A stretch of 64,000 bases of DNA from a virus, in the IMG/VR virus record IMGVR_UViG_3300027769_001114, positions 1 through 64,000 of that record; one strand, 5' to 3'. A program made the position numbers and the translations under genes. The notes below the pieces were generated by a model, which saw only the letters and a list, made by a program, of their open reading frames with translations, was not told where the DNA came from and did no database searches. Shown in pieces: positions 1-64,000 of this stretch; within the stretch, counting starts at the first letter, position 1; each line of letters opens with the position of its first letter.

Positions 1-411
1 CTTCGTAAGAAGGACGGCGAACTGATCGAGGCTTTCTACGACGGTTCCGGAAAAGATCGTGGCTGGCAGCCGATTGAAGAAGACGCAATCGCCTTCGCAG
101 ACGACGCCATCTCGCCGGACGAAGCAATCGACATCGCCGAGGGCTTCATTGAGGGCAAGAGCCTGACCATCACCGTAAGTTCGTATGAGGGCGGAATGTC
201 CTACTGCGTCGAACTCGAAGGCAAGGACGGCTACTCGTACGACGTGTTCGTAGATCCGATTGAGGGCAAGGTTCTTGGAGCAGACCAATGGGAATACTCA
301 ACGACATCTGTTGAGCCAGGTATGCAAAAGGATGATGCCTTGATGGCAAGTTTGATGGAGTTTGAGGCACTTAGCGCGGAAGAAGAACTCCGCGAGAAGG
401 GTCTCATCTGA
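1..411 (+). CDS. 3' end of a gene (partial) with a C-terminal PepSY-like domain; possibly the tail of the prohead protease gene
   Basis: Frame 1 is open from base 1. It reads ISPDEAIDIAEGFIEGK...YCVELEGKDGYSYDVFVDPIEGKVLG, which fits the PepSY pattern. The protease identity is inferred from position only. Confidence 0.6.
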   Translation, partial: LRKKDGELIEAFYDGSGKDRGWQPIEEDAIAFADDAISPDEAIDIAEGFIEGKSLTITVSSYEGGMSYCVELEGKDGYSYDVFVDPIEGKVLGADQWEYSTTSVEPGMQKDDALMASLMEFEALSAEEELREKGLI

Positions 412-424
412 GGGAGGTAATGGA

Positions 425-733
425 ATGAAAAAAGTCATGCGCCAAGTGGGTAGCAATACCCCAAAAAATGTCTTTGACCTCTCGCCAAAGGTTGAAGAAG
501 TCGTTGCTGAAGCACCTGCCACAGAAGGACCAACAGGGCCTTTTACGGATTTGTTTTCAGTTCAAAAGGGTTTTGCTGAGGAAGTCAAGGTTGAAGAGGC
601 CGAGGCACAACCCGTCGCAGAAGCAGTTGTAGTCGAGGAACACACCCACGACGAGAACTGCGATCACCCTGCGGAGGAACAGGCCCCCAAGCGTTCGCGC
701 AAGAAGCAGGCCGAACCTTCAGACGCAGAATAA
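425..733 (+). CDS. hypothetical acidic/disordered protein
   Basis: GGAGG SD before ATG 425; E/A/P-rich; coding-like codon usage. Confidence 0.7.
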   Translation: MKKVMRQVGSNTPKNVFDLSPKVEEVVAEAPATEGPTGPFTDLFSVQKGFAEEVKVEEAEAQPVAEAVVVEEHTHDENCDHPAEEQAPKRSRKKQAEPSDAE

Positions 734-742
734 CGGTCGGCG

Positions 743-2827
743 ATGGACGCCGACAGGCGCATCAACGCCAATCAACGTAGATCCACGCTGTTCTCCGAGA
801 CCAAGACCATTGCGGTCAGGTCGGAGGAAGATGCGATGCTTGCCGATGTTGGGTACGACGATGTCCTTAATGATGTCCCGAATATGTCCCGTTGGGACAT
901 GAAGGTTGCCATCATGTCAAGAGGCATGTCAACAAGGGCGGTTCAACTTTTTGAGTCGCAACTTGAGAAAGGTCTGCGACCCGGCATCGGAGCGGTAAAC
1001 GCCGTCAAGAAGGGTGTCGCTGTCGTTGATGAGATGGGCAAGTTGCGTTGCCCTCCCGGCACTGCAAATGCCATGGAGTTCACGGACACTCTCGGCTCTA
1101 ACTGTGGGATACCTGGTTCAAGAGTCAAGCCAGAAGCGATTGGCGATGTGTCCAACATTGCTGGAGCGCAGAAGCTCCCTCGCATTGGTGATGCAGACAT
1201 TGCAAAGAACATAGTCAACGCCGCAACCCCCGCCATAGCCGTCAGGAGGGAGACGAAGACCTCGGGCAAGACGACCATGGACATTTCCAACTTTGACGAG
1301 GAGCAGGTCGGCAAGATGCTCTCGTTCCTCAAGGCCGCACCGGGCTTTGAGTGGATCGACCCCAAGAATCCCGAGCATGCACAGAAGGCGATCAACCAAC
1401 TGTCGGACAACCTCATGACCCTCATGGGTGAGACGACGGAGGAGCAACGCAAGAAATGGGCGCGTTGGTACGACATAGCGAACGAGTTTGACACCAGAAT
1501 CGCTAAAGAGATTGGCATTGACGTAATCACCATGCACGCCGTTACTGCGTCGTTGTCTCCGCAGAAAGACTGGGATCAGAACACGGCGATGGCCGAACAC
1601 CTCTCCCGCCTTCTCTCAGACAAGGAACACATCATGTCTGAGGAGACGGCGAAACAGGCCTACATCTACGCCTTGGGAGAATGGAACACTAGGCAAACCG
1701 GAGACAGGGGTTCTCATGCGAGTCGCATCAAGAGGATAGAGAAGGACATCGCCGACACCAGGGCGAAGATTTCTGAGAACGAAGGCAAGGACGGGAAGAA
1801 GGCCGCCAATGCCATTGCCTTCAACACGGCAAAACTTGAAACCCTTGAACAGAAGTTATTGCTTGCCAAGAAGGACATGTCCGACGATATTGAGCCAACC
1901 ATGGAGGACTTCCTCGGTAAGAACATCTCGGAGATGGATGTATTCAACGCCGCCGCATCCATCAGGGCGCACAGTGAGATTGAGGGCGGGACATATCTAG
2001 GTATGCCCGAGTCTGAACTCAGTAAGAGTGACATCAAGGAGGGCAAGTCCAAGAACAGACTTCTCTCATACAAAACGATATTTGGCAAGGGTGATCCCGG
2101 CGACCACGAGGTTGAGCCGAACCCCGGGTCTGCTGTTGCTGCAACTTCTTTCGGCACATACATGACCGCTATCAAGCTGTTCCGTTCGGGTGGCGACATG
2201 GACATCATTGACGCAGAACTGAACGGCACCAAGGTCAGGTCGTTCTTCAACAACATCGCTTTCCCAAACGACACCACCCACAAGGACGTCACCATCGACA
2301 CCCACGCTGTGGCAGGCAACCTAATGGTTCCCGTAGCGGCAGATCACTTGATTACATCATCGTTAGCCTTTACGCACGTGCAGTCAACCGGTACGGCGCG
2401 GGCGTATCCGCTCCTCAGGCAGGCCATGGTTCTGACCGCCGAGAGGTGGAAGGGCGAGACGGGAGAGGACTACCTGCCGAGGCAGATTCAGTCTATTACT
2501 TGGGAGAGAATGAGGGAACTCGTTCCCGACACCGCCAAGAAGTACCTCACCGACAGGATGGCTCAGATACAGAGGCTGGCGCACGGCCCTAACGCCGACG
2601 AACGTTTTGTGGGGGAAAAGGGCTTTGCGGCGGCGCAGAAACTCATTGACGCGGCGATGATCAGCCTGGAAGAAATCAACAAAGGCAAGAAGAAGGCAGA
2701 ACAAACATCGCGTACACAACTCATGGAAGACGCCATCAAGGAGATTGGACTACCCGACATGGGTCCCGAGGATCTTCTCCCAAGAGCCAAGAAGAAAGAC
2801 GCCGAGAAGGTCGTTGCTGAAAGTTGA
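743..2827 (+). CDS. 694-aa head-region polyvalent protein with an RCPPG motif and a C-terminal HhH-GPD/DNA-glycosylase-like helical domain
   Basis: Motifs RWY...ASLSPQKDWDQN, KVRSFFNNI, DVTIDTHA, RQIQSITW; long ORF. Confidence 0.6.
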   Translation: MDADRRINANQRRSTLFSETKTIAVRSEEDAMLADVGYDDVLNDVPNMSRWDMKVAIMSRGMSTRAVQLFESQLEKGLRPGIGAVNAVKKGVAVVDEMGKLRCPPGTANAMEFTDTLGSNCGIPGSRVKPEAIGDVSNIAGAQKLPRIGDADIAKNIVNAATPAIAVRRETKTSGKTTMDISNFDEEQVGKMLSFLKAAPGFEWIDPKNPEHAQKAINQLSDNLMTLMGETTEEQRKKWARWYDIANEFDTRIAKEIGIDVITMHAVTASLSPQKDWDQNTAMAEHLSRLLSDKEHIMSEETAKQAYIYALGEWNTRQTGDRGSHASRIKRIEKDIADTRAKISENEGKDGKKAANAIAFNTAKLETLEQKLLLAKKDMSDDIEPTMEDFLGKNISEMDVFNAAASIRAHSEIEGGTYLGMPESELSKSDIKEGKSKNRLLSYKTIFGKGDPGDHEVEPNPGSAVAATSFGTYMTAIKLFRSGGDMDIIDAELNGTKVRSFFNNIAFPNDTTHKDVTIDTHAVAGNLMVPVAADHLITSSLAFTHVQSTGTARAYPLLRQAMVLTAERWKGETGEDYLPRQIQSITWERMRELVPDTAKKYLTDRMAQIQRLAHGPNADERFVGEKGFAAAQKLIDAAMISLEEINKGKKKAEQTSRTQLMEDAIKEIGLPDMGPEDLLPRAKKKDAEKVVAES

Positions 2828-2852
2828 CAGGCAATACTTGTTCATGTATCAT
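2824..2852 (+). promoter_or_regulatory. sigma70/SigA-type promoter for the 79-aa gene
   Basis: TTGACA (2824-2829), 17 nt, TATCAT (2847-2852); the -35 overlaps the upstream stop codon. Confidence 0.75.
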
Positions 2853-2878
2853 TTACAAGAAGAAACAAGGAGGAAAGT

Positions 2879-3118
2879 ATGAATAAGAAAAAAGAACCAC
2901 GATTACTAGAAATATCAGGCGATACGGCCGGAACCGGCATCGAGTCATTGTCGCTAGGCGATGAGGAACTCTTGAAGGTTATTTCAAGCGACTCGTTCCT
3001 AAAGCAGCTCCGCAAGGGAATGAAGGGTTTCTCGGAGGAGGAGATCAACAAGGCACTCCTGCGAGCAAAGTACTCGTTGTCACCACAGTCGGAAGACGAC
3101 GAAGAAGAAGAAGACTGA
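2879..3118 (+). CDS. small acidic-tailed protein, candidate immunity/partner of 743..2827
   Basis: AAGGAGG SD, own promoter, C-terminal EDDEEEED. Confidence 0.7.
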   Translation: MNKKKEPRLLEISGDTAGTGIESLSLGDEELLKVISSDSFLKQLRKGMKGFSEEEINKALLRAKYSLSPQSEDDEEEED

Positions 3119-3137
3119 AGGGTCTAGGATACGCAAC

Positions 3138-5315
3138 ATGCGTATAAAAGCCACACGGCCCGACCCCTTTGCGGTGATCGCATCATCCGTCAAGACGGCG
3201 GCGGCCTTCTCGTCCCCAAAGTCTGCCAAGGGCGACTGCGGGTGCGGATGTAGTGACTCCGTCTCAGGGGACATCGCCCCCGTGTCGTCTACAAAATCCA
3301 GGAGGGTCGATGCCGACCGACAGAGGGTCTCCGACCTCTCTTCGCACCTTGGTCTCATCGGGGGCAGGCGCAACATTGTTGACCTCAAGGTTGCGGCCAG
3401 GATTGCCGACGAAGGTTCAGGAAAAACTCCCGTTCACGATCCCAACGCTTATGTCGTGGGTCTTCCGTCAAGGTTTATTCAACAAAAAGCCGGCCTCGTT
3501 CGTTCCAATAGTCGTATTGGTAGGGCGGCGCAGGCTGTTGGCTCTGCCATCGTCCCCGGAGATATGTCGAGGGTGAGAAGTCCGATTAGGTCAACCATAT
3601 CTAGAGCCCTCACCCCAGGTGGTGGAGGTGGGTTGCCCGGCAGGATCGGCGGACAGCGGGTCGTTACTAGGTGTCCACCGGGATATGAACACGGCGGAAG
3701 GTTTTCTAATCGCACATTCACAAACTGCGGTATGCAGTTGTTTGAGGCAATCATCATGGCCGCCGAGGCGGCGACAGGCGACGGCGGTAATGGCGGCAAG
3801 CTTGGAATAGCCGGAACTCCAGCACCCTCAATCTTGAGGGGTGTTCGGGTAACGGCTGGCAAGTACACGGGCGAAGCCATAAATATCGCAAGGGCAGCAG
3901 ATGTGCCGCGCATGGCAAAGCCATCAGCAAAGAATAGAGATCAAGCGATTGCGAGTGTTGTCGGTGCGGCAAGTTCAGCCGAAGGCCCGTTCATTAGAAT
4001 GGTGAGGGCTGATGGAGTGACATTCTCTCCCGTTAGTGACATCGCAAGAATCGCTAAGCAGAGAAATAACCCCGACATGAAGGGAGCGACGTGGGTAACT
4101 GCGCTCAACTCTCCGAAGTCCATCGGCGGGCAGGAGTTAGCATTATTTGGTGCGGGCATCACGAGTATTAGGTATGCCGTTCCTGGTTCGGGTGAGATCA
4201 GGCTTGACGCAACCAAACCGATTGGACAAGCACGAGCAAGTGCTCTCATGAGGAAACTCACAACAGCCAGAAGAAAGACGGACGAGAACGGTTCCGCACT
4301 CAGGGAAATGGTCAGGCAATCGGCCGGCGACCTCGTCTATTCCGAGTCGTTCCCCAACATCGACAAGCCCAACGAACTCGTGGTCATCGCCAAGGGCAAG
4401 GAGAGGATGACTATGCCGAGGTGGGTCTACGAGGCCTGGTACTCGGACAAGTCCTCGGGTAAGGACAAGTCTTCTGGCTGGACCGTAGTTGACACCGTTG
4501 TGAACTCATCGTCGCAAGAAGCGATTGGCAAGGACATCAAAGCCGAAGCAACCGCTGAGTCACTTGCTGCACTGCCATCATTTGAGAGGGGCAAGGCTCT
4601 CGCTCTTGGTAAGTCAACCGATATTGGGATAGGCAGGACATCTGTAGCGATGAACGACGGCACTACCTGGATCGTTCACGGAGAGAACGCAGACTCGCAC
4701 ATAGGCATCGTCGTAGGTAACGACATTGCCAAGAGTCTCGGCATACACGCCCCGGACTCCTATTTGTTCGGCGAGAGCAATGCTCGCAGGGCGGTCGTTG
4801 AGTCGCCCGGGGAAATGACAGGGGTCAAGATGTCAAAAGATGATGTCATCTCGGACATTCCTGGTGAGCAACTTGCAAGGATTGCCATCGTTGACTACCT
4901 CACAAATAATCAGGGAAGGACGCCAGCTACGGTCGTCCCCGCCAAGGGCAAGGGAAGCAATGTCATCTCCATGTCCTCAGGGAGAAACGTTCTTTCTGGT
5001 GTTGGTGGGGCAAAAAAGCCTTCACAAAACGACTTCTCTTCCTACCTCAAGCAGGATGGTTCAAGCAAGTGGCTGATTGAGAAAGTCGCCGCCATGGAGA
5101 AGGTCAAGGAAAAAGTTGCCGCTATGTACGAACAAATGCTTCAACAAGCAGAACAGTTCGACTGGGACGCATATATTGACAGGCTCGCCATTGCTGGAAT
5201 CACCGAGGGGGAGAAAACTCACCTCGGCACAATGAAGGATCTCTACGCAATAAGGGTGAAACAGATGAGGTCATCAAGGAAGTCATTCCTTTCAGTTCTT
5301 GGCGTGATGTCATGA
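3138..5315 (+). CDS. 725-aa head-region protein with an RCPPG motif and a C-terminal degenerate HipA/PI3-4K-like pseudokinase
   Basis: IVVGNDIAKSLGIHAP...LARIAIVDYLTNNQGRTPATVV resembles the kinase D-x4-N-x-DR-x3-N region with the catalytic residues lost. Confidence 0.55.
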   Translation: MRIKATRPDPFAVIASSVKTAAAFSSPKSAKGDCGCGCSDSVSGDIAPVSSTKSRRVDADRQRVSDLSSHLGLIGGRRNIVDLKVAARIADEGSGKTPVHDPNAYVVGLPSRFIQQKAGLVRSNSRIGRAAQAVGSAIVPGDMSRVRSPIRSTISRALTPGGGGGLPGRIGGQRVVTRCPPGYEHGGRFSNRTFTNCGMQLFEAIIMAAEAATGDGGNGGKLGIAGTPAPSILRGVRVTAGKYTGEAINIARAADVPRMAKPSAKNRDQAIASVVGAASSAEGPFIRMVRADGVTFSPVSDIARIAKQRNNPDMKGATWVTALNSPKSIGGQELALFGAGITSIRYAVPGSGEIRLDATKPIGQARASALMRKLTTARRKTDENGSALREMVRQSAGDLVYSESFPNIDKPNELVVIAKGKERMTMPRWVYEAWYSDKSSGKDKSSGWTVVDTVVNSSSQEAIGKDIKAEATAESLAALPSFERGKALALGKSTDIGIGRTSVAMNDGTTWIVHGENADSHIGIVVGNDIAKSLGIHAPDSYLFGESNARRAVVESPGEMTGVKMSKDDVISDIPGEQLARIAIVDYLTNNQGRTPATVVPAKGKGSNVISMSSGRNVLSGVGGAKKPSQNDFSSYLKQDGSSKWLIEKVAAMEKVKEKVAAMYEQMLQQAEQFDWDAYIDRLAIAGITEGEKTHLGTMKDLYAIRVKQMRSSRKSFLSVLGVMS

Positions 5316-5593
5316 ACAAGGTGGCTTTCGTCAAGAATATAGATAGTGGAAAGTTCGCAGTTCTCGTTGAGACTGACGGTGGTGTGGACGCCATCGGAAC
5401 TTCACCCCATGGCAAGGAATGGTCGTCGTGGGTTGATGCACTCCCCCTTAGGGAACGCAGGAGGATTGAAGACATCCTCTGGTCACTCTCTGAAGCGCAG
5501 ACCGTAGACGGCCCAAGGACACCGACCAGGTTGGAAAGGGCGGAAATCACCGCACTTCTCAATGGCGAAAAGACAACTGAGGCTATTGCTTGA
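5312..5593 (+). CDS. small hypothetical protein coupled to the upstream gene
   Basis: ATGA start/stop overlap at 5312-5315. Confidence 0.7.
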   Translation: MNKVAFVKNIDSGKFAVLVETDGGVDAIGTSPHGKEWSSWVDALPLRERRRIEDILWSLSEAQTVDGPRTPTRLERAEITALLNGEKTTEAIA

Positions 5594-5661
5594 TCCAGTA
5601 GTACACCCTACGGTGGTAGTGTTTCTTCGTCAAGTAACTGCGTCCAGAACACAGCGGGGTC

Positions 5662-8600
5662 ATGCAAAAATCACGGGTAGAGTTCTCCGTCCTTACGCGT
5701 AAGGCCGCAATAGATGCTTCCTCCGTCGCCCTCGGCGTACGGATGGCCAGCCGTCTCTCGACGGGTAGAACTACTGCGTTTTCGCACAGCACCAAAGGTG
5801 TTCCATTCGTACAGACCGAACAGATTCAGTACGAGTTCCGTCAACCCAATGACAGAGTTCACTACGCACGACTTGAGGGTTTGACTAAGTCAGCCAACGA
5901 TCAGGCGATCAAGGCAAAGAGTCTCTCCCTGTCATCTGGCCCGGATATCATCCTGTGGCCAGAACAAGACGGTTCGTTTGACTTCAAGAAACTCGCTTCC
6001 ATCGGAAAACGTGGACGCGCCGCGGCGCAAGGGTACGACCCAGACGCAGACGATGCCGACGGCGACATGCTCGTTCAAGATGGCACGCCGTGGGAACGCC
6101 CCAAGACACCAAAGATTTCCAAGAGAGGTCAGAGGAAGCCCGGCAAGACTCGTGTTGCCGTCGCCTCTGGTCTAGAGAATGTTGCCGACAGGGTTGATCA
6201 AGCCGCGTCCAAACGTAGGTCTCGTAGGCAAGAACGCGGCCCGTTGAAGGAACGCATTGCGGGCAGGCTTGAGGGCGCTGCCGAACGGATTGACAAGAGG
6301 CGTTCGGGCAAGCCCGGCAAGCCCGATGGCGAACCACTAGAAAAGCCAAAGCGCAGTAGGGCAGGTCTTAGGGAGAGGTTCGGTGACTATGTCCTGGGCG
6401 ACCAACGCGAGAAACCGTCCAAGGACAAGCCAAGTAAAGAACCGGATACAACCCCCGACACGGCACCTGATGCCGAGCCAGATCTAGAACTTGAAGATTT
6501 TGCTCCACCGGATCCCAGCACGGCAAAACCCAAGACCCCCGTTGAGGACATCACCGCAACCGCAACCGCAACAGAAAAACTCCCCGGCAAAGTCATTGGC
6601 AAGCCTGAGGATGATAGGGCGTTTGCTATGGTCGCAGCCCGCAACTCTTCGTTGGCTAAGCCCAACCTTAAGGAAGGCGACGACAACAAACCGCAGAACC
6701 TTCATGTCGTAAAGAACGATGAAGGCAAGTTCGTCGTCGTTGACGACGAGAGGTTGAAGGCGATGGAGGGCGTAACGCCAGTCGCAACATTCAACGACGG
6801 TAAAGTTACGTCACTTGATGGCGAGCAGAAAAAGGCCAATAACAAGAAGGCATCAAACGAAAAGATTGACACTGCGCCGGGATGGGGACGTCAGGAGACC
6901 AATCGCAGTAGTGCCGAGGACAGTATCTCCAACATTGACAACACCTCCTACTATGGTCCGGCCGGCGCAAAGGGAGGAAGTAAAAAGTTTCAAGATGGCG
7001 AAGCGGCTCACCTTATTGAGTCGTCCGACGGTAAGTACTACCTGGTCGACGAAGAGAAACTACAGGCACTCGGCGTTGAGCCGATCAAGTCGTACAGAGC
7101 GGGCGAGGGTGAGTTCGTCTACGCCTCCGAGAAGCCGCCGAAAGTAACTCCGAGCAAGCCGAAGGAAGACATCGCCGTCGGCCAGATCCCCGGCGAAGGC
7201 CCGATGGAGAAGCCGTCGTTACCCGATGTTTCCGCAGACGCAAAGAAGAAGAAGCCAAAGAAGTCAAAACTTGATGGCAAGCAGGACGGCAAGTATCAGA
7301 AAGAAATAACCGCCTACGTTCGAGCTAATAAGTTGTCCTCAGAGGACGGCAAGGACAGGTATGTCGTTGATGCCCCAGGCGGCGGTTACGCCATCGTTGA
7401 CAAGGAACGACTTGACGCAATGGGCGTTGAACCGTTGTCAACGCACTCAAAGGGCAAGGGCTCATCAAAACGCAATGCTCTAGAAGCCGATGCTCCCGAG
7501 GCAGAGAAACCGAAGAAGCCGTCCGTCACTACAACGCAACCACCAGAACCAGAAACCGAAAAGGATTCAGTCCCCGAATGGCTAAAGCCAAAACCAGAAG
7601 AACCAGAGCCAGAAAAGCCTGAGTTCCCCGCATGGCTGAAGCCCAAGGATCCAGAGGCGGAAAAGCCAGAAGTAGAAAAGCCAGAAGCCCCCGAGGCGAA
7701 GAAGCCAAAGGAAGTTGCCCCGGCCAAGAAACTCACGGCAAAGAAGACTCCGAAGCAGAGCATCCAGTATCTGAACCAAGAAGTTGACAAGGCGCAGAAA
7801 CTCTACGACGCTGGCGACAAGGAAGGCGCAACGGCGTACGCCAAGCAGTCAATGGCGAACATTGACGAGGCTCGCAAGGAGGGTCTACTCAGGGCGAACG
7901 AGTACACCGCTGAGTCATTCATGGCTCAGATTGACGAACTCCGTTGGCACGCCGACGGTCATCCGGGACTCGAAGACGACACGGAACCTGAAACCCCTGC
8001 AGCACTTGAGACACCGAAGGACCAAGTTCCGTCACAACTAAGTGCCAAGCCGTATAACGACTTGAACTCCCTCATTGAGAAGGCAAAGAAAGACAAGGAT
8101 CCAGGCAGTTTTGACGATGCTGATGCGCTCGTCAACGAAATGATCAAGGTACGTGCGAAAGAACTAATGAAGTCTGGGTTGTGGCCCAAGGATTACGGCA
8201 ACGACTCAATATACGCGGGTCTCACAAAACAACGAGACGACATTGCGAGCCTCAGGGAAGAGGTCGCATCTGCCGCTGGTTACGGCACGACTAAGCCTGA
8301 GGCGAAGAAGCCAAAGAAGCCAGCAAAGATCACGCCTGGGATGAACCTTTCTGGTCTTGACCTGACTGAGTACGTGCTCAACGACGGTGGCATTGAACTC
8401 AAGGGCAGAGACCTGTCCAACACGAACTTGTCTGGCCTTGATCTCAGCAATATGAACATGACCGGGGCAAACCTCAGGGGTGCGAACCTGACTAATACCA
8501 GCCTTGAGGGCGTTGACCTTACTGACGCTGATTTGACCGGAGCCGTACTTGACGGCGCGGCCATGAGGAACGCTGAACTGGGGGGTGCAAACTTTGCGGG

Positions 8601-11600
8601 CGCAAGCCTGTTTGGTGCGGATCTCACCAGTGCGCACATGCCTAATGCGAACTTTGAGGGTGCCGATCTTAGGGACACGAGCATGAATGGTGTCGTCCTA
8701 CTTGACGCCAATATGACCGATGCCAACCTCATGGGTGCCGACCTTTCTGACGCCGTAATGAACAGGGCAAGCTTGAACGGTGCAGATTTGCGCAACGCAA
8801 ACCTCACCAGCGCAGCACTCAGAGAAGCGGATCTTTCCGGTGCGTCCCTCAACAATGCGGATCTTCCCTCCGCCGACCTCCGCAAGGCAAACATGAGCAA
8901 CACCATCATGGAGGGTGCGAACCTGAAGAACGCAAACCTTCGTGAAGCGGATCTCGAGAGTGCCGACATGGCAAATGTCAACTTGAATGGTGCCGACCTT
9001 GAGGGCGCAGATCTGAATAGTGCCAACCTCGAGGGCGCAGATCTACGCGACGCCGATCTAACCAATGCAGACCTCCGTCAGGCGCAACTTGAAAGTGCCG
9101 ACCTCACGGGCGCAAACACGACCGGCACTAAGTTTGACGCAGACTTCAACGCCCCAGACGAGGAGGACGAAGAACTCTTTGACTATGCGGACTTACCAGA
9201 CGGCGAGAAGTGGAAGTCTGTTGGTAGGGCCGCCTACAAGCAACGCATCGCCGACCTCAATAGCATGACCGATACATGGTTTGAGAGCGTTGATGATCGC
9301 GCAGCCATATACGACCTGGGCATTGAGAGAGCCAATGAGGCGATAGCCGAGAGGTTCCAAGAACTGTCCGATGCTGGCCTTGACAACTACGAGATTGGCA
9401 AAGACCCCGTCACCAACGAACTCGTCGAAATCTCTGAGCGCCTAAAGGCAGAGAAGGACGCTCCGCCGACAAACCTTGTATCAAACAAGCCTCAGTCCGA
9501 TGCAGAGAAAATCGTAGACGAGTCTGGCAACCTGGTTGAAGGTGTGAGCCAAGGCAAGGCGAAGAATGTTCTTCAGGCCCTTGAGGCGGAGAACGACCCG
9601 TCCAACGATGAGGCAATCGCCAAGTTGACGAACGCTGCGGCGAAGAGCGAGGCGGAGAATCCAACTTCGATCACACCTTCGTCGCCATTGCCATACAAGA
9701 CATCAAAGGTCATCACCGACGATTCACTCAAGGCAGCCGGCGTTGACCCTGCCGACGCAACGGAACTGATTGAGCCCACCCTTCAGCTTCAGAAGGAGAC
9801 ATTGCGCAACTTCATTAGTGAAGAACTCGGTATCAGTAAACGACTCGGCGACGAGGAGATGAGGGCATATCTTGCCGAGGCATACGACAATCTCGGGGTA
9901 ATAAGCAAGATTCCGGAGGCAAATAAAGAAAACGCCGTACTGAGGGCAAAAGTCAAGACGCACCTACACAACTGGGATGTCCTCACGGGGCAGGGTGCCT
10001 ATTCTGAGAGCAACTCTCCCGGCCTCACCGCCCTTGACAGGTTCAACCACCTCAGCCCCAACGGTCAGCAGTCGTTCTTGAAGGAACTCCAAGGAAAATA
10101 CGAGTCGGATCATCCGGGCGATGAAGCCAAGGTCAAAGAACTCATGGACGGCTTCAAGAAGTTGACAAAGCCGCAGGGCAAGAAGAAGATGATCCCAAAG
10201 GAGACCGTCGAGGAGTTCACCGCCAACGTTGAGAAAGAAGTTGCCGGCCCTACACCTGAACCAAAGCCGACCAAGATTGACGGACCGTCAATGAGCATCG
10301 CTACCATCGGCAATGTCGCAATGCTGTCTCCTGACGAAGCAAGAAGCAAGGGTGTTCCGACGCTCGGAGCCGAGGACGAGTCCAAGTTCCCTGAGGGCTC
10401 AATCGTGGGATACCTTGAACTACCCCCGGGTACGACATTGCGTCAGGCGCAACAACTTGCTCATGACACAACGGGCGAGAAGAACTACCTCCCCAAGGGC
10501 TACAAGAAGGGTGACCTAGAACTTGCGGAGATCACCGCCGCCGACGGTTCAACAACTGCGGTCGTACTCAATACCAGAGTGGACGGGTTCAACGATTGGG
10601 ATCCAGAACAAGTTTTCCCTAATGCCTACGGTGATGATATGCCAGGTGAGTTGTCTAACTGGGGCAACTCTGGTCAACCACTTGAGGATGTAACACCCGA
10701 CGAGTCCTCGCCGTTATATGGCAAGAAAATCATTTCTGCGGACTCGGCAAGCATAAATAACACCAAGCCTTTTGGCCCCGGTGGTCCTCCGAAGACAATG
10801 AATGAAAACTTGATTCAGGCATTTGGCGGGAAACCCTGGGATAGTAGCGAGGAAGCCTTACACGACCTGCTGAGGGAGAAGTTCGGCGATGACGGCGGGG
10901 TGGTCGTGATGTCGCCCGACGGAAACTTCCACGCTATGTCCACAAAGGACTGGGAAGACTCGTTCTCCAAGATGACCGACAGCGAAAAACTCGGACACGA
11001 CCTTGTGACCAAGACCCCGCCGAAGTATGTCTCGTGGGCAACAAGTAGCAAGAATGACAAGCACATAGATGACATCCCGTGGGACGAACTTGATTCCGAC
11101 GCTGCCGACGAAGTGTTGAAGACATTGTTTGAGGAAAAGCAAATCTCAGAACTGAAGGAACTCGGCTTTCAGACCCTTGGCATGTTCAATGTGTTGAACG
11201 CTCAAACTGAGGGACAGAAGCAGAATGTAGTTGAGTTCTTTGATCAAAACACCGCCGCTGCCGAAAAAGACCCTGAACATTCGCTCAATGTAAACGGAGA
11301 CGGCGAGTGGGGACTCTTCTCCGTAAGGGCAAAGGGTTGGAGCGAAAACGGAGACCCAAAGCAGTTTGCAATAGCACTCGGTGGCGAAGACCTCAAGTTT
11401 GCTCTAAAGCATCCCACCTTCTTCGGTCAGCCACTGTGGACATACAGCTCTATGAACTCGGCTGGCGAAAATGTCGGGGAGATCGACGACGCCGGCATGG
11501 CTTCGGAAGCATTGCGCATTGCGGAGAACCCTGCAGACATGTCTTTCGTAGCCAACGGGAACATAACCGGTGACAGGCTCGCCTCCATTGTTCAGGAGTG

Positions 11601-14600
11601 GGAGAACAAACTTTTCAAGAACGCAGAGTACAACCCTGATCATGCGTCCAAGGCGATGCAGGACGCCGAGAAACGACTTGCCGACATGAACGCAATCCTC
11701 AAGGATGCGATCGGAGATCAAGATCCAAAGAAGATGACGATTGCTGAACTCAAGAAAGCACTCGCTAGTAAGACCACCAGCCCAGACACCTTTATCGGAA
11801 AGATGATGGAGACCGCCGTCAGGCTTGACGTGACAAAGAAGTTCATGGCAACACGGATGATGGCACAGCAGGACGCACTTGAGATTGAGCAGGAACTCAA
11901 GGAGATGCTTGATAAGAACCCCAAGAGCATCGGCGACATACTGAAACGCGACACGCAACTCAAAATGGAGATGCAGGTGGCCTCGGAAGATCTGTCGAAA
12001 GCCGTGGCGGCACTTGAAAGTGCAACCACAGGGAACGATATCAAAGAGGCGTACGACCAAGTCAATGATGCCAAGGCACGACTTAGGGCGGCCTATGCCA
12101 CGACGAAGGTCTATGGCGATGTGACCGAGTCGCACAAGAAGAAGTTCACTACCGTGTTTGCCGGTGGCGAGCAGTATGACTTGAAGAAGTCCTCGGTGAT
12201 ATCCGAGAACGCACCGACGATTGAGAAAGCTAGCGAGATCGCCGCGGCAATCGCCCCGATCATGCCTAGTGGAACGAGCGTCGGCATATTCAAGGATGAC
12301 ATTGGTGGCTACACCCTCGTCAAGATGGATGACGCAATCCAGGAGGGTATGCCGGCACCGCAGGCGATCTTCTCCAGTTCCGGGGTCGGCGGGATTCCTG
12401 TCGTTGACTCAACGGAGTTAATGAACCTCACCACCGCGCCTCACATGCCGAAACTGGCGGAGGGCTATCAGGGCACGACAAACCTCGGGGTCAACTCGGT
12501 GGACGGCAAGGCAATCGGACAGTTCGTCCCGACGCCGTTGTCAGCCGACTCCTCGCCCATTGACGAGAACCATCCATTGGTCAAAGAGTGGTCGCAGAAG
12601 ATTGCCGACGGCGCAAGCCTTGCCGATGTCCCCAACGAACTCCTCAAGGAGAGCATCTGGGCAAACACCGAAGGTGGCGGTGGCGGAAGTGGTCGATTCA
12701 AGTTATTGTCCAAAGCTTCCGGGTTCAACGACCACGGTAAAGGCCCCAAGGATCAGACACAACGTTTCCTCGATACGACGACAGGTCAGACATTCGTCAT
12801 CAAGTCAGCAACGAGGAACGACCAAGAAGGCGTCCGAGAGTTGTTTGGCAATCAGGTCATGCAGATGTTGGGCTTCCCATCATCTGGTGGCCGTACTGCT
12901 GGCGTCGTTGACAAATCGCCGAACAAGTTCCCCAGTTTCCACCCTGAGTATGACGCAGAGGCAGATCAAGTTCCGATCCTCATTGAGTCCTCCGAAATGC
13001 TCTATGACGGCAAGCCACTTGGTCATATCCGCAACATGCCGTCTGCTCAGCAGAACGACATCATCGCCAGGTTGACCCCCGAGTCTGTCGCTACCGGCGT
13101 CGTTATGGATTCGTTGTTCAGGTACTACGACCGTCAGGGCGATAACTGGATTGCGGTTGAACTCCCGGACGGATCAGTTGCCTATCACCCGATCGACCAC
13201 GGTAACGCCTTCGGCCCATTCAAGGGACATAAGTTCTACGACAAGGATGGCAAGAAGGTCAGTAAGGGTAAGGACTCGCCAGCGGACGAGGACGAACTTG
13301 GCTTCATGTTCAGCGGTCTTGACGGAGAAGGCGCATGGAAGACTGCCAAGCAGTCAATGAATACCCCGGAACGCAGGCAGATGTTTGCCGAAGCGACCAT
13401 CAACGCCGTTAGGCGCGCTGAGTCCGTTGACTACGCAGGCGAGGCGGAGAAACTCATCCAAGGACAAAACCTTGGGGGCAAACTTGCTGGCAGGGCGCGC
13501 ACCTCGGCTCAGGCTCTTGAGGAGAAGAAGGGCAGGCTTGACTCATATGTCGACCCCATGCTCAGGGAACTCGGCATGACCGACGACGAGATCGCCGCCG
13601 TCAGGGCAAAGGTTGACGCAGAACTTGGACAGGGTGTCATGAAGGCATCACAAGCACCGAAGACACTCGCACCGCAGGCCGCGGCTCCGAAACTATATTC
13701 TCCGACACCGATTGAGGGTGAAGAAGCATTTGGCAACGCACCCGCTGCGGGAGGCAAGACGGTAACACTCGCCATCGGACAGTCCTTGGTTGACCCGTCC
13801 TCAATCCACTACACCACGGTGGGAATGAGTGGCGGACAGACCAAGGAAGGCGTCAGGTTCGTGGCTTTCCCGCAGACTGGCGAGGGTAAGTCACCAGTCG
13901 TCTCCATGTCCACCAGGCTTGACTTCGAGACATCTAAGTCAATCGGACAGGCACTCGCATCCGGCGTTGACGCTCAAGGCAACATGGTGAAGATACTCGA
14001 GATGGGCTCAGGCCACAAGGCGTATCAGAACAGCGGTGGCAAATGGAATATCGGACCAAACGGAAACCCAATCACAGAGGCGGCGTCCTTTGACGGGAAG
14101 TATGTCATGGCACAGATGCCCGATGGTGCGATCGTCCTGGTCAACTACGACACGAAGGAGACTGGGGATAACTATTCCTCAAGGGGACTCACCTCGGTGT
14201 TTTACCCGGACAATAAGCCCGACGCAGCGAAAGTTGCATCAACCCTCTCTTCACTTGGCGTCTCGGACATTGGCTATGTGAACGACGACGGTTGGAAGAT
14301 GAGGGCTGCCGGGATGCTCGCCAGAACTTTTGACAAGGAGCTTCTCAACAGCGAGGACAGCATGGCCGTCAGGTTGGCGCGGGTGGCGTCAGAAAAAGGC
14401 CTAACGGTCAACGACCTTGAGCCGTACCACGACAGCATGGGCAGGCTCAGGTTCAGGCTGACCGACGAGGGCTACAAGACATTGCTTGAGAAACACCCCA
14501 AACTGGCGGAGACCACACACTTTGCCAAGAGCATGGGCACTTACACCGACGGATCAAACGTCGTCAGGCTCATTAAGTCCGGCGGACAAATATCAAAGTC

Positions 14601-15243
14601 TGAGCAGGTGATGAGTGGTAGTGGACTCAGTGGAGGCGCAGCCCAAGGCTCGGGTGGGTACGGAGCGTCGCCGATGACTGACCTTATGTCTGGCGGTGGT
14701 GACGGACTATTCATGTCGGCCTTTGCTGGTGGCTCGGCAGGACTCGGCAGCGCAGGCGGTCAGCACATAAATGCAACATTCTGGGGAACTGGCAAGGACA
14801 CCTTTGTCGTCCTTGACGCAGAGCAACAGATGAGGGACATTGGTTGGTGGGCGCACGGACCTAACGACGGTCCCTACGGCGCACTTAACCCGACGAGTTC
14901 AAACGGCTTGACAGCAAAAAATATGGGGTCAACCGATCCGATCAGCCTCTTGGAGAACGGCAAGGTCTTTGAGTTCATGGGCAACGGAACTACGCCGATG
15001 GAACACATTTCGTTCGTCATCCTTCCGCCAGGACCAAGAATCCAGGCAATAGCAAAGTTGAAGGCGGACGGAATCACGGAGATCAACGGCAAACCAATCG
15101 AGGAGTTCATTGTCAGTTCCAAGGCCGGCTCCAAGGTGAGGGCAGCACTCGGACCCACATGGACGAAGAGCAAGTTCGGCTCTATCGCAACGCCAAAGAA
15201 AGCCTCGCCCGCAGAACTTGCCGCAGAAGGCACAACGGTCTAA
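5662..15243 (+). CDS. 3193-aa giant polyvalent protein (DADGD motif, novel repeats, pentapeptide repeats, HipA/PI3K-like kinase, C-terminal ART-like domain)
   Basis: Uninterrupted 9.6-kb ORF. A(D/N)Lxx repeats; FVIK..RELFG..YDRQGDN..PIDHGNAF kinase motifs; C-terminal ..LIKSGGQIS..DLMSGGGDGLF..FEFM..EINGKPIEEFI. Confidence 0.85.
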   Translation: MQKSRVEFSVLTRKAAIDASSVALGVRMASRLSTGRTTAFSHSTKGVPFVQTEQIQYEFRQPNDRVHYARLEGLTKSANDQAIKAKSLSLSSGPDIILWPEQDGSFDFKKLASIGKRGRAAAQGYDPDADDADGDMLVQDGTPWERPKTPKISKRGQRKPGKTRVAVASGLENVADRVDQAASKRRSRRQERGPLKERIAGRLEGAAERIDKRRSGKPGKPDGEPLEKPKRSRAGLRERFGDYVLGDQREKPSKDKPSKEPDTTPDTAPDAEPDLELEDFAPPDPSTAKPKTPVEDITATATATEKLPGKVIGKPEDDRAFAMVAARNSSLAKPNLKEGDDNKPQNLHVVKNDEGKFVVVDDERLKAMEGVTPVATFNDGKVTSLDGEQKKANNKKASNEKIDTAPGWGRQETNRSSAEDSISNIDNTSYYGPAGAKGGSKKFQDGEAAHLIESSDGKYYLVDEEKLQALGVEPIKSYRAGEGEFVYASEKPPKVTPSKPKEDIAVGQIPGEGPMEKPSLPDVSADAKKKKPKKSKLDGKQDGKYQKEITAYVRANKLSSEDGKDRYVVDAPGGGYAIVDKERLDAMGVEPLSTHSKGKGSSKRNALEADAPEAEKPKKPSVTTTQPPEPETEKDSVPEWLKPKPEEPEPEKPEFPAWLKPKDPEAEKPEVEKPEAPEAKKPKEVAPAKKLTAKKTPKQSIQYLNQEVDKAQKLYDAGDKEGATAYAKQSMANIDEARKEGLLRANEYTAESFMAQIDELRWHADGHPGLEDDTEPETPAALETPKDQVPSQLSAKPYNDLNSLIEKAKKDKDPGSFDDADALVNEMIKVRAKELMKSGLWPKDYGNDSIYAGLTKQRDDIASLREEVASAAGYGTTKPEAKKPKKPAKITPGMNLSGLDLTEYVLNDGGIELKGRDLSNTNLSGLDLSNMNMTGANLRGANLTNTSLEGVDLTDADLTGAVLDGAAMRNAELGGANFAGASLFGADLTSAHMPNANFEGADLRDTSMNGVVLLDANMTDANLMGADLSDAVMNRASLNGADLRNANLTSAALREADLSGASLNNADLPSADLRKANMSNTIMEGANLKNANLREADLESADMANVNLNGADLEGADLNSANLEGADLRDADLTNADLRQAQLESADLTGANTTGTKFDADFNAPDEEDEELFDYADLPDGEKWKSVGRAAYKQRIADLNSMTDTWFESVDDRAAIYDLGIERANEAIAERFQELSDAGLDNYEIGKDPVTNELVEISERLKAEKDAPPTNLVSNKPQSDAEKIVDESGNLVEGVSQGKAKNVLQALEAENDPSNDEAIAKLTNAAAKSEAENPTSITPSSPLPYKTSKVITDDSLKAAGVDPADATELIEPTLQLQKETLRNFISEELGISKRLGDEEMRAYLAEAYDNLGVISKIPEANKENAVLRAKVKTHLHNWDVLTGQGAYSESNSPGLTALDRFNHLSPNGQQSFLKELQGKYESDHPGDEAKVKELMDGFKKLTKPQGKKKMIPKETVEEFTANVEKEVAGPTPEPKPTKIDGPSMSIATIGNVAMLSPDEARSKGVPTLGAEDESKFPEGSIVGYLELPPGTTLRQAQQLAHDTTGEKNYLPKGYKKGDLELAEITAADGSTTAVVLNTRVDGFNDWDPEQVFPNAYGDDMPGELSNWGNSGQPLEDVTPDESSPLYGKKIISADSASINNTKPFGPGGPPKTMNENLIQAFGGKPWDSSEEALHDLLREKFGDDGGVVVMSPDGNFHAMSTKDWEDSFSKMTDSEKLGHDLVTKTPPKYVSWATSSKNDKHIDDIPWDELDSDAADEVLKTLFEEKQISELKELGFQTLGMFNVLNAQTEGQKQNVVEFFDQNTAAAEKDPEHSLNVNGDGEWGLFSVRAKGWSENGDPKQFAIALGGEDLKFALKHPTFFGQPLWTYSSMNSAGENVGEIDDAGMASEALRIAENPADMSFVANGNITGDRLASIVQEWENKLFKNAEYNPDHASKAMQDAEKRLADMNAILKDAIGDQDPKKMTIAELKKALASKTTSPDTFIGKMMETAVRLDVTKKFMATRMMAQQDALEIEQELKEMLDKNPKSIGDILKRDTQLKMEMQVASEDLSKAVAALESATTGNDIKEAYDQVNDAKARLRAAYATTKVYGDVTESHKKKFTTVFAGGEQYDLKKSSVISENAPTIEKASEIAAAIAPIMPSGTSVGIFKDDIGGYTLVKMDDAIQEGMPAPQAIFSSSGVGGIPVVDSTELMNLTTAPHMPKLAEGYQGTTNLGVNSVDGKAIGQFVPTPLSADSSPIDENHPLVKEWSQKIADGASLADVPNELLKESIWANTEGGGGGSGRFKLLSKASGFNDHGKGPKDQTQRFLDTTTGQTFVIKSATRNDQEGVRELFGNQVMQMLGFPSSGGRTAGVVDKSPNKFPSFHPEYDAEADQVPILIESSEMLYDGKPLGHIRNMPSAQQNDIIARLTPESVATGVVMDSLFRYYDRQGDNWIAVELPDGSVAYHPIDHGNAFGPFKGHKFYDKDGKKVSKGKDSPADEDELGFMFSGLDGEGAWKTAKQSMNTPERRQMFAEATINAVRRAESVDYAGEAEKLIQGQNLGGKLAGRARTSAQALEEKKGRLDSYVDPMLRELGMTDDEIAAVRAKVDAELGQGVMKASQAPKTLAPQAAAPKLYSPTPIEGEEAFGNAPAAGGKTVTLAIGQSLVDPSSIHYTTVGMSGGQTKEGVRFVAFPQTGEGKSPVVSMSTRLDFETSKSIGQALASGVDAQGNMVKILEMGSGHKAYQNSGGKWNIGPNGNPITEAASFDGKYVMAQMPDGAIVLVNYDTKETGDNYSSRGLTSVFYPDNKPDAAKVASTLSSLGVSDIGYVNDDGWKMRAAGMLARTFDKELLNSEDSMAVRLARVASEKGLTVNDLEPYHDSMGRLRFRLTDEGYKTLLEKHPKLAETTHFAKSMGTYTDGSNVVRLIKSGGQISKSEQVMSGSGLSGGAAQGSGGYGASPMTDLMSGGGDGLFMSAFAGGSAGLGSAGGQHINATFWGTGKDTFVVLDAEQQMRDIGWWAHGPNDGPYGALNPTSSNGLTAKNMGSTDPISLLENGKVFEFMGNGTTPMEHISFVILPPGPRIQAIAKLKADGITEINGKPIEEFIVSSKAGSKVRAALGPTWTKSKFGSIATPKKASPAELAAEGTTV
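8330..9150 (+). repeat. pentapeptide-repeat (right-handed beta-helix) coding block, roughly 50 units
   Basis: ANLRG ANLTN TSLEG VDLTD ADLTG ... ADLTG ANTTG, with 15-nt periodicity. Confidence 0.9.
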
Positions 15244-15269
15244 GTCATGGACGCGGGTAGGTTATTCAC

Positions 15270-15716
15270 ATGAAGACGAAGAAGACACTCAACTTCACCG
15301 AGATACTCAATCAGTATCAGTCTGTCGCCCCTGCACCGGCCGATGTCAGGCAGATGCCGGGCGACGAAGAGGACTCGACGGGTATCGTTGTTATGTGGGA
15401 CACCAATCACCCCATGGCTTCCTACTACCTTGATGACCCCTCAACAAAATATGTCATTCCATCTGCTGAGATCGTCGGCGACGACAATGATGCGTGGATA
15501 GAAGCCTCAATGCTGACGACAGGTGTATTCGCACCCATGAGACCTGCCTCCATTACAAAGACAAAAGAGGGTCTGATCTTATTCATGACCCTTGATCGGG
15601 CCGCCGACATAGCCGTAAGGCCGTTGACCGTAGAGGACTCACAGTGGGTGAAGGGCGGGCCTTCTAAGTCAATGCGGGAACTCATCAACTACATAGCCGA
15701 ACAGGACACATTGTGA
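15270..15716 (+). CDS. hypothetical protein, candidate immunity protein of the giant ORF
   Basis: TAGGTT box 6 nt before the ATG (leaderless layout); directly follows the giant ORF. Confidence 0.7.
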   Translation: MKTKKTLNFTEILNQYQSVAPAPADVRQMPGDEEDSTGIVVMWDTNHPMASYYLDDPSTKYVIPSAEIVGDDNDAWIEASMLTTGVFAPMRPASITKTKEGLILFMTLDRAADIAVRPLTVEDSQWVKGGPSKSMRELINYIAEQDTL

Positions 15717-16015
15717 CCGACTCCGCCGCCTATATCTACAGCAGGGACATTGACGCTGCCGACACGCCGATCGCACTCATCGTCTTGGAAAGTGGTGTCC
15801 TCAGGTTCTACGCACCCGAGGGTTCGCCGATGTCCAAAAAGGCTAAGTCGCTCACGGCAAACGCAATGCAACTTGATGCAGAAGAAGCACGGGACTACTT
15901 CGATACCTATGTTGACAGGTGGAATGGGCAGAGTATGCACGCCACGGTCGTCGCACTAACCGGCGCAAATGCTAGGAAGGTCGAAGCCACAAAGGCCAAG
16001 TGGAGGAAGGCATGA
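15713..16015 (+). CDS. hypothetical protein, second candidate immunity/partner
   Basis: GTGA overlap with the upstream gene and ATGA overlap with the downstream gene. Confidence 0.7.
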   Translation: MTDSAAYIYSRDIDAADTPIALIVLESGVLRFYAPEGSPMSKKAKSLTANAMQLDAEEARDYFDTYVDRWNGQSMHATVVALTGANARKVEATKAKWRKA

Positions 16016-19000
16016 GTGCCAAAGAGCCGTTGCGTGATCCAGACGGCGGGCTGACCGCGGCTGGACGTAGGCACTTCAGGGAGACCGAGGGCGCAAACCT
16101 CCGCCCCGGCGTGAGGGGAGCAGCCAACACGCCGACGAAGATGCGTCGCAAAGGTTCGTTCCTCACGAGGTTCTTTACCAACCCTTCAGGACCAATGGTC
16201 GACGACAACGGAAAACCCACACGCCTTGCTTTATCGGCAAGGGCATGGGGCGAACCTGTGCCAAAGAATATGGACGATGCCGCCAAACTCGCGGCCAAGG
16301 GACGACGTCTTCTTGAGAGGTACGCCAACGAGAAAGAGAAACAAGGCATCAAAGCCGCAAACGGCAAGAAGAAGAAGAACGCCACTAGGGAAGAGGCACT
16401 CGCCGTTGCGAAGATGATGGGTTGCGACACCGTGCATGAAGTTGATGGTGGCTGGATGCCGTGTTCATCCTCTGAAGAAATGCAACGCATATCAAAGTTA
16501 GCCGAGGACGACTCATGGCTCAATAAGCCAATCTCCGGCAAGGAGATGGTCTCAGCATCGGGCAGGAAGAGAAAACGAAGGGTGCGTCGATGGGAGAATC
16601 TTGCCCAACGTTCCTACGGAATGACGGGTGTTCCCGGTGTCGGTATCGTCTCTGCGTCACCGGCAAAACCAGTAGGCCCCATGGGTGACTCCTACGCTTC
16701 AGGACCGTCCGGTGTAATAACCCTCACCGCAGAGGGTAAGGGTCTACAGGCGTTCACCCCAGAGGTCGGCGATCCTGATGTATTCACCTCTCCCGACGCA
16801 GCAAGGATGCGTGCAAGGCAGGTTGGCTGTACCGGGATTAGGCGTTACACCACAAGGTCTGGTGTCAATGTCTGGATGCCATGCACGACCGGTGTCACTT
16901 TTGATAGGACGATGGGCTATGGCGCGTACTCAAGATCCGGCAGCAGGCTTGAGGCAGCGAGGATAGAACGCGAGGTGCGCAGGCAACTGCGTGTAGCGGG
17001 ACACCCGAACAAGAAGTCGGCAAAACGATTAGCGGCAACGCCAGCAAAACCATCGGAACGCGTCCGTGGTTCTTCGTCCAATGCGGAGGATTCTGCATCA
17101 TCCATTCGTAAGGCGTCCGATATTTCATTGTCGCCCGAGCAAGAAAAAGCCCTCGTGGTCAAGTCTCGCGAGCACAACGTTGCAATGAAAAAAGCCGGGA
17201 AACCAAAGTGGTCATACACATCATCGCCAGCCTTGAAGGCCGTGATGAGGCGAGGTATGGGAGCGTTCAGTTCGTCCCATCGACCCGATGTTTCGTCTCG
17301 TCAACAATGGGGCATGGGTAGGGTCAACGCCTTCCTTGTGATACTTGAAAAGGGCGCACCCAAGAACCGAAAGTACACGACCGACAACGACCTCCTTCCT
17401 GCGGGACACCCATGGAAGCGCACGGGGACAAGTGCCGCAAAGGCTGCTCAACCGGTGGACGCCGACCGCGACGGTTGGATTGACGAGGGCAAGCCAACGA
17501 GGCGTTTCGTTGGCATTAGTGCCGTCAGGGACGCAGTTCGTTCGGGTGTTGGTCGAGGAAGAGACATATTCGGTAGAGGCGGTTCCAGGAGGCAGGACAG
17601 GTCAATCCGAGTTTCTGCCGGTGAGGGCGCACTCGGCAGGGCCAGGTCACGAAGGATTGCTAGTGATATGCAATCTGCGGTAGAACAGATTGCTGATGGC
17701 GGCAAGGCACCCAAGAAAATCAAGCCAAAGAAGACAGCAAGTGTGCCTGAGAGAATCTCATCAGACAGACTCAGGAAACTCAAGCCTCAGAGGATCAACC
17801 ACTCGTCATTGGTGAATACGCAGAAGGCGTATCCTCACGCTCCAAAGATTGAGGGCGAGTTCTCTCCAAGGACAATGGACGAACTAGGACGCGCCAAGAA
17901 TGGCGGGATCAAGAGCACGTTTGACCACTTTGGGATTGGTTCGGGTGAAATCCCGGCAGAACGTAGAGCCCTACACGAGGCAATCATCAACTCAATCATC
18001 TACGGCAACGGCAAGTGGTCGCCAAAGAAACAAGAGAACCCCGCGGCATGGATTATGGGTGGCGGACCTGCCTCTGGGAAGACCTTCCTCAGGCAGGGCG
18101 GCTTCTTTGACACTCCATCACGAGGCGACGCCGTCCACCTAGACGCCGACGAGATCAAGCATATGATCCCCGAGTTTGACTCATTGGTCAAGGAGCTTAC
18201 TGATGCGGGCATGGACCCGACTCAGGCGGCCTCTGCGGTTCATTCCGAGTCAACATATATCCAGAGGCAAGCCATAGCAAGGGCTGCTTCTGAGGGCTTT
18301 CATGTCGTCGTTGACTCAACCGGAGATGGCGGCCCAAAGTCTTTCCATAGCAAGATTGACGCACTCCGAGCCGCCGGTTACAAAATGAAGGGGAGGTTTG
18401 CCGATGTCTCAATCGGCAAGGCACTCGCCGACGCAAAGGCTAGGCAAAAAGAAGAGAAACGTGGTGTCCCGGATGACATCCTCGTTGACACGCATATTGA
18501 CGTTGCCCGTGCCGTTTTGTACTCACTGGAGAACGGTCTGTTTGACGACTTTGAGCTCGTAAACAACGAGAACCACAACTCGCCGATCACTATCGCAGCT
18601 TTTAAGGACGGCGTACTAGCCGTTCACGACACCAAGAAGTGGTCGGAGTTCGTTGGTAAAGCAAGACTTGCCTTCAAGAACGATTACAAAGAGGACTACT
18701 TTGACGACATCAAGAAGGGTGCGGGCAGGACTCGCAACAAGGCCGAGAGGGCAACTGCGCGCAAGGTCAAGAGGAAAGAGGTTGAGGGCGTCGAGACCAT
18801 AACAGCAGAACCCGTTCGTTCGCTGGCCGAGGCACTCAAGGACTCAGGTATTGACTTTACTAAAGTGAAGGCAGTTCCCGCCGAGAAACGCGTAGAGATT
18901 GCTCAGGCATACAACGGATTGCCCGAGAGGTCTCCCGAGGCGAAGGAGGCATACGACGCCCTTCAGGCGGAGATTGAGGAACACTTCAGGATGCTGACCG

Positions 19001-19791
19001 ATGACTTTGGTGTCAAGGTTGAGTTCGTTGACAATGATCCGTATACGGACGGTGTTGAGATGATGGACGACATCGAGAACAACGGTGTCCTGAAAGTCCT
19101 CAAGACGGAGTCAACCGGGTCGCACCCTTACTGGTCGGACGAAATCAACGATATGTTCCGCGCTGTCCACGACGCTTTTGGACACGCCGCTACGGGCAGG
19201 GGCTTTGACAGGCATGGCGAGGAGGCGGCATATCAGGCCCACCGGTCCATGGTTAAGAACGTCCTGGCCCAACTTGCTCTTGCAACCGAGACGAGGGGAC
19301 AGAACGCAGCCTTGATTGAAGGGGGCGAGTTCCCTGTTCAGAAGGCTGCACTCCTTGACGAGATGCTTGCCAAGCAGGCGGCTTTGCCACCGATGCCAAG
19401 GATGGTCGTCCCACCAGATCCGCCGATTCAGACAGGCATGATTGACTCTGTGCCGGCCACCGCAGATCAAGACAATGTCTATGAGTCAACCAGGTGTCAT
19501 CATGTCTCGGGTGGTAGGAGGTTAGAGGGTCAAGACGAGGTTGTCCCCGTTGGTGGCCTGTACTCCGACATGAGTGATGACGTAAGGCTCTCGCCTGAGA
19601 CGAGGCAAAAGATCTATGTGGTTGCGGCTTCGGGAGCGGAGTCGCTTGACGACTCTGGACTTGACCCCGACAACAAGAGGATTGCCTCGTATTTCAAGTC
19701 TGTCAGGAAAGGCATTAGGTCACTCGGCAAGAACGATATGGCCGCGATCCCCAACTCGGCCGTTGAGTCATTCCCTGACTCCATTGAATGA
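16012..19791 (+). CDS. about 1260-aa polyvalent protein (DUF6321-like N-terminus, two GC...WMPC units, RRGMGAF..HRP..RVNAF domain, zeta-toxin-like P-loop kinase, HDAFGH zincin-like domain)
   Basis: DPDGGLTAAGR..RRKGSFLTRF; MGGGPASGKT/DADEIK/VHSES/VVDSTG; FRAVHDAFGH..GEEAAY..ETRGQN. ATG 16012 overlaps the upstream stop. Confidence 0.75.
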   Translation: MSAKEPLRDPDGGLTAAGRRHFRETEGANLRPGVRGAANTPTKMRRKGSFLTRFFTNPSGPMVDDNGKPTRLALSARAWGEPVPKNMDDAAKLAAKGRRLLERYANEKEKQGIKAANGKKKKNATREEALAVAKMMGCDTVHEVDGGWMPCSSSEEMQRISKLAEDDSWLNKPISGKEMVSASGRKRKRRVRRWENLAQRSYGMTGVPGVGIVSASPAKPVGPMGDSYASGPSGVITLTAEGKGLQAFTPEVGDPDVFTSPDAARMRARQVGCTGIRRYTTRSGVNVWMPCTTGVTFDRTMGYGAYSRSGSRLEAARIEREVRRQLRVAGHPNKKSAKRLAATPAKPSERVRGSSSNAEDSASSIRKASDISLSPEQEKALVVKSREHNVAMKKAGKPKWSYTSSPALKAVMRRGMGAFSSSHRPDVSSRQQWGMGRVNAFLVILEKGAPKNRKYTTDNDLLPAGHPWKRTGTSAAKAAQPVDADRDGWIDEGKPTRRFVGISAVRDAVRSGVGRGRDIFGRGGSRRQDRSIRVSAGEGALGRARSRRIASDMQSAVEQIADGGKAPKKIKPKKTASVPERISSDRLRKLKPQRINHSSLVNTQKAYPHAPKIEGEFSPRTMDELGRAKNGGIKSTFDHFGIGSGEIPAERRALHEAIINSIIYGNGKWSPKKQENPAAWIMGGGPASGKTFLRQGGFFDTPSRGDAVHLDADEIKHMIPEFDSLVKELTDAGMDPTQAASAVHSESTYIQRQAIARAASEGFHVVVDSTGDGGPKSFHSKIDALRAAGYKMKGRFADVSIGKALADAKARQKEEKRGVPDDILVDTHIDVARAVLYSLENGLFDDFELVNNENHNSPITIAAFKDGVLAVHDTKKWSEFVGKARLAFKNDYKEDYFDDIKKGAGRTRNKAERATARKVKRKEVEGVETITAEPVRSLAEALKDSGIDFTKVKAVPAEKRVEIAQAYNGLPERSPEAKEAYDALQAEIEEHFRMLTDDFGVKVEFVDNDPYTDGVEMMDDIENNGVLKVLKTESTGSHPYWSDEINDMFRAVHDAFGHAATGRGFDRHGEEAAYQAHRSMVKNVLAQLALATETRGQNAALIEGGEFPVQKAALLDEMLAKQAALPPMPRMVVPPDPPIQTGMIDSVPATADQDNVYESTRCHHVSGGRRLEGQDEVVPVGGLYSDMSDDVRLSPETRQKIYVVAASGAESLDDSGLDPDNKRIASYFKSVRKGIRSLGKNDMAAIPNSAVESFPDSIE

Positions 19792-19929
19792 GATAGCAGG
19801 CTTCCACTAGACAAGCCGTACATGTTGGTACTGTTCCGTATAAGACAAAGACGGGCTGGGTGCTGACCTGAGCCACCTGAGTCAGAAAACCACAAACCAC
19901 ACACAATCCGAAACAGGAGAAAAGCACCC

Positions 19930-21279
19930 ATGTCAGCAGACAAAGCACGCATCAGCGAACTGCAGAACGCACTTCGCAAAAAGATGGCGGACAACAAGAC
20001 CATCGCCGACTCATTCAAGGTCGAAGAAGGCACCGTCGTCGTTTCAACCGAGCAGAAGGCAGCCTTCGACTCAAACATGAGGGACATCAAGGAAATCAAG
20101 GGCCTCATCGAGGGTCTTGAATCCATGGATCAGGTCAACTCGTGGTCGTCAGAACCAGCAAGCGATTCAGTCGGAGCAGCAGCCGCTGCCGGCCAAATGG
20201 CTCGCTCGTCATACGGCGCCAAGAGCCTTGGTCAGTTGTTCCTTGACTCACCCGAGTTCAAGTCGCTTCAGGGCGGCAAGAACGGCGCAAACATGCCCAG
20301 CCCCTTCATTCTCAACAGCGGTGACATCACCAGCCAAGGTTGGGGTCAGAAGGACGTTTACAGCGGTTTGCTCGACACCACCGGCCTTTCATTCACTGGT
20401 TTTGGAACTCGTGAACGCGATGCCTTGGTCATCCCGCCAATGCGCACACGTCGCGTCCGCGACTTGTTCCCGGCACGCACAACCACCGCGGCAGTTATTG
20501 AATACTTCCGTCAGTTGGGCTTCACCACCCCAGGCACCACGGCGGTCAATGCCGCTGCGCCTGTGGCACAACGTAGTGGTGGCGCTTTCGCCGCAAAGCC
20601 ACAATCGTCCATGGTCTTCGAAGGTCATCAGGCTCCAGTTCGTACGCTCGCCCACTGGGAAGCTGCGCACAGGAACGTTTTGGCTGACGAACCGCAGTTG
20701 CGTTCAATCATCGACAACGAGCTCCTCTACGGTCTCCGCCTTCAGGAGGATTACCAAATCCTCAATGGTGACGGTACCGGCGAAAACTTGCTCGGTGTTC
20801 TTGAAACCCCTGGCGTTCAGGAATACGCATGGTCAGACGGCGCAACCACACCAGTTCCGGACACCAAGGCTGATGCGCTTCGTCGCGCCGCGACCTTGGC
20901 TTTCTTGGCCTACTACGAACCGACCGGCATCGTTCTTCACCCGAACGACTGGGAAGATCTCGAACTGACCAAGAACACCCAAGGCACCTACCTCATGGCA
21001 GTTTCCATGCAGGTCGGCTCCGAGGCAAGGGTCTGGCGCATGCCCGTCATCGACACACCGGCAATCGCAGAAGGAACCGCACTCGTTGGTGCCTTCGGAA
21101 CCGGTGCTCAGTTGTACGACCGCGAACAAGCGAACATCCGCATCAGCGAACAGCACGCAGACTTCTTCGTGCGCAATGCGATTGTGATCTTGGCCGAACA
21201 GCGTTTGGCTCTCGCAGTCAAGCGTCCGGAATCGTTCGTCAAGGTTTCCTTTGACAATGAGCCGGCGGAAGCACCCTGA
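19930..21279 (+). CDS. major capsid protein, HK97 fold, with N-terminal delta/scaffold domain
   Basis: LADEPQLRSIIDNELLYGL..QILNGDGTGENLLG; IVLHPNDW; FVRNAIVILAEQRLALAVKRPESF; strong SD and highly biased codons. Confidence 0.95.
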   Translation: MSADKARISELQNALRKKMADNKTIADSFKVEEGTVVVSTEQKAAFDSNMRDIKEIKGLIEGLESMDQVNSWSSEPASDSVGAAAAAGQMARSSYGAKSLGQLFLDSPEFKSLQGGKNGANMPSPFILNSGDITSQGWGQKDVYSGLLDTTGLSFTGFGTRERDALVIPPMRTRRVRDLFPARTTTAAVIEYFRQLGFTTPGTTAVNAAAPVAQRSGGAFAAKPQSSMVFEGHQAPVRTLAHWEAAHRNVLADEPQLRSIIDNELLYGLRLQEDYQILNGDGTGENLLGVLETPGVQEYAWSDGATTPVPDTKADALRRAATLAFLAYYEPTGIVLHPNDWEDLELTKNTQGTYLMAVSMQVGSEARVWRMPVIDTPAIAEGTALVGAFGTGAQLYDREQANIRISEQHADFFVRNAIVILAEQRLALAVKRPESFVKVSFDNEPAEAP

Positions 21280-21308
21280 TAAGCAAAATCCGCCTACCTT
21301 AGGCAACG

Positions 21309-21346
21309 AAGACCCCCCGTCAGAAATGGCGGGGGGTCTTTGCTTT
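21309..21346. terminator. intrinsic terminator, probably bidirectional, between the capsid gene and the convergent operon
   Basis: AAGACCCCCCGTCA-GAAA-TGGCGGGGGGTCTT followed by TGCTTT. Confidence 0.85.
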
Positions 21347-21388
21347 GTACGGGCTTGTAATGAATGTAATCCAAACAAGCCTTTTCGT

Positions 21389-21766
21389 TTACTTCTTGCC
21401 GTTGGCAATAGCAAGGGTGTCATAGCACCCAACAAGTAGATGTACCGCCTCTTCCGTGCCGTTAGACGGGTCATCTTCCCACGCATAGATGTCGTCAGTT
21501 TCGGAATCAACGCACTCCCATGCAAGCAGTGCAGCTGGCCTCTTGGTTTGCGGTACATCCCTAGAGACGGCCTCGGGGTCGTCGCTAAGGTTCTTCCACT
21601 TCACACCCGAGACGAGCATGATCGCACCGACAATACTCACCTGCCCCGTGTTCCTATTCCTGACCGCACCTTTACAGAGGCCACGTTTAGCGACCTCTCG
21701 TGATGCGAGTAACAGAACCTTTGCGGCCTGCGATGTCCTTAGTTCCGAGAACGGCACGTCGGTCAC
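21389..21766 (-). CDS. hypothetical protein
   Basis: GTGA overlap with the RNR stop; about 125 aa. Confidence 0.65.
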   Translation of the reverse strand: MTDVPFSELRTSQAAKVLLLASREVAKRGLCKGAVRNRNTGQVSIVGAIMLVSGVKWKNLSDDPEAVSRDVPQTKRPAALLAWECVDSETDDIYAWEDDPSNGTEEAVHLLVGCYDTLAIANGKK

Positions 21767-23682
21767 TTGATGGGGCAAGCCCCCGTGGCGCAGTCGTCAA
21801 GGTCAATGGACGAGTCTCCTGCCGTATCAACTAACGGTGTTGAGAAGTCAATCTTCCCAAGGAGTTTGCGATAAGTCGCTTCGTCAATCTCCTCGTACGG
21901 CGGAAGGGGGAAGTTGTGATCAGCGTGAAGGAGGAACGAGACACTCTTGACACTGTTGTCGTAGTTGTCGCTCAGCCATTCCTTGATCAACGAGAGTTCT
22001 TCCTTGCGGTAGTAGACGGTTACCGAAACGGCATTATCTGCCCAGATTGTCTGCATGCGCTTGACCCACTCAAGTTGTTCTACGGCGGTCATATCGGCGG
22101 CGAGGATTGAACCCTCCGGGGATTCGCACGGGAACTCAACGACCCACCTGGTGTGGTCCTCGCGTCCGTCAAGACCGACATCGGGGACGACCTTATAGCC
22201 ACGCTTCCTACACTTGTCCACCAACGGATCGGATGCGCCAAAACGCACGCGCCTAATGTAGTGACGAGCAAAGGCTGGGTGAATACCAGGGGTGACACCC
22301 GGGAGCAACGACAATGTTCCCGATGGCTGAACCGTAGTAAGCCTTACCGATGCGGTAATGCCCGTCTGCTCAGAGAACCAGATGTCGTAGTCCCTGAGTG
22401 CCTTGTACGCCTCGTCAAGCCATGAGATCTGCTCTGGGGTACACTGCAGGACGCCCGTAATGGACTGTCCAAGCCTGCGATTCTTGTTGACGATCTTGGT
22501 GGTCTTCTCATATGGATACTCCATTGAGGTGACCGCCTTTTGCACCTTGTAGAGCAGGCGGGAGATCTCCAGGAGGTCGTCCTTGGACTTGATGTTCGGC
22601 AAGAAGATGGTCGAGAGGTTGCAGGACTCGCCGTCGCCAAGACCAATCTCGGCACAGGGATTGAACCCGTCAATCGTGGGGTCTGGCTTCGGTTCGTTAA
22701 GACGCCCGACCTTCCTTGCCAAGCCACGGTTAATGAGGCCGTACGGCTCACCAGAACCGTCGTAGCCCTTCCACAGTTCGCCAAGGATGTGATCGTAGGA
22801 GTCTGCGTACACGCTGTTGTTGCTGTTGGCGCGCCATGCCGGCACGGAACCCGTAGACCAGTTCTTTGCCCTCAGGAATAAGACGTCGTCGGGGTCGCCA
22901 ATGGCGATCTGAGCAGAACGACGAGAAGATCCAGAGATGACGATCCTGCCGATGATGTTGCAGATGTCAAGAACGTCAATGGAGCGGAGTTTCTTGCCCG
23001 CCCTTGCGTCCATCACCTTGCAGATATCCGCAATACCGTCAATGAGTGCGCCGGGGCCAGATGCGGTTCCGCCGAATGTTTTGAGGGGTGCGCCGAACTC
23101 TCGGACAAGGATCGTTGAGTAGGTGAAAGACTTACCGGTGTAGAAGTACGACTTCAGTACCGAGTGGACGAGCTTGCGCCATCCTTGCCTGCTGTCAGGA
23201 ACGATGATGTCTGCGTCGTTCGTACGTTCGTGCGAGATGGACACATTCGTCTTGACTTTGGGCATCTCGTGGATACGGGAACGTTCAACCGAATAGCCAA
23301 CGCCGCCACCGAGCATCAGGTAGTCAAATAGAAGCTCAAAGTCCTCAATCTTTTCCATGTTGACGAAGTAGCAGTTATTGAGACTGGTGCCGTTGTACTT
23401 ATTTACGAGCGGTGTGCCGAGTTGCCACAAGGCACGACCGGACAGGGAGCAACGCAGGTTGAAGATGTGATCAAACAGTTCCTCGGCTTCGCTATCGGAC
23501 AGGTTCGCTCCGATCTGAATAGCACCGTTGACGCACCTCTCGATTGTCTCGGGCCATGTTTCCTTCCTGCCGTCAATGTCCCGCGCATAGGTGCGCAGGT
23601 AGACGATCTCGCCAAGGCCGCTAAAGCCCCAGGGGGCCTGTCGGCCAGAGTAGGAGGACACGAAATCCTTTGAGAGTGCCAT
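21763..23682 (-). CDS. nrdJ: class II (adenosylcobalamin-dependent) ribonucleotide reductase
   Basis: NNCYF, RRSAQI, NPCAEI, TTVQPSGTLS, C-terminal CATGACP. Confidence 0.92.
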   Translation of the reverse strand: MALSKDFVSSYSGRQAPWGFSGLGEIVYLRTYARDIDGRKETWPETIERCVNGAIQIGANLSDSEAEELFDHIFNLRCSLSGRALWQLGTPLVNKYNGTSLNNCYFVNMEKIEDFELLFDYLMLGGGVGYSVERSRIHEMPKVKTNVSISHERTNDADIIVPDSRQGWRKLVHSVLKSYFYTGKSFTYSTILVREFGAPLKTFGGTASGPGALIDGIADICKVMDARAGKKLRSIDVLDICNIIGRIVISGSSRRSAQIAIGDPDDVLFLRAKNWSTGSVPAWRANSNNSVYADSYDHILGELWKGYDGSGEPYGLINRGLARKVGRLNEPKPDPTIDGFNPCAEIGLGDGESCNLSTIFLPNIKSKDDLLEISRLLYKVQKAVTSMEYPYEKTTKIVNKNRRLGQSITGVLQCTPEQISWLDEAYKALRDYDIWFSEQTGITASVRLTTVQPSGTLSLLPGVTPGIHPAFARHYIRRVRFGASDPLVDKCRKRGYKVVPDVGLDGREDHTRWVVEFPCESPEGSILAADMTAVEQLEWVKRMQTIWADNAVSVTVYYRKEELSLIKEWLSDNYDNSVKSVSFLLHADHNFPLPPYEEIDEATYRKLLGKIDFSTPLVDTAGDSSIDLDDCATGACPIK

Positions 23683-23715
23683 TTTTTATTACCCCTTGTG
23701 TGATGTTCTTGATTG

Positions 23716-24036
23716 TCAGATAATGCCGAGTTCTTCGGCCTTGCTTTTGGTCACGTATGTCCCCGCCTTCGCAACCAAGATGCGAGTCCTGGTCATGGAG
23801 GAAAGTGCAACGTCCCTATGGACATCTTTCGCAACGAAGATGACTTCTTCTTCCTTGCGGGACTCGACCAAGGGGGCAAACTGTACACGAACCTCGGTGG
23901 GTATTTGCGCCTCGCCAAAGTGACTGACGCAATCTCCAGTAGGGTGTCCACAGATGATGCAGGATTGCCTGTCCGCCCTCAGTATTGAGATGCCGTCAAG
24001 TATTGTGTCGGCACTTGAACCGTCGGAGGAGAACAT
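23716..24036 (-). CDS. small CxxCGHPTGDC zinc-binding protein
   Basis: CIICGHPTGDC motif; lies upstream of nrdJ on the same strand; start uncertain. Confidence 0.6.
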   Translation of the reverse strand: MFSSDGSSADTILDGISILRADRQSCIICGHPTGDCVSHFGEAQIPTEVRVQFAPLVESRKEEEVIFVAKDVHRDVALSSMTRTRILVAKAGTYVTKSKAEELGII

Positions 24037-24121
24037 GACAACGAACCTAGCCGAGTTGCGTTCACCATCGGAAACCGAAATGTGATAGTGCTGGCGCGTG
24101 AGAATCATTGACGCCGATGAC

Positions 24122-24150
24122 TTGCTCGTCGCCCATGGAAGTGCTAGTCT
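24122..24150 (+). promoter_or_regulatory. putative promoter of the methyltransferase operon
   Basis: TTGCTC, 17 nt, TAGTCT with a TGn extension. Confidence 0.55.
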
Positions 24151-24187
24151 CTTGTCAGTCAGTACCTAACAAAAACTATGAGGTGAC

Positions 24188-25534
24188 ATGAACAGAATCA
24201 AAGTTCTCTCGCTCTTTAGCGGTGCGGGTGGCCTCGACCTTGGTCTTGAAAGAGCCGGGATGGAAGTCGTCGCATTGTGCGAGATTGACCCAAAAGCAAA
24301 AATGGTGCTTCGTAAGCACTGGCCAGACACATACATTTATGACGACGTGAGAGAGGTAACACGTGAACGACTCATTTCAGACAACATTGTTCGACCAGAC
24401 ATCGTCGCCGGAGGAAGTCCTTGCCAGGACCTCTCCGTTGCCGGACGTCGTAAGGGACTTGATGGATCTCGTTCGGGACTCTTCTGGGAGCAATGCCGCA
24501 TCGCCGACGAAATCGGGGCGGACATCCTCTGGGAAAACGTCCCCGGCGCCCTATCTAGTAACGACGGAGCCGACTTTGCTGCCGTGTTGTGGGGAATCAC
24601 AGGAGCACTCGTCGAGTTGCCCCCTAAGCAGAAGTGGGCCAAGTCCGGCGTCCTGGTGGGACCAAAGCGGACAGCCATCTGGCGTGTTGCCGATGCCCAG
24701 CGTTTCGGAGTTCCCCAAAGACGGCGTCGTATCTACGTTATCGGATGTTCTGGAACCATGGCACGAGGGCTTGCGCCGTTACTGCTTGAGTGCGAGGGCG
24801 GCCAAGGGAATCATTCGTCGGGCCGAGAGACGCGAACGCGTTCTTCCGGAACCGCTTCGGACGGCTCTGGCGACTCTGGCGGCCACAGAGCCGGACGACC
24901 CGGAGGAGACGCGGGAAACGACGGAAACGAAGTAACTGGCTTCGTAAAGTCTCGTAGGGCACAGAGCAATACCGACGACGAAACATGGAAAGAAGGCGGA
25001 GTAGCTCCGACATTGACGTCCTTTGATAATGGAGGGGACTCTCGGGCAACCGTTCTAGCCATTCATGATGAGACGACCTGGTATACCGAGTCGCAGTTTG
25101 CTCAATACGCCAAAGACATCGTTGGCACACTTCGTGCCGCGGGTGGCACTTATGGCGGTGGATCTGAGAATATCGTGGTCACCAAGCCCGAGGTTGCAGC
25201 TTGCCTGAGGAGCGGTGGCGATGGCGGTGTTCCGTCCAGCAGGGGCGAGAACCTCGTTGTTCAGCATCAGTATGACCCAAGGATCATTGGCTTTTCCCAC
25301 ACACAGGGACTTGACCATCAGGCATCGACGACCGTTTTCCCAACCTTGCGTGCCGAGGGTGGCGGACATGCGGTCATGTATGACCCAACCGAACCGCCGT
25401 TGCTATTTCAGCAAAACCAACGAGATGAGGTTCGGATCATGCCGGGTTACGCAGGATCGCTAAATGCCGAGACAGGCATGCACAACACCAACTTTGTCCT
25501 ACAAGACCAAGAGGACGACGGTGTCGTTGACTGA
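24188..25534 (+). CDS. C5 cytosine DNA methyltransferase, catalytic part (motifs I-VIII) plus about 5 TRD-like units; lacks motifs IX-X
   Basis: LFSGAGG, GGSPCQDLS, WENVPG, FGVPQRRRRIY. Confidence 0.92.
   Translation: MNRIKVLSLFSGAGGLDLGLERAGMEVVALCEIDPKAKMVLRKHWPDTYIYDDVREVTRERLISDNIVRPDIVAGGSPCQDLSVAGRRKGLDGSRSGLFWEQCRIADEIGADILWENVPGALSSNDGADFAAVLWGITGALVELPPKQKWAKSGVLVGPKRTAIWRVADAQRFGVPQRRRRIYVIGCSGTMARGLAPLLLECEGGQGNHSSGRETRTRSSGTASDGSGDSGGHRAGRPGGDAGNDGNEVTGFVKSRRAQSNTDDETWKEGGVAPTLTSFDNGGDSRATVLAIHDETTWYTESQFAQYAKDIVGTLRAAGGTYGGGSENIVVTKPEVAACLRSGGDGGVPSSRGENLVVQHQYDPRIIGFSHTQGLDHQASTTVFPTLRAEGGGHAVMYDPTEPPLLFQQNQRDEVRIMPGYAGSLNAETGMHNTNFVLQDQEDDGVVD
24363..24935 (+). CDS. overlapping alternative-frame methyltransferase beta-type polypeptide (M.EcoHK31I-beta-like)
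   Basis: GAGAGG SD 6 nt before GTG 24363; C-terminus STLSDVLE..RYCLSARAAKGIIRRAERRERVLPEPLRTAL. Confidence 0.7.
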   Translation: MNDSFQTTLFDQTSSPEEVLARTSPLPDVVRDLMDLVRDSSGSNAASPTKSGRTSSGKTSPAPYLVTTEPTLLPCCGESQEHSSSCPLSRSGPSPASWWDQSGQPSGVLPMPSVSEFPKDGVVSTLSDVLEPWHEGLRRYCLSARAAKGIIRRAERRERVLPEPLRTALATLAATEPDDPEETRETTETK

Positions 25535-26234
25535 TGGATATAACAACTGTTTCACGCCTTGGCCTGACATGGGGCAGGCAATACGCGTCTACGCAACTGA
25601 CGGCCCCTCGCCAACGATCTCCTCGCACCATGTCCTCATTCTTCAGGAGTTAGAAATGAACGAAGAATCCAGGGCGGAGATGGTTACGCCGATCAGAACA
25701 TCCAACACGAAGGCAAACGGCATGAATGTTGGTGAGCCAGGAGATCCGATGTACACACTTGACACTGGCGGCTCAATGGCTGTCGGGTACGTCCTATGCT
25801 TTGACGGGAAGAGGAACGACGACTTTAGGATGTTTGAGGACTACTACCCGACCCTCACTCAGATGATGGGGACGGGTGGAAATAATGTCCCGATGATCAT
25901 CCACGACATACCAAAGACGGAGGCGACCGAGGTGGACAACATAACGGATACGCAATATCAGAGAGTGCCACCGGAGACCGGAGACGACACCGTTGCAGCC
26001 CTGACAGTATGCGACCTCACTAAGGGACAGGGTTCGCATCAGTCCATCGGGTCGGGTTTTCTTCAGGTCTACGCATTGCCTCAGGCGTACTCCATCAGGG
26101 AGGACGCGAAGGCTAACAACTTCCACGCAACGCCGACGGACACGGCCCTGTGTGTGAACGCACTCCAACCGTCACCACAGTCTCACCACGCTCAGATCTT
26201 TATAGTGCAGGTTGAAGAGGGTCGTAATGCCTAA
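25521..26234 (+). CDS. methyltransferase variable-region ORF made only of TRD-like units
   Basis: SPTIS, DPMYTLDT, YPTLTQMMGTGGNNVP; overlaps the upstream stop (start GTG 25521 or TTG 25527). Confidence 0.75.
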   Translation: MSLTDGYNNCFTPWPDMGQAIRVYATDGPSPTISSHHVLILQELEMNEESRAEMVTPIRTSNTKANGMNVGEPGDPMYTLDTGGSMAVGYVLCFDGKRNDDFRMFEDYYPTLTQMMGTGGNNVPMIIHDIPKTEATEVDNITDTQYQRVPPETGDDTVAALTVCDLTKGQGSHQSIGSGFLQVYALPQAYSIREDAKANNFHATPTDTALCVNALQPSPQSHHAQIFIVQVEEGRNA

Positions 26235-26406
26235 CGACGTCGTCCTGCCTTGCAACATTGACGGCGCACAGATTTCCCCTACATTACGAGGCTTTGGGCA
26301 CGGATGGCAGGGGCAGCACAACAGTACGAACGCAGTATTTCAGTCAATCATATTCAAGTCAGAGGACGACCACCCTGCCGTACTACAGCAGGTCGGCGAA
26401 GAATGA
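26227..26406 (+). CDS. single TRD-like mini-ORF
   Basis: ISPTLRG unit; GAAGAGG before ATG 26227; overlaps both neighbours. Confidence 0.6.
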   Translation: MPNDVVLPCNIDGAQISPTLRGFGHGWQGQHNSTNAVFQSIIFKSEDDHPAVLQQVGEE

Positions 26407-27341
26407 AAGATGTCTACGGTTATGACGAGTACAACGACTCCATCGCCGAGGAACTTCATCACTCGTTGAGAGCCGGCACGAGGCAGTCCGTTGGTGTCGT
26501 TCATCCGTTGCCAGAAGGTGTCCTGTTGTTTGAGCCGAGGTCGATGCGCGAGGAGAACTGGGCCGAGAGTGTAGTTAAGAACGCCCTCAGGGCTGGTGCG
26601 TCAAAGTCGTCGCACGCCGTTGTCTCCTCGGCTGTTGAGACGGAGGAGCCACAGTACGACGAACGACGCATACAGATGCTCAACTTTCAGGGGAGTAAGG
26701 GCAACACCGTGGTATCAGAGGATGGGCAATCGTTCACATTGAACGCCATGCACGGCCATGATATGCACGTGATCGCCTACAACATTATGGGCGCACCGCC
26801 AAGAGAGCCAGATAGACCAAATGGTGGTTACTACATCAACAAGACCGAGGTGACGCAGACACTTGATGCCTTTAGTGGTGGACTAAACCCGGTCGTGAAT
26901 CAAGGTGGACTCGCTATTGTTACCGAATCTTGGCCTGTTGCTTTCCGCGGTAGAGACGGCGGGATGACCGCCGAACAGGGCGAAGAAGGTATCGCCAACA
27001 CGATCAGAGCAGGACAGGGCGGTTCAGTTCGTCCGCATGTATTGACTAGAGAAACCGTCTCAGATAACCTGAACGAAGAACAAGGAGAATATGACATGGA
27101 CGCAAGCACAAGTCTCGTAGTGAGGCGGCTGACCCCGCAGGAATGTGAACTTTTGATGGGCTGGGACTCGGGTTGGACTGAGGTCGGCGTCACTGACAAG
27201 GGTGAACTCGTGCAGATGGCCGACACGCACCGTTACAGGATGTGTGGCAATGGCGTCGTCGCCAATGTTGCCGAGTGGCTCGGTGTTAGGTATCTCGCCG
27301 CTAAGTCGGCGACTGGGGAAGACCCCAAGGACTCGTGGTGA
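26403..27341 (+). CDS. methyltransferase C-terminal part: about 5 TRD-like units plus motifs IX-X
   Basis: VRRLTPQECELLMGW...RYRMCGNGVV; ATGA overlap at 26403. Confidence 0.85.
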   Translation: MKDVYGYDEYNDSIAEELHHSLRAGTRQSVGVVHPLPEGVLLFEPRSMREENWAESVVKNALRAGASKSSHAVVSSAVETEEPQYDERRIQMLNFQGSKGNTVVSEDGQSFTLNAMHGHDMHVIAYNIMGAPPREPDRPNGGYYINKTEVTQTLDAFSGGLNPVVNQGGLAIVTESWPVAFRGRDGGMTAEQGEEGIANTIRAGQGGSVRPHVLTRETVSDNLNEEQGEYDMDASTSLVVRRLTPQECELLMGWDSGWTEVGVTDKGELVQMADTHRYRMCGNGVVANVAEWLGVRYLAAKSATGEDPKDSW

Positions 27342-27538
27342 ACGACGATGTCGTAGCTCGCGCTGAAGAACGCCTCGACAAACTCCTATGGGGGAAGTCG
27401 GAAGACGCCTTCTCGGCGAGGGAACTACTCTTCGTTATTGACCTACCGGCCTTGATCAACGAGGTTAAATCACTTCGTGTTCGGCTTGAAGAGGCGCACG
27501 CAGAAGTCGCCACTCTCAGAACCAACGTCAAGTACTAG
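27335..27538 (+). CDS. small coiled-coil hypothetical protein
   Basis: Overlaps the methyltransferase stop; DLPALINEVKSLR. Confidence 0.6.
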   Translation: MVNDDVVARAEERLDKLLWGKSEDAFSARELLFVIDLPALINEVKSLRVRLEEAHAEVATLRTNVKY

Positions 27539-29724
27539 GAGACGTCAAACCTCAGCCTGCAACGGCAGTTGATGGTCAGATGCGCCGGGGCTGACGGGTC
27601 GCCCGGGAATCTGAGTTCGTACTGTCCGACCTTAAATCCGTCGGCAAGGGGAATCCTGTCGCCTTCAAGCAACCTATGTTCCGAACGAACCTTTGAGTCC
27701 TTGCGCGTTACCCAACGCTTGCCGACTGCGCCAGCCTGCTTCCCGCCGTACCACATGCCTGCGTTGTAAGCGGTCTGTGCCTCGTGTTCGGCGATAGTGC
27801 GCTTCCTTTTGGCGAGAAGGTGTGCGAAAGTAGCAATGATGGCTGCCTTGAGGAGCACGTGACCGTCTTCCTCGTTGTCCTTCATCATTGCGGTGGCAAC
27901 AATGATGGCTGCCGCAATCTCATCCTTAGTGGAGTCGTTTGACTTCTCCATCCTCGCCATTTGTTCGTCCACATATTGGTCAACTTCTTCCTCAGAGGAA
28001 TCCATCGGCATACCGGTGCGTTCGTTGGCGGTCTTCATGGCGTCTTCAACGATGGACTTGACTAACGGCCTGACATCGTCGCGCATCTGCTTGTTCCATA
28101 CGTCAATGTCAAACACTTGCCCAACCTCAAGAGTCCCAACGGCCATTGCCTTCCTTGACTTTGCGCCAGTTGCTTTCTCAAGCACGACGCGTTGTTGACG
28201 CTCAAAGAAACGTTCAAGGTTGCTGTCGAGGATCTCGGCCCACCTATCGGAGTCACCGAGTTCCTTGGTGTCCCAAGAGTCGTCCATGGTGTTATTTGGT
28301 GCTTGCTTGGTCGCCCATGTCCCAACCGAAGACGAAGCCGAGAGTTCAGTGTCGGGAACGATTGCCGACTCTGGCGTATCCATGGTCTCGCCGCCAGCGG
28401 TATTGACCTCACCCTCGGGTGGGAGTTCTTCCTGTGGCATTTCTGCTCCGGGCATAGGTGCGCCAGGCATACCAGGTGCGCCCATAGGTGCCGGGGGCTC
28501 GAGCTTCTTCTCGGTGTTGCCGATCGGAGTCAAGTTCGGGTTGGCAAGCATTGAGTCAGCCAACTCTGAGTCAACTTTCTTCCTGCCTGTGCCGATGCGA
28601 TATTCGTTTGCCGTGATGAGACCGGAGCCGAACTCCTGCATGAGGTAACGTTCGGCTTCGTTCTTGGCCATCTGCAATACCGGCACACCCGAAACATCAA
28701 AGTCAAAGTAGAGGTCGGGGTGAAGGGCATCCATGCCTCTGGCCAACATCTCAAGGTGCTGTGGCATCGTCTCAAGCCAGAACACCCTGGTCTCTTCAAC
28801 GGCGTTGGAGAAGGTGCGTCCTGCGGCATTACCAATAACAGACTCGGGTACACCGAAGGCCGACAGGATCTCTTCTTTGGAGATCTGCCTCATCTCAATG
28901 TAGGACGCCTCGCGCGGTGACGCTCCTGTGTCAACGTAGTCCACCCCGTCGGATGAAGCGACGACCGATGTTGCGCCAGCTCGACCGATGTTCCCGCGGA
29001 ATCGTGACCTGAGTTCGTCCTTGTCGTCTTCGTCCATTTCGCCCTTGACGACCAACAGACCGCCTGGCCTTCCGTCGTTCACGAGAAAGTTCCTGTTATA
29101 GAACTTCGCTAGCGACTCAAGTTCAACGGCAATGCCAGCTGCCTCAAGTGGAGTCATGGAGAGATACGGGTCAAGTGGGTGCGGATGCTTGAACCAGAGG
29201 ACATCCTCAGGCTTGACATACTGAACCGACATATTGGGAAGCCTGACCTCAAAGGAGGACACGAACTTTCTTGGGTCGGGAATCGGAGATGTGAACTGCG
29301 GGGGGAGTAGGTGGAGGGCGATTGGGTTACCGCCTCGTCCTCTTACGATCTCAACGAACGCACCCCTGGTTGAGGTGAGGAGTTGGGCAGAAAGTCTGTA
29401 CCTGAAAGCGAAGGAGTCTTCGCCCACATTTGCGCGCATATTCAGGATGTCAAGAATGGCAGCGTCTTTGACTACTTCGCCACCCGGCTTGTTGTCTTTG
29501 TGGCCCATGATTGGCAGGCGTGCTTGGTTACCTGCGATTGCGTCAATACAACGGTAAACCCAGGTGACCTTCTTGACGCCGTCTCGATAGACCCTCTCAA
29601 TATCCCACGAGTCGTGGTAGCCACGAACGGCGTAAGAAGGGTTGGTTGAGATCGGCGCACCAGGCGGGATGACCTTCGTTGAGTCGTTGGACAGGGACTT
29701 ATTTCCGCCGGTATTCCAGGCCAT
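27535..29724 (-). CDS. HK97-type portal protein fused to a C-terminal MuF/SPP1 gp7 head-morphogenesis domain
   Basis: WVYRCIDAIA, NFLVNDGRPGG, EILSAFGVP, GLITANEYR; C-terminal KRWVTRKDSKVRSEH..FPGDP..INCRC. Confidence 0.92.
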   Translation of the reverse strand: MAWNTGGNKSLSNDSTKVIPPGAPISTNPSYAVRGYHDSWDIERVYRDGVKKVTWVYRCIDAIAGNQARLPIMGHKDNKPGGEVVKDAAILDILNMRANVGEDSFAFRYRLSAQLLTSTRGAFVEIVRGRGGNPIALHLLPPQFTSPIPDPRKFVSSFEVRLPNMSVQYVKPEDVLWFKHPHPLDPYLSMTPLEAAGIAVELESLAKFYNRNFLVNDGRPGGLLVVKGEMDEDDKDELRSRFRGNIGRAGATSVVASSDGVDYVDTGASPREASYIEMRQISKEEILSAFGVPESVIGNAAGRTFSNAVEETRVFWLETMPQHLEMLARGMDALHPDLYFDFDVSGVPVLQMAKNEAERYLMQEFGSGLITANEYRIGTGRKKVDSELADSMLANPNLTPIGNTEKKLEPPAPMGAPGMPGAPMPGAEMPQEELPPEGEVNTAGGETMDTPESAIVPDTELSASSSVGTWATKQAPNNTMDDSWDTKELGDSDRWAEILDSNLERFFERQQRVVLEKATGAKSRKAMAVGTLEVGQVFDIDVWNKQMRDDVRPLVKSIVEDAMKTANERTGMPMDSSEEEVDQYVDEQMARMEKSNDSTKDEIAAAIIVATAMMKDNEEDGHVLLKAAIIATFAHLLAKRKRTIAEHEAQTAYNAGMWYGGKQAGAVGKRWVTRKDSKVRSEHRLLEGDRIPLADGFKVGQYELRFPGDPSAPAHLTINCRCRLRFDVS

Positions 29725-29915
29725 TATTCAGCTCCGAGGATCATTGCACCAACAAGCGAGCAGGCACCGATTGACACAAAACCTGCTCCGGTGGAATAGA
29801 AGAAAACCCCGATTGGGGTACACACCACAAAGGATATGAGAAGCATGTAGGCCATAAAACCCCTGCCTCCAATCCCGTCTTTGATCTTTTGTAACACGCG
29901 GCGCGGTAATCTCAC
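29724..29915 (-). CDS. small two-TM membrane protein preceding the portal
   Basis: Two hydrophobic stretches; TAATG coupling to the portal start; start uncertain. Confidence 0.6.
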   Translation of the reverse strand: MRLPRRVLQKIKDGIGGRGFMAYMLLISFVVCTPIGVFFYSTGAGFVSIGACSLVGAMILGAE

Positions 29916-29974
29916 GCTACCACCTTACATTCCTAGGAGATGTGGGTAGGGCAGATACTACTAGACGGAGCGAT

Positions 29975-31285
29975 ATGACCCAGAACTGGGAAGAAATACT
30001 GCGATTCCTGAAACCGAAAGAACCGCCGTACTGTCCTGAGAAATCGTCAGTTCAGCAACAGGTTTTCCTCAGGACAAACGCCATGGAGGCTCTGTTCGGT
30101 GGGGCGGCAGGCGGTGGCAAGTCTTCGGCCCTACTTATGGCCGCAATGCAGTATGTGGATATCCCGGGGTATTCCGCCCTTTTATTCAGGCGCACCCTTC
30201 AAGACCTCACTCTCCCTGGAGCCCTTATGGATCGTTTCAGGGAATGGATCGCACCTCACGACGATGTCAGGTGGAACGCCAACACCTATACCGCAACTTT
30301 CCCCTCGGGGGCAAGGATCGGGTTTGGTTACCTGAACAACAAGGACGACTACCTCCGTTACAAGGGTGTCGAGTTGCAGTTCATTGGCATGGACGAAGTC
30401 ACCGAGATCAGGGAGTCCGACTATCGTTATCTGTTCTCTCGACTCCGTCGCCCATCGTCTGGCCCGTTATCCCAAGTTCCCCTGAGAATGAGGTGCGCCT
30501 CCAACCCCGCTCCAAACTGGGTAAGACAGAGGTTCTTGGTTGAGGGCACATCGCACGGCAGGATCTTCGTTCCGTCAAAACTCACCGACAACCCCGGCAT
30601 TGACCCCGACTCATACCGTAAGGCACTCGCCGAACTTGATCCGATTGAACGGCGCAGGTTAGAGGACGGCGACTGGTGGGTCACCTCCCTTGGCTCAATG
30701 TTTCAGCGACAGGACTTTGTCATTATTGACCCATTTGAGATGCCAGAGTTCTCTACGAGTTCAGCCAGGGTAGTCAGGTTCTGGGACATGGCAGCGACCG
30801 AGCCGTCGTACTCCAACCCCGACCCGGACTGGACCGTGGGTACGTTGATGATGTTTGACAAAGGCATTGCCTGGATTATGGATGTGAAGAGGATTAGGGG
30901 CAAGGGTGAAGCCGTAGAACGCCTCATCGCTCAGACCGCTGCCGACGATGGGCCGACCGTTTCCATCAGAGTTGAGCAGGAGCCAGGATCGGCCGGCAAG
31001 AACCTTCTAGACCAATACGCAAGGTATGTCGTCCCGGGCTACGACTTCATGGGCGTTAGGGCAACTGGCGACAAAGCAACGCGAGCAAGGCCATTTGCGG
31101 CGGCGGTCGCTAACGGTAATGTCAGGGTTCTTGCTGGCTCATGGCTAACCGAGTGGCTTGACGAAATGTCGTCTTTCCCAGAAGCATGCAACCACGACGA
31201 CCAGGTGGACTCCGCCGTGGGTGCTTACACTTTTTTGGCAGGACTTGGACTTCCTCAGCGGAATCGTGTTACGATCATCGTCTAG
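29975..31285 (+). CDS. terL: terminase large subunit
   Basis: GGAAGGGKS (Walker A), IGMDEVT (Walker B), ASNP, FWDMA, HDDQVD. Confidence 0.93.
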   Translation: MTQNWEEILRFLKPKEPPYCPEKSSVQQQVFLRTNAMEALFGGAAGGGKSSALLMAAMQYVDIPGYSALLFRRTLQDLTLPGALMDRFREWIAPHDDVRWNANTYTATFPSGARIGFGYLNNKDDYLRYKGVELQFIGMDEVTEIRESDYRYLFSRLRRPSSGPLSQVPLRMRCASNPAPNWVRQRFLVEGTSHGRIFVPSKLTDNPGIDPDSYRKALAELDPIERRRLEDGDWWVTSLGSMFQRQDFVIIDPFEMPEFSTSSARVVRFWDMAATEPSYSNPDPDWTVGTLMMFDKGIAWIMDVKRIRGKGEAVERLIAQTAADDGPTVSIRVEQEPGSAGKNLLDQYARYVVPGYDFMGVRATGDKATRARPFAAAVANGNVRVLAGSWLTEWLDEMSSFPEACNHDDQVDSAVGAYTFLAGLGLPQRNRVTIIV

Positions 31286-31316
31286 TAAATACACCTAACT
31301 TATTGAAAGAGGAAAA

Positions 31317-31835
31317 ATGTACGACGAGAGCTGGCGCTCCTCTATTGAGGCACTCATTGAACAGGCTCATGAAAAAGCCGAAGAATACGCAGGCGATCAA
31401 GACTCGCTCGCACTACTGATCGCCGACCTGCACGAAGTCAAGGGTCGACTAGCCGATGCGTGGGAATACACTTCGTCTTTGTTGATTGAGATCATGGGTG
31501 AGAACCCTGAGATCGTTTTTGGCAACAAGATGATTGAGAAGAAAGTCGGCGCACCGAGGAAGTCGTGGAGGCACGACGAACTCGCAAACGAGGTTGCAAC
31601 CAGGATTGTTGCATCGTCCATTGACATGGATACGGGCGAGGTCATGAAGAGCACCGAGCAGATGATGCTTGAGATGCTGTCTTATGGCGCAGTCTCGTAT
31701 TGGCGGGTCAAGAACCTGTCAAAGATCGGTCTCGTGGCCGACGAATACTGCGATGTCGGCGAGCCCAAGACATCGTTAGTAGTACGCAATATGGGCGTCG
31801 CTTTTTCACAAGAAGAACAATCAACGGAGGAATGA
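31317..31835 (+). CDS. hypothetical protein
   Basis: GAGG SD; 172-aa ORF in the operon. Confidence 0.75.
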   Translation: MYDESWRSSIEALIEQAHEKAEEYAGDQDSLALLIADLHEVKGRLADAWEYTSSLLIEIMGENPEIVFGNKMIEKKVGAPRKSWRHDELANEVATRIVASSIDMDTGEVMKSTEQMMLEMLSYGAVSYWRVKNLSKIGLVADEYCDVGEPKTSLVVRNMGVAFSQEEQSTEE

Positions 31836-31837
31836 AC

Positions 31838-32542
31838 ATGAACAATAACGAACTTTACCTAGCCCTATCCGACCCATTTCCGGTCGAGATGGAACGAACG
31901 GTCAACAAGAGCGGTCGGGCACTGACCTATCTTCCCATCGCCGAAGTCATCAACAAGATGAACAAGGTGATTGGGATTGGCAACTGGTCTAGCGAGGTCG
32001 TCAGCATTGGCCGCGATGCACTTGACCCCGACTGGGTGATCGCTCATGTCCGTGTCAGCATCACCGTGCCTAGCAATCAGACGAATGAGAAGGTTCACGC
32101 AACTTACGACGGTGTCGGCGGACAGGCGGTCAAACGCAAGAAGACTGGCGAGATCCTCGACCTTGGCGACGAGTTCAAGGGCGCAGTCTCCGACGCACTC
32201 AAGAAAGCACTACAGCAGATTGGCCTCGGTCTCTACCTCGCACGTACAGACGACGCAATCTATGCCGACGAGGCGTACGAAACCCCGGTCGCACCAGTTG
32301 TTGAAAAGCCCGCCAAACAGGCTGCTGAGAAAACGGACGAGGACAAGATGTGGGATGCTTTTGACGAACACATCTCCGCCATGGACAAGGGTGAGAAGGC
32401 CGCACTTGGAGAGTGGTGGCAGAACACCTACCCAGGCGAGCCAAAGCCAAAGCGTGGTGGCTCAACCACAAAGGCGCAACTCAAAGCCTGTGTCGCCGAG
32501 ATCCTCAGGATCAAACTTGGCGCAACAACGAAGGAAGACTAA
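31838..32542 (+). CDS. Rad52/Rad22-like (Sak) single-strand annealing protein
   Basis: LTYLPIAEVINKMNKVIGIGNW...KGAVSDALKKALQQIGLGLYL. Confidence 0.85.
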   Translation: MNNNELYLALSDPFPVEMERTVNKSGRALTYLPIAEVINKMNKVIGIGNWSSEVVSIGRDALDPDWVIAHVRVSITVPSNQTNEKVHATYDGVGGQAVKRKKTGEILDLGDEFKGAVSDALKKALQQIGLGLYLARTDDAIYADEAYETPVAPVVEKPAKQAAEKTDEDKMWDAFDEHISAMDKGEKAALGEWWQNTYPGEPKPKRGGSTTKAQLKACVAEILRIKLGATTKED

Positions 32543-32545
32543 ACC

Positions 32546-33310
32546 GTGGCGCAGATGCCCGAGAGGCTCTCGCCGTCGTCCATTTCAACATGGCTTCAGT
32601 GTCCGTTGAAGTTCAAGCTCGGGAGGATTGACAAGATCCCCGACGAGCAGACCGAGGCGCAAGCCATCGGGAACATGACGCATGAAGTTCTTGAAGCCCT
32701 ATTCAAGGAAGAGAAGGGCTCACGTACCGTGGCCTTCGCCAGGACAGCCATGGTGCAGATATGGCACGACAAGTGGCAGAAGCACGCTGAGGAAGTTCTG
32801 GGTCTTGGGGCCTATGCGCAGCACATGATGCGATGGAACGCTTGGCAGTGCGTCGAGAACTACTTTGGTCTTGAAGACCCCAATCAGGTAGACCTTGCTG
32901 GGATTGAAGACGAGGTAAGGGGTCATGTTGCTGGCGTGCCGGTTCTTGGTTTCATTGACAGGTGGAGCGTTTCTGACGGAGTCGCCACCATCGGCGATTA
33001 CAAGACGGGCAAGGTTTCTAAGCCCCCATACGACCGAGACAAGAAACTTCAACTCATGGTCTACGCCGATCTTGTTGAGGAGAATAAGGGCTTCCCGGTG
33101 GGCTCGTCGGAACTCATCTACCTGAAGGGCAAGGGGACTCGGGTAGTGTATGAAGCAACCGAACAACTCAGGGCCGAGACCAGGGAGACAGTTGCCAGGG
33201 TCTGGGAAGAACTAAGAGAATCATGCGAAACAGACAACTTCAGCACGAACAGAACAAAGCTCTGCGATTGGTGCTCATACAAGCCGACCTGCCCCGCCTG
33301 GGAGCGATGA
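32546..33310 (+). CDS. PD-(D/E)XK RecB-family/Cas4-like exonuclease
   Basis: LSPSS..QCP, GFIDR, DYKTG, QLMVY, CDWC..C. Confidence 0.9.
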   Translation: MAQMPERLSPSSISTWLQCPLKFKLGRIDKIPDEQTEAQAIGNMTHEVLEALFKEEKGSRTVAFARTAMVQIWHDKWQKHAEEVLGLGAYAQHMMRWNAWQCVENYFGLEDPNQVDLAGIEDEVRGHVAGVPVLGFIDRWSVSDGVATIGDYKTGKVSKPPYDRDKKLQLMVYADLVEENKGFPVGSSELIYLKGKGTRVVYEATEQLRAETRETVARVWEELRESCETDNFSTNRTKLCDWCSYKPTCPAWER

Positions 33311-33314
33311 AGCC

Positions 33315-33830
33315 ATGATGCCCGACGATCAGTTTGCAAGACTCGTCGCCGATGATGTTAAGAACAAAGTAACCGATGAGCAAAAGATGTACCTCCGCCT
33401 CCCCGACAACCGGGATAGGTGGATGGTCAATATTCTTGCCCTCCTCAATAATCTTGACCAACAGGTCAAAGAGATTGAAGAACACGAAGAGGACGATCAG
33501 GAGATGTACGGGTCGCTTGGCGATGACGGGATCAGACTGCTGGCCGAGGCGCAGGCTTCTTCGGAGGAACGCAAGAAAAAGGTTCTCCGTTTCCGTTATC
33601 ACGTGGAGAAAAGGCTTGATGAGTGCGAGCGCATCAACATTGCTCACGATGCCGTTGACGACGATGATGCCCCATTGTTACGGAGAGCAATCGAGAAGCA
33701 TAGGGAAATGACCGAGAGTTTTGGCATTGACCCAACGCAGATTGACGAGGCGCTCTGGTCATCCTTGGCTGGTGCTTGGAGATTTTCAGAGATTGACACC
33801 AAAAGGCTCTCGGAAGAACTTGACGATTGA
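33315..33830 (+). CDS. hypothetical helical protein
   Basis: 171-aa ORF in the operon. Confidence 0.7.
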   Translation: MMPDDQFARLVADDVKNKVTDEQKMYLRLPDNRDRWMVNILALLNNLDQQVKEIEEHEEDDQEMYGSLGDDGIRLLAEAQASSEERKKKVLRFRYHVEKRLDECERINIAHDAVDDDDAPLLRRAIEKHREMTESFGIDPTQIDEALWSSLAGAWRFSEIDTKRLSEELDD

Positions 33831-34129
33831 GGAATAGGTCCAAGAAGAAGGAGGAGGAGTACAAACTCCGCCGCCCGCTCGTGGCCAGGTTGCTGTCGGA
33901 ACGACGGTGGTGCGAGGCATGCCCTAAGTTCGCTGCGTACGACGACCTCATGGTCTATATACGCAGACCGTCCGTTGATGTCCACGAACTCGTCAGGCGG
34001 TCGCAGGGCGGGTCAATACTTGACGAGTCAAACCTTATGTGCGTCTGCCGGGAGTGCCATCGCAGGATCGGCAACGAGCCACAACTCGCCTTTGATCTAG
34101 GTCTAGCGAAGCACGCCTACGACTCGTGA
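33827..34129 (+). CDS. HNH endonuclease
   Basis: CEAC...DVHELVRRSQGG...NLMCVCRECH. Confidence 0.8.
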   Translation: MRNRSKKKEEEYKLRRPLVARLLSERRWCEACPKFAAYDDLMVYIRRPSVDVHELVRRSQGGSILDESNLMCVCRECHRRIGNEPQLAFDLGLAKHAYDS

Positions 34130-34722
34130 GGAAGCACTGACCCGATACGAGGGGTGACCCTTGGGGAGTTGCTCCACGCTTTACGCAGTTCTTCACCGTC
34201 AGGTGTGGTGACGTCCCCGCCGTTCAGATACGGGCCGTAACCCCCTGAGACAATAATAATGTCCGCAACACCAAAGAGAACCGTGCTGATTCTTTGTCGA
34301 CGCCAGTTCGGCGATACAAACACCTGTTGAATCCGTGAATCTTCTCTAAACCACTTTATGAACCCTGCCCTGTCTGATGGCTTGAGGCCAGCCTCTACCG
34401 CATCTTTCAGATCAACAACACACCCCGGAGTGAACAGATCGCTGACTATCGCATGGATTGTAACCATGGGGACAGGAGTGCTGTTCTCCTCTAGTGCGTA
34501 CCAAGTTGCTGGAGCACCGTCATACTGATCATCGTTGAGATCAACGGAAAGGTGACCGTCCTCGCATAGGGAGGAGCCTGAAAAGTATTCGGACTTGGTT
34601 GGACACGAATCGGACTCAACAGTTGATGGCTTTGGATGTTCGTCGTTTTGATAGTTGCGAACAAGTGACCATCGTTGATTAAGTGGAGGCCCTTTCCAGA
34701 ACCAGATCATCTTCATTGCCAT
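34117..34722 (-). CDS. putative GNAT-fold acetyltransferase-like protein
   Basis: IQQVFVSPNWRRQRIS resembles GNAT motif A; TAATCT 6 nt before the ATG. Confidence 0.5.
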   Translation of the reverse strand: MAMKMIWFWKGPPLNQRWSLVRNYQNDEHPKPSTVESDSCPTKSEYFSGSSLCEDGHLSVDLNDDQYDGAPATWYALEENSTPVPMVTIHAIVSDLFTPGCVVDLKDAVEAGLKPSDRAGFIKWFREDSRIQQVFVSPNWRRQRISTVLFGVADIIIVSGGYGPYLNGGDVTTPDGEELRKAWSNSPRVTPRIGSVLPHES

Positions 34723-34731
34723 GCGGCAAGA

Positions 34732-35424
34732 TTAGTCGTTCCACCATTCAAGCCATGTCTTGGCTGAAGCGGAAACTGCTTCTTCGTCAGACATGCCAGA
34801 ATAGGCAACCGAGATTGTGACCTTTGCGTCATTTTCGTACCCGGTCCAGTCGCCACTGTGAGCATAAACGAACAACTGAAGTAACTCGTCGGTGTTCATG
34901 ACCGCAACATCTGCGAGGTACGTATTTGCGTTCCACTCAGCCTCATTCCAGCTGTAGTTGATTGCGCGGGCTTTGTCAATAGGCGTTGCCGCGGTGCTCC
35001 GCAGGTCAAGTACGCCGTTGCCGAAATACGGCTGTGTGGACCATGCCCCAATGTTGCCGGCGGCGTCATCTGGGTTTCCAAGCCACATTGTTGGCTTGAG
35101 GTCTTCGTCTGGAACGAAATCCCAGCCACCATCCTCAAAGCCGAACATCCAATCTGTCGGGTTGTCGTAAATGCCGTGCTGTGTCTTGGAGTTCTTGACT
35201 TTAATCGCTGCGAGGGACAGTCGTCGATCGGTTGTCTCAATGTCCACAGTGCCGTTGTCTGTGGTGCCCCAAAGACCGCTAGTTGCGCTGTAAATCTGTT
35301 GTGTAGTAAACCAGATTTTCTCAATCTTGACTCGGAATGGGAAAGACACATTCAGGTAAGAAGTGTCACTGTTCCTGACGGTCCAGTCGTAGTTCACGAT
35401 TGACGGTGCGATGATGCCGGACAT
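34732..35424 (-). CDS. hypothetical protein, probably virion-associated; N-terminus resembles 35513..35866
   Basis: CAGGAG SD; leader nearly identical to the capsid leader; IIAPS..PFRVKI. Confidence 0.7.
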   Translation of the reverse strand: MSGIIAPSIVNYDWTVRNSDTSYLNVSFPFRVKIEKIWFTTQQIYSATSGLWGTTDNGTVDIETTDRRLSLAAIKVKNSKTQHGIYDNPTDWMFGFEDGGWDFVPDEDLKPTMWLGNPDDAAGNIGAWSTQPYFGNGVLDLRSTAATPIDKARAINYSWNEAEWNANTYLADVAVMNTDELLQLFVYAHSGDWTGYENDAKVTISVAYSGMSDEEAVSASAKTWLEWWND

Positions 35425-35461
35425 TTGTTTCTCCTGTGTTGGATTGTTGGGATTTTGACAT

Positions 35462-35496
35462 AAAAAAATCACCCCACCCGTCAAGAGTGGAGTGAT
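35462..35496 (-). terminator. intrinsic terminator after 35513..35866
   Basis: Minus strand: ATCACTCCACTC-TTGAC-GGGTGGGGTGAT-TTTTTT. Confidence 0.8.
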
Positions 35497-35512
35497 CCTT
35501 TCAGAGGTTTAT

Positions 35513-35866
35513 TCAGCCTTCAACAACTGTGAATGCAACCGTCATGTTTGAGCCGGCGGTACTTGAACCGACACCTGATATATCAAGACTGACAAGATCG
35601 CCTTTTGCGAAGTCGCAGTTGGCTGCAGTAAGTGTTCCTTCATCCGAAGTTCCAGCGGCGGCAATCGAGAACGCTGCTGCTACATCAGAGCCGACCTTGA
35701 GGTCTGCGGTAAGAGCGGAGCCTACTGGGGCCGTGGTCACAGCGACATAAGCACCAGTGATTTTGCCGGCGAAGGGCATTGCCATCGTGACGATGCTCGT
35801 GCTCGCGTTCAGACCACCCGGGATTGTCATGGTGATTGTTGATGGGGCTAAGACTGCTGTTGACAT
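35513..35866 (-). CDS. small beta-rich protein, likely capsid decoration/cement type
   Basis: A/T/S/G/V-rich; PFAGKITGAYVAV..FAKGDLVSLDI; AAAGGA SD; own terminator. Confidence 0.6.
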   Translation of the reverse strand: MSTAVLAPSTITMTIPGGLNASTSIVTMAMPFAGKITGAYVAVTTAPVGSALTADLKVGSDVAAAFSIAAAGTSDEGTLTAANCDFAKGDLVSLDISGVGSSTAGSNMTVAFTVVEG

Positions 35867-35953
35867 ATTTGATGTCCTTTCGTGGGTTGGTGAAAGAAAT
35901 ATAACAAGAAGATTTGATGTCAGCTACTAGACAAAGGTTGGTAGTATCCGCCA

Positions 35954-36472
35954 ATGCCTAGCATTATTGGACTTGACCTCAGCCTCACCTCAACGGGAGT
36001 TTGCTCAAAGGAAGGTTCGTTTGCTTATCAACCAAAGACGAAAGGCATGGAACGCCTCGCAAACATCCGAGATGAGGTCATGCTTGTTGTCACCGCACAG
36101 GACCACCCGATTGTCATAGTGGAGGGTTATTCGTTCTCTTCCCGAAACAGCCAGTCTCACGCATTGGGTGAACTGGGTGGCGTAATGAGACTCGCCCTTC
36201 ACGAAACGGGGATTTCATACATTGACGTTCCTCCAACAAGCCGGGCAAAGTTTGCTACAGGCAAGGGGAACGCGTCCAAGAACGAGGTTGTCTCTTCTAT
36301 CTCGGCTAGAACCGGGATCGTGTGGAGTGGCAAGGGGGCCGACGATATGTGCGATGCGTGGATATTGCGTCAAATGGGACTAGCGCATCTCGGTGAAAGC
36401 GAATATGATTGGCCTGCGGTCAATATGGCGGCACTAGACAAGATTGACTGGTCGGGATTTCCGTCCGCGTAG
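35954..36472 (+). CDS. RuvC-like Holliday junction resolvase
   Basis: IIGLDLSLTSTG, VEGYSF, GELGG, DMCDA. Confidence 0.88.
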   Translation: MPSIIGLDLSLTSTGVCSKEGSFAYQPKTKGMERLANIRDEVMLVVTAQDHPIVIVEGYSFSSRNSQSHALGELGGVMRLALHETGISYIDVPPTSRAKFATGKGNASKNEVVSSISARTGIVWSGKGADDMCDAWILRQMGLAHLGESEYDWPAVNMAALDKIDWSGFPSA

Positions 36473-36485
36473 CACTGAGGTACCA

Positions 36486-36836
36486 ATGAAAAGTAATAGG
36501 AACGCACCAATCAGCCAAGTAGACATCGAGGAAGAGATCATTAGGTTGATCGGCGACCTTGAGTCGGAGACGGAGACTTTTGAGACTCTGTCGATTGACG
36601 CTGCCAAGAAAGAATCCCGATTCAAGTCAGAGTGGGCCAAGGCGTACCTTTCGGCTCAGGGTTCAATCAAGGAACGCGAAGCCTGGGCCGACTATCAAAT
36701 ATCTGATCCGCATATGGACTGGAAGATCGCCGACGGACTACTGCGCGCAAAACGGGAGAAACTCGCTAGCATCAGGTCGTCAATCGACGCGCTCAGAACT
36801 CTGAACGCAAATGTCAGGGCGCAGGTGATGTCGTGA
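36486..36836 (+). CDS. hypothetical coiled-coil protein
   Basis: GAGG SD before ATG 36486; GTGA overlap downstream. Confidence 0.7.
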   Translation: MKSNRNAPISQVDIEEEIIRLIGDLESETETFETLSIDAAKKESRFKSEWAKAYLSAQGSIKEREAWADYQISDPHMDWKIADGLLRAKREKLASIRSSIDALRTLNANVRAQVMS

Positions 36837-37612
36837 ACCACAACATCAACCCCGCACTTCAAGATCTTGCCCTGCCTGTTGAACTTCTCGAACCGTTGCC
36901 CGGAAACCCGCGCATCGGTAACGTCGACGCGATCGCGGCGTCCTATAAAGAGTTCGGGCAGGTCAAGCCCATCGTGGTCAAAGCTCAGCCCGACGGCACT
37001 TATGTCGTCGTGGCTGGCAACCATCAGCTACAAGCCGTGAAGCGTCTTGGATGGTCTCATGTTGCCGCCGTACAAATGGACGGCGACGATCAGAGGGCGG
37101 CCGCTTTTGCACTCGTAGATAACAGGGTCGCCGACCTTGGGCGCACTGATCCCGCACTGCTACACGACATTCTCTCTACGGTGAACGAGGAGTTCCCCGA
37201 ACTATTTGAGGCCGTGGGCTGGGACGAGTACGAGGTTGCCTCCATCGGGACCGACCTAGAAGAGCTCTACAGTTCAATCAACGGAAATGGTGCTGCTGGT
37301 GCATACATTCCGCCGGTACTCATGGATCCCGTTATGCCGATGGGCGTCGAGACTAGGGAAGACGGAACGAAGCAGTACACCGCCCCTCCAGCCAGCGATC
37401 AGAGGGCGACGGCGGCACAGGGTGCGGCGGCAGCTGGTTCTTCTGGTGGCGGCAAGCAAGCCGTATTCTCGTTCAGCCTCGTGTTTGATGACAATGCGCA
37501 GATGAGCAGATGGTGGGACTTTGTGAAGTGGCTCAGGGCGAGCCCTGCATACGACGGCGACACGATCGCATCCAAAGTCATGTCGTTCATTGACGCCCAC
37601 AGCGAGGTCTGA
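36833..37612 (+). CDS. ParB/Srx N-terminal domain protein
   Basis: PGNPRIG..EFGQVKPIVV..VAGNHQL..ALVDNR. Confidence 0.88.
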   Translation: MNHNINPALQDLALPVELLEPLPGNPRIGNVDAIAASYKEFGQVKPIVVKAQPDGTYVVVAGNHQLQAVKRLGWSHVAAVQMDGDDQRAAAFALVDNRVADLGRTDPALLHDILSTVNEEFPELFEAVGWDEYEVASIGTDLEELYSSINGNGAAGAYIPPVLMDPVMPMGVETREDGTKQYTAPPASDQRATAAQGAAAAGSSGGGKQAVFSFSLVFDDNAQMSRWWDFVKWLRASPAYDGDTIASKVMSFIDAHSEV

Positions 37613-37613
37613 G

Positions 37614-37844
37614 ATGAGTGCCGTATGCGAATACTGCGGACACGGCCCACACACCCCGGCCGCCTGCCCGTTAGTAAAGAGCGTTGAGTTCTTTCCCGAT
37701 GGGAGTATAAAGAGGGTCGAGAAGTACGAGTCTTCATCTTTCGGTGTTCCCTCCAAGACATATGCCTCGGGTCAGCCACAGGGGACGACCGTCCGTTGGA
37801 GCGACCCGTTCCAAGGAAAAGTGGACAAGGAAGAACCGCATTGA
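37614..37844 (+). CDS. small Cys/His protein
   Basis: CEYCGHGPH..CP; GAGG SD. Confidence 0.6.
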   Translation: MSAVCEYCGHGPHTPAACPLVKSVEFFPDGSIKRVEKYESSSFGVPSKTYASGQPQGTTVRWSDPFQGKVDKEEPH

Positions 37845-38044
37845 CCGAGTTATGGCGCAAGGTTTTGACGAGCAAGTTTGGCCCCGAGATAGTCGTTGAG
37901 TGTTGCCGTCTACACAAAGGGCACTACAACGGAGGCAGATGGGGGAACTGCGGCAAGTGCGGCGCAAGACCCGTCATGGTTCCCATGACATGGGAGCAAG
38001 CAGACGAGAAGATGTCTCAGAATAAGGAGGACAACGATGTCTAG
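37841..38044 (+). CDS. small zinc-finger-like protein
   Basis: CCRLH..CGKC; TTGA overlap. Confidence 0.55.
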   Translation: MTELWRKVLTSKFGPEIVVECCRLHKGHYNGGRWGNCGKCGARPVMVPMTWEQADEKMSQNKEDNDV

Positions 38045-39182
38045 GCAGAGAATGTTCCTTGATATGTCATGCGTTGACGCAGCAAGGGAACGAATCAAAC
38101 ACATCTACGACACCTTTGACACGGTGTGCATACAGTTCTCCGGAGGCAAGGACTCAACGGCAGTTTTGTACCTGGCGAAGGAACTCCACGAGGAGCGTGG
38201 CCTCGGGCCGGTGAAGGTCATATTCCGAGACGAGGAAATGGTCAGCCCACTCGTCGTTGACTTCATTGAGAAAGTCAGGAACTTTGACTGGGTTGATATG
38301 GAGTGGTACTGCTTGCCCGTTGGGCAGGAGTGCTGGGTTCTCGGCAAGAGGGAGTATGTCTTGTTGTGGTCAGAGATGCGCAGGCTTCAGGGCAGACTCA
38401 TTAGGCCAATGCCATCGTGGGCAATCCACGCCGGGCATTTTGGGATGGGCGCAGATAAGCCACTCCCCGAGCCAATCGACTACTACACAATGCAAGGCAA
38501 GAAGGGGCGCACCGCTTTCATCACGGGCGTGCGAGCAAACGAGTCGATGGTTCGTTTCCGTTCGGTGGTGAACAAGTTGAACGAGAACTACATCACCAGG
38601 CCGTACAAACTTCAGAAGTCAATACCACTCATGCTTGCCAAGCCGATCTACGACTGGGTTGCAGCCGATGTGCTGAAGTTCATTCAGGAGGAGCACGGCG
38701 CAGAGTGGTGCGAGTACTACGACGTCGCCGCCATGGTTGGTGGTGTACAGCGTGTCGGCATCCCACTGCACTCGGTCGCAATCAGAAGATTAAGGGACTA
38801 CACGGCCGCCGAACCCGAGTGGTTTGACAGACTCTACGACTGCTTTCCTCAGGTGGATGCGCAGTATCGGCTCTGGCCCGAGTTTGATGTGGACGCCTAC
38901 ATCGCCGACTATGCCGCCGACGGCTGGGATGGTGTGAAGAGGTGCATTGACGAGAACATGCTCACTCCTGGAATCAAGAGGACGGCACAGGCAGCTGTTG
39001 CCGACTTTAGGAAAAAGCACATCACCGACTCGGTCTCGTACCCAATCTCGTGGCTCGTCAGGACATTGGTTATGAATGAGTTCCATACAACTTCGGCGAG
39101 ACCCGTTGGGCCGAAGACTAAGGACTGGAAGAGGAAAGTAGCCGCCGAGCAGGAATATCTTGCGGCACAGGATGGAGAATGA
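38037..39182 (+). CDS. PAPS-reductase-family (IbrA/YbdN-like) PP-loop protein
   Basis: FSGGKDS, FRDEE, ITGVRANES..R, KPIYDW. Confidence 0.88.
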   Translation: MSRQRMFLDMSCVDAARERIKHIYDTFDTVCIQFSGGKDSTAVLYLAKELHEERGLGPVKVIFRDEEMVSPLVVDFIEKVRNFDWVDMEWYCLPVGQECWVLGKREYVLLWSEMRRLQGRLIRPMPSWAIHAGHFGMGADKPLPEPIDYYTMQGKKGRTAFITGVRANESMVRFRSVVNKLNENYITRPYKLQKSIPLMLAKPIYDWVAADVLKFIQEEHGAEWCEYYDVAAMVGGVQRVGIPLHSVAIRRLRDYTAAEPEWFDRLYDCFPQVDAQYRLWPEFDVDAYIADYAADGWDGVKRCIDENMLTPGIKRTAQAAVADFRKKHITDSVSYPISWLVRTLVMNEFHTTSARPVGPKTKDWKRKVAAEQEYLAAQDGE

Positions 39183-39183
39183 A

Positions 39184-39744
39184 ATGACACTAAACATTGA
39201 GACCGTACATATTGACTCACTAAAACCCGCCCCCTGGGCATCGTCGCACTTATTGCGTCCTGACGAGAGGCTGCTCTTGCAGTCGCTCGCCGATTGGGGT
39301 TGGTTGCAACCACTCATAGTCAGGGTTGAGGACAGGACGATCATTGACGGCAACCTCAGATGGGTTATTGCTAAGGAGCAGAAGCCCGTGATGGCCAAGG
39401 TCGGCGATCAAGTTCCTGTTGTCTGGGTGTCCTGCGACGAAGTTGACGCCATGATTATGCACGTCAGAATGAACAGGGCAAAAGGCATGGTGGTCGCCAC
39501 CAAACTGTCGGCTTTGCTCAAATGGGTGATTGCGTCCAATAAGTACGACAGGCGTACCGTACAGAACCTTCTCGTTATGACCAACGACGAATATGAGGTT
39601 CTCGTTGAGGGGTATTACCTCAAGAGGAAGTCCATCAAAGAACACACCTACTCCCGCGGTTGGGTGCCGGTTGAAGCACCGAAACCCGGGACGGCAGTTG
39701 CCGGGGACATCTCCATTGAGAGGCCCGCAAACAGGGATAACTAA
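39184..39744 (+). CDS. ParB-like (IbrB/YbdM-like) protein
   Basis: WGWLQPLIV..IIDGNLR..HVRMNRAKG. Confidence 0.85.
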   Translation: MTLNIETVHIDSLKPAPWASSHLLRPDERLLLQSLADWGWLQPLIVRVEDRTIIDGNLRWVIAKEQKPVMAKVGDQVPVVWVSCDEVDAMIMHVRMNRAKGMVVATKLSALLKWVIASNKYDRRTVQNLLVMTNDEYEVLVEGYYLKRKSIKEHTYSRGWVPVEAPKPGTAVAGDISIERPANRDN

Positions 39745-39804
39745 CAGAACCGTGGCCTGTGGTATGGTGTCGCGTACGAAGTTGACACGCAGGGGAGTAC
39801 CAAA

Positions 39805-40173
39805 GTGCCTCAAGGAAGAGTTGGAGCAGACACCGAACAGGGCATGGCTTTTGGCCCCGGCGTCCTTTACGATACAAGCGATGGCGGACTGAACCCAACC
39901 GGATTCGGCGTACCTGGCGAGAGTATTTTGGCACCCCCCGTACCCGGTACTGGAGCCGGCAGGGCTCTTGACAATCCCCCTGGAGCACCCGAGACACCGG
40001 CACCAAGTTCAACCCCTCGTTCACCAACCGCCCCTAGTGGCACCGCCGCGCCAAGGCAGTCAAATACTCGCCCTCCACGCAATAGCAACAGGTCAAGAAG
40101 GCAGGGCAATATCCTTTCAAGGGCATTGCGCAATGTTGCTGGCAGACTCCGCGGCACAAACAACAACAACTGA
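39805..40173 (+). CDS. Pro/Arg-rich low-complexity protein
   Basis: GGGGAG SD before the GTG; basic C-terminus. Confidence 0.6.
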   Translation: MPQGRVGADTEQGMAFGPGVLYDTSDGGLNPTGFGVPGESILAPPVPGTGAGRALDNPPGAPETPAPSSTPRSPTAPSGTAAPRQSNTRPPRNSNRSRRQGNILSRALRNVAGRLRGTNNNN

Positions 40174-40186
40174 TTAGGAGGCAAAA

Positions 40187-40810
40187 GTGCTCGTCACAGT
40201 ACGCGAGCTCGCTGCCTACATGGATCGCGAGTTGACCAACAGGCAACAGGATGCGGCGGAACTCGTCCTCGCTGGTGTACAGGCCGAGATCGAGGCGTAC
40301 ATCAACCGCCCCGTTGAGATTAGGGAGTTTACGGAGACGCACATCGTCCCCGAGGACACCCTCTACATCAACACCGAGTCATACTTCTACGACCGTTCGT
40401 TGGACACCACTAATGCCAATATCCGCGTTCTTATGCCGACCTACACCATCCACTTGGCAAATGCGCCGATTACCTCCGTCTCAAGTGTGATACTGAATCC
40501 GTTCGGATATCCGTCGCCCGATCCCGTTGAGTTTAACGAGGGTCAGCAATACCTCGTGAGGAAGTACGGACTTGATCTCTACTCCGTGTGGGCTGGCGAC
40601 ATGATTGAGGTCGTCTATGAGGCTGGCCTCCCGGCGAACGCCTTCATCAAACAGGTCATGATCCGTGCCGCGTCTAGGGAAATGCAGAACATGACCGACG
40701 ACGTTGTGGGTCTCAAGGACTTTCAGAACAGGGCCGCCACTATTGCCGAGATCGGCTTGACTCAGGCAGACAAGGCTGGCCTTGACGCGTTCAGGCGTAA
40801 GCAAATATGA
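40187..40810 (+). CDS. head-to-tail adaptor/connector
   Basis: LVTVRELAAY..IEAYINRP..IEVVYEAG; position before the tail genes. Confidence 0.75.
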   Translation: MLVTVRELAAYMDRELTNRQQDAAELVLAGVQAEIEAYINRPVEIREFTETHIVPEDTLYINTESYFYDRSLDTTNANIRVLMPTYTIHLANAPITSVSSVILNPFGYPSPDPVEFNEGQQYLVRKYGLDLYSVWAGDMIEVVYEAGLPANAFIKQVMIRAASREMQNMTDDVVGLKDFQNRAATIAEIGLTQADKAGLDAFRRKQI

Positions 40811-41289
40811 GTCAAGTCACCGTCAAGATCTCGGTCTCCGCAGATACGACGGAACTTTCAGCCATGCGCAGAAATATGGGTTCATACCGCATCCCACTGC
40901 AAGAAGGTGTGAACTACCTCAGGACAGCCTTTCAGGAGAACTTTGACTCCAGCGGCTCGATGGTCGGAGGTTGGAAACCACTAGCACCAACGACCAGCCT
41001 GTGGAGGGCGAAGCACGGCTATCCGCCGGTTGCCCCCATACTCGTGAACAACGGATCGCTTCGCGCCGCCGTCTTGGCCGCCCGTGGCGATGTGGGTGCT
41101 CAAGAAGCCAGGTTGACTATCAGTAACAGGCTCGCTCCATTTCACCAATACGGAAGCCTCAAGGGCAGGTTGCCTCAACGTGAGATCGTCTTTGAGCCTG
41201 CTGGGTTTGCTGACCTTATGGCTAGGCGCATTAGGGCGCACATCATGCCGAACACATTCTCGGCCGACCTTAGGGCGTTATTCCCATGA
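40807..41289 (+). CDS. virion morphogenesis / tail completion protein
   Basis: WKPLAPTT..ILVNNGSL..HQYG..LPQR. Confidence 0.75.
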   Translation: MSQVTVKISVSADTTELSAMRRNMGSYRIPLQEGVNYLRTAFQENFDSSGSMVGGWKPLAPTTSLWRAKHGYPPVAPILVNNGSLRAAVLAARGDVGAQEARLTISNRLAPFHQYGSLKGRLPQREIVFEPAGFADLMARRIRAHIMPNTFSADLRALFP

Positions 41290-41915
41290 TGTCCGGACCG
41301 TGGTCAGCAAAGGAGTATGTGTCCTACTACCTTCAGGAAGACTTGCCAAAACGCATCATCGGATACAGGAACCTGTGGCAACTTGACTCAGAACGCCTAC
41401 CCGTTCCTGAGAAGTATTTCTCGTATGAGCCGCCAGCTCTTGACCATTGGCCCATGCTGATTACGGTCGCCCTCTCAACTCCGTCAATGACAAGGACGGA
41501 CTACACCGACGGGATGAACCCCGTCTATCGAGTTGCCTACAACATGAGGACATACATCTGGGTCAGGCAGCCTCATGCCGAACTCGCTACAGAGAGCAGG
41601 GACAGGTTGACTACCGTCATCCGTTCTGCGCTCCTGGATAGGCAGTCTCTTTCGTCGCTTGACGACGAGAATCATGAACTCCTCATTGACGAAACCTCAA
41701 TGCGGGAAGAGTTCTCGGATATCACCTATGTCAAGGGTGATCGAGCTGTTGCCGGTTCGTTCATTGCTTACACATTGTCGCTAGACGAGGCCATAACAAG
41801 GCCCAATGTGTTCACGCCGACGGCGACGGAGATTGACCCAGATACCGGTGTCGCAAACGGTACGACTACGGACGTTTCAGGTATCTACGGGGTGTTGTCC
41901 CCGGATGAGGGTTGA
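41286..41915 (+). CDS. probable tail terminator/neck protein
   Basis: Size and position between the neck and sheath genes. Confidence 0.55.
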   Translation: MMSGPWSAKEYVSYYLQEDLPKRIIGYRNLWQLDSERLPVPEKYFSYEPPALDHWPMLITVALSTPSMTRTDYTDGMNPVYRVAYNMRTYIWVRQPHAELATESRDRLTTVIRSALLDRQSLSSLDDENHELLIDETSMREEFSDITYVKGDRAVAGSFIAYTLSLDEAITRPNVFTPTATEIDPDTGVANGTTTDVSGIYGVLSPDEG

Positions 41916-41933
41916 CTAGGTTAGGATTTCCGC

Positions 41934-42305
41934 GTGGCACAGGTCTTGATTTTCAATATGACGCAGAAAGCCGTCGTCGTCTCATCCAATGGGACGATTG
42001 TCAAGGCTCGCTCAACGGCAACAGCCGACGATTCAGATCCTGTCTTGACATCTGCTCTCAAGAGTGGTCGTGTGGTGCTAAAGTCCACCCCACAACCCTC
42101 AAAGGCAGAAGAGCCCAAGGTGGAAGCAAAGCCAGAAGAACCCGCACAGGAAGTAGAAGCACCGGCCGAGACGTTAGTCGTTGAGGAAGAGGCAGAAGCT
42201 CCCGTTGAGGAATCGGGCGAAACAGCGGGCGAAGAACCCGAAGAAACCCAAGAAGAAAACAAGTCGAAAAGGCCAACAAGGCCAAAAGTGGCGAAGGAGA
42301 ACTGA
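41934..42305 (+). CDS. small protein with an acidic tail, preceding the sheath
   Basis: TAGGAT 6 nt before the GTG; TGATG coupling to the sheath gene. Confidence 0.7.
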   Translation: MAQVLIFNMTQKAVVVSSNGTIVKARSTATADDSDPVLTSALKSGRVVLKSTPQPSKAEEPKVEAKPEEPAQEVEAPAETLVVEEEAEAPVEESGETAGEEPEETQEENKSKRPTRPKVAKEN

Positions 42306-43783
42306 TGCCCGGCGTAGTCGTCAACACAGGAGTTAGGGTCGGAGGCACTGGGGTAGAAGTCGCCCCCAGTAGCACATTCTTCGTGGTCGGAACCGCAGAA
42401 CGCGGTCGCGTTGCTACGCCGTTTGTCGTTCGCAGTATGGCTGACTTTGAGGCAGAGTTCGGCGGATATGACGCAAACTGCACTCTTTATCAACACATTG
42501 AGACATTCTTTGAGGAAGGCGGCATCCGTGCCGTAGTCCAGAGGCTCGTTGGGCCAGACGCAACCGCTGGAACGGTCAGCCTTCTTGACGCCGAAGACGA
42601 TGTCTGTATGACCCTTACTGCAGCCAATGACGGCGCATGGTCATCCAGTATCCTGGTCACGATCATTAAGACATCCAGCACCTACTCGCTCGTCGTCAAG
42701 TTTGATGGCACAACGGTGTTGAGTTCGCCGAGTCTTGCTTCAGTAGCAGAAGGCATCGCCCTCATCAACAGTCGCATCTCAAGCATCGTTGTCGCAACAG
42801 CAGGTGTCTCAAGTCTCATTCCTGCCACTCAGACTGAGTCACTCAGTGCTGGCGATGACGACATTGACAACGTTGCGTTCACAAACGACGACTTCGTCGC
42901 CGCGCTTGACAACTTTGGAGATGACCTTGGCACCGGTGCTGTGGCTATCCCCGAAAAGAATGGCTCAACCATTTGGGGCGGACTCAGGGATCATGCCGAA
43001 GCCACAAAGAGGATCGCCATCTGTGGTTTTGATGAAGCCGATTCTGCAGATGAAGCAATCGCCGACGCCGAAGACTACGCCGGAACCACATCTGGTGCCA
43101 AGTCCATTGCAAGCCATATGGCTTTCTACTGGCCGTCGGTATCGGCTCCAGACGGAAACGGCGCAACGCGCACTTTGTCACCAGAGTCATACGTGGCGGC
43201 AGTTAGGGCCAGGAACATCATCGCCAACAGAGGACCATGGAAGCCTGCCGCAGGCGTTTCGTCTTCAGCGAAGTTTATCGTCGGTCTCGTCAACGATGGG
43301 GTCGCCACCAAGGTCAACAAGACCGTTGGCAATGCTCTTGACGAAGGTCGAGTCAATGCCATCCGAGTCATTGACGGACAGATCCGCATCTACGGTGCGC
43401 GTTCTGCCTCGGCTGACGAAACCAACTGGCGTTACATCACATACCGCGACACAGTGAACCAAATCGCAACTGATTGCGAAAGCTCGCTTGAGAAGTATGT
43501 GTTCAGCCCAATCGACAGCAGGAAGAACCTCTTCGGCGCAATCTCGTCAAGCCTCACCACAATCCTTGAGGTTGTCAAGGACAACGGTGGTCTCTACGCA
43601 ATGGTGGACACCCTTGGCACGCAGGTTGACCGCGGTTACTCAATCGAGGTCTCCGATGCTCTCAACCCGATCACGGAACTTGCACAGGGCAAGATCGCCG
43701 CTAGGGTTGGAGTACGAGTCGCTGGTGTGGCCGACCTGGTCACTCTGACGATCACGAAGTCAACGCTAACAGCAGCACTCTGA
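42305..43783 (+). CDS. contractile tail sheath protein
   Basis: MPGVVV..FVVGTAERG..FFEEGG; PWKPAAG; VNAIR..IYGARS..WRYI. Confidence 0.92.
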   Translation: MPGVVVNTGVRVGGTGVEVAPSSTFFVVGTAERGRVATPFVVRSMADFEAEFGGYDANCTLYQHIETFFEEGGIRAVVQRLVGPDATAGTVSLLDAEDDVCMTLTAANDGAWSSSILVTIIKTSSTYSLVVKFDGTTVLSSPSLASVAEGIALINSRISSIVVATAGVSSLIPATQTESLSAGDDDIDNVAFTNDDFVAALDNFGDDLGTGAVAIPEKNGSTIWGGLRDHAEATKRIAICGFDEADSADEAIADAEDYAGTTSGAKSIASHMAFYWPSVSAPDGNGATRTLSPESYVAAVRARNIIANRGPWKPAAGVSSSAKFIVGLVNDGVATKVNKTVGNALDEGRVNAIRVIDGQIRIYGARSASADETNWRYITYRDTVNQIATDCESSLEKYVFSPIDSRKNLFGAISSSLTTILEVVKDNGGLYAMVDTLGTQVDRGYSIEVSDALNPITELAQGKIAARVGVRVAGVADLVTLTITKSTLTAAL

Positions 43784-43802
43784 GAAAAAGGAACGAAAAA
43801 AA

Positions 43803-44312
43803 ATGGCAAAGATTTCACAGCGCCAAGTAGTAGCCAAAGTCATCGCCATCGAAGGCAAGGGCGGGCGCGACACGACTGCAAACAGTTTCAGCAGTGCCAC
43901 GAGGGCTTACTTCTCGCAAGTTTCTGGCGGAGAGATTCAGGCATCAGTAGAAAAGGTCTACGACGGCGGATCGACCTTCCCAGAAGTATTGCCTTCGGTC
44001 ATCGAAGTCGGCGACGTCACCGTCACTCGTCACTACGATCCTGCAGTTGACGCTTCTGTCATCTCGTTTTACAGGGACAAAGTCGGCAGGCAGTACTTCA
44101 GGGTTGAAATCTTGACGCTTGACGCAGACGGCAACCAAACTGGCTACACCCGCAAGTACGAAGATTGCATCCTCGTCAACATCACCGAGCCAGACGGCGA
44201 CGCCTCTTCAGGTGGACCCGCAACCTTCTCGTTGACGTTCTCGGTCAGTAAGGCGACCGACATTGCCTTCACCGGCACGACGCCCACCCCCGCAACGACA
44301 GTCGTCATCTGA
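43803..44312 (+). CDS. tail tube protein
   Basis: FSQVSGGEI..YDGG..GDVTVTRHYD; follows the sheath gene. Confidence 0.85.
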   Translation: MAKISQRQVVAKVIAIEGKGGRDTTANSFSSATRAYFSQVSGGEIQASVEKVYDGGSTFPEVLPSVIEVGDVTVTRHYDPAVDASVISFYRDKVGRQYFRVEILTLDADGNQTGYTRKYEDCILVNITEPDGDASSGGPATFSLTFSVSKATDIAFTGTTPTPATTVVI

Positions 44313-44377
44313 CGCAAGAGGCGTACATCCTCTGCTAGTCTCCTAGTTGTCTTACTACGACACTATGGAGGCTACAA

Positions 44378-44869
44378 ATGGACGGTATTGACAACGACGA
44401 AATGTACTCGCACCCGGTTGACTCTGGTGAGAGCACGCTCAGTAAACTGCGCAACGAACTCACCAAGAAGGTGCGCCGACCCGAGATCTTCCTTGAGGTT
44501 CCAGAGCGTCCCAGCATGGCTGTTCGCTACTCGCCGAACATCAACCAGAACCAAGTCCGCGCATGGCGCAGGAACTCTGGCGAGGACACAAAGAACGGCA
44601 TGGACGCAACGAAGTTCGCTTGCTATGTGCTTGCCAACACTTGCACCGGAATCATCATGGACGGCGAAACCGCAAGGGACGACCGTGGCGACGAACTTGT
44701 ATTCGGTTCAGACGAGATCATGAAGATGGTCGGAGCAGAGCGCGTGCAAGAAGCCATTAGGTCTATCTATGTCGTTGAACCGCACATTGAAGCAACTGCG
44801 CTTGCCGTCATGGAGGCCGCCGGGTTCAATGACTCGGTTGAACAGGTGGACCCTACGAAGCAGCCCTAG
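44378..44869 (+). CDS. tail assembly chaperone (G)
   Basis: Lies between tube and tape measure; ends VDPTKQP. Confidence 0.75.
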   Translation: MDGIDNDEMYSHPVDSGESTLSKLRNELTKKVRRPEIFLEVPERPSMAVRYSPNINQNQVRAWRRNSGEDTKNGMDATKFACYVLANTCTGIIMDGETARDDRGDELVFGSDEIMKMVGAERVQEAIRSIYVVEPHIEATALAVMEAAGFNDSVEQVDPTKQP

Positions 44870-45048
44870 ACTGGCTGCTCGAAGAACCACATGTCGTCTC
44901 TGCAGCGAGAATCGCTGAGATGTTCCATATAGATCCCATCACCGTTCTTGGGTCGGATGACTTTAACTGGATGCTCCGCGTCGCTTGTGCTAAGGTGGTC
45001 GCACGCGACCATGAAGCTCAATCCAGTAAAATGAGGCAGGGCAACTAA
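44842..45048 (+). CDS. -1 frame extension of the chaperone (G-T frameshift product)
   Basis: Open -1 frame ..LDWLLEEPHVVSAARIAEMFHIDPITVLG..WMLRVACAKVV..; no upstream start of its own. Confidence 0.65.
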   Translation, partial: TGGPYEAALDWLLEEPHVVSAARIAEMFHIDPITVLGSDDFNWMLRVACAKVVARDHEAQSSKMRQGN

Positions 45049-45081
45049 TGGTCGCCGTCTCTGCGTAGGAGGTGACCAAAC

Positions 45082-48000
45082 TTGAGCATGATCCCTGGAG
45101 GCGCAGACGCATCCGTAAGTATCAAGGTTGACGTCGACGACGCTGGCGCACAGGCGAGGATCGCCGCTCTTGAGACACGCCTCAAGGCACTTGAGAAGCA
45201 GTTCAGTGGCACGGGCAAGGGTGCCCAAAACTACGGCAAGCAACTTGACGATGTCTCCAAAAAAGCGGGGAGCAGTGACAAGTCGCAGAAAAACCTAATG
45301 AAGTCGGGCCAGGCCTTGGGTCAAATGTTCGGCAGGCTCGGTAAGTTTGCCAAGTTTGCCGGCATTGAGCTTGCGGTTCTGACCGCCGGTCTTGGTGCAA
45401 TGAAACTTGCTCTCTGGGCCGGACAGACCGCAATGAAGGGATTCCATGCTCTGTTGCGTGCTACCGGTGCCGCCGCCGGTGTCGCCGTAGGTGCGATAGC
45501 GACGGTTCTGGCCGCCCTAAGGGAGGTGCAGTCCGTCAAACTTGCGCCAATCCTCGGAGGGATTGGTAACGCCAAGACTCAGACCAACGCCTTCTTTGCC
45601 GATAGGCGTTTCGCCATGTTTGATCAGAAGACTATGGCGAGCATCATGCAGTCGGCTGCCGAGCAGGGTCAAGTCATTGACGCTACTTTCCGTAATCAAC
45701 TCGCCAACCTTGCTAACTATTCGCTTGGCGATCCTAAAAAACTTGCAGAGATGCAGAAGACCTTTCAGCAAATACAAAAAGACGGCAAGGTCACTGCTCA
45801 GACTTATGCCCAACTTCAGACATCGTCGCCTGCGTTGGCTAAGGCGTTTGATGAGATGGCTGGCGGAACAAAGAAGGGCGAGGCGGCAGCGAAGTCTGGC
45901 GCAGTCACCTACAAGAAGTTCTTTGACGCAGTTCAAGAAGGCAAACTGAAAGCACTTGAGCCTTTCCAGGGTGCGCTTGAGAACATCAACGACACCTTGA
46001 TGGCTAGGTTCAAGGGTTCGGTAATGGGTGTCAAGGAGCAACTCACCAGGATGGGCGAACCGTTACTCCAAGGGTTCAAGAGACCACTCACGATCATTGA
46101 ACGTGAGATCAGTCTGTTCATCCTAAAGATCAACGGCACTGTCGGCAAAGTGTTCCCAACATTGTTTGATGTAAAGGACAACAACAATAACTCGATTACG
46201 AGAATGTTTGACAAACTTGCCAGCTCCATCAACACAAACATGGGCAAGATTTCTGGATGGATTACATCATTCCAGAGTTGGGGACGTTCTGTGCGGAGTT
46301 GGTTTGGCGACACCGGGGACATGCTTGCAAAGTTCTCCAGAGGGTGGGACAAGCTTTACAACAAGATCCTCAAGCCGATCGGCGTTGAGGTAGTCAAGAC
46401 GCTTGGTCACTTATTTGAGCAGTTCAATAAGACCATTGACTCGGCCCCGCTCAACTCATTTGAGACGGCGATCGGCAACATTGGAGAGATCATCCGAAAC
46501 CTAATCACTGGTTTTGCCCAACTCAAAGTCGTCATGGCTCCCATAGTCACGTCGTTCCTAAGTATTGCGTCGGCAATCTCAAAGATCACCAGCATCCCCG
46601 GACTACAGACGATCCTCCCCTTGCTCCTCATGGGCAAGCTTATGGGCGGCAGGGGCAAAGTTCTAAACACGCAGACCGACGCCGCTGGCAATGTGATTGG
46701 GCGGACATTGAAGGGTGGCGGCGGCATGGGCGGCGTGGGAATGGGCGCTTCCATGTTCATGGCCGGCGGTATGGGTGGCGGTGGAATACTCGGCTCGTTG
46801 ATGATGCCACTGATGATGGGCATGTCTGGCTTTGGCATGAATACCAGGGCCGGTGCGGCGAGTGCTGGCAACTATGCGTCAAACCGTGCCATCGGTGCGG
46901 GGAGGATACCATCGGCACTACTTTCTAGTGGTTTAGGTTTCGGCCTTGCTCAGAACTTGCGTGGCGGAATGGGTGTCAGGGACTCTATGCACTTGGCGGG
47001 TTCAGGTGCAAGAGGTGCAATGACTGATGGCTTCACCAACAGGAAGGGTGACATCATTCAGGGATCTGTCGCTACTACGCGGCAGGCAAGGATTGACGCT
47101 CTGATGGCAAATAGGCAAGCCATGCTGGCCAGGACTAAGGGCGCAATGGGTCAGGAGACCTTTTCTGACTATGTAAAACGCAGTGGTTTTACCAAGAAAG
47201 GCAAGTCCTACTTTAATCAGTATGGTGCCAAGTTTACGCAGAGCGAGATGGAATCACTGCACTCGAGGGAAAATGCCGTAGGTAGGAGGCAAGGCATCAA
47301 GTCCAATAGGGCGGGCAATGCTCAGCAGATTCGGGCCGAGAAACTTCAAGCAATAGCAACTGGCAAGGTACAGGGCAAGGAAGCGGGTAAGGCTTTCGTC
47401 AGGGATGCCGGGGCGAAGTTTGGCAAGGCGGCCGGTGCGATGGGCGCAACCATTGGCTTAACCATGATCGGTGGCATGATTCAGCAGAACGCCGGGACGA
47501 ACAAGACGATGGCTGGTCTTGGTGGTGCTATGTCTGGCGCAGGGATGGGCATGTCAATGGGAGCCGCTTTTGGTCCCGCAGGGATGGTCGCAGGTGCGCT
47601 TATAGGTGGAGGACTCGGTTTTCTTAGCGGCAGGAGTAACGCTCAGAAGCAGAAAGAGGCAAACGAAGATCAGGCGCGCAACTACGTTCAGGAGAATGTC
47701 TTCGGCAATAAGACTTTCAATAGGTCAGAGGACTTTGCTGCGGCGCGAGCAAATGTCGCCAGGTTGCAGCTGAATCTTGCCAAAGTTGGCGAGGGGCCAA
47801 ACAGCCTCACAGCACAGATTGCCGAGATTGGAGCTAGGGAAGCAGAGATCCCTCAATCAACTCGACTTGGTGTTGAGGCAAAGGCGCGGGCAAAGTTTGG
47901 GACAAGCGGCGACATCTATCAGAACTCCGCAGCAATGAAGTTCATGACCGAGGAAATCATGAAAATGGGCTCGTTCACCAACGACCAACTTGATGAGATG

Positions 48001-49599
48001 TTCGGTGATGACGGCGTAATCAGCAATCTTGAGGACATGGCTTACGCCACAGAGGGCGTGTATAAATACGGGATTGGTGAAGCTGAACAGAAACTCAAGG
48101 CAAGCCTAGAAGCAGAGAGAAAAGCACTCATTGACTCAATGGGTGACACTGACATCATGAGCGAAGAACTTGCAGCGTCACTGAGAGAAATCGCAGACCG
48201 AGAGAAGGTCTACGACGAGATGATCGGAAAGACGATGCACACCCTGGATGGAACGGGTGTCACCGCAAGTCAGGTTGCCTCTCTGTTTGACGAACTCGGT
48301 TACTCGATTGAGGAGACGAGTGTCGGCATACATGAGTTCAATACGTTGATTGGCATGACGGGCGATGTTGCTGCAGATATCGCCAACGGTGCCGGGAGAC
48401 TTGGTAGAACATTGCTCACTCAGACACAGAAGGACATGGCGGTCGCCGAGTCCAGGAGCAGGTTGCAACAGCAACTTGAGACGATGTTTGCGGTCAAGGG
48501 CAGTGTTGGCGCATCCGAAGGAACGAGGGTAGCCGGCGAGACACTCAACGAAGTCGTCGGCAATGCTATGTCCGAACTTGCGGCAGGAAACTATACCTTT
48601 GAGCAGATGCTCGGCAAGACTGGCGAGTCGGGCCTACTTCAGAATCAGTTGTACACACTCGTCATGAACAGTTTTAAGGGCAATGTGTCGCAGGATGTCA
48701 TTGACCAACTGGCCAGATCTATATTTGGCGATCCGAATAAGCCCGGTACTGGGATGTTGGCAGACCTAGAGAGGGCGAAGACCGACCCGTTTGCGAGGGC
48801 GCAGTACGACGCCGTGTTCAATCAGGGCTTTACCGGCAAGATTGACGAACTCACGAAGATCCTCGGTGGAAAGATCGCTGGTGGTGCTGACCCCGTCTCG
48901 GCACTCAACGAGGGCATGGTTGATCTTGAAAAGTATCTAACGGATCAAGGCATCAAACTCGACCCCGCTGCTGAGGAGAAACTCAAGAATATCCTCGGTA
49001 GTACATTGCTCAACACACCCACGGCGATGGCAGAGGCAATGCGGTCGGCGGGGGCAGACGTGGCCGCAATGATTAGGTCGGCAATGACCGGTGGACCAGA
49101 TCCAGCTTTATTTGAGCTAGATCCGACGAAAGACGTTCCTGGTGCGAACCCATATGCGATTGGCGACACGACGAGCAGTAGGTTTGCTCGCACTATGTCA
49201 TCGCACGCCAGCCTCAACTCCATGGTTCCTGGCAAACGCACCGTTACCTCTGGCGTCAGGAACACGATGCTCGGCTCGATGGGTTCTGACCATGCAACGG
49301 GCGCAGCTTACGATCTCGTCGGCGATAATCTTGTCTCCTACGCCAACAATGTCAAGACGGCCGGTGGCTTTGCCGAGTTCCATGGTGGCACGGCGGACAA
49401 GCATCTGCATGTCGTGCCACCCGTCGGTGACACAACCTCCTCCCGTTCAGTCGGCTACGCTTCGGGCGGTTCGGGTAGTTCAATCAACAACTACAACTTT
49501 GAGATAAACGGTGGCGACGGGGCCAACGCACAGGAGATCGCTGACGCAGTCATGGATAGGATCGCTAGGGCTGAGAGAAATAGGAGGGAGAGGTCATGA
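45082..49599 (+). CDS. tape measure protein with a C-terminal M15/DD-peptidase-like domain
   Basis: 1505 aa, A/G/M-rich and helical; VTSGVR..SDHATGAAYD..HLHV. Confidence 0.9.
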   Translation: MSMIPGGADASVSIKVDVDDAGAQARIAALETRLKALEKQFSGTGKGAQNYGKQLDDVSKKAGSSDKSQKNLMKSGQALGQMFGRLGKFAKFAGIELAVLTAGLGAMKLALWAGQTAMKGFHALLRATGAAAGVAVGAIATVLAALREVQSVKLAPILGGIGNAKTQTNAFFADRRFAMFDQKTMASIMQSAAEQGQVIDATFRNQLANLANYSLGDPKKLAEMQKTFQQIQKDGKVTAQTYAQLQTSSPALAKAFDEMAGGTKKGEAAAKSGAVTYKKFFDAVQEGKLKALEPFQGALENINDTLMARFKGSVMGVKEQLTRMGEPLLQGFKRPLTIIEREISLFILKINGTVGKVFPTLFDVKDNNNNSITRMFDKLASSINTNMGKISGWITSFQSWGRSVRSWFGDTGDMLAKFSRGWDKLYNKILKPIGVEVVKTLGHLFEQFNKTIDSAPLNSFETAIGNIGEIIRNLITGFAQLKVVMAPIVTSFLSIASAISKITSIPGLQTILPLLLMGKLMGGRGKVLNTQTDAAGNVIGRTLKGGGGMGGVGMGASMFMAGGMGGGGILGSLMMPLMMGMSGFGMNTRAGAASAGNYASNRAIGAGRIPSALLSSGLGFGLAQNLRGGMGVRDSMHLAGSGARGAMTDGFTNRKGDIIQGSVATTRQARIDALMANRQAMLARTKGAMGQETFSDYVKRSGFTKKGKSYFNQYGAKFTQSEMESLHSRENAVGRRQGIKSNRAGNAQQIRAEKLQAIATGKVQGKEAGKAFVRDAGAKFGKAAGAMGATIGLTMIGGMIQQNAGTNKTMAGLGGAMSGAGMGMSMGAAFGPAGMVAGALIGGGLGFLSGRSNAQKQKEANEDQARNYVQENVFGNKTFNRSEDFAAARANVARLQLNLAKVGEGPNSLTAQIAEIGAREAEIPQSTRLGVEAKARAKFGTSGDIYQNSAAMKFMTEEIMKMGSFTNDQLDEMFGDDGVISNLEDMAYATEGVYKYGIGEAEQKLKASLEAERKALIDSMGDTDIMSEELAASLREIADREKVYDEMIGKTMHTLDGTGVTASQVASLFDELGYSIEETSVGIHEFNTLIGMTGDVAADIANGAGRLGRTLLTQTQKDMAVAESRSRLQQQLETMFAVKGSVGASEGTRVAGETLNEVVGNAMSELAAGNYTFEQMLGKTGESGLLQNQLYTLVMNSFKGNVSQDVIDQLARSIFGDPNKPGTGMLADLERAKTDPFARAQYDAVFNQGFTGKIDELTKILGGKIAGGADPVSALNEGMVDLEKYLTDQGIKLDPAAEEKLKNILGSTLLNTPTAMAEAMRSAGADVAAMIRSAMTGGPDPALFELDPTKDVPGANPYAIGDTTSSRFARTMSSHASLNSMVPGKRTVTSGVRNTMLGSMGSDHATGAAYDLVGDNLVSYANNVKTAGGFAEFHGGTADKHLHVVPPVGDTTSSRSVGYASGGSGSSINNYNFEINGGDGANAQEIADAVMDRIARAERNRRERS

Positions 49600-50450
49600 G
49601 TGCCGTACTACCCCCATTGTCTTACTTTCAGATCCGCAGACCTTCACTCGGGACTCAACCGCCTTTAGGCGTTAGGACTCAGGCGACGGCAAGAACCGTA
49701 TCTAGTTCTGCGTCAATCGCCGAACTCCGAAGGCGTACTGCTCAGTCAAATCGAAGAACCACTATGCCCGTATTGTCTGGCTGGACCGCAAATGGCACGC
49801 GGAACATAGCCGCACAATCAGCACCTGCCATTACGGTACTACCTGATGCCAAGAAACTGAAGTTGACGTCCTTTGCCACGGTGTCCGCAACGAGCACCGA
49901 GAGGATTTCGTATTCTTTCGTCATCTCCCCAAATGAGGTATCAACCAACAGGGTTGGCCTCAACTACAGCGAAATCGCTCGCCCCGGCAGGAAATCCCTA
50001 CTTAGGGTCTCGTCCATCAACCTTCAGCAACTGACGATCACGGTCATGGTGATCAACAACGACAGGACATATAAGTCATCTGCGCAGTCGCAGATCAACG
50101 CGCTTGAGGGTCTCGCCAACCTTGACTACGATGTTTCGATCTTCTATTCAGGAGTTGACCCCGCCAAAAGGTGGAGAATAACTGATGTTCGTTTCAAGGC
50201 CATGCGTAGGAACGCCGACAACGAAATAACCATTGCCGAGGCTGACATTACTTTTACGGAAGTTATGGCTACTCCAGCCGTCGTTCCTGGTATGCCAAAG
50301 ATCAAAGATGTACCCTCGTCAAGAAACAGTCCAACGAATCCTGGCGCAACAGATTCAACACAACGTGGTGGCGACGAGGAACTCATCAACCAGATCCTGC
50401 TTGCTGGACCAACACCGAACAACCCTGGCACATCTGGCGGAGGAACGTAG
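49596..50450 (+). CDS. baseplate/tube-initiator-like protein
   Basis: YSEIARPGRK..WRITD..ADITFTE; follows the tape measure gene. Confidence 0.65.
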   Translation: MSAVLPPLSYFQIRRPSLGTQPPLGVRTQATARTVSSSASIAELRRRTAQSNRRTTMPVLSGWTANGTRNIAAQSAPAITVLPDAKKLKLTSFATVSATSTERISYSFVISPNEVSTNRVGLNYSEIARPGRKSLLRVSSINLQQLTITVMVINNDRTYKSSAQSQINALEGLANLDYDVSIFYSGVDPAKRWRITDVRFKAMRRNADNEITIAEADITFTEVMATPAVVPGMPKIKDVPSSRNSPTNPGATDSTQRGGDEELINQILLAGPTPNNPGTSGGGT

Positions 50451-50452
50451 TC

Positions 50453-51940
50453 GTGGCGATAACCGGAGTTCTCCTCGGAGACCTCGGCGAGCCAGGTGTC
50501 GTCGTCTCGAAGTCCAGGAAGGACGACATCGTCGTTCTAACCTCACAGGCATCACACAACCTCTCCATTGGTGACGGCATTGTCGTCTCGGGGCTTGGTG
50601 CGGGGTGGGATGGAACATTCGTCGTCGTTGCCGTGGCGTTCGGCGTCCTGTTCTCCTATAAGTCCGCAGGAGCAGATATTTCTCCAGTTGCGGCCACTGG
50701 GAAATATCAGAAGTCAGACGGCCCCACCGCCGATATATCCGAGATCATTACAAGTATGAGCGTGAGCCTCACGGCCGCAGAGATTAGTCAAGTGTCAATC
50801 ACCATTGCCGATCCGGGTCTTGTCTACATGAACGCCGATTACTTTCAACTTAGGCAGAAGATCAAATGCCTCGGCGAAATCTTTGAGATATCCGTTATTG
50901 AGGTATCGCAGAGTTCAGCAGGCGAGTCGGTGACTCTTGATTGCAGACTAACTGGGATACAGCAGTTGAGGAGAGATAAGGGTTCTGCCGTTTTCACGGC
51001 TGGTTCGGCAACATCTTTCTGCTCCGAACGAGCAAGACTCGTTGGACTTGACTTCTTCGGCGAGAGCACGGCAGCCAAGTCGTCCATCTCCCGTATCAGG
51101 AACGACACGACCGACGAGTCAACATGGGACGTCATCAAGAGGCTCGCGGGGGACAACCAGTTCATGGCGTTCGAGACAGGCGGAAGGCTCTTCTTCACCT
51201 CGCAACAGTTCTTGCTTGGCAAGTACGCAATATCCGACGCATCGGCCACGCCGGGCTTCTTGACTACGGTCGTCAGGTGGACGCCTAGATACGGGACGCA
51301 AGTACTGAACGACGCCGCCTCAACATCGGTCGCCGCACTCACATCGCCAAAGATTGACAGCCCTCCGGGAAGGCCCGTCCTCAAGAAGTCGTCCAAGGAT
51401 ACGGCACATGTCAAGTATCTTCAGGAAGTTCTCAGGCAGAGGGCAGGAAACCCCACGCTCGTGGTGGACGGGATATTTGGTAATAAGACATACAACGCCG
51501 TCGTTGGGTTGCAACGTTTCTTCAAGATCAGTGTTGACGGTATTGTTGGCGCACAGACATGGCCAATCGTTGACTTCCTCGCCTCTGGCTACAAGGGTGC
51601 GGATTCAGGTAGGAACTATGTCATTGAGCCTCTTGAGTGCCCAACGGTTCGCAGGTCAGACGACACCTATGAAGAGATGACGGCTCAGTTCCGCGTAGAG
51701 AGGGAAGTCGGCAGACTACTCAGACCGGGGATGACCATCACGATGGAGGGGATACCAGGCTTTACCGCCAACCTGCTCGTGAGCGAAGTCTCATGGGAGG
51801 AGGGGACACCCGACCCCGTGTCCGTCTCCGCCATAACACCGAGCCTGCCCAACGAATACAAGAAGAGGCAGGAACTACTCGCCAAGATTGACCTTACTGG
51901 TGGCGGTTTCGTAAGTAGTACGGCAGGGAGTTTTGAGTGA
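50453..51940 (+). CDS. baseplate hub protein with an inserted peptidoglycan-binding domain
   Basis: ESTWDVIKRLA..FETGGRLFF; VKYLQ..VDGIFGNKT..VDGIVGAQTW. Confidence 0.8.
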   Translation: MAITGVLLGDLGEPGVVVSKSRKDDIVVLTSQASHNLSIGDGIVVSGLGAGWDGTFVVVAVAFGVLFSYKSAGADISPVAATGKYQKSDGPTADISEIITSMSVSLTAAEISQVSITIADPGLVYMNADYFQLRQKIKCLGEIFEISVIEVSQSSAGESVTLDCRLTGIQQLRRDKGSAVFTAGSATSFCSERARLVGLDFFGESTAAKSSISRIRNDTTDESTWDVIKRLAGDNQFMAFETGGRLFFTSQQFLLGKYAISDASATPGFLTTVVRWTPRYGTQVLNDAASTSVAALTSPKIDSPPGRPVLKKSSKDTAHVKYLQEVLRQRAGNPTLVVDGIFGNKTYNAVVGLQRFFKISVDGIVGAQTWPIVDFLASGYKGADSGRNYVIEPLECPTVRRSDDTYEEMTAQFRVEREVGRLLRPGMTITMEGIPGFTANLLVSEVSWEEGTPDPVSVSAITPSLPNEYKKRQELLAKIDLTGGGFVSSTAGSFE

Positions 51941-53088
51941 ACCGTTATACGACCCCACTTAAGAACGCGTCCGTAGCCTTTAATGCCATGGGCGTCTGGA
52001 ACGCAGTCGTCACCGGCGTACCCGACCACAGGCTCATGGTCAGAGTGCCAAGGCTTTCTGGCGACATGGAATACGGCCCGCTGTATGTCGTTGGCGAAAG
52101 TACCGACACATACTCTATTGGCGATCCTGTGATCGTCTCTTTCCTCGAAGGGAAACAAGACGAACTCATCGTCATTGGAAGGGCAAAACAGACCAACGAA
52201 CTCCCTGCTGTTATAGAGGGGCCACAAGGGGCGACTGGACCACAAGGTCCACAGGGAGCAACTGGTCCAGTTGCTGGATCAGCAAATCAGGTCGTCTACA
52301 AGGACGGCTCCAATGTGGCGTCTGGTAGTGCAAACCTCACATTTAACGGCACCGACCTTAGCCTCGGTGGGAGGCTCAATGTCAATGGCTCGTCAGGTGA
52401 CGAGGGTGGGGAGATAATACTAAGCAAGGCACAGACCAACACCACGCTTGTAGGTGCAGTGGCTGTTGATGTATTCCGGGACAAACTCAGGTTTTATGAG
52501 ACAGGCGGAACCAACCGTGGCTTCTATTTGGACGTATCTTCTGCTGGGGCCACCGCCTCAACGCAACTCGGTACGACATTCACCTACAAGGTCGGCGATA
52601 CTGGCCCAGGTGGGGGGATAATCTTCTTCGTTGATAGGTATGACGAGCACACAGGGTTTACCTACCTTGAGGTAGCTCCAGTCACTACTGAAGTACTAAG
52701 AACTTGGGCACCATCGTCTCCGGTGAACTATCAAAGTACTCTCGTTACGGGTGCGGACTCAATGGCTTTAGGCGCTGGCTATCAAAATACAATAGACATT
52801 GTTGCTCAAGGGCATACAAATACCGCAACTTCTGCCGCATATTATTGCGATCAGTTAACTTTTGGTGGTCAATCGGACTGGTATCTCGGAAGCGTTGCAG
52901 AGATGAAAATGGTTTATGACGTCGTTCATTTACGGTTGGGCGTTGGTGGTTTTTCGGCTGTCTCTTATTGGAGTTCTTCTGAGAGTGTCGCCACCTCTGC
53001 ATGGACTCAGACTTTCTTCTCTGGCTCTCAGTCCGCAGCCGCTAAGACCAACTCCTACTCTGTCCGTCCAGTGCGGAGATTCTCGTGA
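51937..53088 (+). CDS. baseplate spike (OB-fold N-terminus) with a short collagen segment and a C-terminal DUF1566/CLec-fold domain
   Basis: VRVPRL..GDPVIVSFLEG..IVIG; YKVGDTGPGGGIIF..DWYL.S..EM..YWSSSE..AW..VRPVRRF. Confidence 0.82.
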   Translation: MNRYTTPLKNASVAFNAMGVWNAVVTGVPDHRLMVRVPRLSGDMEYGPLYVVGESTDTYSIGDPVIVSFLEGKQDELIVIGRAKQTNELPAVIEGPQGATGPQGPQGATGPVAGSANQVVYKDGSNVASGSANLTFNGTDLSLGGRLNVNGSSGDEGGEIILSKAQTNTTLVGAVAVDVFRDKLRFYETGGTNRGFYLDVSSAGATASTQLGTTFTYKVGDTGPGGGIIFFVDRYDEHTGFTYLEVAPVTTEVLRTWAPSSPVNYQSTLVTGADSMALGAGYQNTIDIVAQGHTNTATSAAYYCDQLTFGGQSDWYLGSVAEMKMVYDVVHLRLGVGGFSAVSYWSSSESVATSAWTQTFFSGSQSAAAKTNSYSVRPVRRFS

Positions 53089-53125
53089 GATCCGCCGACC
53101 TACGCCCCTTGTGGCAGAATGGCAA

Positions 53126-53473
53126 GTGATGGAACTACTCTCAATACCGTTCAGGATTGGCGACGACGGCCGGCCAGAGAGGATCTGGCAGGGCTCGGAG
53201 GCGCACGCCCATCAACAGGCATTGCAGTTCGTGTCCACCAAGCCAGGCGAACTACCCATGTCCCCCCTCTACGGCATTGACGACCCTTCCTTCAGGAGTA
53301 TTGACGCAGCGGAAGTTGTAGTCGGCATGGCCACCTACCACCCTGAGGTGACCGTGCAGTCGGTATTCGTGTACGGCGATCCGTCTGGCAAGTCAGAGGT
53401 CGTAGTAGAAGTCATCCCCGCTACCGCAACAGTGGCAGTAAACACAGAACGGAGCGTTGTCCTAAATGCCTAG
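53126..53473 (+). CDS. gp25/GpW-like baseplate wedge protein
   Basis: LSIPFR..TKPGELPMSPLYG; start GTG 53126 or ATG 53129. Confidence 0.8.
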   Translation: MMELLSIPFRIGDDGRPERIWQGSEAHAHQQALQFVSTKPGELPMSPLYGIDDPSFRSIDAAEVVVGMATYHPEVTVQSVFVYGDPSGKSEVVVEVIPATATVAVNTERSVVLNA

Positions 53474-55160
53474 TCCCGACATTAGACAGTTCGTCGACCT
53501 AACCCTCTACGACCTCGAAAGTCAGTCAATCTACCTCAGGGCTCTTGACTACATGAAGGTCGTGTTCCCAGAGTTTCAGCCGACCGAGGGTTCTCTTGAG
53601 TCCGTCATCCTTCAGTCCATGGCACTCGAAGTGGCGAACCTCGTCACATCCATCAACAGGCTGCCCGGTGGCGTCGTACAAGTTCTCCTAAGGCTCTTTG
53701 ACGTACAGAGAAGCGAAGGTGTCCCCCCGACGGCGGTTATTGAACTCAGAGGGTCAACGAGTTCTTCCTACACAATCCCAGCAGGAACAAGACTCTTCTA
53801 TCAGTCAACATTGAACTCCACACCATTGGTGCTCGTCACCGACTCGATTGTCCAACTGACGCACGCCAAGTCCGTCAGTAGCATTGCCGTCGTCACCAAT
53901 GTCGCTACGGTAACAACATCCGACTACCACGGTTTTTCCATCGGCGAGACAGTGACATTGGCCGGTTTTACCGATACTGACTTCAATGATCCGTTTGAGA
54001 TCATTTCCGTGGGCGATAAGACATTCACTTTCGCCATCGTCAAAACCGACACTACGGAGACACCAACGGCCGCAACGGCCACACCGCCAACGACCCACCC
54101 AGCAACGGGTTATGTCATCGCTACCGGCACGTTCATTACGGATGGTTTCAACGGGCTACCTACCGGTACGAGGCTTGACCTCCTGTCTGTAGTCCCGCAA
54201 GTTGCTTCCGCTTATTTGGCTACGGCAGTTACCGGCGGGTCAAATGCCGAGGATGACCTCACTTATTTTGAGAGGGCATCGGCAAACTTGGCAAGAGTCA
54301 ACGACTCGCTAGTTACTGCCGACAACTACACGCAGTGGGTTACCAACTCCAATACCTTCACTGAGGTCTACAGGGCAACAACTCTTGACGGTGTCAGTTT
54401 TGCCAGGCAGTCGTCAGTCGGTTGTGTGACATTGGTTGTTGCTCCGATTGACGTCAACTCAACCAACTTATTCTCAGGAGTTGGCAATGGCTCTACCTTG
54501 CAGAGTTCCGTCGACTGGGGAACAAAGGACGAAATACAACTTGCTGCGGAGTCAATCTCACATCCGTTATCAACAGTTGCGGTCGTAGACCCGTTCCTTA
54601 TCACCGTCTCCTGCGCCGTATCTGCGTCGCCGTATGGCACGACGAACGGTACAGAGATGTCGGCAGCGATTACCTCGGCGTTGCAGTCGCTCATCAACCC
54701 AAATACTTGGCCATGGGACGTGACATTGAGGAAGAATGATGTCATTTCGGCATCTTCAACCGCAGTAAATACGGACGGCGAGAGGGCAGTTACATATGTC
54801 TCGGCAGTCACCCTCTCCATAACTGACGCCAAGATTCCTTCTTCCGGGGCCAAAACGACGCCACCCTTCACGACAACGTACAGTTCGCCGAACCGCACAT
54901 TGACTACCACCCCCGCCCACGGAATGAGTTCCGCAAACACCAACTATGTTTCAATCTATGATGGAACAACATGGTGGCTGACGACGGTCACTGTCGGATC
55001 AACGACTCAGTTCACATTCAACACCACCGGCAATATTGGGGCAGCCGTCCCAACCGATTGGGCGTTCGTTGGCTACATTGACGGCACTACGGGCGATCTT
55101 GTTTTCGCCGATCAGGCACCACTTGTCATATCCGGCGATCACACCATTACGGTGGTCTAG
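53466..55160 (+). CDS. baseplate J-like wedge protein
   Basis: TIPAGTR..GFNG..TGGSNAEDD..VTADNY. Confidence 0.85.
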   Translation: MPSPDIRQFVDLTLYDLESQSIYLRALDYMKVVFPEFQPTEGSLESVILQSMALEVANLVTSINRLPGGVVQVLLRLFDVQRSEGVPPTAVIELRGSTSSSYTIPAGTRLFYQSTLNSTPLVLVTDSIVQLTHAKSVSSIAVVTNVATVTTSDYHGFSIGETVTLAGFTDTDFNDPFEIISVGDKTFTFAIVKTDTTETPTAATATPPTTHPATGYVIATGTFITDGFNGLPTGTRLDLLSVVPQVASAYLATAVTGGSNAEDDLTYFERASANLARVNDSLVTADNYTQWVTNSNTFTEVYRATTLDGVSFARQSSVGCVTLVVAPIDVNSTNLFSGVGNGSTLQSSVDWGTKDEIQLAAESISHPLSTVAVVDPFLITVSCAVSASPYGTTNGTEMSAAITSALQSLINPNTWPWDVTLRKNDVISASSTAVNTDGERAVTYVSAVTLSITDAKIPSSGAKTTPPFTTTYSSPNRTLTTTPAHGMSSANTNYVSIYDGTTWWLTTVTVGSTTQFTFNTTGNIGAAVPTDWAFVGYIDGTTGDLVFADQAPLVISGDHTITVV

Positions 55161-55162
55161 TC

Positions 55163-56770
55163 ATGTCGCACAAGAACCTGCTAACAAAAGATGAGCAGGA
55201 AATCAACATTATTGCCGAACTCTGGGAGGCAGATGGCAATAACTCCATCTCTCGTTCAATCACGAGATACAAGCAACCTCCCGCATCTCTCTATTTGAGC
55301 AACTCAGCCAGTACGTCGTCTGAGTGCTTCCTTATTCGTCAGATCAACCTTGCGGCAGATACCGAGTACAGGGCGTTCGTGTTTGGCTACTCCGATACAG
55401 ATCAGACGGAGTTTGGACTCAGGGTGACGACTCGTGATGTTGCTGGAGAAGTTGAGACAATACATACCTCCACTTCAGTAACCGCCTACTCAAAGTGGGT
55501 GCTCTCGTCGGTTGTTTTTACAACGGGGCATGACACTAGGTCAATGTTGCTTGAGCTATACGCCAACGGTGCTCCCGTGTGGTTTGATCAAGTCGTCGTT
55601 ATTCCCAACTACATAAAGCCATACCATCGTTTCACCAATCTTGTCATGAGACACTTTCCCGACTACATGAACGATGTAGACGAGCAGGAGTCATATCACC
55701 TCGCACGGTTCGTTGACGCTGCCGGGGAACTTGGCGACGATATCCTCTCGGCAGTACTTGGGTTTGACTACATCCCAGCAGTTGACGGCATCCCTGGATA
55801 TGACAGATGCACGCTCGTTGATCCTGCGTACTATCCAGACGACACCGTGGCAAAAGCTGAGTGGTTGCCGTGGTTGGCACAACTCGTTGGCGTTAGACCG
55901 ATTACGAGTGGTAGTGGTGGTCGTACGCCGTGGTTTTGGTTGGAGAATGAATATGGAACTTGGTCAAGCCTAGAGACTGCGATTGACCCGACCGGCAACT
56001 CCGTATGGCCGTCGTCGTCATTTGTCCGCACAGGTGGAGTCGTCACCGCAACCCTCGGAATACAGACTTCTGGCCCTGCGTACTTCCCGGCAGTCGGCGA
56101 TGTTGTTGAAGTTACAAATAGTGGAGGCTTCTCAGGTTCGTACTCAATCCTCACTTCCAATAGTGGCACCAAGGTACTTACTTGGTCACAGCCAGGGACT
56201 AACGGAACTTCAACAGCATTGAGTTCAATCCGAGTTTCCGATACCTCGTGGGCCGAACTTGAGTCAGATAATCCGTTGGCTTTTGATACCGTTCGTACGC
56301 TTGCCCACCTGGTCAGGACGAGGGCAACCGGCCTCAGGGCCGGAACGAATAGGGCTATATCCGCCGCCGTTATGGCAGTTCTTGACGGTTTTGACAGCAA
56401 AGCAACAGCCACTGTCACTGATGACGGAGTGCTAGTAACCACAGTTCTCGCACACCCCTTTATTGCTGGCGACTTCGTTGCCCTTTATGACTCGAAAAAC
56501 ACCGTATTTGAAACGTCCTCAACGGTTGACTCGGTAGTCAGCCCAACCTCATTTATTATGACTTCCAGCCTCGTTGACAGGGGATACGGGACGGTTGACT
56601 GCTGGGCGACGAATAAGAGGGTTGTCTTGGAATACGGCGCACTAAGTTCTTCATGGAATCTAACCGTGAAAACAAACGAATCTCAGACACTCGGCGTGGA
56701 TCTCGTGGTCAAGGCGGCGAACCTTGCCAAGCCAGCTGGGGTAGTCGTCTATCACGGCTACAATACATAA
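55163..56770 (+). CDS. baseplate wedge (P2 gpI-like) with an N-terminal carbohydrate-binding-like domain
   Basis: WLPWLAQLVGV, RAGT..AI, AKPAGVV; WFDQV in the N-terminal jelly-roll-like part. Confidence 0.75.
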   Translation: MSHKNLLTKDEQEINIIAELWEADGNNSISRSITRYKQPPASLYLSNSASTSSECFLIRQINLAADTEYRAFVFGYSDTDQTEFGLRVTTRDVAGEVETIHTSTSVTAYSKWVLSSVVFTTGHDTRSMLLELYANGAPVWFDQVVVIPNYIKPYHRFTNLVMRHFPDYMNDVDEQESYHLARFVDAAGELGDDILSAVLGFDYIPAVDGIPGYDRCTLVDPAYYPDDTVAKAEWLPWLAQLVGVRPITSGSGGRTPWFWLENEYGTWSSLETAIDPTGNSVWPSSSFVRTGGVVTATLGIQTSGPAYFPAVGDVVEVTNSGGFSGSYSILTSNSGTKVLTWSQPGTNGTSTALSSIRVSDTSWAELESDNPLAFDTVRTLAHLVRTRATGLRAGTNRAISAAVMAVLDGFDSKATATVTDDGVLVTTVLAHPFIAGDFVALYDSKNTVFETSSTVDSVVSPTSFIMTSSLVDRGYGTVDCWATNKRVVLEYGALSSSWNLTVKTNESQTLGVDLVVKAANLAKPAGVVVYHGYNT

Positions 56771-56788
56771 CGGACCGGAGGAAAGCAA

Positions 56789-58651
56789 ATGGCTACAGGA
56801 ACAACAACGAGGATCGGGCTGACTACATGGTCCTCAGGCGACGATCCTTTCGGCAGGGCGCAGTTTCAGCAAGACAACTTGTCAATGGACAACCTTGTAG
56901 CCATATTTAGAACCGGGGCAACGGGGGTAAAGCCCGTCGCCTCCGAGGCCGCTCATTCCAAAACATTCTTCTATGACACCACAACGGGTGTCCTTTCGTA
57001 CAATAATGGCACAGCGTGGAATACGCTTGACGACAAGGCAGAGTCAGCCGATGCCTATACGGTCATTGCTGGGTCGATTGAGATACCGCAGGGTGCCTCT
57101 ACTAGGATTTCTCGTGCCGATCACAAACACGCCATCAGTACGGCAACCGGCGTATCTATTACTGGCACGAGTGCCGAAGGGACGTCGACGTCTCTTGCGA
57201 GGGCAGATCATAACCACGCCCTTAGTAATGGGGTAATCGGGGCTGCTCAGATTGCCGCGGCGGTAGTTGGTAAGGCAAAACTTGCCACCGATATTGTTCA
57301 TGCAACTGGAGGACTCACATTCACCAATGTGGATGGTCTGTCAGTAAACCTTGGTGCGACTATTGAGTTGTCGTCAAATGCCTTGATCGTCAAGACCAAC
57401 ACGATTGGCCCGACCCACCTGACTACCGGCGTGGCAGGTAACGGGCTTGCTGGGGGTGGCGGCACCGCCTTGTCCGTCAATGTTGACGACTCCACACTTG
57501 AGATCAACACGGACAGTCTTAGGGTCAAGGACGCGGGCGTCGGTAGGGCGAAGTTCAACGCAGACGTTGTCAAAACCAACGGCGGACTTAGTTTTGCAAC
57601 TACGGCGGGTGCGACCGGTGGGCTCTCCGTCAATACCGATGGTACGACCATTGAGCTCTCTGTCACCGGTGGACTTAGAGTCAAAGACACAGGAGTGGGC
57701 AAGGCGAAACTCAACTCTGATGTAGTCAAGTCTCTTGGCGGGTTGACATTCTCCAATGTTGACGGACTCTCCGTCAATACAGACGGAACCACGACCGAGC
57801 TCTCTTCTGGCAACATCATCGTCAAGGATGCCGGTATTGGCAGAGCAAAGTTCAATGCGGATGTCGTCAAGACAAGTGGCGGACTTAGTTTTGCGACTAC
57901 GGCTGGCGCAACCGGCGGACTTTCCGTCAATACCGATGGGTCAACGACGGAACTCTCGTCTGGCAACATCATCGTCAAGGACGGTGGCATCACCAAGGCT
58001 AAGTTCAACTCGAATGTAGTGAAGACTAATGGTGGTCTTGTGTTCGTTGCGCTCGACGGACTCTCGGTCAATACCGACGCAAGCACCATTGAACTATCTG
58101 TCGGTGGTGCGCTCAGGGTCAAAGACACGGGCATTGGCAAGGCAAAACTCAACTCTGATGTAGTCAAGTCTCTTGGCGGATTGACATTCTCCAATGTTGA
58201 CGGACTCTCGGTCAATACTTCAACGACCATCGGCTTATCGTCGGGCAACCTGATCGTGAATACGAATACGATCGGCCCAACACACCTCACAACTTCCGTG
58301 GCCGGCAACGGCATCACGGGCGGAAACGGTACGGCACTCGCCGCACTGGCTGATCCGAACGGTGTTACCACCGGGCTTGCGAGTATTTCGGTTGGAGCGG
58401 GCGGAATCAAGGTAAACGGAGGCATCGTCCTTACTTCTGCGGGAGCACCATCAACGACACCGCCCAACGGGAACATGAACGTTGACACGACGAACCACGT
58501 CCTGTACTACAGGTCGGGTTCTGCATGGAAGAACGCCCTCTGGGCTGCAGGAACGGTCAATAGTGCTCCATCGGCAAAGGGTGTATGGATCTCTGCGGGG
58601 ACGACTCCGACTACTCAGGGTGCTGTTGGCGACATCTGGATTACCTACTAG
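56789..58651 (+). CDS. tail fibre with tandem 47-51-aa repeats
   Basis: TTRIGL..W N-terminus; ARADH.H motifs; repeated VKD.G.G.AK.N.DVVK..GGL.F...GLSVNTD. Confidence 0.85.
   Translation: MATGTTTRIGLTTWSSGDDPFGRAQFQQDNLSMDNLVAIFRTGATGVKPVASEAAHSKTFFYDTTTGVLSYNNGTAWNTLDDKAESADAYTVIAGSIEIPQGASTRISRADHKHAISTATGVSITGTSAEGTSTSLARADHNHALSNGVIGAAQIAAAVVGKAKLATDIVHATGGLTFTNVDGLSVNLGATIELSSNALIVKTNTIGPTHLTTGVAGNGLAGGGGTALSVNVDDSTLEINTDSLRVKDAGVGRAKFNADVVKTNGGLSFATTAGATGGLSVNTDGTTIELSVTGGLRVKDTGVGKAKLNSDVVKSLGGLTFSNVDGLSVNTDGTTTELSSGNIIVKDAGIGRAKFNADVVKTSGGLSFATTAGATGGLSVNTDGSTTELSSGNIIVKDGGITKAKFNSNVVKTNGGLVFVALDGLSVNTDASTIELSVGGALRVKDTGIGKAKLNSDVVKSLGGLTFSNVDGLSVNTSTTIGLSSGNLIVNTNTIGPTHLTTSVAGNGITGGNGTALAALADPNGVTTGLASISVGAGGIKVNGGIVLTSAGAPSTTPPNGNMNVDTTNHVLYYRSGSAWKNALWAAGTVNSAPSAKGVWISAGTTPTTQGAVGDIWITY
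57260..58340 (+). repeat. about 8 imperfect tandem repeats (about 140-150 nt) in the fibre gene
   Basis: Near-identical DNA at 57708-57780 and 58146-58218. Confidence 0.85.
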
Positions 58652-58657
58652 GTCGCC

Positions 58658-60451
58658 ATGGCAATCCATGTAAAGACCGGTGCCTCCACATGGACAGAGG
58701 TGACCAACACAGCCCCAAACATAAGGGTCAAGACGGGTGCGTCAACGTGGACGGAGGCCTCCTTGGTCTATGTCAAAACTGGCTCAGGTTGGCAACTTGT
58801 CTGGGACAACGCAGCGGTTCCGCCCGTTTACTCGTCACACTCGTCATCTGCCTCGGGAACGGGGTCACCCGACAAGTCAAGTTTCACCATTGTGTGGACG
58901 CAACCGACTATCTATAGTTTCTCCAAGTATCAGTTCACATCTGATGGCGGCGCAACCTGGGGTGGAGACGTTACTAACGCCGGTCTGAGGACATACACCT
59001 GGACGAACCTGAACTCGTCTACCTCATATACATTCGGTGTCCGTACGGTGACGGTTAGTGGTCGAACGGGCGAGATGCTCTATACCGCCACGACCGCCAA
59101 CGGCAACCCGCAACCCGTCACTTCGGGGTCGTCCGCATCGCTGACTTCCTCCGGGGGAACGATCTCGTGGACGGCGTCAACATCCACCGACCTCGCCTCA
59201 ACCAATAGGTACGAAATATGGGCGGACGGGGCAACATCGGCAACCTTCTCTCAGAACGGTGTCTCCAAGGCGATTACCGGCCTTTCGCAAAATACGTCCT
59301 ACACATATACCGTCTACGCCGTTGACTCTGGCGGTCTGAAGTCTTCGGGCTTGGCAATCTCGTTCACGACGACCAATGCCAACCCGCCCGCACCGACATT
59401 GACGGGGAACTACGCCAAAGCGCACGACACTACGAGCAGGACAACCACGGGGGCCGTCAGGAAGGGCCTCACATGGAGGGTTCAGTACTCCGGCGAAGCG
59501 GTCTCAATGACATACAACGTGTATACCTGGAACGGAACAAGTTATGTGGACTATACGTCCGGAATACTCTACGCCACTAACAACAGACAGACATCCGTAG
59601 ATACGACATTGGCCTTCACTGGTCTTCTGGCAAGCACCGACTACTACCTTCGTGTGACGGCTACAGATGCCAACTCTGGGTCTACCGACTCAACTATTGT
59701 CGGCGGAACGACATATGCCGCCTACGAGTACGAGAGGACGGCCACAAGCAACTGGTTCTCAACATGGGTTGATGTGAATCAGGCTTACGCCTCCGCCAAC
59801 CTCAGACGTTCAAGCATTGCCCCCAACTTTGATCAGAACAATGTCGGCACGGGTAACGTAAACGGCTGGATATCTGGTCCTAATGCACAACCCTCAAACG
59901 CTGACAGTTACGAGTGGATCGCCTGGCCGTTTGACTGGGCGACATGGGCACCGAGTATCCCGAGGTATGTCACCTACAACACTCGCCCCGCTGGAGGAAA
60001 CCTAGTAGAAAGTACTGATCAGTCTAGGTGGATTGTGGGTTTCAGATACGGTCTGAACACCAATGCGTTCAATAAAGACGTGATTATGTATGTCTCGCTT
60101 GGCAACAACTACGACTCAACGAAGCCGGTGGTCGGTGGGACTAGCACTACTACCTGGAACGCAGGTGCCATCGGCACGATCCCGTACGTTGGCGCGAATG
60201 CTCAAAACACCTACTATACGTACACCACGCAGAACGCCACAGGTACCCACTCATTTGAGTACGTTCCAGTAGCGAACTTTTTCTGGACGCAGATCGCCGA
60301 GTGGGAGGGCAGTGGGCTGATCGTCAGATACACGAGCACGAGGCTTAGTACATACAGTGGGTACGGGTTGACTAACTGGAGGGCGTCGGCCGTATCGTTT
60401 GGACTGAGAGTCCTCTACAGAACGATCACCGAGACCGCCTACTACCGTTGA
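58658..60451 (+). CDS. fibronectin type III domain tail-associated protein
   Basis: LNSSTSYTFGVRTV, ITGLSQNTSYTYTVYAVD, FTGLLASTDYYLRVTA; N-terminal VKTG..W repeats. Confidence 0.85.
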   Translation: MAIHVKTGASTWTEVTNTAPNIRVKTGASTWTEASLVYVKTGSGWQLVWDNAAVPPVYSSHSSSASGTGSPDKSSFTIVWTQPTIYSFSKYQFTSDGGATWGGDVTNAGLRTYTWTNLNSSTSYTFGVRTVTVSGRTGEMLYTATTANGNPQPVTSGSSASLTSSGGTISWTASTSTDLASTNRYEIWADGATSATFSQNGVSKAITGLSQNTSYTYTVYAVDSGGLKSSGLAISFTTTNANPPAPTLTGNYAKAHDTTSRTTTGAVRKGLTWRVQYSGEAVSMTYNVYTWNGTSYVDYTSGILYATNNRQTSVDTTLAFTGLLASTDYYLRVTATDANSGSTDSTIVGGTTYAAYEYERTATSNWFSTWVDVNQAYASANLRRSSIAPNFDQNNVGTGNVNGWISGPNAQPSNADSYEWIAWPFDWATWAPSIPRYVTYNTRPAGGNLVESTDQSRWIVGFRYGLNTNAFNKDVIMYVSLGNNYDSTKPVVGGTSTTTWNAGAIGTIPYVGANAQNTYYTYTTQNATGTHSFEYVPVANFFWTQIAEWEGSGLIVRYTSTRLSTYSGYGLTNWRASAVSFGLRVLYRTITETAYYR

Positions 60452-60494
60452 CATCTAGGGGTTGCTGTCACGACTGTCGTGTATCGTTTGTCGG

Positions 60495-60857
60495 ATGTCC
60501 CCCGAAGTCGCCTCAGGAGCAACGGCCGCCGTGGTCGCCATGATCTCTGGTTTCTTCCTCTGGCACACGCAGAAGGACGGCAACAAGGTGTCAAAGATAA
60601 ACACCGTCCTGGACGCTTATGACGGCATCGTCAAGAACCTGCAGGCTGAGATTGACAGAATGAAGCACGACCTTGAGGACATGAGATCCGCAATGGAAGA
60701 GTGCGAGAAGCGCAATACCGACCTTGCTACCGAGGTTGCGTTGCTTAGGGAGCAGGTTGAAGGACTCGGCGAAAGTCCCATAAAGAACGATGAGCAGGCC
60801 CTAAAGAAGAAGGCCACTCCAAGGATGCAAGCCGCGAGGAAGCCCAAGGGAGGCTGA
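60495..60857 (+). CDS. single-TM plus coiled-coil protein (holin/antiholin-like)
   Basis: N-terminal hydrophobic helix followed by heptads. Confidence 0.55.
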   Translation: MSPEVASGATAAVVAMISGFFLWHTQKDGNKVSKINTVLDAYDGIVKNLQAEIDRMKHDLEDMRSAMEECEKRNTDLATEVALLREQVEGLGESPIKNDEQALKKKATPRMQAARKPKGG

Positions 60858-60858
60858 C

Positions 60859-61077
60859 GTGGCAAAGGACGGCGACGATGAGGCCGTCATCCGCGAGGCA
60901 CTTTCGGCCCTTTCCCCAGAGGGCGGAGTCATTACCCATTGGGTGATGGTTATGGAGGTCTTCGTTGACGGCGACAGAGACCTGCATGTATCAAGCTCAG
61001 AGGGTGTCACCCCGTGGATGGCTCTTGGGATGCTCGAAGCGGCCAAAATGATAGCCGCCGAAGAGGACGACGACTAA
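60859..61077 (+). CDS. small hypothetical protein
   Basis: GGAGG SD; ITHWV..TPWMALGML. Confidence 0.7.
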   Translation: MAKDGDDEAVIREALSALSPEGGVITHWVMVMEVFVDGDRDLHVSSSEGVTPWMALGMLEAAKMIAAEEDDD

Positions 61078-61139
61078 CCTGCTACCATCCTTGAGGCGGT
61101 CAACGCCTATGATTGTGGTGACAATCGGGAGGTAAGACT

Positions 61140-61505
61140 GTGATCGCCGGCATCTACAACATCACCTGCGACCAGGGAAGCACGTTTGAGAGGGTATTTA
61201 GGGTCACCTATCAGGACGAGGTAGACCCGGATCTCTACCATCCGTATGACTTTTCTGGCTATACCGCCCGTATGCAGATCCGTAGGGATGTTTCTGCCAC
61301 CACCACACTTGCCGTCCTCACCACCCAGAACGGGAGTATTACCATTGGGGAAGAAGAGGGAACAGTCACCATTTCGCTGACTGCGACTCAGACTGCCGCC
61401 ATTGAACGCTCTGGTGTGTACGACATTGAGATCATCGCCCCTGATCAGAGCGTACAGAAGATCGTGAGGGGCAACTTCGAGCTCAACCTTGAGGTCACTA
61501 GGTGA
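61140..61505 (+). CDS. Ig-like (BppU/LtfC-type) tail adaptor protein
   Basis: DQGSTF..DFSGYTARMQIR..GVYDIEI..G.F. Confidence 0.75.
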   Translation: MIAGIYNITCDQGSTFERVFRVTYQDEVDPDLYHPYDFSGYTARMQIRRDVSATTTLAVLTTQNGSITIGEEEGTVTISLTATQTAAIERSGVYDIEIIAPDQSVQKIVRGNFELNLEVTR

Positions 61506-62110
61506 GCGAAACAAGGATTGTCGTTGGCCAAGAGGTCAGTAACGTCTATGTCTCAGGCGACCCGCCGAACCTCGTTGAGGTGACGGAGGCGACGAAGAAC
61601 CTCGTCGTTGTCTCACAGGAACTGCAGAACGTCATTGACGTTGTCACCAAGGGGACGCAGGGTCCAGCAGGTACGCAGATCATTGACGGAGAAGGCGCAC
61701 CCTCCAACTCCATTGGAAGAATCGGCGATTACTTCTTTGACAGGCCAAACGGCAAGCTCTATGGACCAAAGACGGCACTTGGCTGGGGCAACACCTATGT
61801 TCAGCTCCTGGCGTTTCTTGCCCTTGACGACATCACCGATGTGAACTCCACGAGTGCGGCAGATCAGGAAGTTCTCATGTACGAGGACTCAACCAATACA
61901 TGGAAGAACCAAAGAATCAGGTACAAGCACGATCAGGCACTGCCCGCCGATGTGTGGACGATCAACCACGGCCTCAAGACAAAGCCTGCGGCCATCGCCA
62001 TATTCGACACATCCGACACCATGGTCTTCGGCGATGTAGATCATGTGAGCGAAAATCAAGTCGTGCTTAGTTTTAGTTCGGCCTTTGCCGGGGTGGCGTA
62101 CCTGACATGA
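61502..62110 (+). CDS. tail fibre-associated protein
   Basis: G.QGPAG, G.GAPSN.IG..GDY, WTINHGL..P. Confidence 0.7.
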   Translation: MSETRIVVGQEVSNVYVSGDPPNLVEVTEATKNLVVVSQELQNVIDVVTKGTQGPAGTQIIDGEGAPSNSIGRIGDYFFDRPNGKLYGPKTALGWGNTYVQLLAFLALDDITDVNSTSAADQEVLMYEDSTNTWKNQRIRYKHDQALPADVWTINHGLKTKPAAIAIFDTSDTMVFGDVDHVSENQVVLSFSSAFAGVAYLT

Positions 62111-64000
62111 CCACGAAACATCTCAGTGGCATAACCGTTCCCTCTATATCCGTTGACGGAATAGAACTTGACCCCACGGGTGCTGTGACCGGGCAAGTTC
62201 TGCGTTATGACGGTACAAAGTTCGTCCCTGCCGCCGCCGTTGATGGTGTCGTCATCACATCTGCCCACGACGGACAAGTACTGATCTATAACGGCACGAA
62301 CTGGGTCAACGGGTCGTACCCGACGCACGAACCAACCGGCCACGAGGACGCATCGCAGAGCGAACTTGACTTCGACACAGGGACAAGGATCTTCACGATC
62401 TCCCCCGTTACAACATCTCATGCGGTATGGGTGAACGGAAAAAGGTATGTCAAGACGACTTCCGAGAGCGTCACGTTCCCGAATACCTCTGCTCTCTACT
62501 TCGTCTACTACAACTCGTCCGCCACGCTCTCGTACTCAACCTCGTTCTTTGATCTCAAGACACAAGCACCGGTTGCCTATGTCTACTGGAACTCAACCGA
62601 TGCCACCGACCACTTCTTTGCGGACGAGCGCCACGGCATCGTCATGGACTGGGCAACGCACGAGTATCTTCATAGAACCAGGGGCGCGGCGATCGCCAGT
62701 GGTTTCGGGGCGAACGTTTACAGCACTACTGGCGACGGCTCACTTGACGCTCACGCTCAGATTGACATCTCCAACGGCGTGTTCTTTGACGAAGACAAGA
62801 AGATTGAGATCACGCACTCGGCCTCGCCGGCGTATCACTCATTCCAACAAGTACTTCAGGGCGGTGCGGAGATCCCGATCTTCTACCGCACGAACTCCCA
62901 TTACAGGAGGGATTCCGCAACCAAGTTCCCTATGAAGCAGGGGACGGCGAGAGTCGCCTACAACCGTTACAACGCCGGGGTATGGTCAACGCCCGACATT
63001 GACAACAACAAGTTTGGTGTCACCTTCATTGTGGCGACAAACGACCTTCATGCCCCCGTCATCGGTATGCTCGGTCAGGCGCAGTACACCGATCAGGGTT
63101 CAGCCGAGGCGGCGAAGTGGGAGGACATGAACCTCTCTGACTTCCCGGTCTACGAGTTCCGCCCCCTGTACAAAATCGTCTATCAGACCGCCAACGCCTA
63201 CGACAACACCCCAAATGCAAGGATCACCGCAGTCATTGACATGCGCGTGGCAACGACGACGGGTGGCTCCGTCCCGACAACCCCTGTTACCGATCACGGC
63301 TCAATGACCGGCCTCTCGGACGACGACCACACGCAGTACCTGACCGACGTAAGACACGACGCGCTTGACCACAGCACGGCTCTTGGTTCAACGGCACTTG
63401 ACGACATCGGCAATGTAGTCATCACCGATCCCGACGGACTAGATGTTTTGCAGTGGAACGGCTCAAACTGGGTTAACTCACAGGTCATTGGGCCACAAGG
63501 TGCGCAAGGCGCACAAGGCGCACAAGGAGCGCAGGGAGCACAAGGCACTCAGGGTGTTGACGGCTCACAAGGTCCACAAGGTACTCAGGGAGTTGAAGGA
63601 CCACAGGGTTCAACCGGCGCACAAGGCGATGTTGGCCCACAGGGAGCAGAAGGTTCGCAGGGCGCAGAAGGGCCACAAGGGACACAAGGTGTGCAGGGTG
63701 CCGATGGTGCGCAGGGTTTAACTGGCGCACAAGGGGCGCAGGGTGCTGATGGTTCACAGGGTCCGCAGGGATACACGGGTCCTCAGGGCGATGCTGGACC
63801 ACAAGGCCCGCAGGGAGACCAAGGGGCGCAGGGATCACAAGGTGCTCAAGGGGCGGTTGGTTCACAAGGACCACAGGGCGACAGTGGACCTCAAGGTTCG
63901 CAAGGTCCTCAAGGCGATGTCGGCGCACAAGGTGCTACTGGACCTCAGGGTGCCAATGGCGCACAAGGCTCGCAGGGTCCGCAAGGGTCTCAAGGCGATG
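62107..64000 (+). CDS. collagen-like tail fibre (partial; runs off the window and is absent from the ORF track)
   Basis: ATG 62107 overlaps the upstream stop; [16 protein letters not shown]..; G-X-Q triplets from about 63490. Confidence 0.88.
63490..64000 (+). repeat. collagen G-(A/P/S/T/D)-Q 9-nt tandem repeat
   Basis: Repeated GGN-NCN-CAR units. Confidence 0.92.

Follow-up and report, generated by a model that had tools for sequence, protein, structure and literature searches.

An uncultured myovirus of ~130 kb carries, between its prohead protease and major capsid protein genes, an island of ~24 kb whose large proteins are of the polyvalent type and, on balance, probably packaged in the head. 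The genome is represented by a circular contig whose ends overlap by 135 bp, and the window analysed here is a stretch of 64,000 nucleotides of this contig (Table 1). The island displays a defined anatomy, characteristic folds and motifs, clade-wide conservation and mosaic evolution, and looks like a variant of the known polyvalent proteins, which are thought to be packed in the head and injected. We infer that its proteins are made late and join the procapsid during assembly, being brought there because they are fused to or associated with the protease and core, and by short modules near their N-termini (RCPPG and DxDxDG). The prohead protease may then cut them, and they may exit the head with the DNA and modify host targets early in infection. 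On the other hand, proteins of ~3,000 residues would need unfolding or cutting for passage through the tail, and no cleavage sites were identified.

Table 1. Coordinates of the island features and flanking genes within the 64,000-nucleotide window.
Feature	Position	Strand	Basis or remark
Gene X, 3' part	1..411	+	conserved island gene; rest near other contig end, directly 3' of protease fusion
Small ORF, 123 aa from TTG	362..733	+	true start uncertain
Protein A ('A slot'), 694 aa	743..2827	+	conserved N-terminal part, variable C-terminal DUF7178
RCPPG module of A (aa 91-132)	1013..1138	+	motif HMM domain E 1.5e-17; regex match
Promoter-like site between A and a	2824..2852	+	TTGACA, 17-nt spacer, TATCAT; 11/12 matches
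Small gene a, 79 aa	2879..3118	+	pI 4.6, acidic tail
Protein B, 725 aa	3138..5315	+	conserved core island gene
RCPPG module of B (aa 167-209)	3636..3764	+	motif HMM; B alignment
Pseudokinase domain of B (aa 475-725)	4560..5312	+	AF2 model, VIA-align, Foldseek, hhalign
Small gene b, 93 aa	5312..5593	+	start overlaps B stop
Protein C, 3193 aa	5662..15243	+	ORF and profile searches
DxDxDG-type motif of C (aa 123-150)	6028..6111	+	motif HMM E 3e-12
Pentapeptide-repeat beta-helix of C (aa ~893-1165)	8338..9156	+	Pfam Pentapeptide E 9e-56
Atypical kinase domain of C (aa ~2290-2650)	12529..13611	+	catalytic motifs intact
ADP-ribosyltransferase-like fold of C C-terminus (aa ~2939-3177)	14476..15192	+	AF2 model
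Small gene c1, 148 aa	15270..15716	+	pI 4.5
Small gene c2, 100 aa	15713..16015	+	overlaps D start
Protein D, 1263 aa	16000..19791	+	five Pfam families
DUF6321 domain of D (aa 12-83)	16033..16248	+	Pfam
DUF3721 motif of D (aa 128-157)	16381..16470	+	Pfam; part of module aa 123-340
DUF5824-like region of D (aa 393-464)	17176..17391	+	22.9 bits, below Pfam cut-off 25
DxDxDG-type motif of D (aa 481-506)	17440..17517	+	motif HMM E 4e-12
Zeta-toxin-like P-loop kinase domain of D (aa 676-858)	18025..18573	+	Pfam E 1.5e-22
HDxxGH domain of D (aa 951-1120)	18850..19359	+	phrog_3170 E 4e-44
Major capsid protein (HK97 fold family)	19930..21279	+	Phage_capsid E 8e-41; downstream island boundary
Portal protein, C-terminal Phage_Mu_F domain	27535..29724	-	profile match; context only

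The initial annotation had described four co-directional large ORFs directly 5' of the capsid gene, and the ORF listing contains them at those positions, where the flagged genes make up most of the island. Its array of ORFs from 743 to 19791 stands, but not the start at 743, as the array extends 5' beyond the contig junction as far as a fused prohead protease. The HK97-type (S78/HK97) protease domain occupies residues 2-185 of an ORF of 1015 aa that lies immediately on the other side of this junction; the fusion carries an 830-aa extension and is the first island member. In 5/5 long relatives, too, open frames of 802-3967 aa (789-3963 aa when called from a start codon) start with this protease domain (68-75% identity). 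Between these fusion ORFs and the capsid gene downstream are 16-35 kb in which all ORFs are on the plus strand, and a prohead protease fusion is the first island protein in 6/6 genomes. Gene X, 344 aa after removal of the 135-bp assembly overlap, has a sister phage ortholog with 93% identity and a PepSY domain (E 5e-7), and its homologs follow the protease fusion in the relatives G001-G005. The small ORF upstream of A is 61% identical to its sister phage counterpart and matched no family in Pfam or PHROGs. The structural genes of the window are interspersed with genes for RNR, DNA methylases and a PAPS-reductase-like protein, so that gene order here is not strictly modular.

As judged from the sequences of the relatives, the conserved core of the island consists of the protease, gene X, B and the DUF3721 and DUF6321 modules, around which variable giant proteins with predicted enzyme domains are placed. 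The relatives have 103 non-redundant upstream ORFs with a length of 300 aa or more, and a profile scan of the 27 largest identified Zeta_toxin in 10/27, NUDIX in 7, DnaJ in 3 and HTH arrays in several, with no family in 16/27. The A slot illustrates the variable part. Residues 1-156 of A are 79% identical to the sister phage protein and residues 173-694 only 51%, the sister protein having a 265-aa insert, and the A-slot proteins of G001-G004 (1713-3490 aa) have just residues 67-139 in common with A. The exchange of C-termini behind a constant N-terminal part, which the initial annotation had suggested looking for, is thus seen at this slot. The sole family in A was DUF7178 (E 4e-17, Pfam). An earlier glycosylase-like reading of this protein received no support, the PDB matches being spurious repeat matches.

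Protein B starts with a disordered stretch containing the CGCGC and RCPPG motifs, continues with an alpha/beta domain (aa 255-440) and ends in a kinase-like domain, and has homologs in 51/80 related loci at 22-29% identity (18-sequence alignment). In the AF2 model, VIA-align matched the C-terminal fold to CtkA (Z 13.8, rmsd 4.1, 209 aa), CotH (13.3), PI4KII-alpha (12.6) and HipA (11.9), and Foldseek to PI3K-gamma (E 7.5e-4) and CtkA (E 9.3e-4). The B and C kinases are paralogous; hhalign of the two families gave a probability of 97.6% (E 2.6e-12). The Asp of DHG and the catalytic-loop Asn are unconserved across the B family. Because the atypical-kinase fold is present without catalytic residues, B is a pseudokinase, as had been proposed. 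Neither B nor the C-terminal third of C matched any of 50,697 cultured phage records.

Protein C comprises three unrelated domains. The first, overlooked in the initial annotation, is a pentapeptide region of ~270 aa (Pfam 185 bits) that matched PDB pentapeptide proteins down to E 3e-31; the NCBIfam HetL, Qnr and MfpA models all remained below their cut-offs. The second is an atypical kinase, 92% identical to that of the sister phage, which looks active, as K, E, DR...N and IDHG are invariant in 8/8 sequences. It matched the CtkA profile from PDB (E 0.0055), and its homologs gave sub-threshold matches to PI3_PI4_kinase (4/26) and HipA_2 (2/26). Concerning the C-terminus, a single AF2 model built from 12 sequences (pLDDT 71.9, pTM 0.70) supports a DarT-like ADP-ribosyltransferase fold. 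VIA-align placed E. coli DarT1 first at Z 9.4 (rmsd 3.3, 159 aa), only slightly above the stated background of Z 7-8, followed by other DarT chains (8.5, 7.6, 7.5), Tpt1 (6.0) and SopF (5.3). The top Foldseek rows were also DarT, with weak scores (E 0.14), and a His (7/9), an aromatic residue (10/11) and a Glu (11/12) are conserved. The kinase and ART-like assignments originally made for C are in accordance with these results.

Protein D is a fusion of modules that most relatives encode as separate genes. DUF6321 is in most relatives a gene of its own, located 1.6-3 kb 3' of the capsid gene, and in G004 it is part of the protease fusion, while the module at aa 123-340 is in most relatives the gene directly 5' of the capsid gene. 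The zeta kinase reported earlier was confirmed by a Zeta_toxin score of 80.5 bits (cut-off 22.3), a match to the zeta toxin structure 1gvn (E 1.7e-8) and Walker A (GGGPA..K) and DxD (D.DE) motifs invariant in 6/6 sequences. Likewise, HDxxGH is a real conserved domain, widespread in 393 longer proteins at E<=1e-5; it gave no PDB sequence match. It is 49% identical to part of gp205 of Rhodococcus phage E3, which the record annotates as 'structural protein'.

The proposal of polyvalent-type multi-enzyme proteins in the head module gains indirect support from the protease-capsid position, the protease fusion, the MuF and portal fusions of homologues and the 'structural protein' label in phage E3. 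The HDxxGH domain is joined among 120 listed proteins to Phage_Mu_F (4), Phage_portal (1), DUF7178 (2) and Zeta_toxin (23), and the C-terminal domain of C is elsewhere fused to Phage_Mu_F (P0046). DUF7178, the family present in A, occurs elsewhere together with LPD23 in 2/9 proteins, LPD38 in 1/9 and Zeta_toxin in 1/9. According to passages in PMC5512222, zeta-like kinases are found in proteins of the polyvalent and MuF-fused types, and assemblin-like peptidases occur as fusions with polyvalent proteins. In Pfam, A-D themselves matched neither a MuF domain nor an LPD family, and PADLOC returned nothing for 10/10 proteins. The claim that the system is MuF-independent is doubtful, because related domains are MuF- or portal-fused elsewhere and the portal of this phage itself carries Phage_Mu_F (39.4 bits, cut-off 29.6).

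The loss of catalytic residues in B and the invariant catalytic motifs of the zeta kinase and the C kinase bear in opposite directions on a structural role, in which scaffold, core or inner-body proteins would build or fill the procapsid and their enzyme-like domains would be exapted or inactive. We regard such a role as unlikely. It would agree with the position between protease and capsid, the usual place of scaffold genes, with the retention of B, X and the DUF3721 and DUF6321 modules across the clade, and with the long disordered, charged segments. The tblastn matches of the DUF5824-like region of D also include Roseobacter phage genes annotated as major capsid protein. However, close relatives have exchanged their variable parts while keeping a capsid protein that is 98% identical, which is unusual for parts required to fit a conserved shell, and the same domains are MuF- or portal-fused, or found in LPD-bearing proteins, elsewhere. 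These fusions to MuF or portal proteins also argue against a reading in which the proteins are unpackaged enzymes that just happen to be encoded in the late operon and whose substrates (cell wall precursors, nucleotides or DNA, for instance) lie in the cell that makes the phage. A function within the infected cell is conceivable for each of the zeta kinase, NUDIX, DnaJ and HTH domains, and the enzyme genes among the structural genes indicate an order that is not strictly modular. We consider this explanation quite unlikely, taking into account that the first island protein is protease-fused in all six genomes, that the protease acts inside the procapsid, and that the homolog in phage E3 is annotated as structural.

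For probable head cargo, the short N-terminal motifs may be relevant. The initial annotation had described disordered N-termini with one shared tag. The disorder was found for B (pLDDT <50 in residues 1-254 of the AF2 model) and C (first 700 residues rich in disorder-promoting residues), but A-D have no tag in common. Two motifs each mark a subset instead: RCPPG in A and B, and DxDxDG in C, D and the protease fusion. In B, RCP.GY..GGRF, C197 and G198 are invariant in 18/18 aligned sequences. Motif HMMs detected RCPPG in 13 island proteins across six genomes (at residues 56-290), DxDxDG in 7 island proteins and neither motif in 149 ORFs of the rest of the genome, the island matches being partly by construction because the HMMs were seeded from those proteins. 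The motifs are short, and for RCPPG in A and B alone an ungapped 12-mer test did not exceed shuffled controls. Both would be addressing-like modules.

We also considered the effector-immunity reading, in which the large proteins are injected toxins and a, b and c1/c2 are cognate immunity proteins neutralising their neighbours in the producing cell. Three of the four large ORFs are indeed followed by small genes (79-148 aa), as described earlier, and a, b and c1 are acidic (pI 4.5-5.1). The low dN/dS of c1 (0.12) and c2 (0.10) indicates that the small ORFs are real genes under purifying selection. In epsilon-zeta pairs, an epsilon-type gene precedes the zeta gene, and c2 similarly lies 5' of, and overlaps, the zeta-bearing gene. 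Figures in a passage of PMC5576092 place an ORF <150 aa after 89.4% of 191 MuF toxin genes and after 25.5% of 952 short MuF genes; in the island, such an ORF follows only 12/30 large ORFs (six genomes). Homologs of c1 and c2 occur in 4 close relatives only, whereas zeta is present in 10/27 of the giant proteins scanned. No relatives of the small genes were detected outside the closest phages, and Pfam, PHROGs, NCBIfam and PADLOC gave no family except a sub-threshold DUF2024 match for c2.

Gene a is preceded by a Shine-Dalgarno-like aaggagga and a strong promoter-like site. Relative to the sister phage, divergence is greatest in gene a and in the C-terminal domain of A; the sister has an 84-aa acidic ORF at the place of a, without detectable similarity to it. 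Promoter-like signals had been claimed for two small genes. The one before a is a strong match, the second (4882-4910) falls 400 nt inside B, and the overall count (8) is close to that expected from shuffles (7.3). As a pseudokinase B needs no immunity, yet it has a partner gene. Gene b (82% identical to the sister phage) resembles in its first 43 aa the N-terminus of a 2459-aa post-B protein in G004 (39% identity, E 5e-6), a match more in keeping with a detached module than with a gene for immunity. Moreover, there is little need for immunity in a lytic-type late operon. We judge the immunity role improbable; the small genes are at least as likely to encode assembly partners, chaperones or detached modules.

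The sister phage also provided information on the evolution of the island. The dS of the capsid gene is 0.19 as opposed to 0.52-1.06 for the island, where dN/dS is 0.07-0.12; purifying selection with high dS would fit recombination, and a direct sign of an arms race is absent. The capsid, RNR, methylase, portal and terminase are 98-99% identical between the two phages while the island genes are 51-92% identical, which, together with a dN/dS of ~0.1, points to mosaic exchange.

The initial annotation described four large co-directional ORFs running from position 743 to the capsid gene. ORF calling bore out the ORFs themselves: proteins A, B, C and D are encoded on the plus strand, with the small ORFs a, b, c1 and c2 between them, and the gene for an HK97-family major capsid protein follows D. 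On the other hand, the array does not start at position 743. The window covers the first 64 kb of a single contig (130,481 bp), which has identical first and last 135 bases, and the assembly is thus circular. The repeat reflects overlap in the assembly of a genome that is circular or permuted; if it is left in when the contig ends are joined, 45 residues of gene X appear twice. Upstream of 743, across this junction, we found gene X (344 aa) and a 1015-aa protein whose residues 1-185 constitute an HK97/S78 prohead protease. The block from this protease fusion to the capsid gene, hereafter the island, spans approximately 24 kb and lies wholly on one strand. The portal and terminase genes are located within 10 kb of the block. 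The portal protein carries a C-terminal Phage_Mu_F domain and its gene is transcribed divergently from that of the large terminase, which comes after it. A tail sheath gene is also present in the genome. The closest capsid proteins from cultured phages were those of Gordonia Bendigovirus phages (~47% identity), and a megablast search with the entire region found no nucleotide-level match among cultured phages. The GC content was even throughout the window (51-58%) and did not mark off the array as a compositional island, and ARAGORN detected no tRNA genes in the window.

Features of the island and neighbouring genes, with amino-acid identity to the sister phage
Feature	Position	Strand	Length	Identity to sister phage
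Protease fusion		+	1015 aa	80%
A	743-2827	+	694 aa	79% (N-terminal part), 51% (C-terminal part)
a	2879-3118	+		no detectable identity
B	3138-5315	+	725 aa	84%
b	5312-5593	+		82%
C	5662-15243	+	3193 aa	68-92%
c1	15270-15716	+		85%
c2	15713-16015	+		82%
D	16000-19791	+	1263 aa	91%
Major capsid protein, HK97 family	19930-21279			98-99%
Class II ribonucleotide reductase	21763-23682	-		98-99%
Methylase ORFs (identity stated for the methylase)	24188-25534, 25464-26234, 26304-27341	+		98-99%
Portal protein	27535-29724	-		98-99%
Large terminase	29942-31285			98-99%
PAPS-reductase-like protein	38037-39182	+		

Genes other than those of the island were noted in the structural half of the genome. Directly after the capsid gene lies a class II (B12-type) ribonucleotide reductase gene with RNR_Alpha, barrel and RNR-II insertion domains. 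One of the three ORFs that follow encodes a C5 cytosine DNA methyltransferase covering the N-terminal half of the Pfam model, and the two others gave methyltransferase PHROG matches to C-terminal parts; these ORFs, which lie between the capsid and portal genes, may together make up a methylase that is split or consists of several parts. The structural half also contains a PAPS-reductase-like gene (phrog_2302, E 9e-72).

The island was then compared with those of related phages. A capsid-based scan of IMG/VR yielded 305 related stretches, of which 80 were kept. In all five of the long relatives, open frames of 802-3967 aa begin with the protease domain, which lies 16-35 kb upstream of the capsid gene, and the interval is filled with plus-strand ORFs of up to 3963, 3490 and 3462 aa, among which ORFs of 65-130 aa are interspersed. 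In five complete relatives, whose genomes measure 117-170 kb, the island takes up 16-35 kb. The core of the clade consists of the protease, gene X, B followed by a gene with a b-like N-terminus, DUF6321, a DUF3721 module directly before the capsid gene, and a module that lies inside the protease fusion here and that relatives encode as a gene of its own (214 aa). The variable genes are A, a, C, c1 and c2. Upstream ORFs of the relatives comprised 103 non-redundant sequences; a Pfam scan of the 27 longest identified Zeta_toxin in 10, NUDIX in 7 and DnaJ in 3, and 16 matched no family. In loci L074, L032 and L012, ORFs of 3131-3209 aa lie directly before the capsid gene, and in some relatives NUDIX, arrays of sigma-70 region-4-like HTH, DnaJ and a zeta kinase occur within one protein of ~3200 aa.

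Gene X homologs come after the protease in all five long relatives. The ortholog in the sister phage, a close relative (L087:4115-5164), has a PepSY domain of a peptidase-propeptide-like family (E 5e-7), and a role of gene X in protease control is conceivable; X of this phage ends at position 411 of the window.

A single short motif had been proposed to be common to A-D. We instead recognized two, each in a subset of the island proteins. The first, an RCPPG...(F/W)T(N/D)..G module, was present in every B homolog, within N-terminal residues 56-290, and in the giant protein occupying the position of A in each of six genomes. The second, a longer FDPxAxDGDGDGxVQxGTxFERP-type motif, is carried by the protease fusion, by C and D, and by several proteins encoded in relatives. 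With HMMs seeded from these same island proteins, both motifs were absent from the other 149 ORFs of the genome. A literature search found no paper on DxDxDG in a phage capsid context.

Concerning A, the proposed glycosylase-like domain was without support. DUF7178 was the sole family found with Pfam, and the ESM Atlas returned only DUF7178 clusters; designed-PPR rows among the PDB matches were spurious, with no stretch passing. DUF7178 occurred in nine other viral proteins that we examined (526-3141 aa), together with LPD23 (two of nine), LPD38 (one), Zeta_toxin (one), a cell-wall hydrolase and a putative metallopeptidase, and a literature search found no paper on this family. In distant relatives, proteins in the position of A have only the RCPPG module in common, their other 600-3400 residues being unrelated or mosaic.

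B matched no family and had no match in cultured phages, and homologs were present in 51 of the 80 related loci. A PDB sequence/profile search with B gave nothing usable, and the ESM Atlas led, below 0.9, to PI3K/PI4K and LepB_N clusters, which we took as leads only. The fold assignments of B and C each derive from one AlphaFold model built on a shallow alignment (18 and 12 sequences, respectively). In the B model, residues 1-254 had pLDDT values below 50, residues 255-440 formed a confident alpha/beta domain, and residues 475-725 formed a C-terminal domain whose fold resembled CtkA (Z 13.8), CotH (13.3), PI4KII-alpha (12.6) and HipA (11.9); Foldseek matched this domain to PI3K-gamma (E 7.5e-4). 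Comparison of its profile with that of the kinase region of C by hhalign gave a probability of 97.6% (E 2.6e-12). The relation is visible only by profile-profile comparison, as a BLASTP search with B found no match in the C-terminal third of C. The B family is without the metal-binding Asp and the catalytic-loop Asn, and N.TSG replaces DHG; B of this phage additionally lacks D590 and R592 of the family. As the catalytic residues are missing from a kinase fold (Z 13.8 to CtkA), B is a pseudokinase, as the initial annotation had proposed.

The paralogous kinase domain of C, in contrast to the B branch, retains the motifs of these kinases: Lys, Glu, DR...N and IDHG were invariant in eight of eight sequences. 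Its best sensible PDB profile match was CtkA (E 0.0055), and matches of the phage kinases fell below Pfam family thresholds. The C-terminal domain of C gave an AF2 model with a pLDDT of 71.9 (12 sequences). For the last ~240 residues of the model (~2939-3177), four chains of DarT, the ssDNA ADP-ribosyltransferase toxin of DarTG, were the best VIA-align matches (Z 9.4, 8.5, 7.6 and 7.5), followed by other proteins of the ART fold (Tpt1, SopF, OspC3 and pierisin), and DarT also came first in Foldseek (E 0.14-0.19). Candidate catalytic positions were conserved: His in 7 of 9 sequences, an aromatic residue in 10 of 11 and Glu in 11 of 12. The domain differs from DarT in having only 8-12% sequence identity and no sequence-level match, and in forming the C-terminus of a 3193-aa phage protein. 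A PDB sequence/profile search with it gave nothing usable, and Pfam detected no DarG-like macrodomain gene near C. Taking the catalytic motifs, the CtkA profile match and the predicted DarT-like fold together, we assign C, with moderate confidence, a kinase plus an ART-like fold, in agreement with the initial annotation. The combination of kinase and C-terminal module was rare, with 48 matches (E<=0.001) among 1.84 billion representatives; in one of the 48, the C-terminal domain lies behind a Phage_Mu_F domain.

C also contains tandem pentapeptide repeats of the A(D/N)LXX type over ~270 residues (Pfam 185 bits against a cut-off of 20.2), a feature absent from the initial annotation. Equivalog models for Qnr, MfpA and HetL all scored far below their cut-offs, and the region therefore belongs to none of these named families. 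At residues 345-592 (6694-7440), three segments of ~30 residues appear alike by eye, with the pattern hhVK.D.GKahVVD.ErL.AmGV.P; self-comparison of C gave no significant match outside the pentapeptide region. The size of C had suggested a virion RNA polymerase. No polymerase family matched in Pfam, PHROGs or NCBIfam, which argues weakly against this idea because such polymerases are very divergent.

In D we identified DUF6321, DUF3721, a sub-threshold DUF5824, Zeta_toxin (PF06414; 80.5 bits against a cut-off of 22.3 in Pfam) and a C-terminal phrog_3170 domain, which corresponds to the HDxxGH domain noted initially. The DUF3721 and DUF6321 modules are separate genes in most relatives, and D is thus a fusion of modules. 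In the zeta domain, the Walker A motif GGGPA..K and the DxD motif D.DE were invariant in six of six sequences, and the domain matched PDB 1gvn (E 1.7e-8). The HDxxGH domain displayed 49% identity to part of gp205 of Rhodococcus phage E3, labelled a structural protein in the record, and occurred in 393 longer proteins (E<=1e-5). Among the 120 matches listed of these 393, it was fused to Zeta_toxin (23), Phage_Mu_F (4), DUF7178 (2) and Phage_portal (1). A PDB sequence/profile search with this domain gave nothing usable.

We considered whether the small genes a, b, c1 and c2 encode immunity proteins for the neighbouring large proteins. The case for this is circumstantial: the large genes have small neighbours with acidic products, and a single good promoter-like site precedes gene a. 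An ORF of <150 aa lies directly downstream of A, B and C, but not of D. In six islands, such an ORF followed only 12 of 30 large ORFs, as against 89.4% of 191 MuF toxin genes in the accessible part of one study (PMC5576092). Furthermore, c1 and c2 occur only in four close relatives, b aligns with the N-terminal part of a giant protein, and its neighbour B is a pseudokinase. As for a possible epsilon/PezA-type antitoxin of the zeta domain of D, the upstream, overlapping c2 matched no family except a sub-threshold DUF2024; structure prediction for c2 with the zeta domain scored 0.00 against a mark of 0.32, a result that speaks neither for nor against binding. Iterative HMM searches of the 80 loci, most of which end short of this upstream region, found no relatives of a, b or the ORF at 362-733. 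PADLOC gave no match for any of ten proteins. Sequence comparison did not support b as a free-standing copy of the ~30-residue segment of C (best match E 3.3).

Comparison with the sister phage, represented by one IMG/VR contig (loci L087 and L007), revealed that the island has diverged far more than the capsid, ribonucleotide reductase, methylase, portal and terminase proteins. dS was 0.19 for the capsid gene and 0.52-1.06 in the island, whereas dN/dS was 0.07-0.12 throughout. The raised dS together with a dN/dS of 0.08-0.12 led us to reject positive selection as the cause of the divergence, and mosaic exchange explains it better; the island is thus a recombining mosaic under purifying selection. 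The dN/dS values also indicate that b, c1 and c2 are real genes.

The best reading of these results is that the island proteins represent a variant form of the polyvalent proteins that Iyer, Burroughs, Anand, de Souza and Aravind described in 2017 (PMC5512222). In the portion of that survey available to us, polyvalent proteins are giant phage proteins with disparate enzyme domains in one polypeptide, encoded among virion and packaging genes; their domains include zeta-like kinases, kinases and ARTs, and an assemblin-like peptidase is fused to some of them. Here, at least two disparate activities in one polypeptide are found in D (DUF6321, DUF3721, Zeta_toxin and phrog_3170) and in C (pentapeptide repeats, kinase and ART-like fold), the block lies between a prohead protease and the major capsid gene, and an assemblin-like prohead peptidase is likewise fused to an island protein. 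There are also differences. The protease is N-terminal in six of six genomes and so departs from the survey, where, in the same portion, the peptidase is 'always' C-terminal. The polyvalent kinases described there are truncated Ser/Thr/Tyr-type enzymes, whereas the kinase here is PI3K/PI4K/CtkA/HipA-like and paired with a pseudokinase paralog. In addition, the proteins here are encoded in a multi-gene island of 16-35 kb with a conserved core. Pfam detected no LPD families in A-D; however, DUF7178 of A occurs beside LPD23 or LPD38 in three of nine other proteins, and zeta-like kinases are part of the polyvalent domain pool in the survey. A literature search combining prohead protease, polyvalent protein and capsid found the 2017 survey alone.

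As far as the accessible text of Jamet et al. (2017; PMC5576092) describes them, the MuF polymorphic toxins of temperate phages resemble the island proteins in that a conserved, head-associated N-terminal part precedes a toxin-like C-terminal domain that varies, and small downstream ORFs are frequent; in addition, MuF is fused to some homologs of the HDxxGH domain and of the C-terminal domain of C. However, Pfam detected no Phage_Mu_F domain in A-D, and the portal gene does not immediately precede any of these genes. The MuF domain is found in the portal itself, 8 kb away and on the other strand, and for this reason the proposal that the system is MuF-independent is doubtful.

A further comparison is with Actinomycetia phage DSL-LC01 (OQ999401.1), a 129-kb metagenome-assembled genome from freshwater. 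Between its portal and capsid genes (L120, record 52800-62669) are three genes annotated 'capsid maturation protease', an ORF of 3289 aa and several small ORFs, and a DUF5824-like segment is 50% identical to D residues 375-489. In this phage, however, the portal comes first and a major tail protein is annotated, and no further similarity to island proteins was detected.

The internal proteins and Alt of T4 and the inner-body proteins of phiKZ are targeted to the capsid, processed by protease and ejected, and T4 Alt is a packaged ADP-ribosyltransferase. As in the island, their genes lie beside those for head protease, scaffold and capsid; the T4 and phiKZ proteins enter the prohead and exit with the DNA. 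The available part of PMC5512222 mentions T4 Alt and IPI. On the other hand, we found no sequence similarity to these proteins, the island proteins are of 700-3,900 aa, and the protease is of the HK97/S78 type. The N-terminal modules shared by island proteins are candidates for a targeting role of the T4 type.

We infer that the island proteins are packaged, processed and injected, because an island protein is fused to the prohead protease, because the block sits between protease and capsid genes, and because homologous domains elsewhere are fused to MuF or portal proteins. A more far-reaching scheme, which we think unlikely, would make the capsid a programmable container. The prohead protease would be the N-terminal anchor of a polyprotein, and the giants would be addressed to the procapsid by the portable RCPPG and FDPxAxDGDGDGxVQxGTxFERP modules, a role comparable to that of encapsulin cargo-loading peptides. 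The protease would cleave the giants into enzymes ejected with the DNA, among them a zeta kinase, a pentapeptide helix that mimics DNA, and a kinase joined to a DarT-like ADP-ribosyltransferase acting on DNA or protein. Relatives would recombine cargo cassettes behind fixed address modules.

If the proteins are packaged, exchangeable cargo would account for up to a quarter of the genome in a widespread uncultured phage clade, which would be a natural system in which to study how very large proteins reach a procapsid and are processed and ejected. It would also provide new enzyme families with likely host-takeover or counter-defence roles, namely the widespread, unnamed HDxxGH domain, a DarT-like fold that here belongs to the phage side of the conflict, and a kinase/pseudokinase pair that is rare; the supplement of PMC5512222 may already give names to some of the domains.

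Finally, a CGCGC Cys-Gly run after basic residues is common to the protease fusion (L003:16136-19183, residues 495-506) and B (residues 27-38, 3219-3254). The run scored 46 against a shuffled maximum of 39, and the corresponding position in B homologs is occupied by a CC pair.

Follow-up and report, generated by a model that had tools for sequence, protein, structure and literature searches.

By conventional teaching, a C5 cytosine methyltransferase (MTase) recognizes its sequence through a single chain, two enzymes with two chains being the exceptions. The enzymes of the Bacillus phages SPR, phi3T and rho11s are multispecific single chains with a handful of tandem TRDs between motifs VIII and IX, a trait thought to guard the phages against several restriction systems. 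There are documented cases of natural two-chain C5 MTases and of complementation between fragments (PMC3404938, PMC2836561). The beta subunit of M.EcoHK31I is encoded wholly inside the alpha gene in another frame, its first 42 residues are dispensable in vitro, and it is said to bear motif IX, which is missing from alpha (PMC2836561, PMC3404938). In the type I HsdM-HsdS pair, specificity resides in a separate subunit that is translationally coupled to the methylase gene via a short overlap (PMC3510504).

Results

In the window analyzed here, the first 64,000 nucleotides of a freshwater virus record of ~130 kb, C5 MTase motifs and variable-region cassettes are spread over four plus-strand ORFs at positions 24188-27341. 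ORF1 (24188..25534, 448 aa) carries motifs I-VIII at approximately residues 1-200, followed by a low-complexity linker (~200-252) and cassettes c1-c5 (253-448). Its residues 4-187 match Pfam DNA_methylase PF00145 (profile 1-161 of 324, E 4.7e-36), the sequences FSGAGG, PCQ, ENV and QRRRR in the translation correspond to motifs I, IV, VI and VIII (FxGxG, PCQ, ENV, QxRxR), and the catalytic part shares 89-94% identity with relatives. ORF2 (25521..26234, 237 aa) consists of cassettes c6-c10 only and is devoid of a catalytic motif; ORF3 (26227..26406, 59 aa) holds a single cassette, c11, with an SPTLRG core, and neither of the two matches a Pfam family. ORF4 (26403..27341, 312 aa counted from the ATG that overlaps the ORF3 stop as ATGA) contains cassettes c12-c16 and then motifs IX (RRLTPQECELLMGW) and X (GNGVVANV), of which RRLTPQEC and GNGVV are read directly in the translation. 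Residues 248-326 of its longer form match PF00145 (profile 257-318, E 2e-4). The IX-X stretch reaches 21.6 bits against a PF00145 cut-off of 22 and 22.9 bits, above cut-off, in a second profile search, a borderline score for clear motifs; the segment also aligns with the IX-X region of PDB 3lx6. Compared with the related locus L082, conservation extends from residue 34 of the longer ORF onward. Profile matches and motifs together bear out what an earlier note had read from the sequence, namely motifs I-VIII in ORF1 and IX-X in ORF4. No plus-strand terminator-like site was found inside the locus, and promoter-like sites occur there at chance frequency. A fraction of just 0.07 of the sampled words is present in RNA runs X19 and X20, and a megablast of the locus DNA against cultured phages gave no match.

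All three junctions are tight. At junction 1 (25509..25534), the most likely start of ORF2 is GTG 25521, which has the SD-like sequence AAGAGGA (25509-25515) 5 nt upstream; ORF2 overlaps ORF1, which ends with TGA at 25532-25534, by 14 nt with a +1 frame change. Junction 2 (26214..26234) is an 8-nt overlap, where the SD-like GAAGAGGG (26214-26221) lies 5 nt upstream of the ORF3 ATG at 26227 and the ORF2 TAA occupies 26232-26234. At junction 3, the ORF4 ATG at 26403 shares 4 nt with the ORF3 stop (ATGA), and the SD is weak. The previous description of all three junctions as tight, with a clear SD at two of them, is hence right, and the junctions look translationally coupled. The arrangement of junction 1 recurs in the relative L002, and junction 2 is unsplit, in frame, in L002, L083 and L084.

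Recent frameshifts or sequencing errors that cut a single gene would likewise yield frame changes within a repetitive region, a concern raised before for these junctions, yet independent assemblies are concordant and gap-free. The four ORFs are found as in the window in a 99% identical IMG/VR contig, an independent 10,749-nt contig from run X9 spans 24614-27397 and all junctions with 86 substitutions and 0 gaps, and contigs from runs X5 and X6 each span individual junctions. Moreover, four diverged relatives (L002, L083, L084 and L085) are also split: these and the window all have 4-5 ORFs, at saturated synonymous divergence of the variable part (pS 0.6-0.8). As the downstream pieces are under selection and fused forms are confined to distant relatives, a broken gene or an assembly error is hardly credible. 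At 16/16 junctions in the window and the four relatives, an ATG or GTG falls between -19 and +1 nt relative to the upstream stop, five of these junctions being ATGA/GTGA overlaps; L083 and L085 are mutually close, leaving ~8-9 independent junction solutions. As a chance control, we introduced simulated frameshifts into 42 further long ORFs from the window, at 14,655 positions for each direction; a stop followed within 20 nt at 18-27% of positions, and an old-frame ATG or GTG lay within -21..+1 nt of the new stop in 15-39%. Among the five loci, window included, the split after c5 and the one before c12 are found in all five and a split after c8 in four, the window being the exception, while the c10|c11 split is present in the window only. 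Relatives differ in how many cassettes they have and in where the splits fall; cassette order is collinear, and differences are whole-cassette indels. Cassette c9 is located in ORF1 in L084 and in ORF2 in the window, and L084 harbors a second small chain of 99 aa with motifs IX-X directly 3' of ORF4. The gene structure is inherited.

The order of the pieces follows that in single-chain relatives, as would also be expected if programmed frameshifts at the three junctions produced one multispecific enzyme of ~1050 aa, with the separate ORFs as by-products. However, the junctions bear start codons with SD-like sequences, and an XXXYYYZ heptamer is present at 0/3 junctions of the window and only four times in 15 junction segments of five relatives. 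Homologous junctions would moreover require opposite shifts: at junction 1, the shift is +1 in three loci (window, L002, L084) and -1 in the other two (L083, L085). Positions 24188-27341 contain no homopolymer of at least 6 nt, another point against recoding, and no short tandem repeat that could act as a simple-repeat (phase-variable) switch at the frame changes. Recoding thus appears very improbable.

The variable region between motifs VIII and IX was partitioned into 16 pieces, c1-c16, with five each in ORF1, ORF2 and ORF4 and one in ORF3. A (P/x)T(L/I)xA-type core is found in 14 of the 16, c9 and c10 being divergent. The earlier count of about 16 TRD-like cassettes stands in this sense, as a way of dividing up a region of weak repetitiveness, and does not amount to 16 proven TRDs. 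From one ORF to another, repeats are only weakly recognizable: an HMM derived solely from units of ORF1 and ORF4 finds the ORF3 unit at an i-E of 0.04, and detects no ORF2 unit and nothing elsewhere among the 1433 six-frame ORFs of the window, so that the label "TRD" for ORF2 units rests on positional homology. For the ORF2 pieces as putative variable-region modules, homology is better evidence than the repeat signal. Beyond the lineage of the window itself, 15 loci have c7, 31 have c8 and 82 have c10, the last count being biased upward because loci were collected with ORF2/ORF4 patterns. Most of these matches lie in chains that also bear motifs IX-X, or I-VIII plus IX-X, and in relatives with one or two chains, c7, c8 and c10 lie in the region bounded by motifs VIII and IX. 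Nearly invariant, c10 (AYSIREDAKANNF...QSHHAQIFIV) is the commonest variable-region module of the family; it directly precedes motif IX in L017 and L043, and resides within the motif IX-bearing chain in most relatives. Modules of this locus are homologous to single-chain variable regions, and the earlier view that ORF2 and ORF3 consist of nothing but variable-region (TRD-type) units is supported. The model of L017, a single-chain relative, matches M.HhaI (Z 29.4, rmsd 2.0 Å, 232 aligned); AF2 gives pLDDT 25-39 for all its modules except the last, values that say nothing on the folding of module arrays.

Every chain is under purifying selection. Own-frame dN/dS amounts to 0.09-0.15 where correctable (two of four pairs for the variable part of ORF1, three of four for ORF4, the others being saturated); for ORF4, it is 0.10-0.13 against three relatives, the fourth pair being saturated. 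In ORF2, where pS is 0.57-0.95, pN/pS lies at 0.00-0.40 in c6-c8 and c10 and reaches as much as 0.63 in c9; ORF3 (c11) shows values of 0.21-0.27. The inherited split and own-frame purifying selection support the earlier proposal that the split is selected rather than decayed. ORF3 is absent from L085, and in one contig each from X6 and X7, 26221 is followed directly by 26403 with 181 nt left out; there, ORF2 ends GGA-TGA and is overlapped by the ORF4 ATG (frame read from the window sequence). ORF3 is therefore an indel module among strains in its behavior. In a set of 5.8 billion proteins, closer relatives of ORF2 are module-only and without PF00145 in 17 of the 20 best among 120 matches listed, and some of these occur on 11-14 contigs; longer fused relatives share at most 40% identity at 80% coverage.

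The strain variant without ORF3, the whole-cassette indels and the placement of c9 in ORF1 (L084) or ORF2 (window) would also suit a store of spare modules, with ORF2 and ORF3 serving mainly for recombination into expressed chains and being expressed weakly or not at all. This is improbable in view of protein-level purifying selection in each ORF's frame and of starts and SD-like sequences kept at every junction of five relatives. Alternatively, ORF1 and ORF4, jointly carrying all ten motifs and ten modules, might form a two-chain MTase of the M.AquI type, and ORF2 and ORF3 might be selected for another role, such as core modulation or competition, DNA binding or a ribosome relay to ORF4. Our literature searches retrieved no precedent for motif-less chains, in line with this notion. 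A pure relay would not preserve amino acids, yet pN/pS of ORF2 and ORF3 is 0-0.4, and the near invariance of c10 and its place in the motif IX-bearing chain of most relatives argue that c10 probably still recognizes DNA for the enzyme. We consider such passenger roles rather unlikely. A DNA-mimic role of the module-only chains was also considered, for which there was no hint, their acidity not exceeding that of the module parts of ORF1 and ORF4. Complex prediction for ORF1 1-215 and the IX-X part of ORF4 with ORF2 as partner yielded a score of 0.00, which counts neither as support for binding nor as an argument against it.

The earlier interpretation holds in part, with respect to the inherited and selected split, the coupled-looking junctions and the varying modules, but had overlooked a fifth, overlapping gene. 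ORFx (24363..24935, plus strand, 190 aa) lies wholly within ORF1 in the +1 frame, and starts with GTG, preceded by GAGAGAGG 6 nt upstream. It is open in 5/5 diverged relatives, and is present in the +1 frame at 82/82 related loci and 17/17 further ones. Across ORFx, the pattern of variable sites within ORF1 shifts to the ORFx wobble position. Over 62 distinct sequences, many first and second codon positions of ORFx have an entropy of 0, against 1.2-1.95 for the third. As judged by this codon pattern, ORFx is under selection in its own frame. Residues 1 to ~120 are predicted to be disordered and ~125-178 to form a small helical domain, with AF2 pLDDT of 88-98 at 130-170. Searches of Pfam, PHROG, NCBIfam and PADLOC identified no family, and neither Foldseek against the PDB nor a profile search of PDB sequences returned a match; the best hit of a structure search (VIA wide, Z 4.5) is on a helical hairpin and uninformative. 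In a protein atlas, ORFx falls into viral clusters without names only. The window ORFx gave no tblastn match to phages at E 1e-3. With the proteobacterial-type ORFx domain of L087 as tblastn query, matches were obtained, and the frame was confirmed in two cultured phages, the P1-like RCS47 and Pseudomonas phage TC7. An LSxxAxxGILRRA pattern had suggested a motif IX look-alike, a reading not supported by hhalign (probability 0.2% against the IX-X region). In P0064 and P0144, ORFx is fused in frame to modules and IX-X; an N-terminal docking domain of C-terminal subunits was rejected, as ORFx is a separate +1-frame ORF in 17/17 IMG/VR relatives of P0144. The in-frame fused forms may be rare variants or errors.

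Discussion

We consider it moderately probable that one phage operon encodes a C5 cytosine MTase as separate polypeptides, with the module-only ORF2 and ORF3 serving the core in trans. ORF1 would contribute the AdoMet-binding, catalytic half (motifs I-VIII) along with five variable-region modules, and would be complemented non-covalently, in M.AquI-like fashion, by ORF4 with its five modules and the closing motifs IX-X. Ribosomes ending at each stop would re-initiate at the overlapping start, so that the chains are co-produced, and ORF2 and ORF3 would, as their most likely role, offer modules in trans to the common core. Additional modules could expand the range of methylated target sequences, and thereby permit escape from several host restriction systems. 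Whole modules could be gained, lost and moved among chains with no need to maintain one long frame. Here we infer that translation is coupled and that the chains assemble and are active, and the same applies to how many specificities there are. Several points count against ORF2 and ORF3 acting in this manner. We know of no C5 MTase that uses a chain devoid of all conserved motifs, some modules of the Bacillus phage enzymes are inactive "pseudo" domains, as might be the case here, and single-chain relatives of 800-908 aa exist, hence splitting is not required for large arrays. A further reading by analogy, possible rather than probable, is that C5 MTases may act in a type I-like manner: a single catalytic chain would be contested by diffusible specificity subunits (ORF2, ORF3) and by alternative IX-X chains like that of L084, resulting in a combinatorial repertoire extendable gene by gene, with ORFx as an accessory factor that assembles detached modules on the core.

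If module-only chains act in trans, phages could widen anti-restriction protection cheaply by adding small genes singly, and the modules would offer a ready set of natural parts for the engineering of methylation specificity. Annotation pipelines would then miss most of the enzyme, with ORF2, ORF3 and ORFx receiving no name. ORFx is significant by itself, as a clearly selected coding frame, judged by its codons, that is unannotated within annotated C5 MTase genes of cultured phages.

The resemblance to type I HsdS is an analogy only, since HsdS belongs to another enzyme class with N6-adenine methylation and a defined M2S1 complex. As in the SPR/phi3T type, tandem modules lie between motifs VIII and IX, here as 16 pieces in gene order; unlike in that type, the ~16 putative modules are distributed over four ORFs in three frames instead of one chain. 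Our literature searches retrieved no published methylase split in a similar manner. ORFx, wholly inside ORF1 in the +1 frame, resembles the beta subunit of M.EcoHK31I in layout, and its ~120 N-terminal residues, predicted to be disordered, may be compared with the dispensable first 42 of beta. Unlike beta, ORFx shows no motif IX in a profile comparison (hhalign 0.2%); this motif is encoded in ORF4 and, in relatives, in the main frame. The locus is like M.AquI (PMC3404938) in carrying motifs I-VIII on one chain (ORF1) and IX-X on another (ORF4), split within the variable region. It is unlike M.AquI in its two further module-only chains, a variable region of ~800 aa versus one TRD, and a fifth gene overlapping ORF1. 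Two chains constitute the whole enzyme in the M.AquI type; here ORF2, ORF3 and, by its codon pattern, ORFx, which may be further parts of the enzyme, are under selection as well.

Organization of the split methylase locus

The C5 cytosine methyltransferase (C5 MTase) is encoded by four consecutive plus-strand ORFs (ORF1 to ORF4, 24188–27341) in frames 2, 0, 1 and 0. The source virus record (130,481 bp, 88% complete according to CheckV) occurs in freshwater and lake metagenomes, and its methylase locus is flanked on one side by a minus-strand gene for a class II ribonucleotide reductase and on the other by portal and terminase genes. In ORF1 (24188–25534, 448 aa), residues 4–187 align with the first half of the Pfam DNA_methylase profile (E 4.7e-36), and direct reading identifies the motifs FSGAGG, PCQ, ENV and QRRRR. 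The final part of the same profile (positions 257–318) is matched by ORF4, which starts at ATG 26403 and carries RRLTPQECELLMGW and GNGVV. Pfam yielded no match for ORF2 or ORF3, and the only PHROG match of ORF2 is a faint one to a PHROG named DNA methyltransferase. A 67-aa plus-strand ORF with a coiled-coil look by eye (27335–27538) starts at a GTG in a 7-nt overlap with the ORF4 stop; an NCBIfam search gave no match for it. Similar ORFs also trail the methylase in four diverged relatives with a split locus (L002, L083, L084 and L085), and this ORF may be part of the methylase operon.

The split is neither an artefact nor decay

Misassembly or a recent frameshift could produce such a layout, as the earlier note had considered. 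An IMG/VR contig of 99% identity shows the identical four-ORF arrangement, and a 10,749-nt contig from sequencing run X9 covers 24614–27397 with 86 substitutions and no gaps, which argues against an assembly error. The stretch is at least partly present in 20 runs from 17 studies; at least half of the sampled words are found in 12 of these runs, and three rows may be the source sample itself. A recent frameshift is contradicted by the four diverged relatives, likewise cut into four or five ORFs, of which L083 and L085 are near neighbours of each other. Where pairs could be corrected (two of four for the variable part of ORF1, three of four for ORF4, the remainder being saturated), dN/dS amounts to 0.09–0.15. 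In ORF2 and ORF3, the pN/pS values lie at 0.00–0.40 for c6–c8, c10 and c11 and extend up to 0.63 for c9 (pS 0.57–0.95). These substitution patterns indicate that the downstream pieces are under purifying selection, each in its own frame. The four-ORF split is thus neither artefact nor decay.

In the wider family (88 fetched loci plus the window), N- and C-terminal parts lie on separate ORFs in 34 cases and on one ORF in 47. The two-ORF forms show 19 different junction sequences; in most, the closest start codon falls between −34 and +31 nt of the stop, the distance being larger in L040 and L049. In L003 (5995–6016) and L004 (5213–5237) both parts share one frame with in-frame stops between them, the next ATG being 31 nt downstream; these loci are split without a frame change. 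Single-ORF relatives would have pointed to a broken gene, yet only distant relatives are fused and the close ones are split: the closer ORF2 relatives in a set of 5.8 billion proteins are module-only proteins without PF00145, some found on 11–14 contigs, whereas the longer proteins sharing ORF2 modules are all PF00145 enzymes (417–908 aa) with at most 40% identity across most of ORF2. Three of these single-chain proteins (P0300, P0343 and P0318; 862–908 aa) show that very large one-chain module arrays exist in metagenomes.

Junction anatomy

The three tight stop/start overlaps noticed earlier, two of them with a clear Shine-Dalgarno-like (SD) sequence, are borne out. ORF2 starts at GTG 25521, 5 nt downstream of AAGAGGA, and overlaps ORF1 (TGA 25532–25534) by 14 nt; ORF3 starts at ATG 26227, 5 nt downstream of GAAGAGGG, and overlaps ORF2 (TAA 26232–26234) by 8 nt; ORF4 overlaps ORF3 (TGA 26404–26406) by 4 nt (ATGA), and only here is the SD weak. 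The methionine at ATG 26403 is the exact point where conservation with a 65%-identical relative begins, and this onset, together with the junction starts, gives working gene models of 237 aa (ORF2), 59 aa (ORF3) and 312 aa (ORF4). An in-frame ATG (25680–25682, MVTPIRT...) lies at the c6|c7 boundary of ORF2, where the second ORF of L083 and L085 begins.

Every one of the 16 junctions in the window and the four relatives has a downstream-frame ATG or GTG between −19 and +1 nt relative to the stop of the preceding ORF; in five, start and stop form a 4-nt ATGA/GTGA overlap, and several are preceded by a GGAGG- or GAGGA-type sequence. As a chance control, frameshifts were simulated in 42 further long ORFs within the window: a stop was reached within 20 nt at 18–27% of positions, with a start codon equally near in 15–39%. 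Ribosomal recoding could also join the four ORFs. Because XXXYYYZ heptamers are absent from the three junction windows, the shift required at homologous junctions is +1 in some relatives and −1 in others, and the locus in the window lacks homopolymers of 6 or longer as well as repeat-tract switches, we infer from this anatomy that the junctions probably act as termination-reinitiation sites rather than recoding sites.

Modules and their variation among relatives

The sequence separating motifs VIII and IX was partitioned into 16 pieces (c1–c5 in ORF1, c6–c10 in ORF2, c11 in ORF3, c12–c16 in ORF4). In 14 of them, a loose core runs from a hydrophobic residue through (P)T(L/I)xA and a Gly-rich turn to a hydrophobic strand; we take it to resemble the TL segment closing the M.HhaI recognition domain. 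An HMM built from ORF1 and ORF4 units detects the ORF3 unit (i-E 0.04), but misses every ORF2 unit and has no other match in the window translated in all six frames. The proposed figure of about 16 TRD-like cassettes thus counts pieces of this partition and not established TRDs; likeness between ORFs is weak. In other loci, c7 occurs in 15, c8 in 31 and c10 in 82, the last count being biased because loci were fetched with ORF2/ORF4 patterns; the majority of these matches sit in chains bearing motifs IX–X or all ten motifs. Directly before motif IX stands c10 in L017 and L043. The predicted structure of L017 is M.HhaI-like (Z 29.4, rmsd 2.0 Å over 232 residues) and places c10 as strands adjoining motif IX with modest confidence, the remaining modules having pLDDT 25–39. 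The positional homology of c7, c8 and c10 is a stronger argument for the ORF2 modules than repeat similarity.

Comparison of cassette number, order and split points, as the earlier note had suggested, shows collinear order in all five genomes, with entire cassettes gained or lost and shifting ORF boundaries. L002 has about four additional segments, L083 is devoid of c6 and c9, L085 of c6, c9 and c11, and in L084 c9 lies within ORF1 and c7 is present twice. ORF boundaries after c5 and before c12 occur in 5/5 genomes, the one after c8 in four (absent in the window), and c10/c11 in the window only. A strain variant, read from one contig each of runs X6 and X7, which may not be independent and in which the joint has 40 nt on its shorter side, joins 26221 to 26403 and skips 181 nt (26222–26402). 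On direct reading of the sequence, ORF3 is thereby removed exactly, ORF2 ending ...VEEG-TGA and being overlapped by the ORF4 ATG in a new ATGA overlap. L084 contains a fifth ORF (5977–6276, 99 aa) one base past the ORF4 stop (TAA, then ATG), in which a short module is combined with a second set of motifs IX–X, and therefore two alternative closing chains for one catalytic chain.

An overlapping gene within ORF1

The +1 frame of ORF1 harbors a further plus-strand gene, ORFx (24363–24935, 190 aa), with a GTG start and GAGAGAGG 6 nt upstream; this frame is open in all five relatives. Among these, variable sites fall mostly at position 3 in ORF1 codons 1–80, position 3 is near frozen in codons 121–200 (5, 1, 5 and 0 variable sites in the four 20-codon blocks), and codons 201–240 vary mostly at position 1, where ORFx has its wobble base (positions 1/2/3: 14/4/3 and 13/8/6). 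The same shift explains the low synonymous divergence of the catalytic part (0.30–0.34, compared with 0.63–0.83 in the variable part). In 62 distinct sequences, many ORFx residues within 126–169 have zero entropy (L126, L130, A146, G149, I150, R153, A154, R157, L161, P162, L165, A168 and L169); their codons are invariant at positions 1–2 with an entropy of 0.6–1.95 at position 3, and the overlying main-frame residues are variable (0.9–2.6).

In 82/82 loci and 17/17 additional ones, the N-terminal part contains an ORFx-like ORF in its +1 frame, and a representative library contains 1527 ORFx clusters at E ≤0.001. Named members looked up bear the label "hypothetical protein", no library searched gave a family name, and no profile similarity to motif IX was found. 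With a proteobacterial-type ORFx domain as query, tblastn matched 163 cultured-phage records; all 25 listed annotated rows fall under annotated C5 MTase genes, and in both cases examined (Escherichia phage RCS47 dmt and Pseudomonas phage TC7) the match runs in frame +1 relative to the annotated CDS. AF2 predicts a disordered N-terminus of 120 residues and, confidently, a C-terminal four-helix domain.

An ORFx-like domain also forms the C-terminus of protein P0146, which has Pfam HTH and HNH domains, and occurs in protein P0022, whose N-terminus resembles a LAGLIDADG endonuclease by eye; insertion of homing endonucleases or miscalling of frames may account for these two. In L107 (2727–3446), a portion of the domain shares a stop-to-stop ORF with the methylase N-part, and this indel variant therefore swaps frames.

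Comparison with known two-chain enzymes

Full-text searches, with older subscription papers outside their reach, retrieved two natural two-chain C5 MTases and artificial fragment complementation. A C5 MTase with module chains devoid of conserved motifs was not among the results, nor was any account of the embedded frame as widespread. The locus would best be read as a multi-chain enzyme, in which ORF2 and ORF3 would provide additional recognition modules in trans and ORFx would be an accessory chain. ORF1 and ORF4 together would rebuild the ten-motif core, as in M.AquI. In M.EcoHK31I, according to excerpts of PMC2836561 and PMC3404938, the beta chain is encoded within the alpha gene in a different frame; the likeness is one of gene arrangement, ORFx lying in ORF1 as beta lies in alpha.

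Follow-up and report, generated by a model that had tools for sequence, protein, structure and literature searches.

The stretch of viral DNA analysed here (64,000 nucleotides, positions 1 to 64,000 of IMG/VR record IMGVR_UViG_3300027769_001114; hereafter the window) carries a gene for a C5 DNA methyltransferase, ORF1, in which motifs I-VIII precede TL-type repeat units. In a profile search, residues 4-187 of ORF1 matched PF00145 positions 1-161 of 324 (E 4.7e-36). Entirely within this gene, one base forward of its frame, lies a second open reading frame (Table 1) that consequently overlaps the coding of motifs IV-VIII, its codon k lying over ORF1 codon k+58. An earlier note on this DNA had described a 190-codon +1-frame gene with its own Shine-Dalgarno (SD) sequence, fully overlapping the methyltransferase gene, and the ORF list and the position of AGAGAGG bear out both points. 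Motifs I-X are all present in the main frame of the window, spread over several ORFs. The ORF at 26304-27341 was aligned to PF00145 positions 257-318 at E 2e-4 and 21.4 bits, slightly below the 22-bit cut-off, and since motif IX resides there the embedded ORF is not the source of this motif in this phage.

Table 1. Features at the methyltransferase locus, in positions of the window.
Feature	Coordinates	Strand	Remarks
Host gene, C5 DNA methyltransferase ORF1, 448 aa	24188..25534	+	PF00145 match
Shine-Dalgarno-like AGAGAGG	24350..24356	+	GTG at 24363 six bases downstream
+1-frame TAA, upstream limit of the ORF	24357..24359	+	stop-to-stop ORF starts at 24360
Overlapping +1-frame gene	24363..24935	+	GTG start, 190 codons and TAA; C-terminus quoted in the earlier note matched in the ORF list
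N-part, residues 1-73	24363..24581	+	over coding of motifs IV-VI; weak constraint, predicted disorder
Middle part, residues 74-125	24582..24737	+	over ORF1 codons 132-183 (motifs VII-VIII); both frames constrained
C-terminal helical domain, residues 126-173	24738..24881	+	main frame here a variable linker
Acidic variable tail	24882..24932	+	close relatives differ in tail length and sequence
Main-frame ORF with methyltransferase motifs IX and X	26304..27341	+	translation and weak PF00145 match

The length of the embedded ORF is by itself ordinary for the window and no better than chance: 26 embedded stop-to-stop ORFs of at least 150 codons are found there, nine of them longer than the one at 24363-24935. 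The weight of the case for a gene lies in the comparative evidence.

Selection on the +1 frame and distribution of the family

The first comparative set was chosen by +1-frame patterns and was biased by this selection; the question was therefore retested on loci chosen by the main frame and on close relatives, and the case rests on these. The window and seven close relatives of 80-99% identity all keep the ORF open at 181-191 codons, and the start region AGAGAGGTAAC-N-CGTG is identical in all eight sequences, with variable synonymous sites nearby. Among these relatives, main-frame third positions were variable in 42 of 58 codons (codons 1-58), 37 of 73 (59-131), 9 of 52 (132-183), 4 of 48 (184-231) and 72 of 75 (250-325), so that variability falls to 8% in codons 184-231 as against 72-96% in the flanks (Fisher p 2e-22). 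In the same 48 codons first positions vary in 26, which is the signature of coding in the +1 frame, and the main-frame residue varies in 25 as compared to 7 for the +1 residue. The earlier note had suggested that selection moves to the other frame beyond motif VIII and had proposed dual-frame codon conservation as a check; third positions indeed vary least where the +1 frame is conserved. The N-part is under looser constraint, its +1 residue being variable in 39 of 73 codons.

A wider and unbiased viral sample consisted of 80 loci chosen solely by methyltransferase main-frame residues 4-183, of which 73 were evaluable. Every one of the 73 harboured a +1 ORF of 119-436 codons that was recognised by the profile of the ORF at E 2e-18 to 2e-52, and none matched it in the +2 frame. 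Stops in the +1 frame of homologues had been named beforehand as evidence against a gene; among 60 non-redundant, main-frame-chosen sequences, main codons 132-231 contained 0 stops in the +1 frame and 229 in the +2 frame, while outside this region the +1 stop rate per codon was 0.071 (columns 1-57) and 0.055 (columns 232-330). Identity across columns 184-231 was 0.51 in the +1 frame and 0.25 in the main frame, and base conservation followed the +1 codon positions in the order 2 > 1 > 3 (0.63, 0.56 and 0.38). The ORF of the window matched the family profile A3, an alignment of 80 +1-frame family sequences, at E 2.9e-46 with no internal stops. Taken together, these data support a genuine, fully overlapping +1-frame gene, with selection shifting to the +1 frame beyond motif VIII.

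Start signals are enriched at the head of the ORF. In a count of 150 loci that were not de-duplicated, an SD of at least 5 bases preceded the first ORF start in 54, compared to 6.9% of 6958 control out-of-frame starts, and a 6-base SD in 28, compared to 1.0% of controls; a simple scan found the first start to lack an SD in 65 of the 150. The N-part was interrupted by a stop in 2 of 80 loci (L074 and L076). The family is constantly linked to this clade of methyltransferases, with the ORF overlapping in +1 at 80/80 viral loci and 79/80 loci from bacterial genomes. An overlapping gene cannot easily leave its host gene, which limits the weight of such constancy. With a more typical family member as the tblastn query, the family was located in 139 named phage records, and at least 186 stretches were confirmed in genomes of bacterial species; tblastn with the ORF of the window and blastn with the gene region found nothing among named phages.

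Predicted structure and contacts of the embedded product

Structure prediction divides the product into a poorly modelled front and a compact rear. Residues 1-120 take no structure in the predicted model, with pLDDT 50-67 for the N-part, and a helical C-domain of about 50 residues is confidently predicted, with helices at 126-129, 135-140, 144-156 and 163-175 and pLDDT 94-98 at residues 141-170. This domain is basic and rich in Arg and Lys. Its invariant residues (L126, L130, R153 and L165) are all found in the ORF of the window, as are the near-invariant L142, S143, A146, G149, I150, R152, A154, R157, L161, P162, A168 and L169.

Searches for relatives of known function returned little. The ORF of the window found no family in Pfam or PHROGs; 80 family members gave isolated single matches to Pfam, all at E 0.012 or worse, and a search of NCBIfam matched two fused forms alone. 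Sequence profile searches of the PDB yielded nothing relevant for the family or for orf14 of Streptococcus phage MM1, and hhalign detected no similarity between the +1 family and main-frame methyltransferases. The fold of the helical domain had no informative match (best VIA Z 4.2 in a wide search, in which no family was prominent among the matches, and best Foldseek E 5.6 against the PDB). Matches in a protein atlas were to unnamed 'hypothetical protein' clusters alone, mostly viral. An equation of the C-domain with the segment after motif VIII of classical single-chain C5 methyltransferases was dropped, as no search supported the resemblance.

Binding was modelled for a homologous pair about 35% identical to the proteins of the window (L024, with a 411-aa methyltransferase and a 155-aa embedded ORF). 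The complex scored 0.82 and the best control 0.00, with contact agreement of at least 79% and partner pLDDT of at least 73 across the runs. Scores this high were obtained for 58 of 80 solved complexes and for 2 of 110 mismatched pairs, counts that give only a rough calibration here because the L024 pair was run with alignments made for the present analysis. W98 and SEFP lie within the middle part, and the equivalent residues of the homologue fall in the predicted interface. As one stretch of DNA encodes both chains and the strongest contacts link segments separated by a few codons in the gene, an artefact of shared sequence constraints is possible. On the strength of the model, the embedded product probably binds the methyltransferase.

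A second line of evidence is the occurrence of fused forms. The ORF extends into methyltransferase parts in 4 of 150 loci: in two (L037 and L064) it continues into motif IX, which is absent from the main frame, and in the other two (L122 and L143) into repeats plus motifs IX-X. Three architectures are thus seen, namely a short ORF, an ORF with motif IX and an ORF with the whole C-terminal half, and the main frame holds complete motifs I-X in 97 of the 150 loci.

Comparison with known systems

The nested arrangement is already published for M.EcoHK31I, Tn5252, phage MM1 and the S. thermophilus 5093-group phages, and the ORF of the window therefore adds a member to a known kind. For M.EcoHK31I, PMC2836561 describes a smaller chain encoded wholly within the methyltransferase gene in another frame, and a beta chain whose N-terminal part governs association with alpha. 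The analogy drawn to this enzyme in the earlier note holds in part. Compared by arrangement and motif content, the small ORF of the window is likewise nested in its methyltransferase gene, and L037 and L064 (2/150 loci) share the motif split exactly, the main frame carrying I-VIII as well as X, and the +1 ORF carrying IX. However, the ORF of the window has neither a PF00145 match nor the motif IX pattern, motif IX being located in the ORF at 26304-27341, so that the proven role of the M.EcoHK31I beta chain is not simply transferable. The need for the small chain is proven in M.EcoHK31I, while for the ORF of the window we infer it. The count of up to five chains put forward in the earlier note is a conjecture.

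The totally overlapping methyltransferase ORF is remarked on in PMC5601072, with reference to Obregon 2003 and to Sampath & Vijayakumar 1998. MM1 (orf13/orf14), the S. thermophilus 5093-group phages and Tn5252 each carry a C5 methyltransferase gene and, completely overlapped by it, an ORF in a different frame, and the MM1-1998 record DQ113772.1 names the pair 'alpha' and 'beta' subunit. The ORF of the window is 30% identical to MM1 orf14 over 63 residues (E 2e-5), and the family member L024 matches MM1 at E 5e-7. In MM1, as in the window, the +1 ORF spans the coding of motifs IV-VIII and stops soon afterwards, and since the MM1 alpha main frame holds motifs I-X, its embedded ORF likewise lacks motif IX. 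The two systems differ in that MM1 has motifs I-X in one chain, whereas the methyltransferase of the window is split over several ORFs with a long repeat region. MM1 orf14 also terminates inside the helical domain, at about residue 156 of the window's product, and the part with R157/L161-P162/L165/A168-L169 is therefore missing.

Phages P1 and P7 provide another likeness, the C5 half of dmt having a 162-codon +1 ORF over motifs VI-VIII and the linker. This ORF of P1 is 39% identical to that of the window over 85 residues (E 3e-12) and is unannotated among the 23 features listed for the dmt stretch in AF234172.1 (535 in the whole record). It occupies about 66713-67201 of that record, and its second ATG is preceded at a distance of 7 bases by GGAG. 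Dmt differs in being one chain, to which a Dam-type domain is fused. A further comparison is with M.AquI, a naturally split C5 methyltransferase. L122 and L143 resemble this type: one ORF encodes motifs I-VIII, and a second, overlapping ORF, which begins with the +1 family module, encodes the target-recognition repeats and motifs IX-X. In the window, by contrast, the +1 ORF ends past the helical domain, and it is the main frame that encodes the C-terminal parts. In the literature searched, tests of an embedded ORF were found for M.EcoHK31I alone and none for those of MM1, the 5093-group or Tn5252, nor was the embedded ORF found described as a widespread family or in P1 dmt; an earlier description, for instance in Obregon 2003 or Sampath & Vijayakumar 1998, is possible. 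Judged from sequence searches, the nested +1 family is much wider than the previously published cases, with its 139 named phage records.

Interpretation and alternatives

The reading we favour, with moderate confidence, is that the ORF at 24363-24935 truly encodes a protein, and that this product docks on the methyltransferase as a small accessory subunit. A very improbable alternative, and one disfavoured by the comparisons, is that there is no gene and the open frame is a by-product of conserved methyltransferase sequence, of codon bias or of a nucleotide signal such as RNA structure. The ordinary length of the ORF would agree with this, as would the N-part motifs of the family, which simply result when motifs IV, VI and VIII are read in +1, and the recognition value of 1727 in the protein atlas, where most known families reach 2300. 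A by-product of the main frame is, however, hard to reconcile with a +1 frame whose conservation peaks where that of the main frame is lowest (0.51 vs 0.25), with base conservation that follows the +1 codon positions, with 0 stops in +1 vs 229 in +2 over the same columns, and with an ORF stop at a constant place and enriched SD-start signals. It is also improbable that the C-domain is reached through a +1 frame change by ribosome or polymerase, giving motifs I-VIII or I-IV fused to the helical domain. The protein clusters P0019 and P0026, in which motifs I-IV come from the main frame before the reading passes to +1, speak for such an event. Against it, no stop interrupts the +1 frame over the 54 or more codons that precede motif VIII in 73/73 loci, +1-specific residues upstream of motif VIII are conserved, the SD-start at the beginning of the ORF is 5- to 19-fold enriched and invariant in the clade of the window, and sequence inspection of 24363-24935 revealed no base runs longer than 5. 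Moreover, +1 frameshifts in bacteria are uncommon where no in-frame stop is present.

A real overlapping gene need not encode a methyltransferase subunit, and its product could be a regulator of expression or timing, a nucleic-acid binder or a counter-defence protein. The evidence of selection fits this equally well, the C-domain is helical and Arg/Lys-rich, and with motifs I-X complete in the main frame of 97/150 loci and in MM1 alpha there is no catalytic gap to fill. We nevertheless hold it rather unlikely, given that the complex model favours binding (0.82, best control 0.00), that fusions of the ORF with parts of the methyltransferase occur in 4/150 loci, and that the family was not seen outside the methyltransferase gene (80/80, 73/73 and 79/80 loci).

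As an accessory subunit, the +1 product would have its translation start at a GTG with an SD of its own, within the methyltransferase gene. Its loosely constrained N-part is probably disordered when alone, and the compact basic helical C-domain is encoded precisely over the part that forms a free linker in the main-frame protein. Docking on the catalytic domain would most likely take place beside the motif IX region and the strand that precedes motif VIII, and a beta-like subunit would help to assemble or stabilise an enzyme that is here split over several main-frame ORFs. The analysis shows the ORF with its start signals, purifying selection on the +1 frame and a steady linkage to this methyltransferase clade; from these we infer translation, binding and a role in methylation for the product. 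Tentatively, and as a possibility to which we give rather less than even weight, the embedded ORF may be an overlooked obligatory second subunit across the phage and prophage C5 methyltransferase clade, including P1 Dmt, with docking needed for activity or specificity and with the beta chains and split enzymes as variants.

Annotations of prokaryotes and phages seldom include long overlapping genes on the same strand that are clearly under purifying selection, since gene callers discard such genes; for the present one the evidence is very clean. Should the product prove to be a subunit or a regulator, studies of orphan methyltransferases of phages must count a second protein, which would touch on specificity assignment, heterologous expression and anti-restriction studies, and recoding or 'silent' mutagenesis of such methyltransferase genes would also strike the hidden gene. 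Should it be an obligatory subunit, the cloned 'single-gene' methyltransferases of the clade would be two-protein enzymes throughout. Taken together, the three architectures are a natural series in which the splitting of genes and the recruitment of a new reading frame can be examined.

An open frame inside the methyltransferase gene

The 190-codon frame claimed in the earlier note is present as described, with an SD sequence and a GTG start. It runs one base forward within ORF1, which encodes the N-terminal portion of a C5 DNA methyltransferase, and host codon k+58 and codon k of the inner ORF have two bases in common. ORF1 residues 4-187 match positions 1-161 of the 324 in PF00145 (E 4.7e-36). 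The source virus record is 130,481 bases long and an estimated 88% complete, and the locus neighbours are capsid, portal and ribonucleotide reductase genes (named from their translations alone). The length of the +1 ORF by itself proves nothing: the window holds 26 embedded stop-to-stop ORFs of at least 150 codons, and 9 of them are longer. Longer same-strand embedded ORFs lie in the capsid gene and in another large gene. The main-frame methyltransferase is split into several ORFs, which does not look like fresh decay because ORF1 is similarly long in close relatives (434-468 aa, contig permitting).

Coordinates of the embedded ORF, its setting and related features
Feature	Sequence	Coordinates	Strand	Codons	Basis or remark
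ORF1, N-terminal part of C5 DNA methyltransferase	window	24188-25534	+	448	PF00145
+1 ORF, GTG start	window	24363-24935	+	190	ORF listing; wholly within ORF1
SD AGAGAGG	window	24350-24356	+		sequence inspection; GTG six bases further on
+1-frame TAA upstream of GTG	window	24357-24359	+		sequence inspection
Methyltransferase, further main-frame ORF	window	25464-26234			
Methyltransferase, small main-frame ORF	window	26212-26406			
Methyltransferase, ORF with motifs IX-X	window	26304-27341			
ORF embedded in capsid gene	window	20081-20968	+	295	
ORF embedded in another large gene	window	42747-43457	+	236	
+1 ORF inside phage P1 dmt	L163	2222-2710		162	AF234172.1, about 66713-67201; record with 535 annotated features
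Stretch with an insertion between main-frame motifs III and IV	L122	2505-3815			
Stretch with an insertion between main-frame motifs III and IV	L152	63-1229			

Scanning metagenomes with ORF1 residues 1-260 returned nine relatives. In the 7 at 80-99% identity the +1 ORF stays open over 181-191 codons, and AGAGAGGTAAC-N-CGTG is identical in 8/8 sequences of the lineage while synonymous sites nearby differ. Third positions of the main frame were compared in seven sequences, leaving out L167 (a duplicate of L166) and the distant or partial L171 and L172; they varied at 42/58 in codons 1-58, 37/73 in 59-131, 9/52 in 132-183, only 4/48 in 184-231, and 72/75 in 250-325 (184-231 versus flanks, Fisher p 2e-22). 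In the same seven sequences residues of codons 184-231 varied at 25/48 in the main frame versus 7/48 in the +1 frame, which bears out the observation of a main frame loosened to a G/S/R stretch at the point where the +1 frame takes over.

Selection on the +1 frame and its mode of expression

Of 326 candidates from a protein search with the +1 ORF, 27 reached E 0.01 or better; most have 109-229 residues and no Pfam domain, and a strongly conserved C-terminal stretch is common to them. Since their N-terminal motifs are what methyltransferase motifs IV, VI and VIII give when read in the +1 frame, these proteins might have been gene-caller artefacts, and a decision required DNA. A scan of viral contigs with +1-frame patterns confirmed 547 of 594 candidate stretches, and 80 loci were kept. 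The +1-pattern match overlapped a C5 methyltransferase match at an offset of +1 in all 80, and the frame was open for 145-308 codons in 78, the exceptions (L074 and L076) having a stop within its N-terminal part; having been selected by the +1 frame, this set is biased.

A second scan used an alignment restricted to main-frame residues 4-183 and returned 80 loci, of which 7 were dropped with the motif VIII pattern unmatched (L084, L108, L115, L123, L149, L156 and L158). All 73 evaluable loci held a +1 ORF of 119-436 codons that fits the ORF profile (E 2e-18 to 2e-52), and a fitting +2-frame ORF was found in 0/73, part of this profile mirroring the methyltransferase motifs. Codons were then threaded on the main-frame alignment for 60 non-redundant sequences out of 74. 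Stops per codon in the +1 frame fell from 0.071 in columns 1-57 to 0.046 in 58-75 and 0.022 in 76-131, were 0 in columns 132-231 (0 stops versus 229 in the +2 frame), and rose to 0.055 in columns 232-330. Residue identity in columns 184-231 was 0.51 in the +1 frame versus 0.25 in the main frame. Base conservation there tracks the +1 codon (0.63, 0.56 and 0.38 at main-frame positions 3, 2 and 1), while in the flanks, with third-position identity of 0.28-0.30, it tracks the main codon; this pattern is typical of protein-level selection on the +1 frame and not of a nucleotide-level signal. The main reading of the earlier note, an overlapping +1-frame gene, is thus supported by the third-position constraint and the kept start, as by the stop counts and dual-frame conservation, and we regard 24363-24935 as very probably a genuine gene.

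Independent initiation of this gene is favoured from the sequence signals at its start. Among 150 loci (not de-duplicated), 54 have an SD of at least 5 bases before the first +1 start, against 6.9% of 6958 control start triplets lying out of frame within the genes concerned, and 28 have one of 6 bases, against 1.0% of these controls; 65 have a first start without an SD. A frame change near motif VIII as the source of the product is a less likely, minor alternative. It would account for the fused protein clusters P0019 and P0026, which carry motifs I-IV in the main frame and switch into the +1-frame protein just past motif IV, a switch that could itself be natural frame switching, mutation or assembly error. 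The SD enrichment, the start kept in the window clade and a +1 frame that is open over 54 or more codons ahead of motif VIII in 73/73 loci speak against a frame change and for independent initiation.

Known systems and breadth of the family

The beta chain of M.EcoHK31I is described in PMC2836561 as lying in a different frame inside the alpha gene and as holding motif IX, and trimming of its N-terminus as weakening association with alpha. The proposed likeness to this chain holds as to nesting in another frame; since the window ORF lacks motif IX, it does not strictly qualify as a beta of the M.EcoHK31I type. It fits instead the type of orf14 of Streptococcus phage MM1-1998 (DQ113772.1), a member of the same family annotated 'beta subunit' and embedded in orf13, the 'C5 methyltransferase alpha subunit', which holds motifs I-X. 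For S. thermophilus 5093-group phages PMC5601072 remarks on 'total overlap ... in different reading frames', with citations for the same layout in MM1 and Tn5252. In view of these precedents the window adds a new member to an arrangement already known. The literature search found no recognition of the breadth of the embedded ORF, and no test of its function outside M.EcoHK31I.

With a typical family member as query, 139 named phage records were matched, with hosts in Proteobacteria, Actinobacteria, Firmicutes, Cyanobacteria and Verrucomicrobia, and in nearly all the methyltransferase alone is annotated. The unannotated ORF in phage P1 dmt is 39% identical to the window ORF over 85 residues. 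A GGAG precedes its second ATG by 7 bases, and initiation at that ATG would yield the M-Q-L-T opening usual in the family. In bacterial species genomes a narrow scan confirmed 186 stretches; the ORF was +1 and overlapping in 79 of 80 loci kept. One kept locus (L211) lies in a contig binned as a Haloarculaceae archaeon (MAG), which could be a haloarchaeal virus or a binning error; the other 79 are from bacterial records or bins of many phyla.

Motif IX architectures and the putative subunit

Sorted by the location of motif IX, the 150 loci comprise 97 with the motif in the main frame and 29 with it in a downstream ORF, as in the window, the +1 ORF lacking it in both; 4 carry it in the +1 ORF, 13 were unmatched by the pattern used and 7 are cut at the contig end. 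In L037 and L064 the main frame has motif X and lacks motif IX, which is the published M.EcoHK31I layout, and in L122 and L143 the +1 ORF extends through TL-type repeats and motifs IX-X, the main ORF ending after motif VIII. As natural fusions these four would tie the +1 module to the methyltransferase, and they may be sequencing frame errors. Within the insertion of L122 and L152 the +1 frame reads a unit resembling the TL-type repeat units of the methyltransferase variable region, and coding roles seem to have passed between the two frames repeatedly.

No fitting family for the product was found in Pfam, NCBIfam, PHROG or PDB sequence searches, and no informative fold match by Foldseek (best E 5.6) or VIA wide (best Z 4.2). 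AlphaFold2, given an 80-sequence alignment, modelled residues 1-120 as unstructured (pLDDT 50-63) and residues 125-176 as four short helices (pLDDT 94-98 over 141-170). A complex was modelled for a homologous pair and not for the window's own: the 411-residue methyltransferase (motifs I-X) and 155-residue embedded ORF of L024, each with an alignment. It scored 0.82, 0.82 and 0.84, the best of three controls scoring 0.00; the mark was reached by 58/80 solved complexes and 2/110 mismatched pairs, counts that hold only roughly for this pair because custom alignments were supplied. The runs share at least 79% of contacts, with partner pLDDT of at least 73. In the model the interface includes +1-specific conserved residues (a Trp followed by N-S-G-M, and an S-E-W-P stretch) abutting the strand before motif VIII, with the helical domain close to the post-VIII linker and to the motif IX region. 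Caution is called for, as a single stretch of DNA encodes the two chains and the best contacts join segments encoded few codons apart, although these contacts are antiparallel and off the trivial codon-sharing diagonal. The best-supported mechanism, which we hold with somewhat better than even confidence overall, is that the +1 product would act as an accessory subunit bound to the methyltransferase within whose gene it is encoded.
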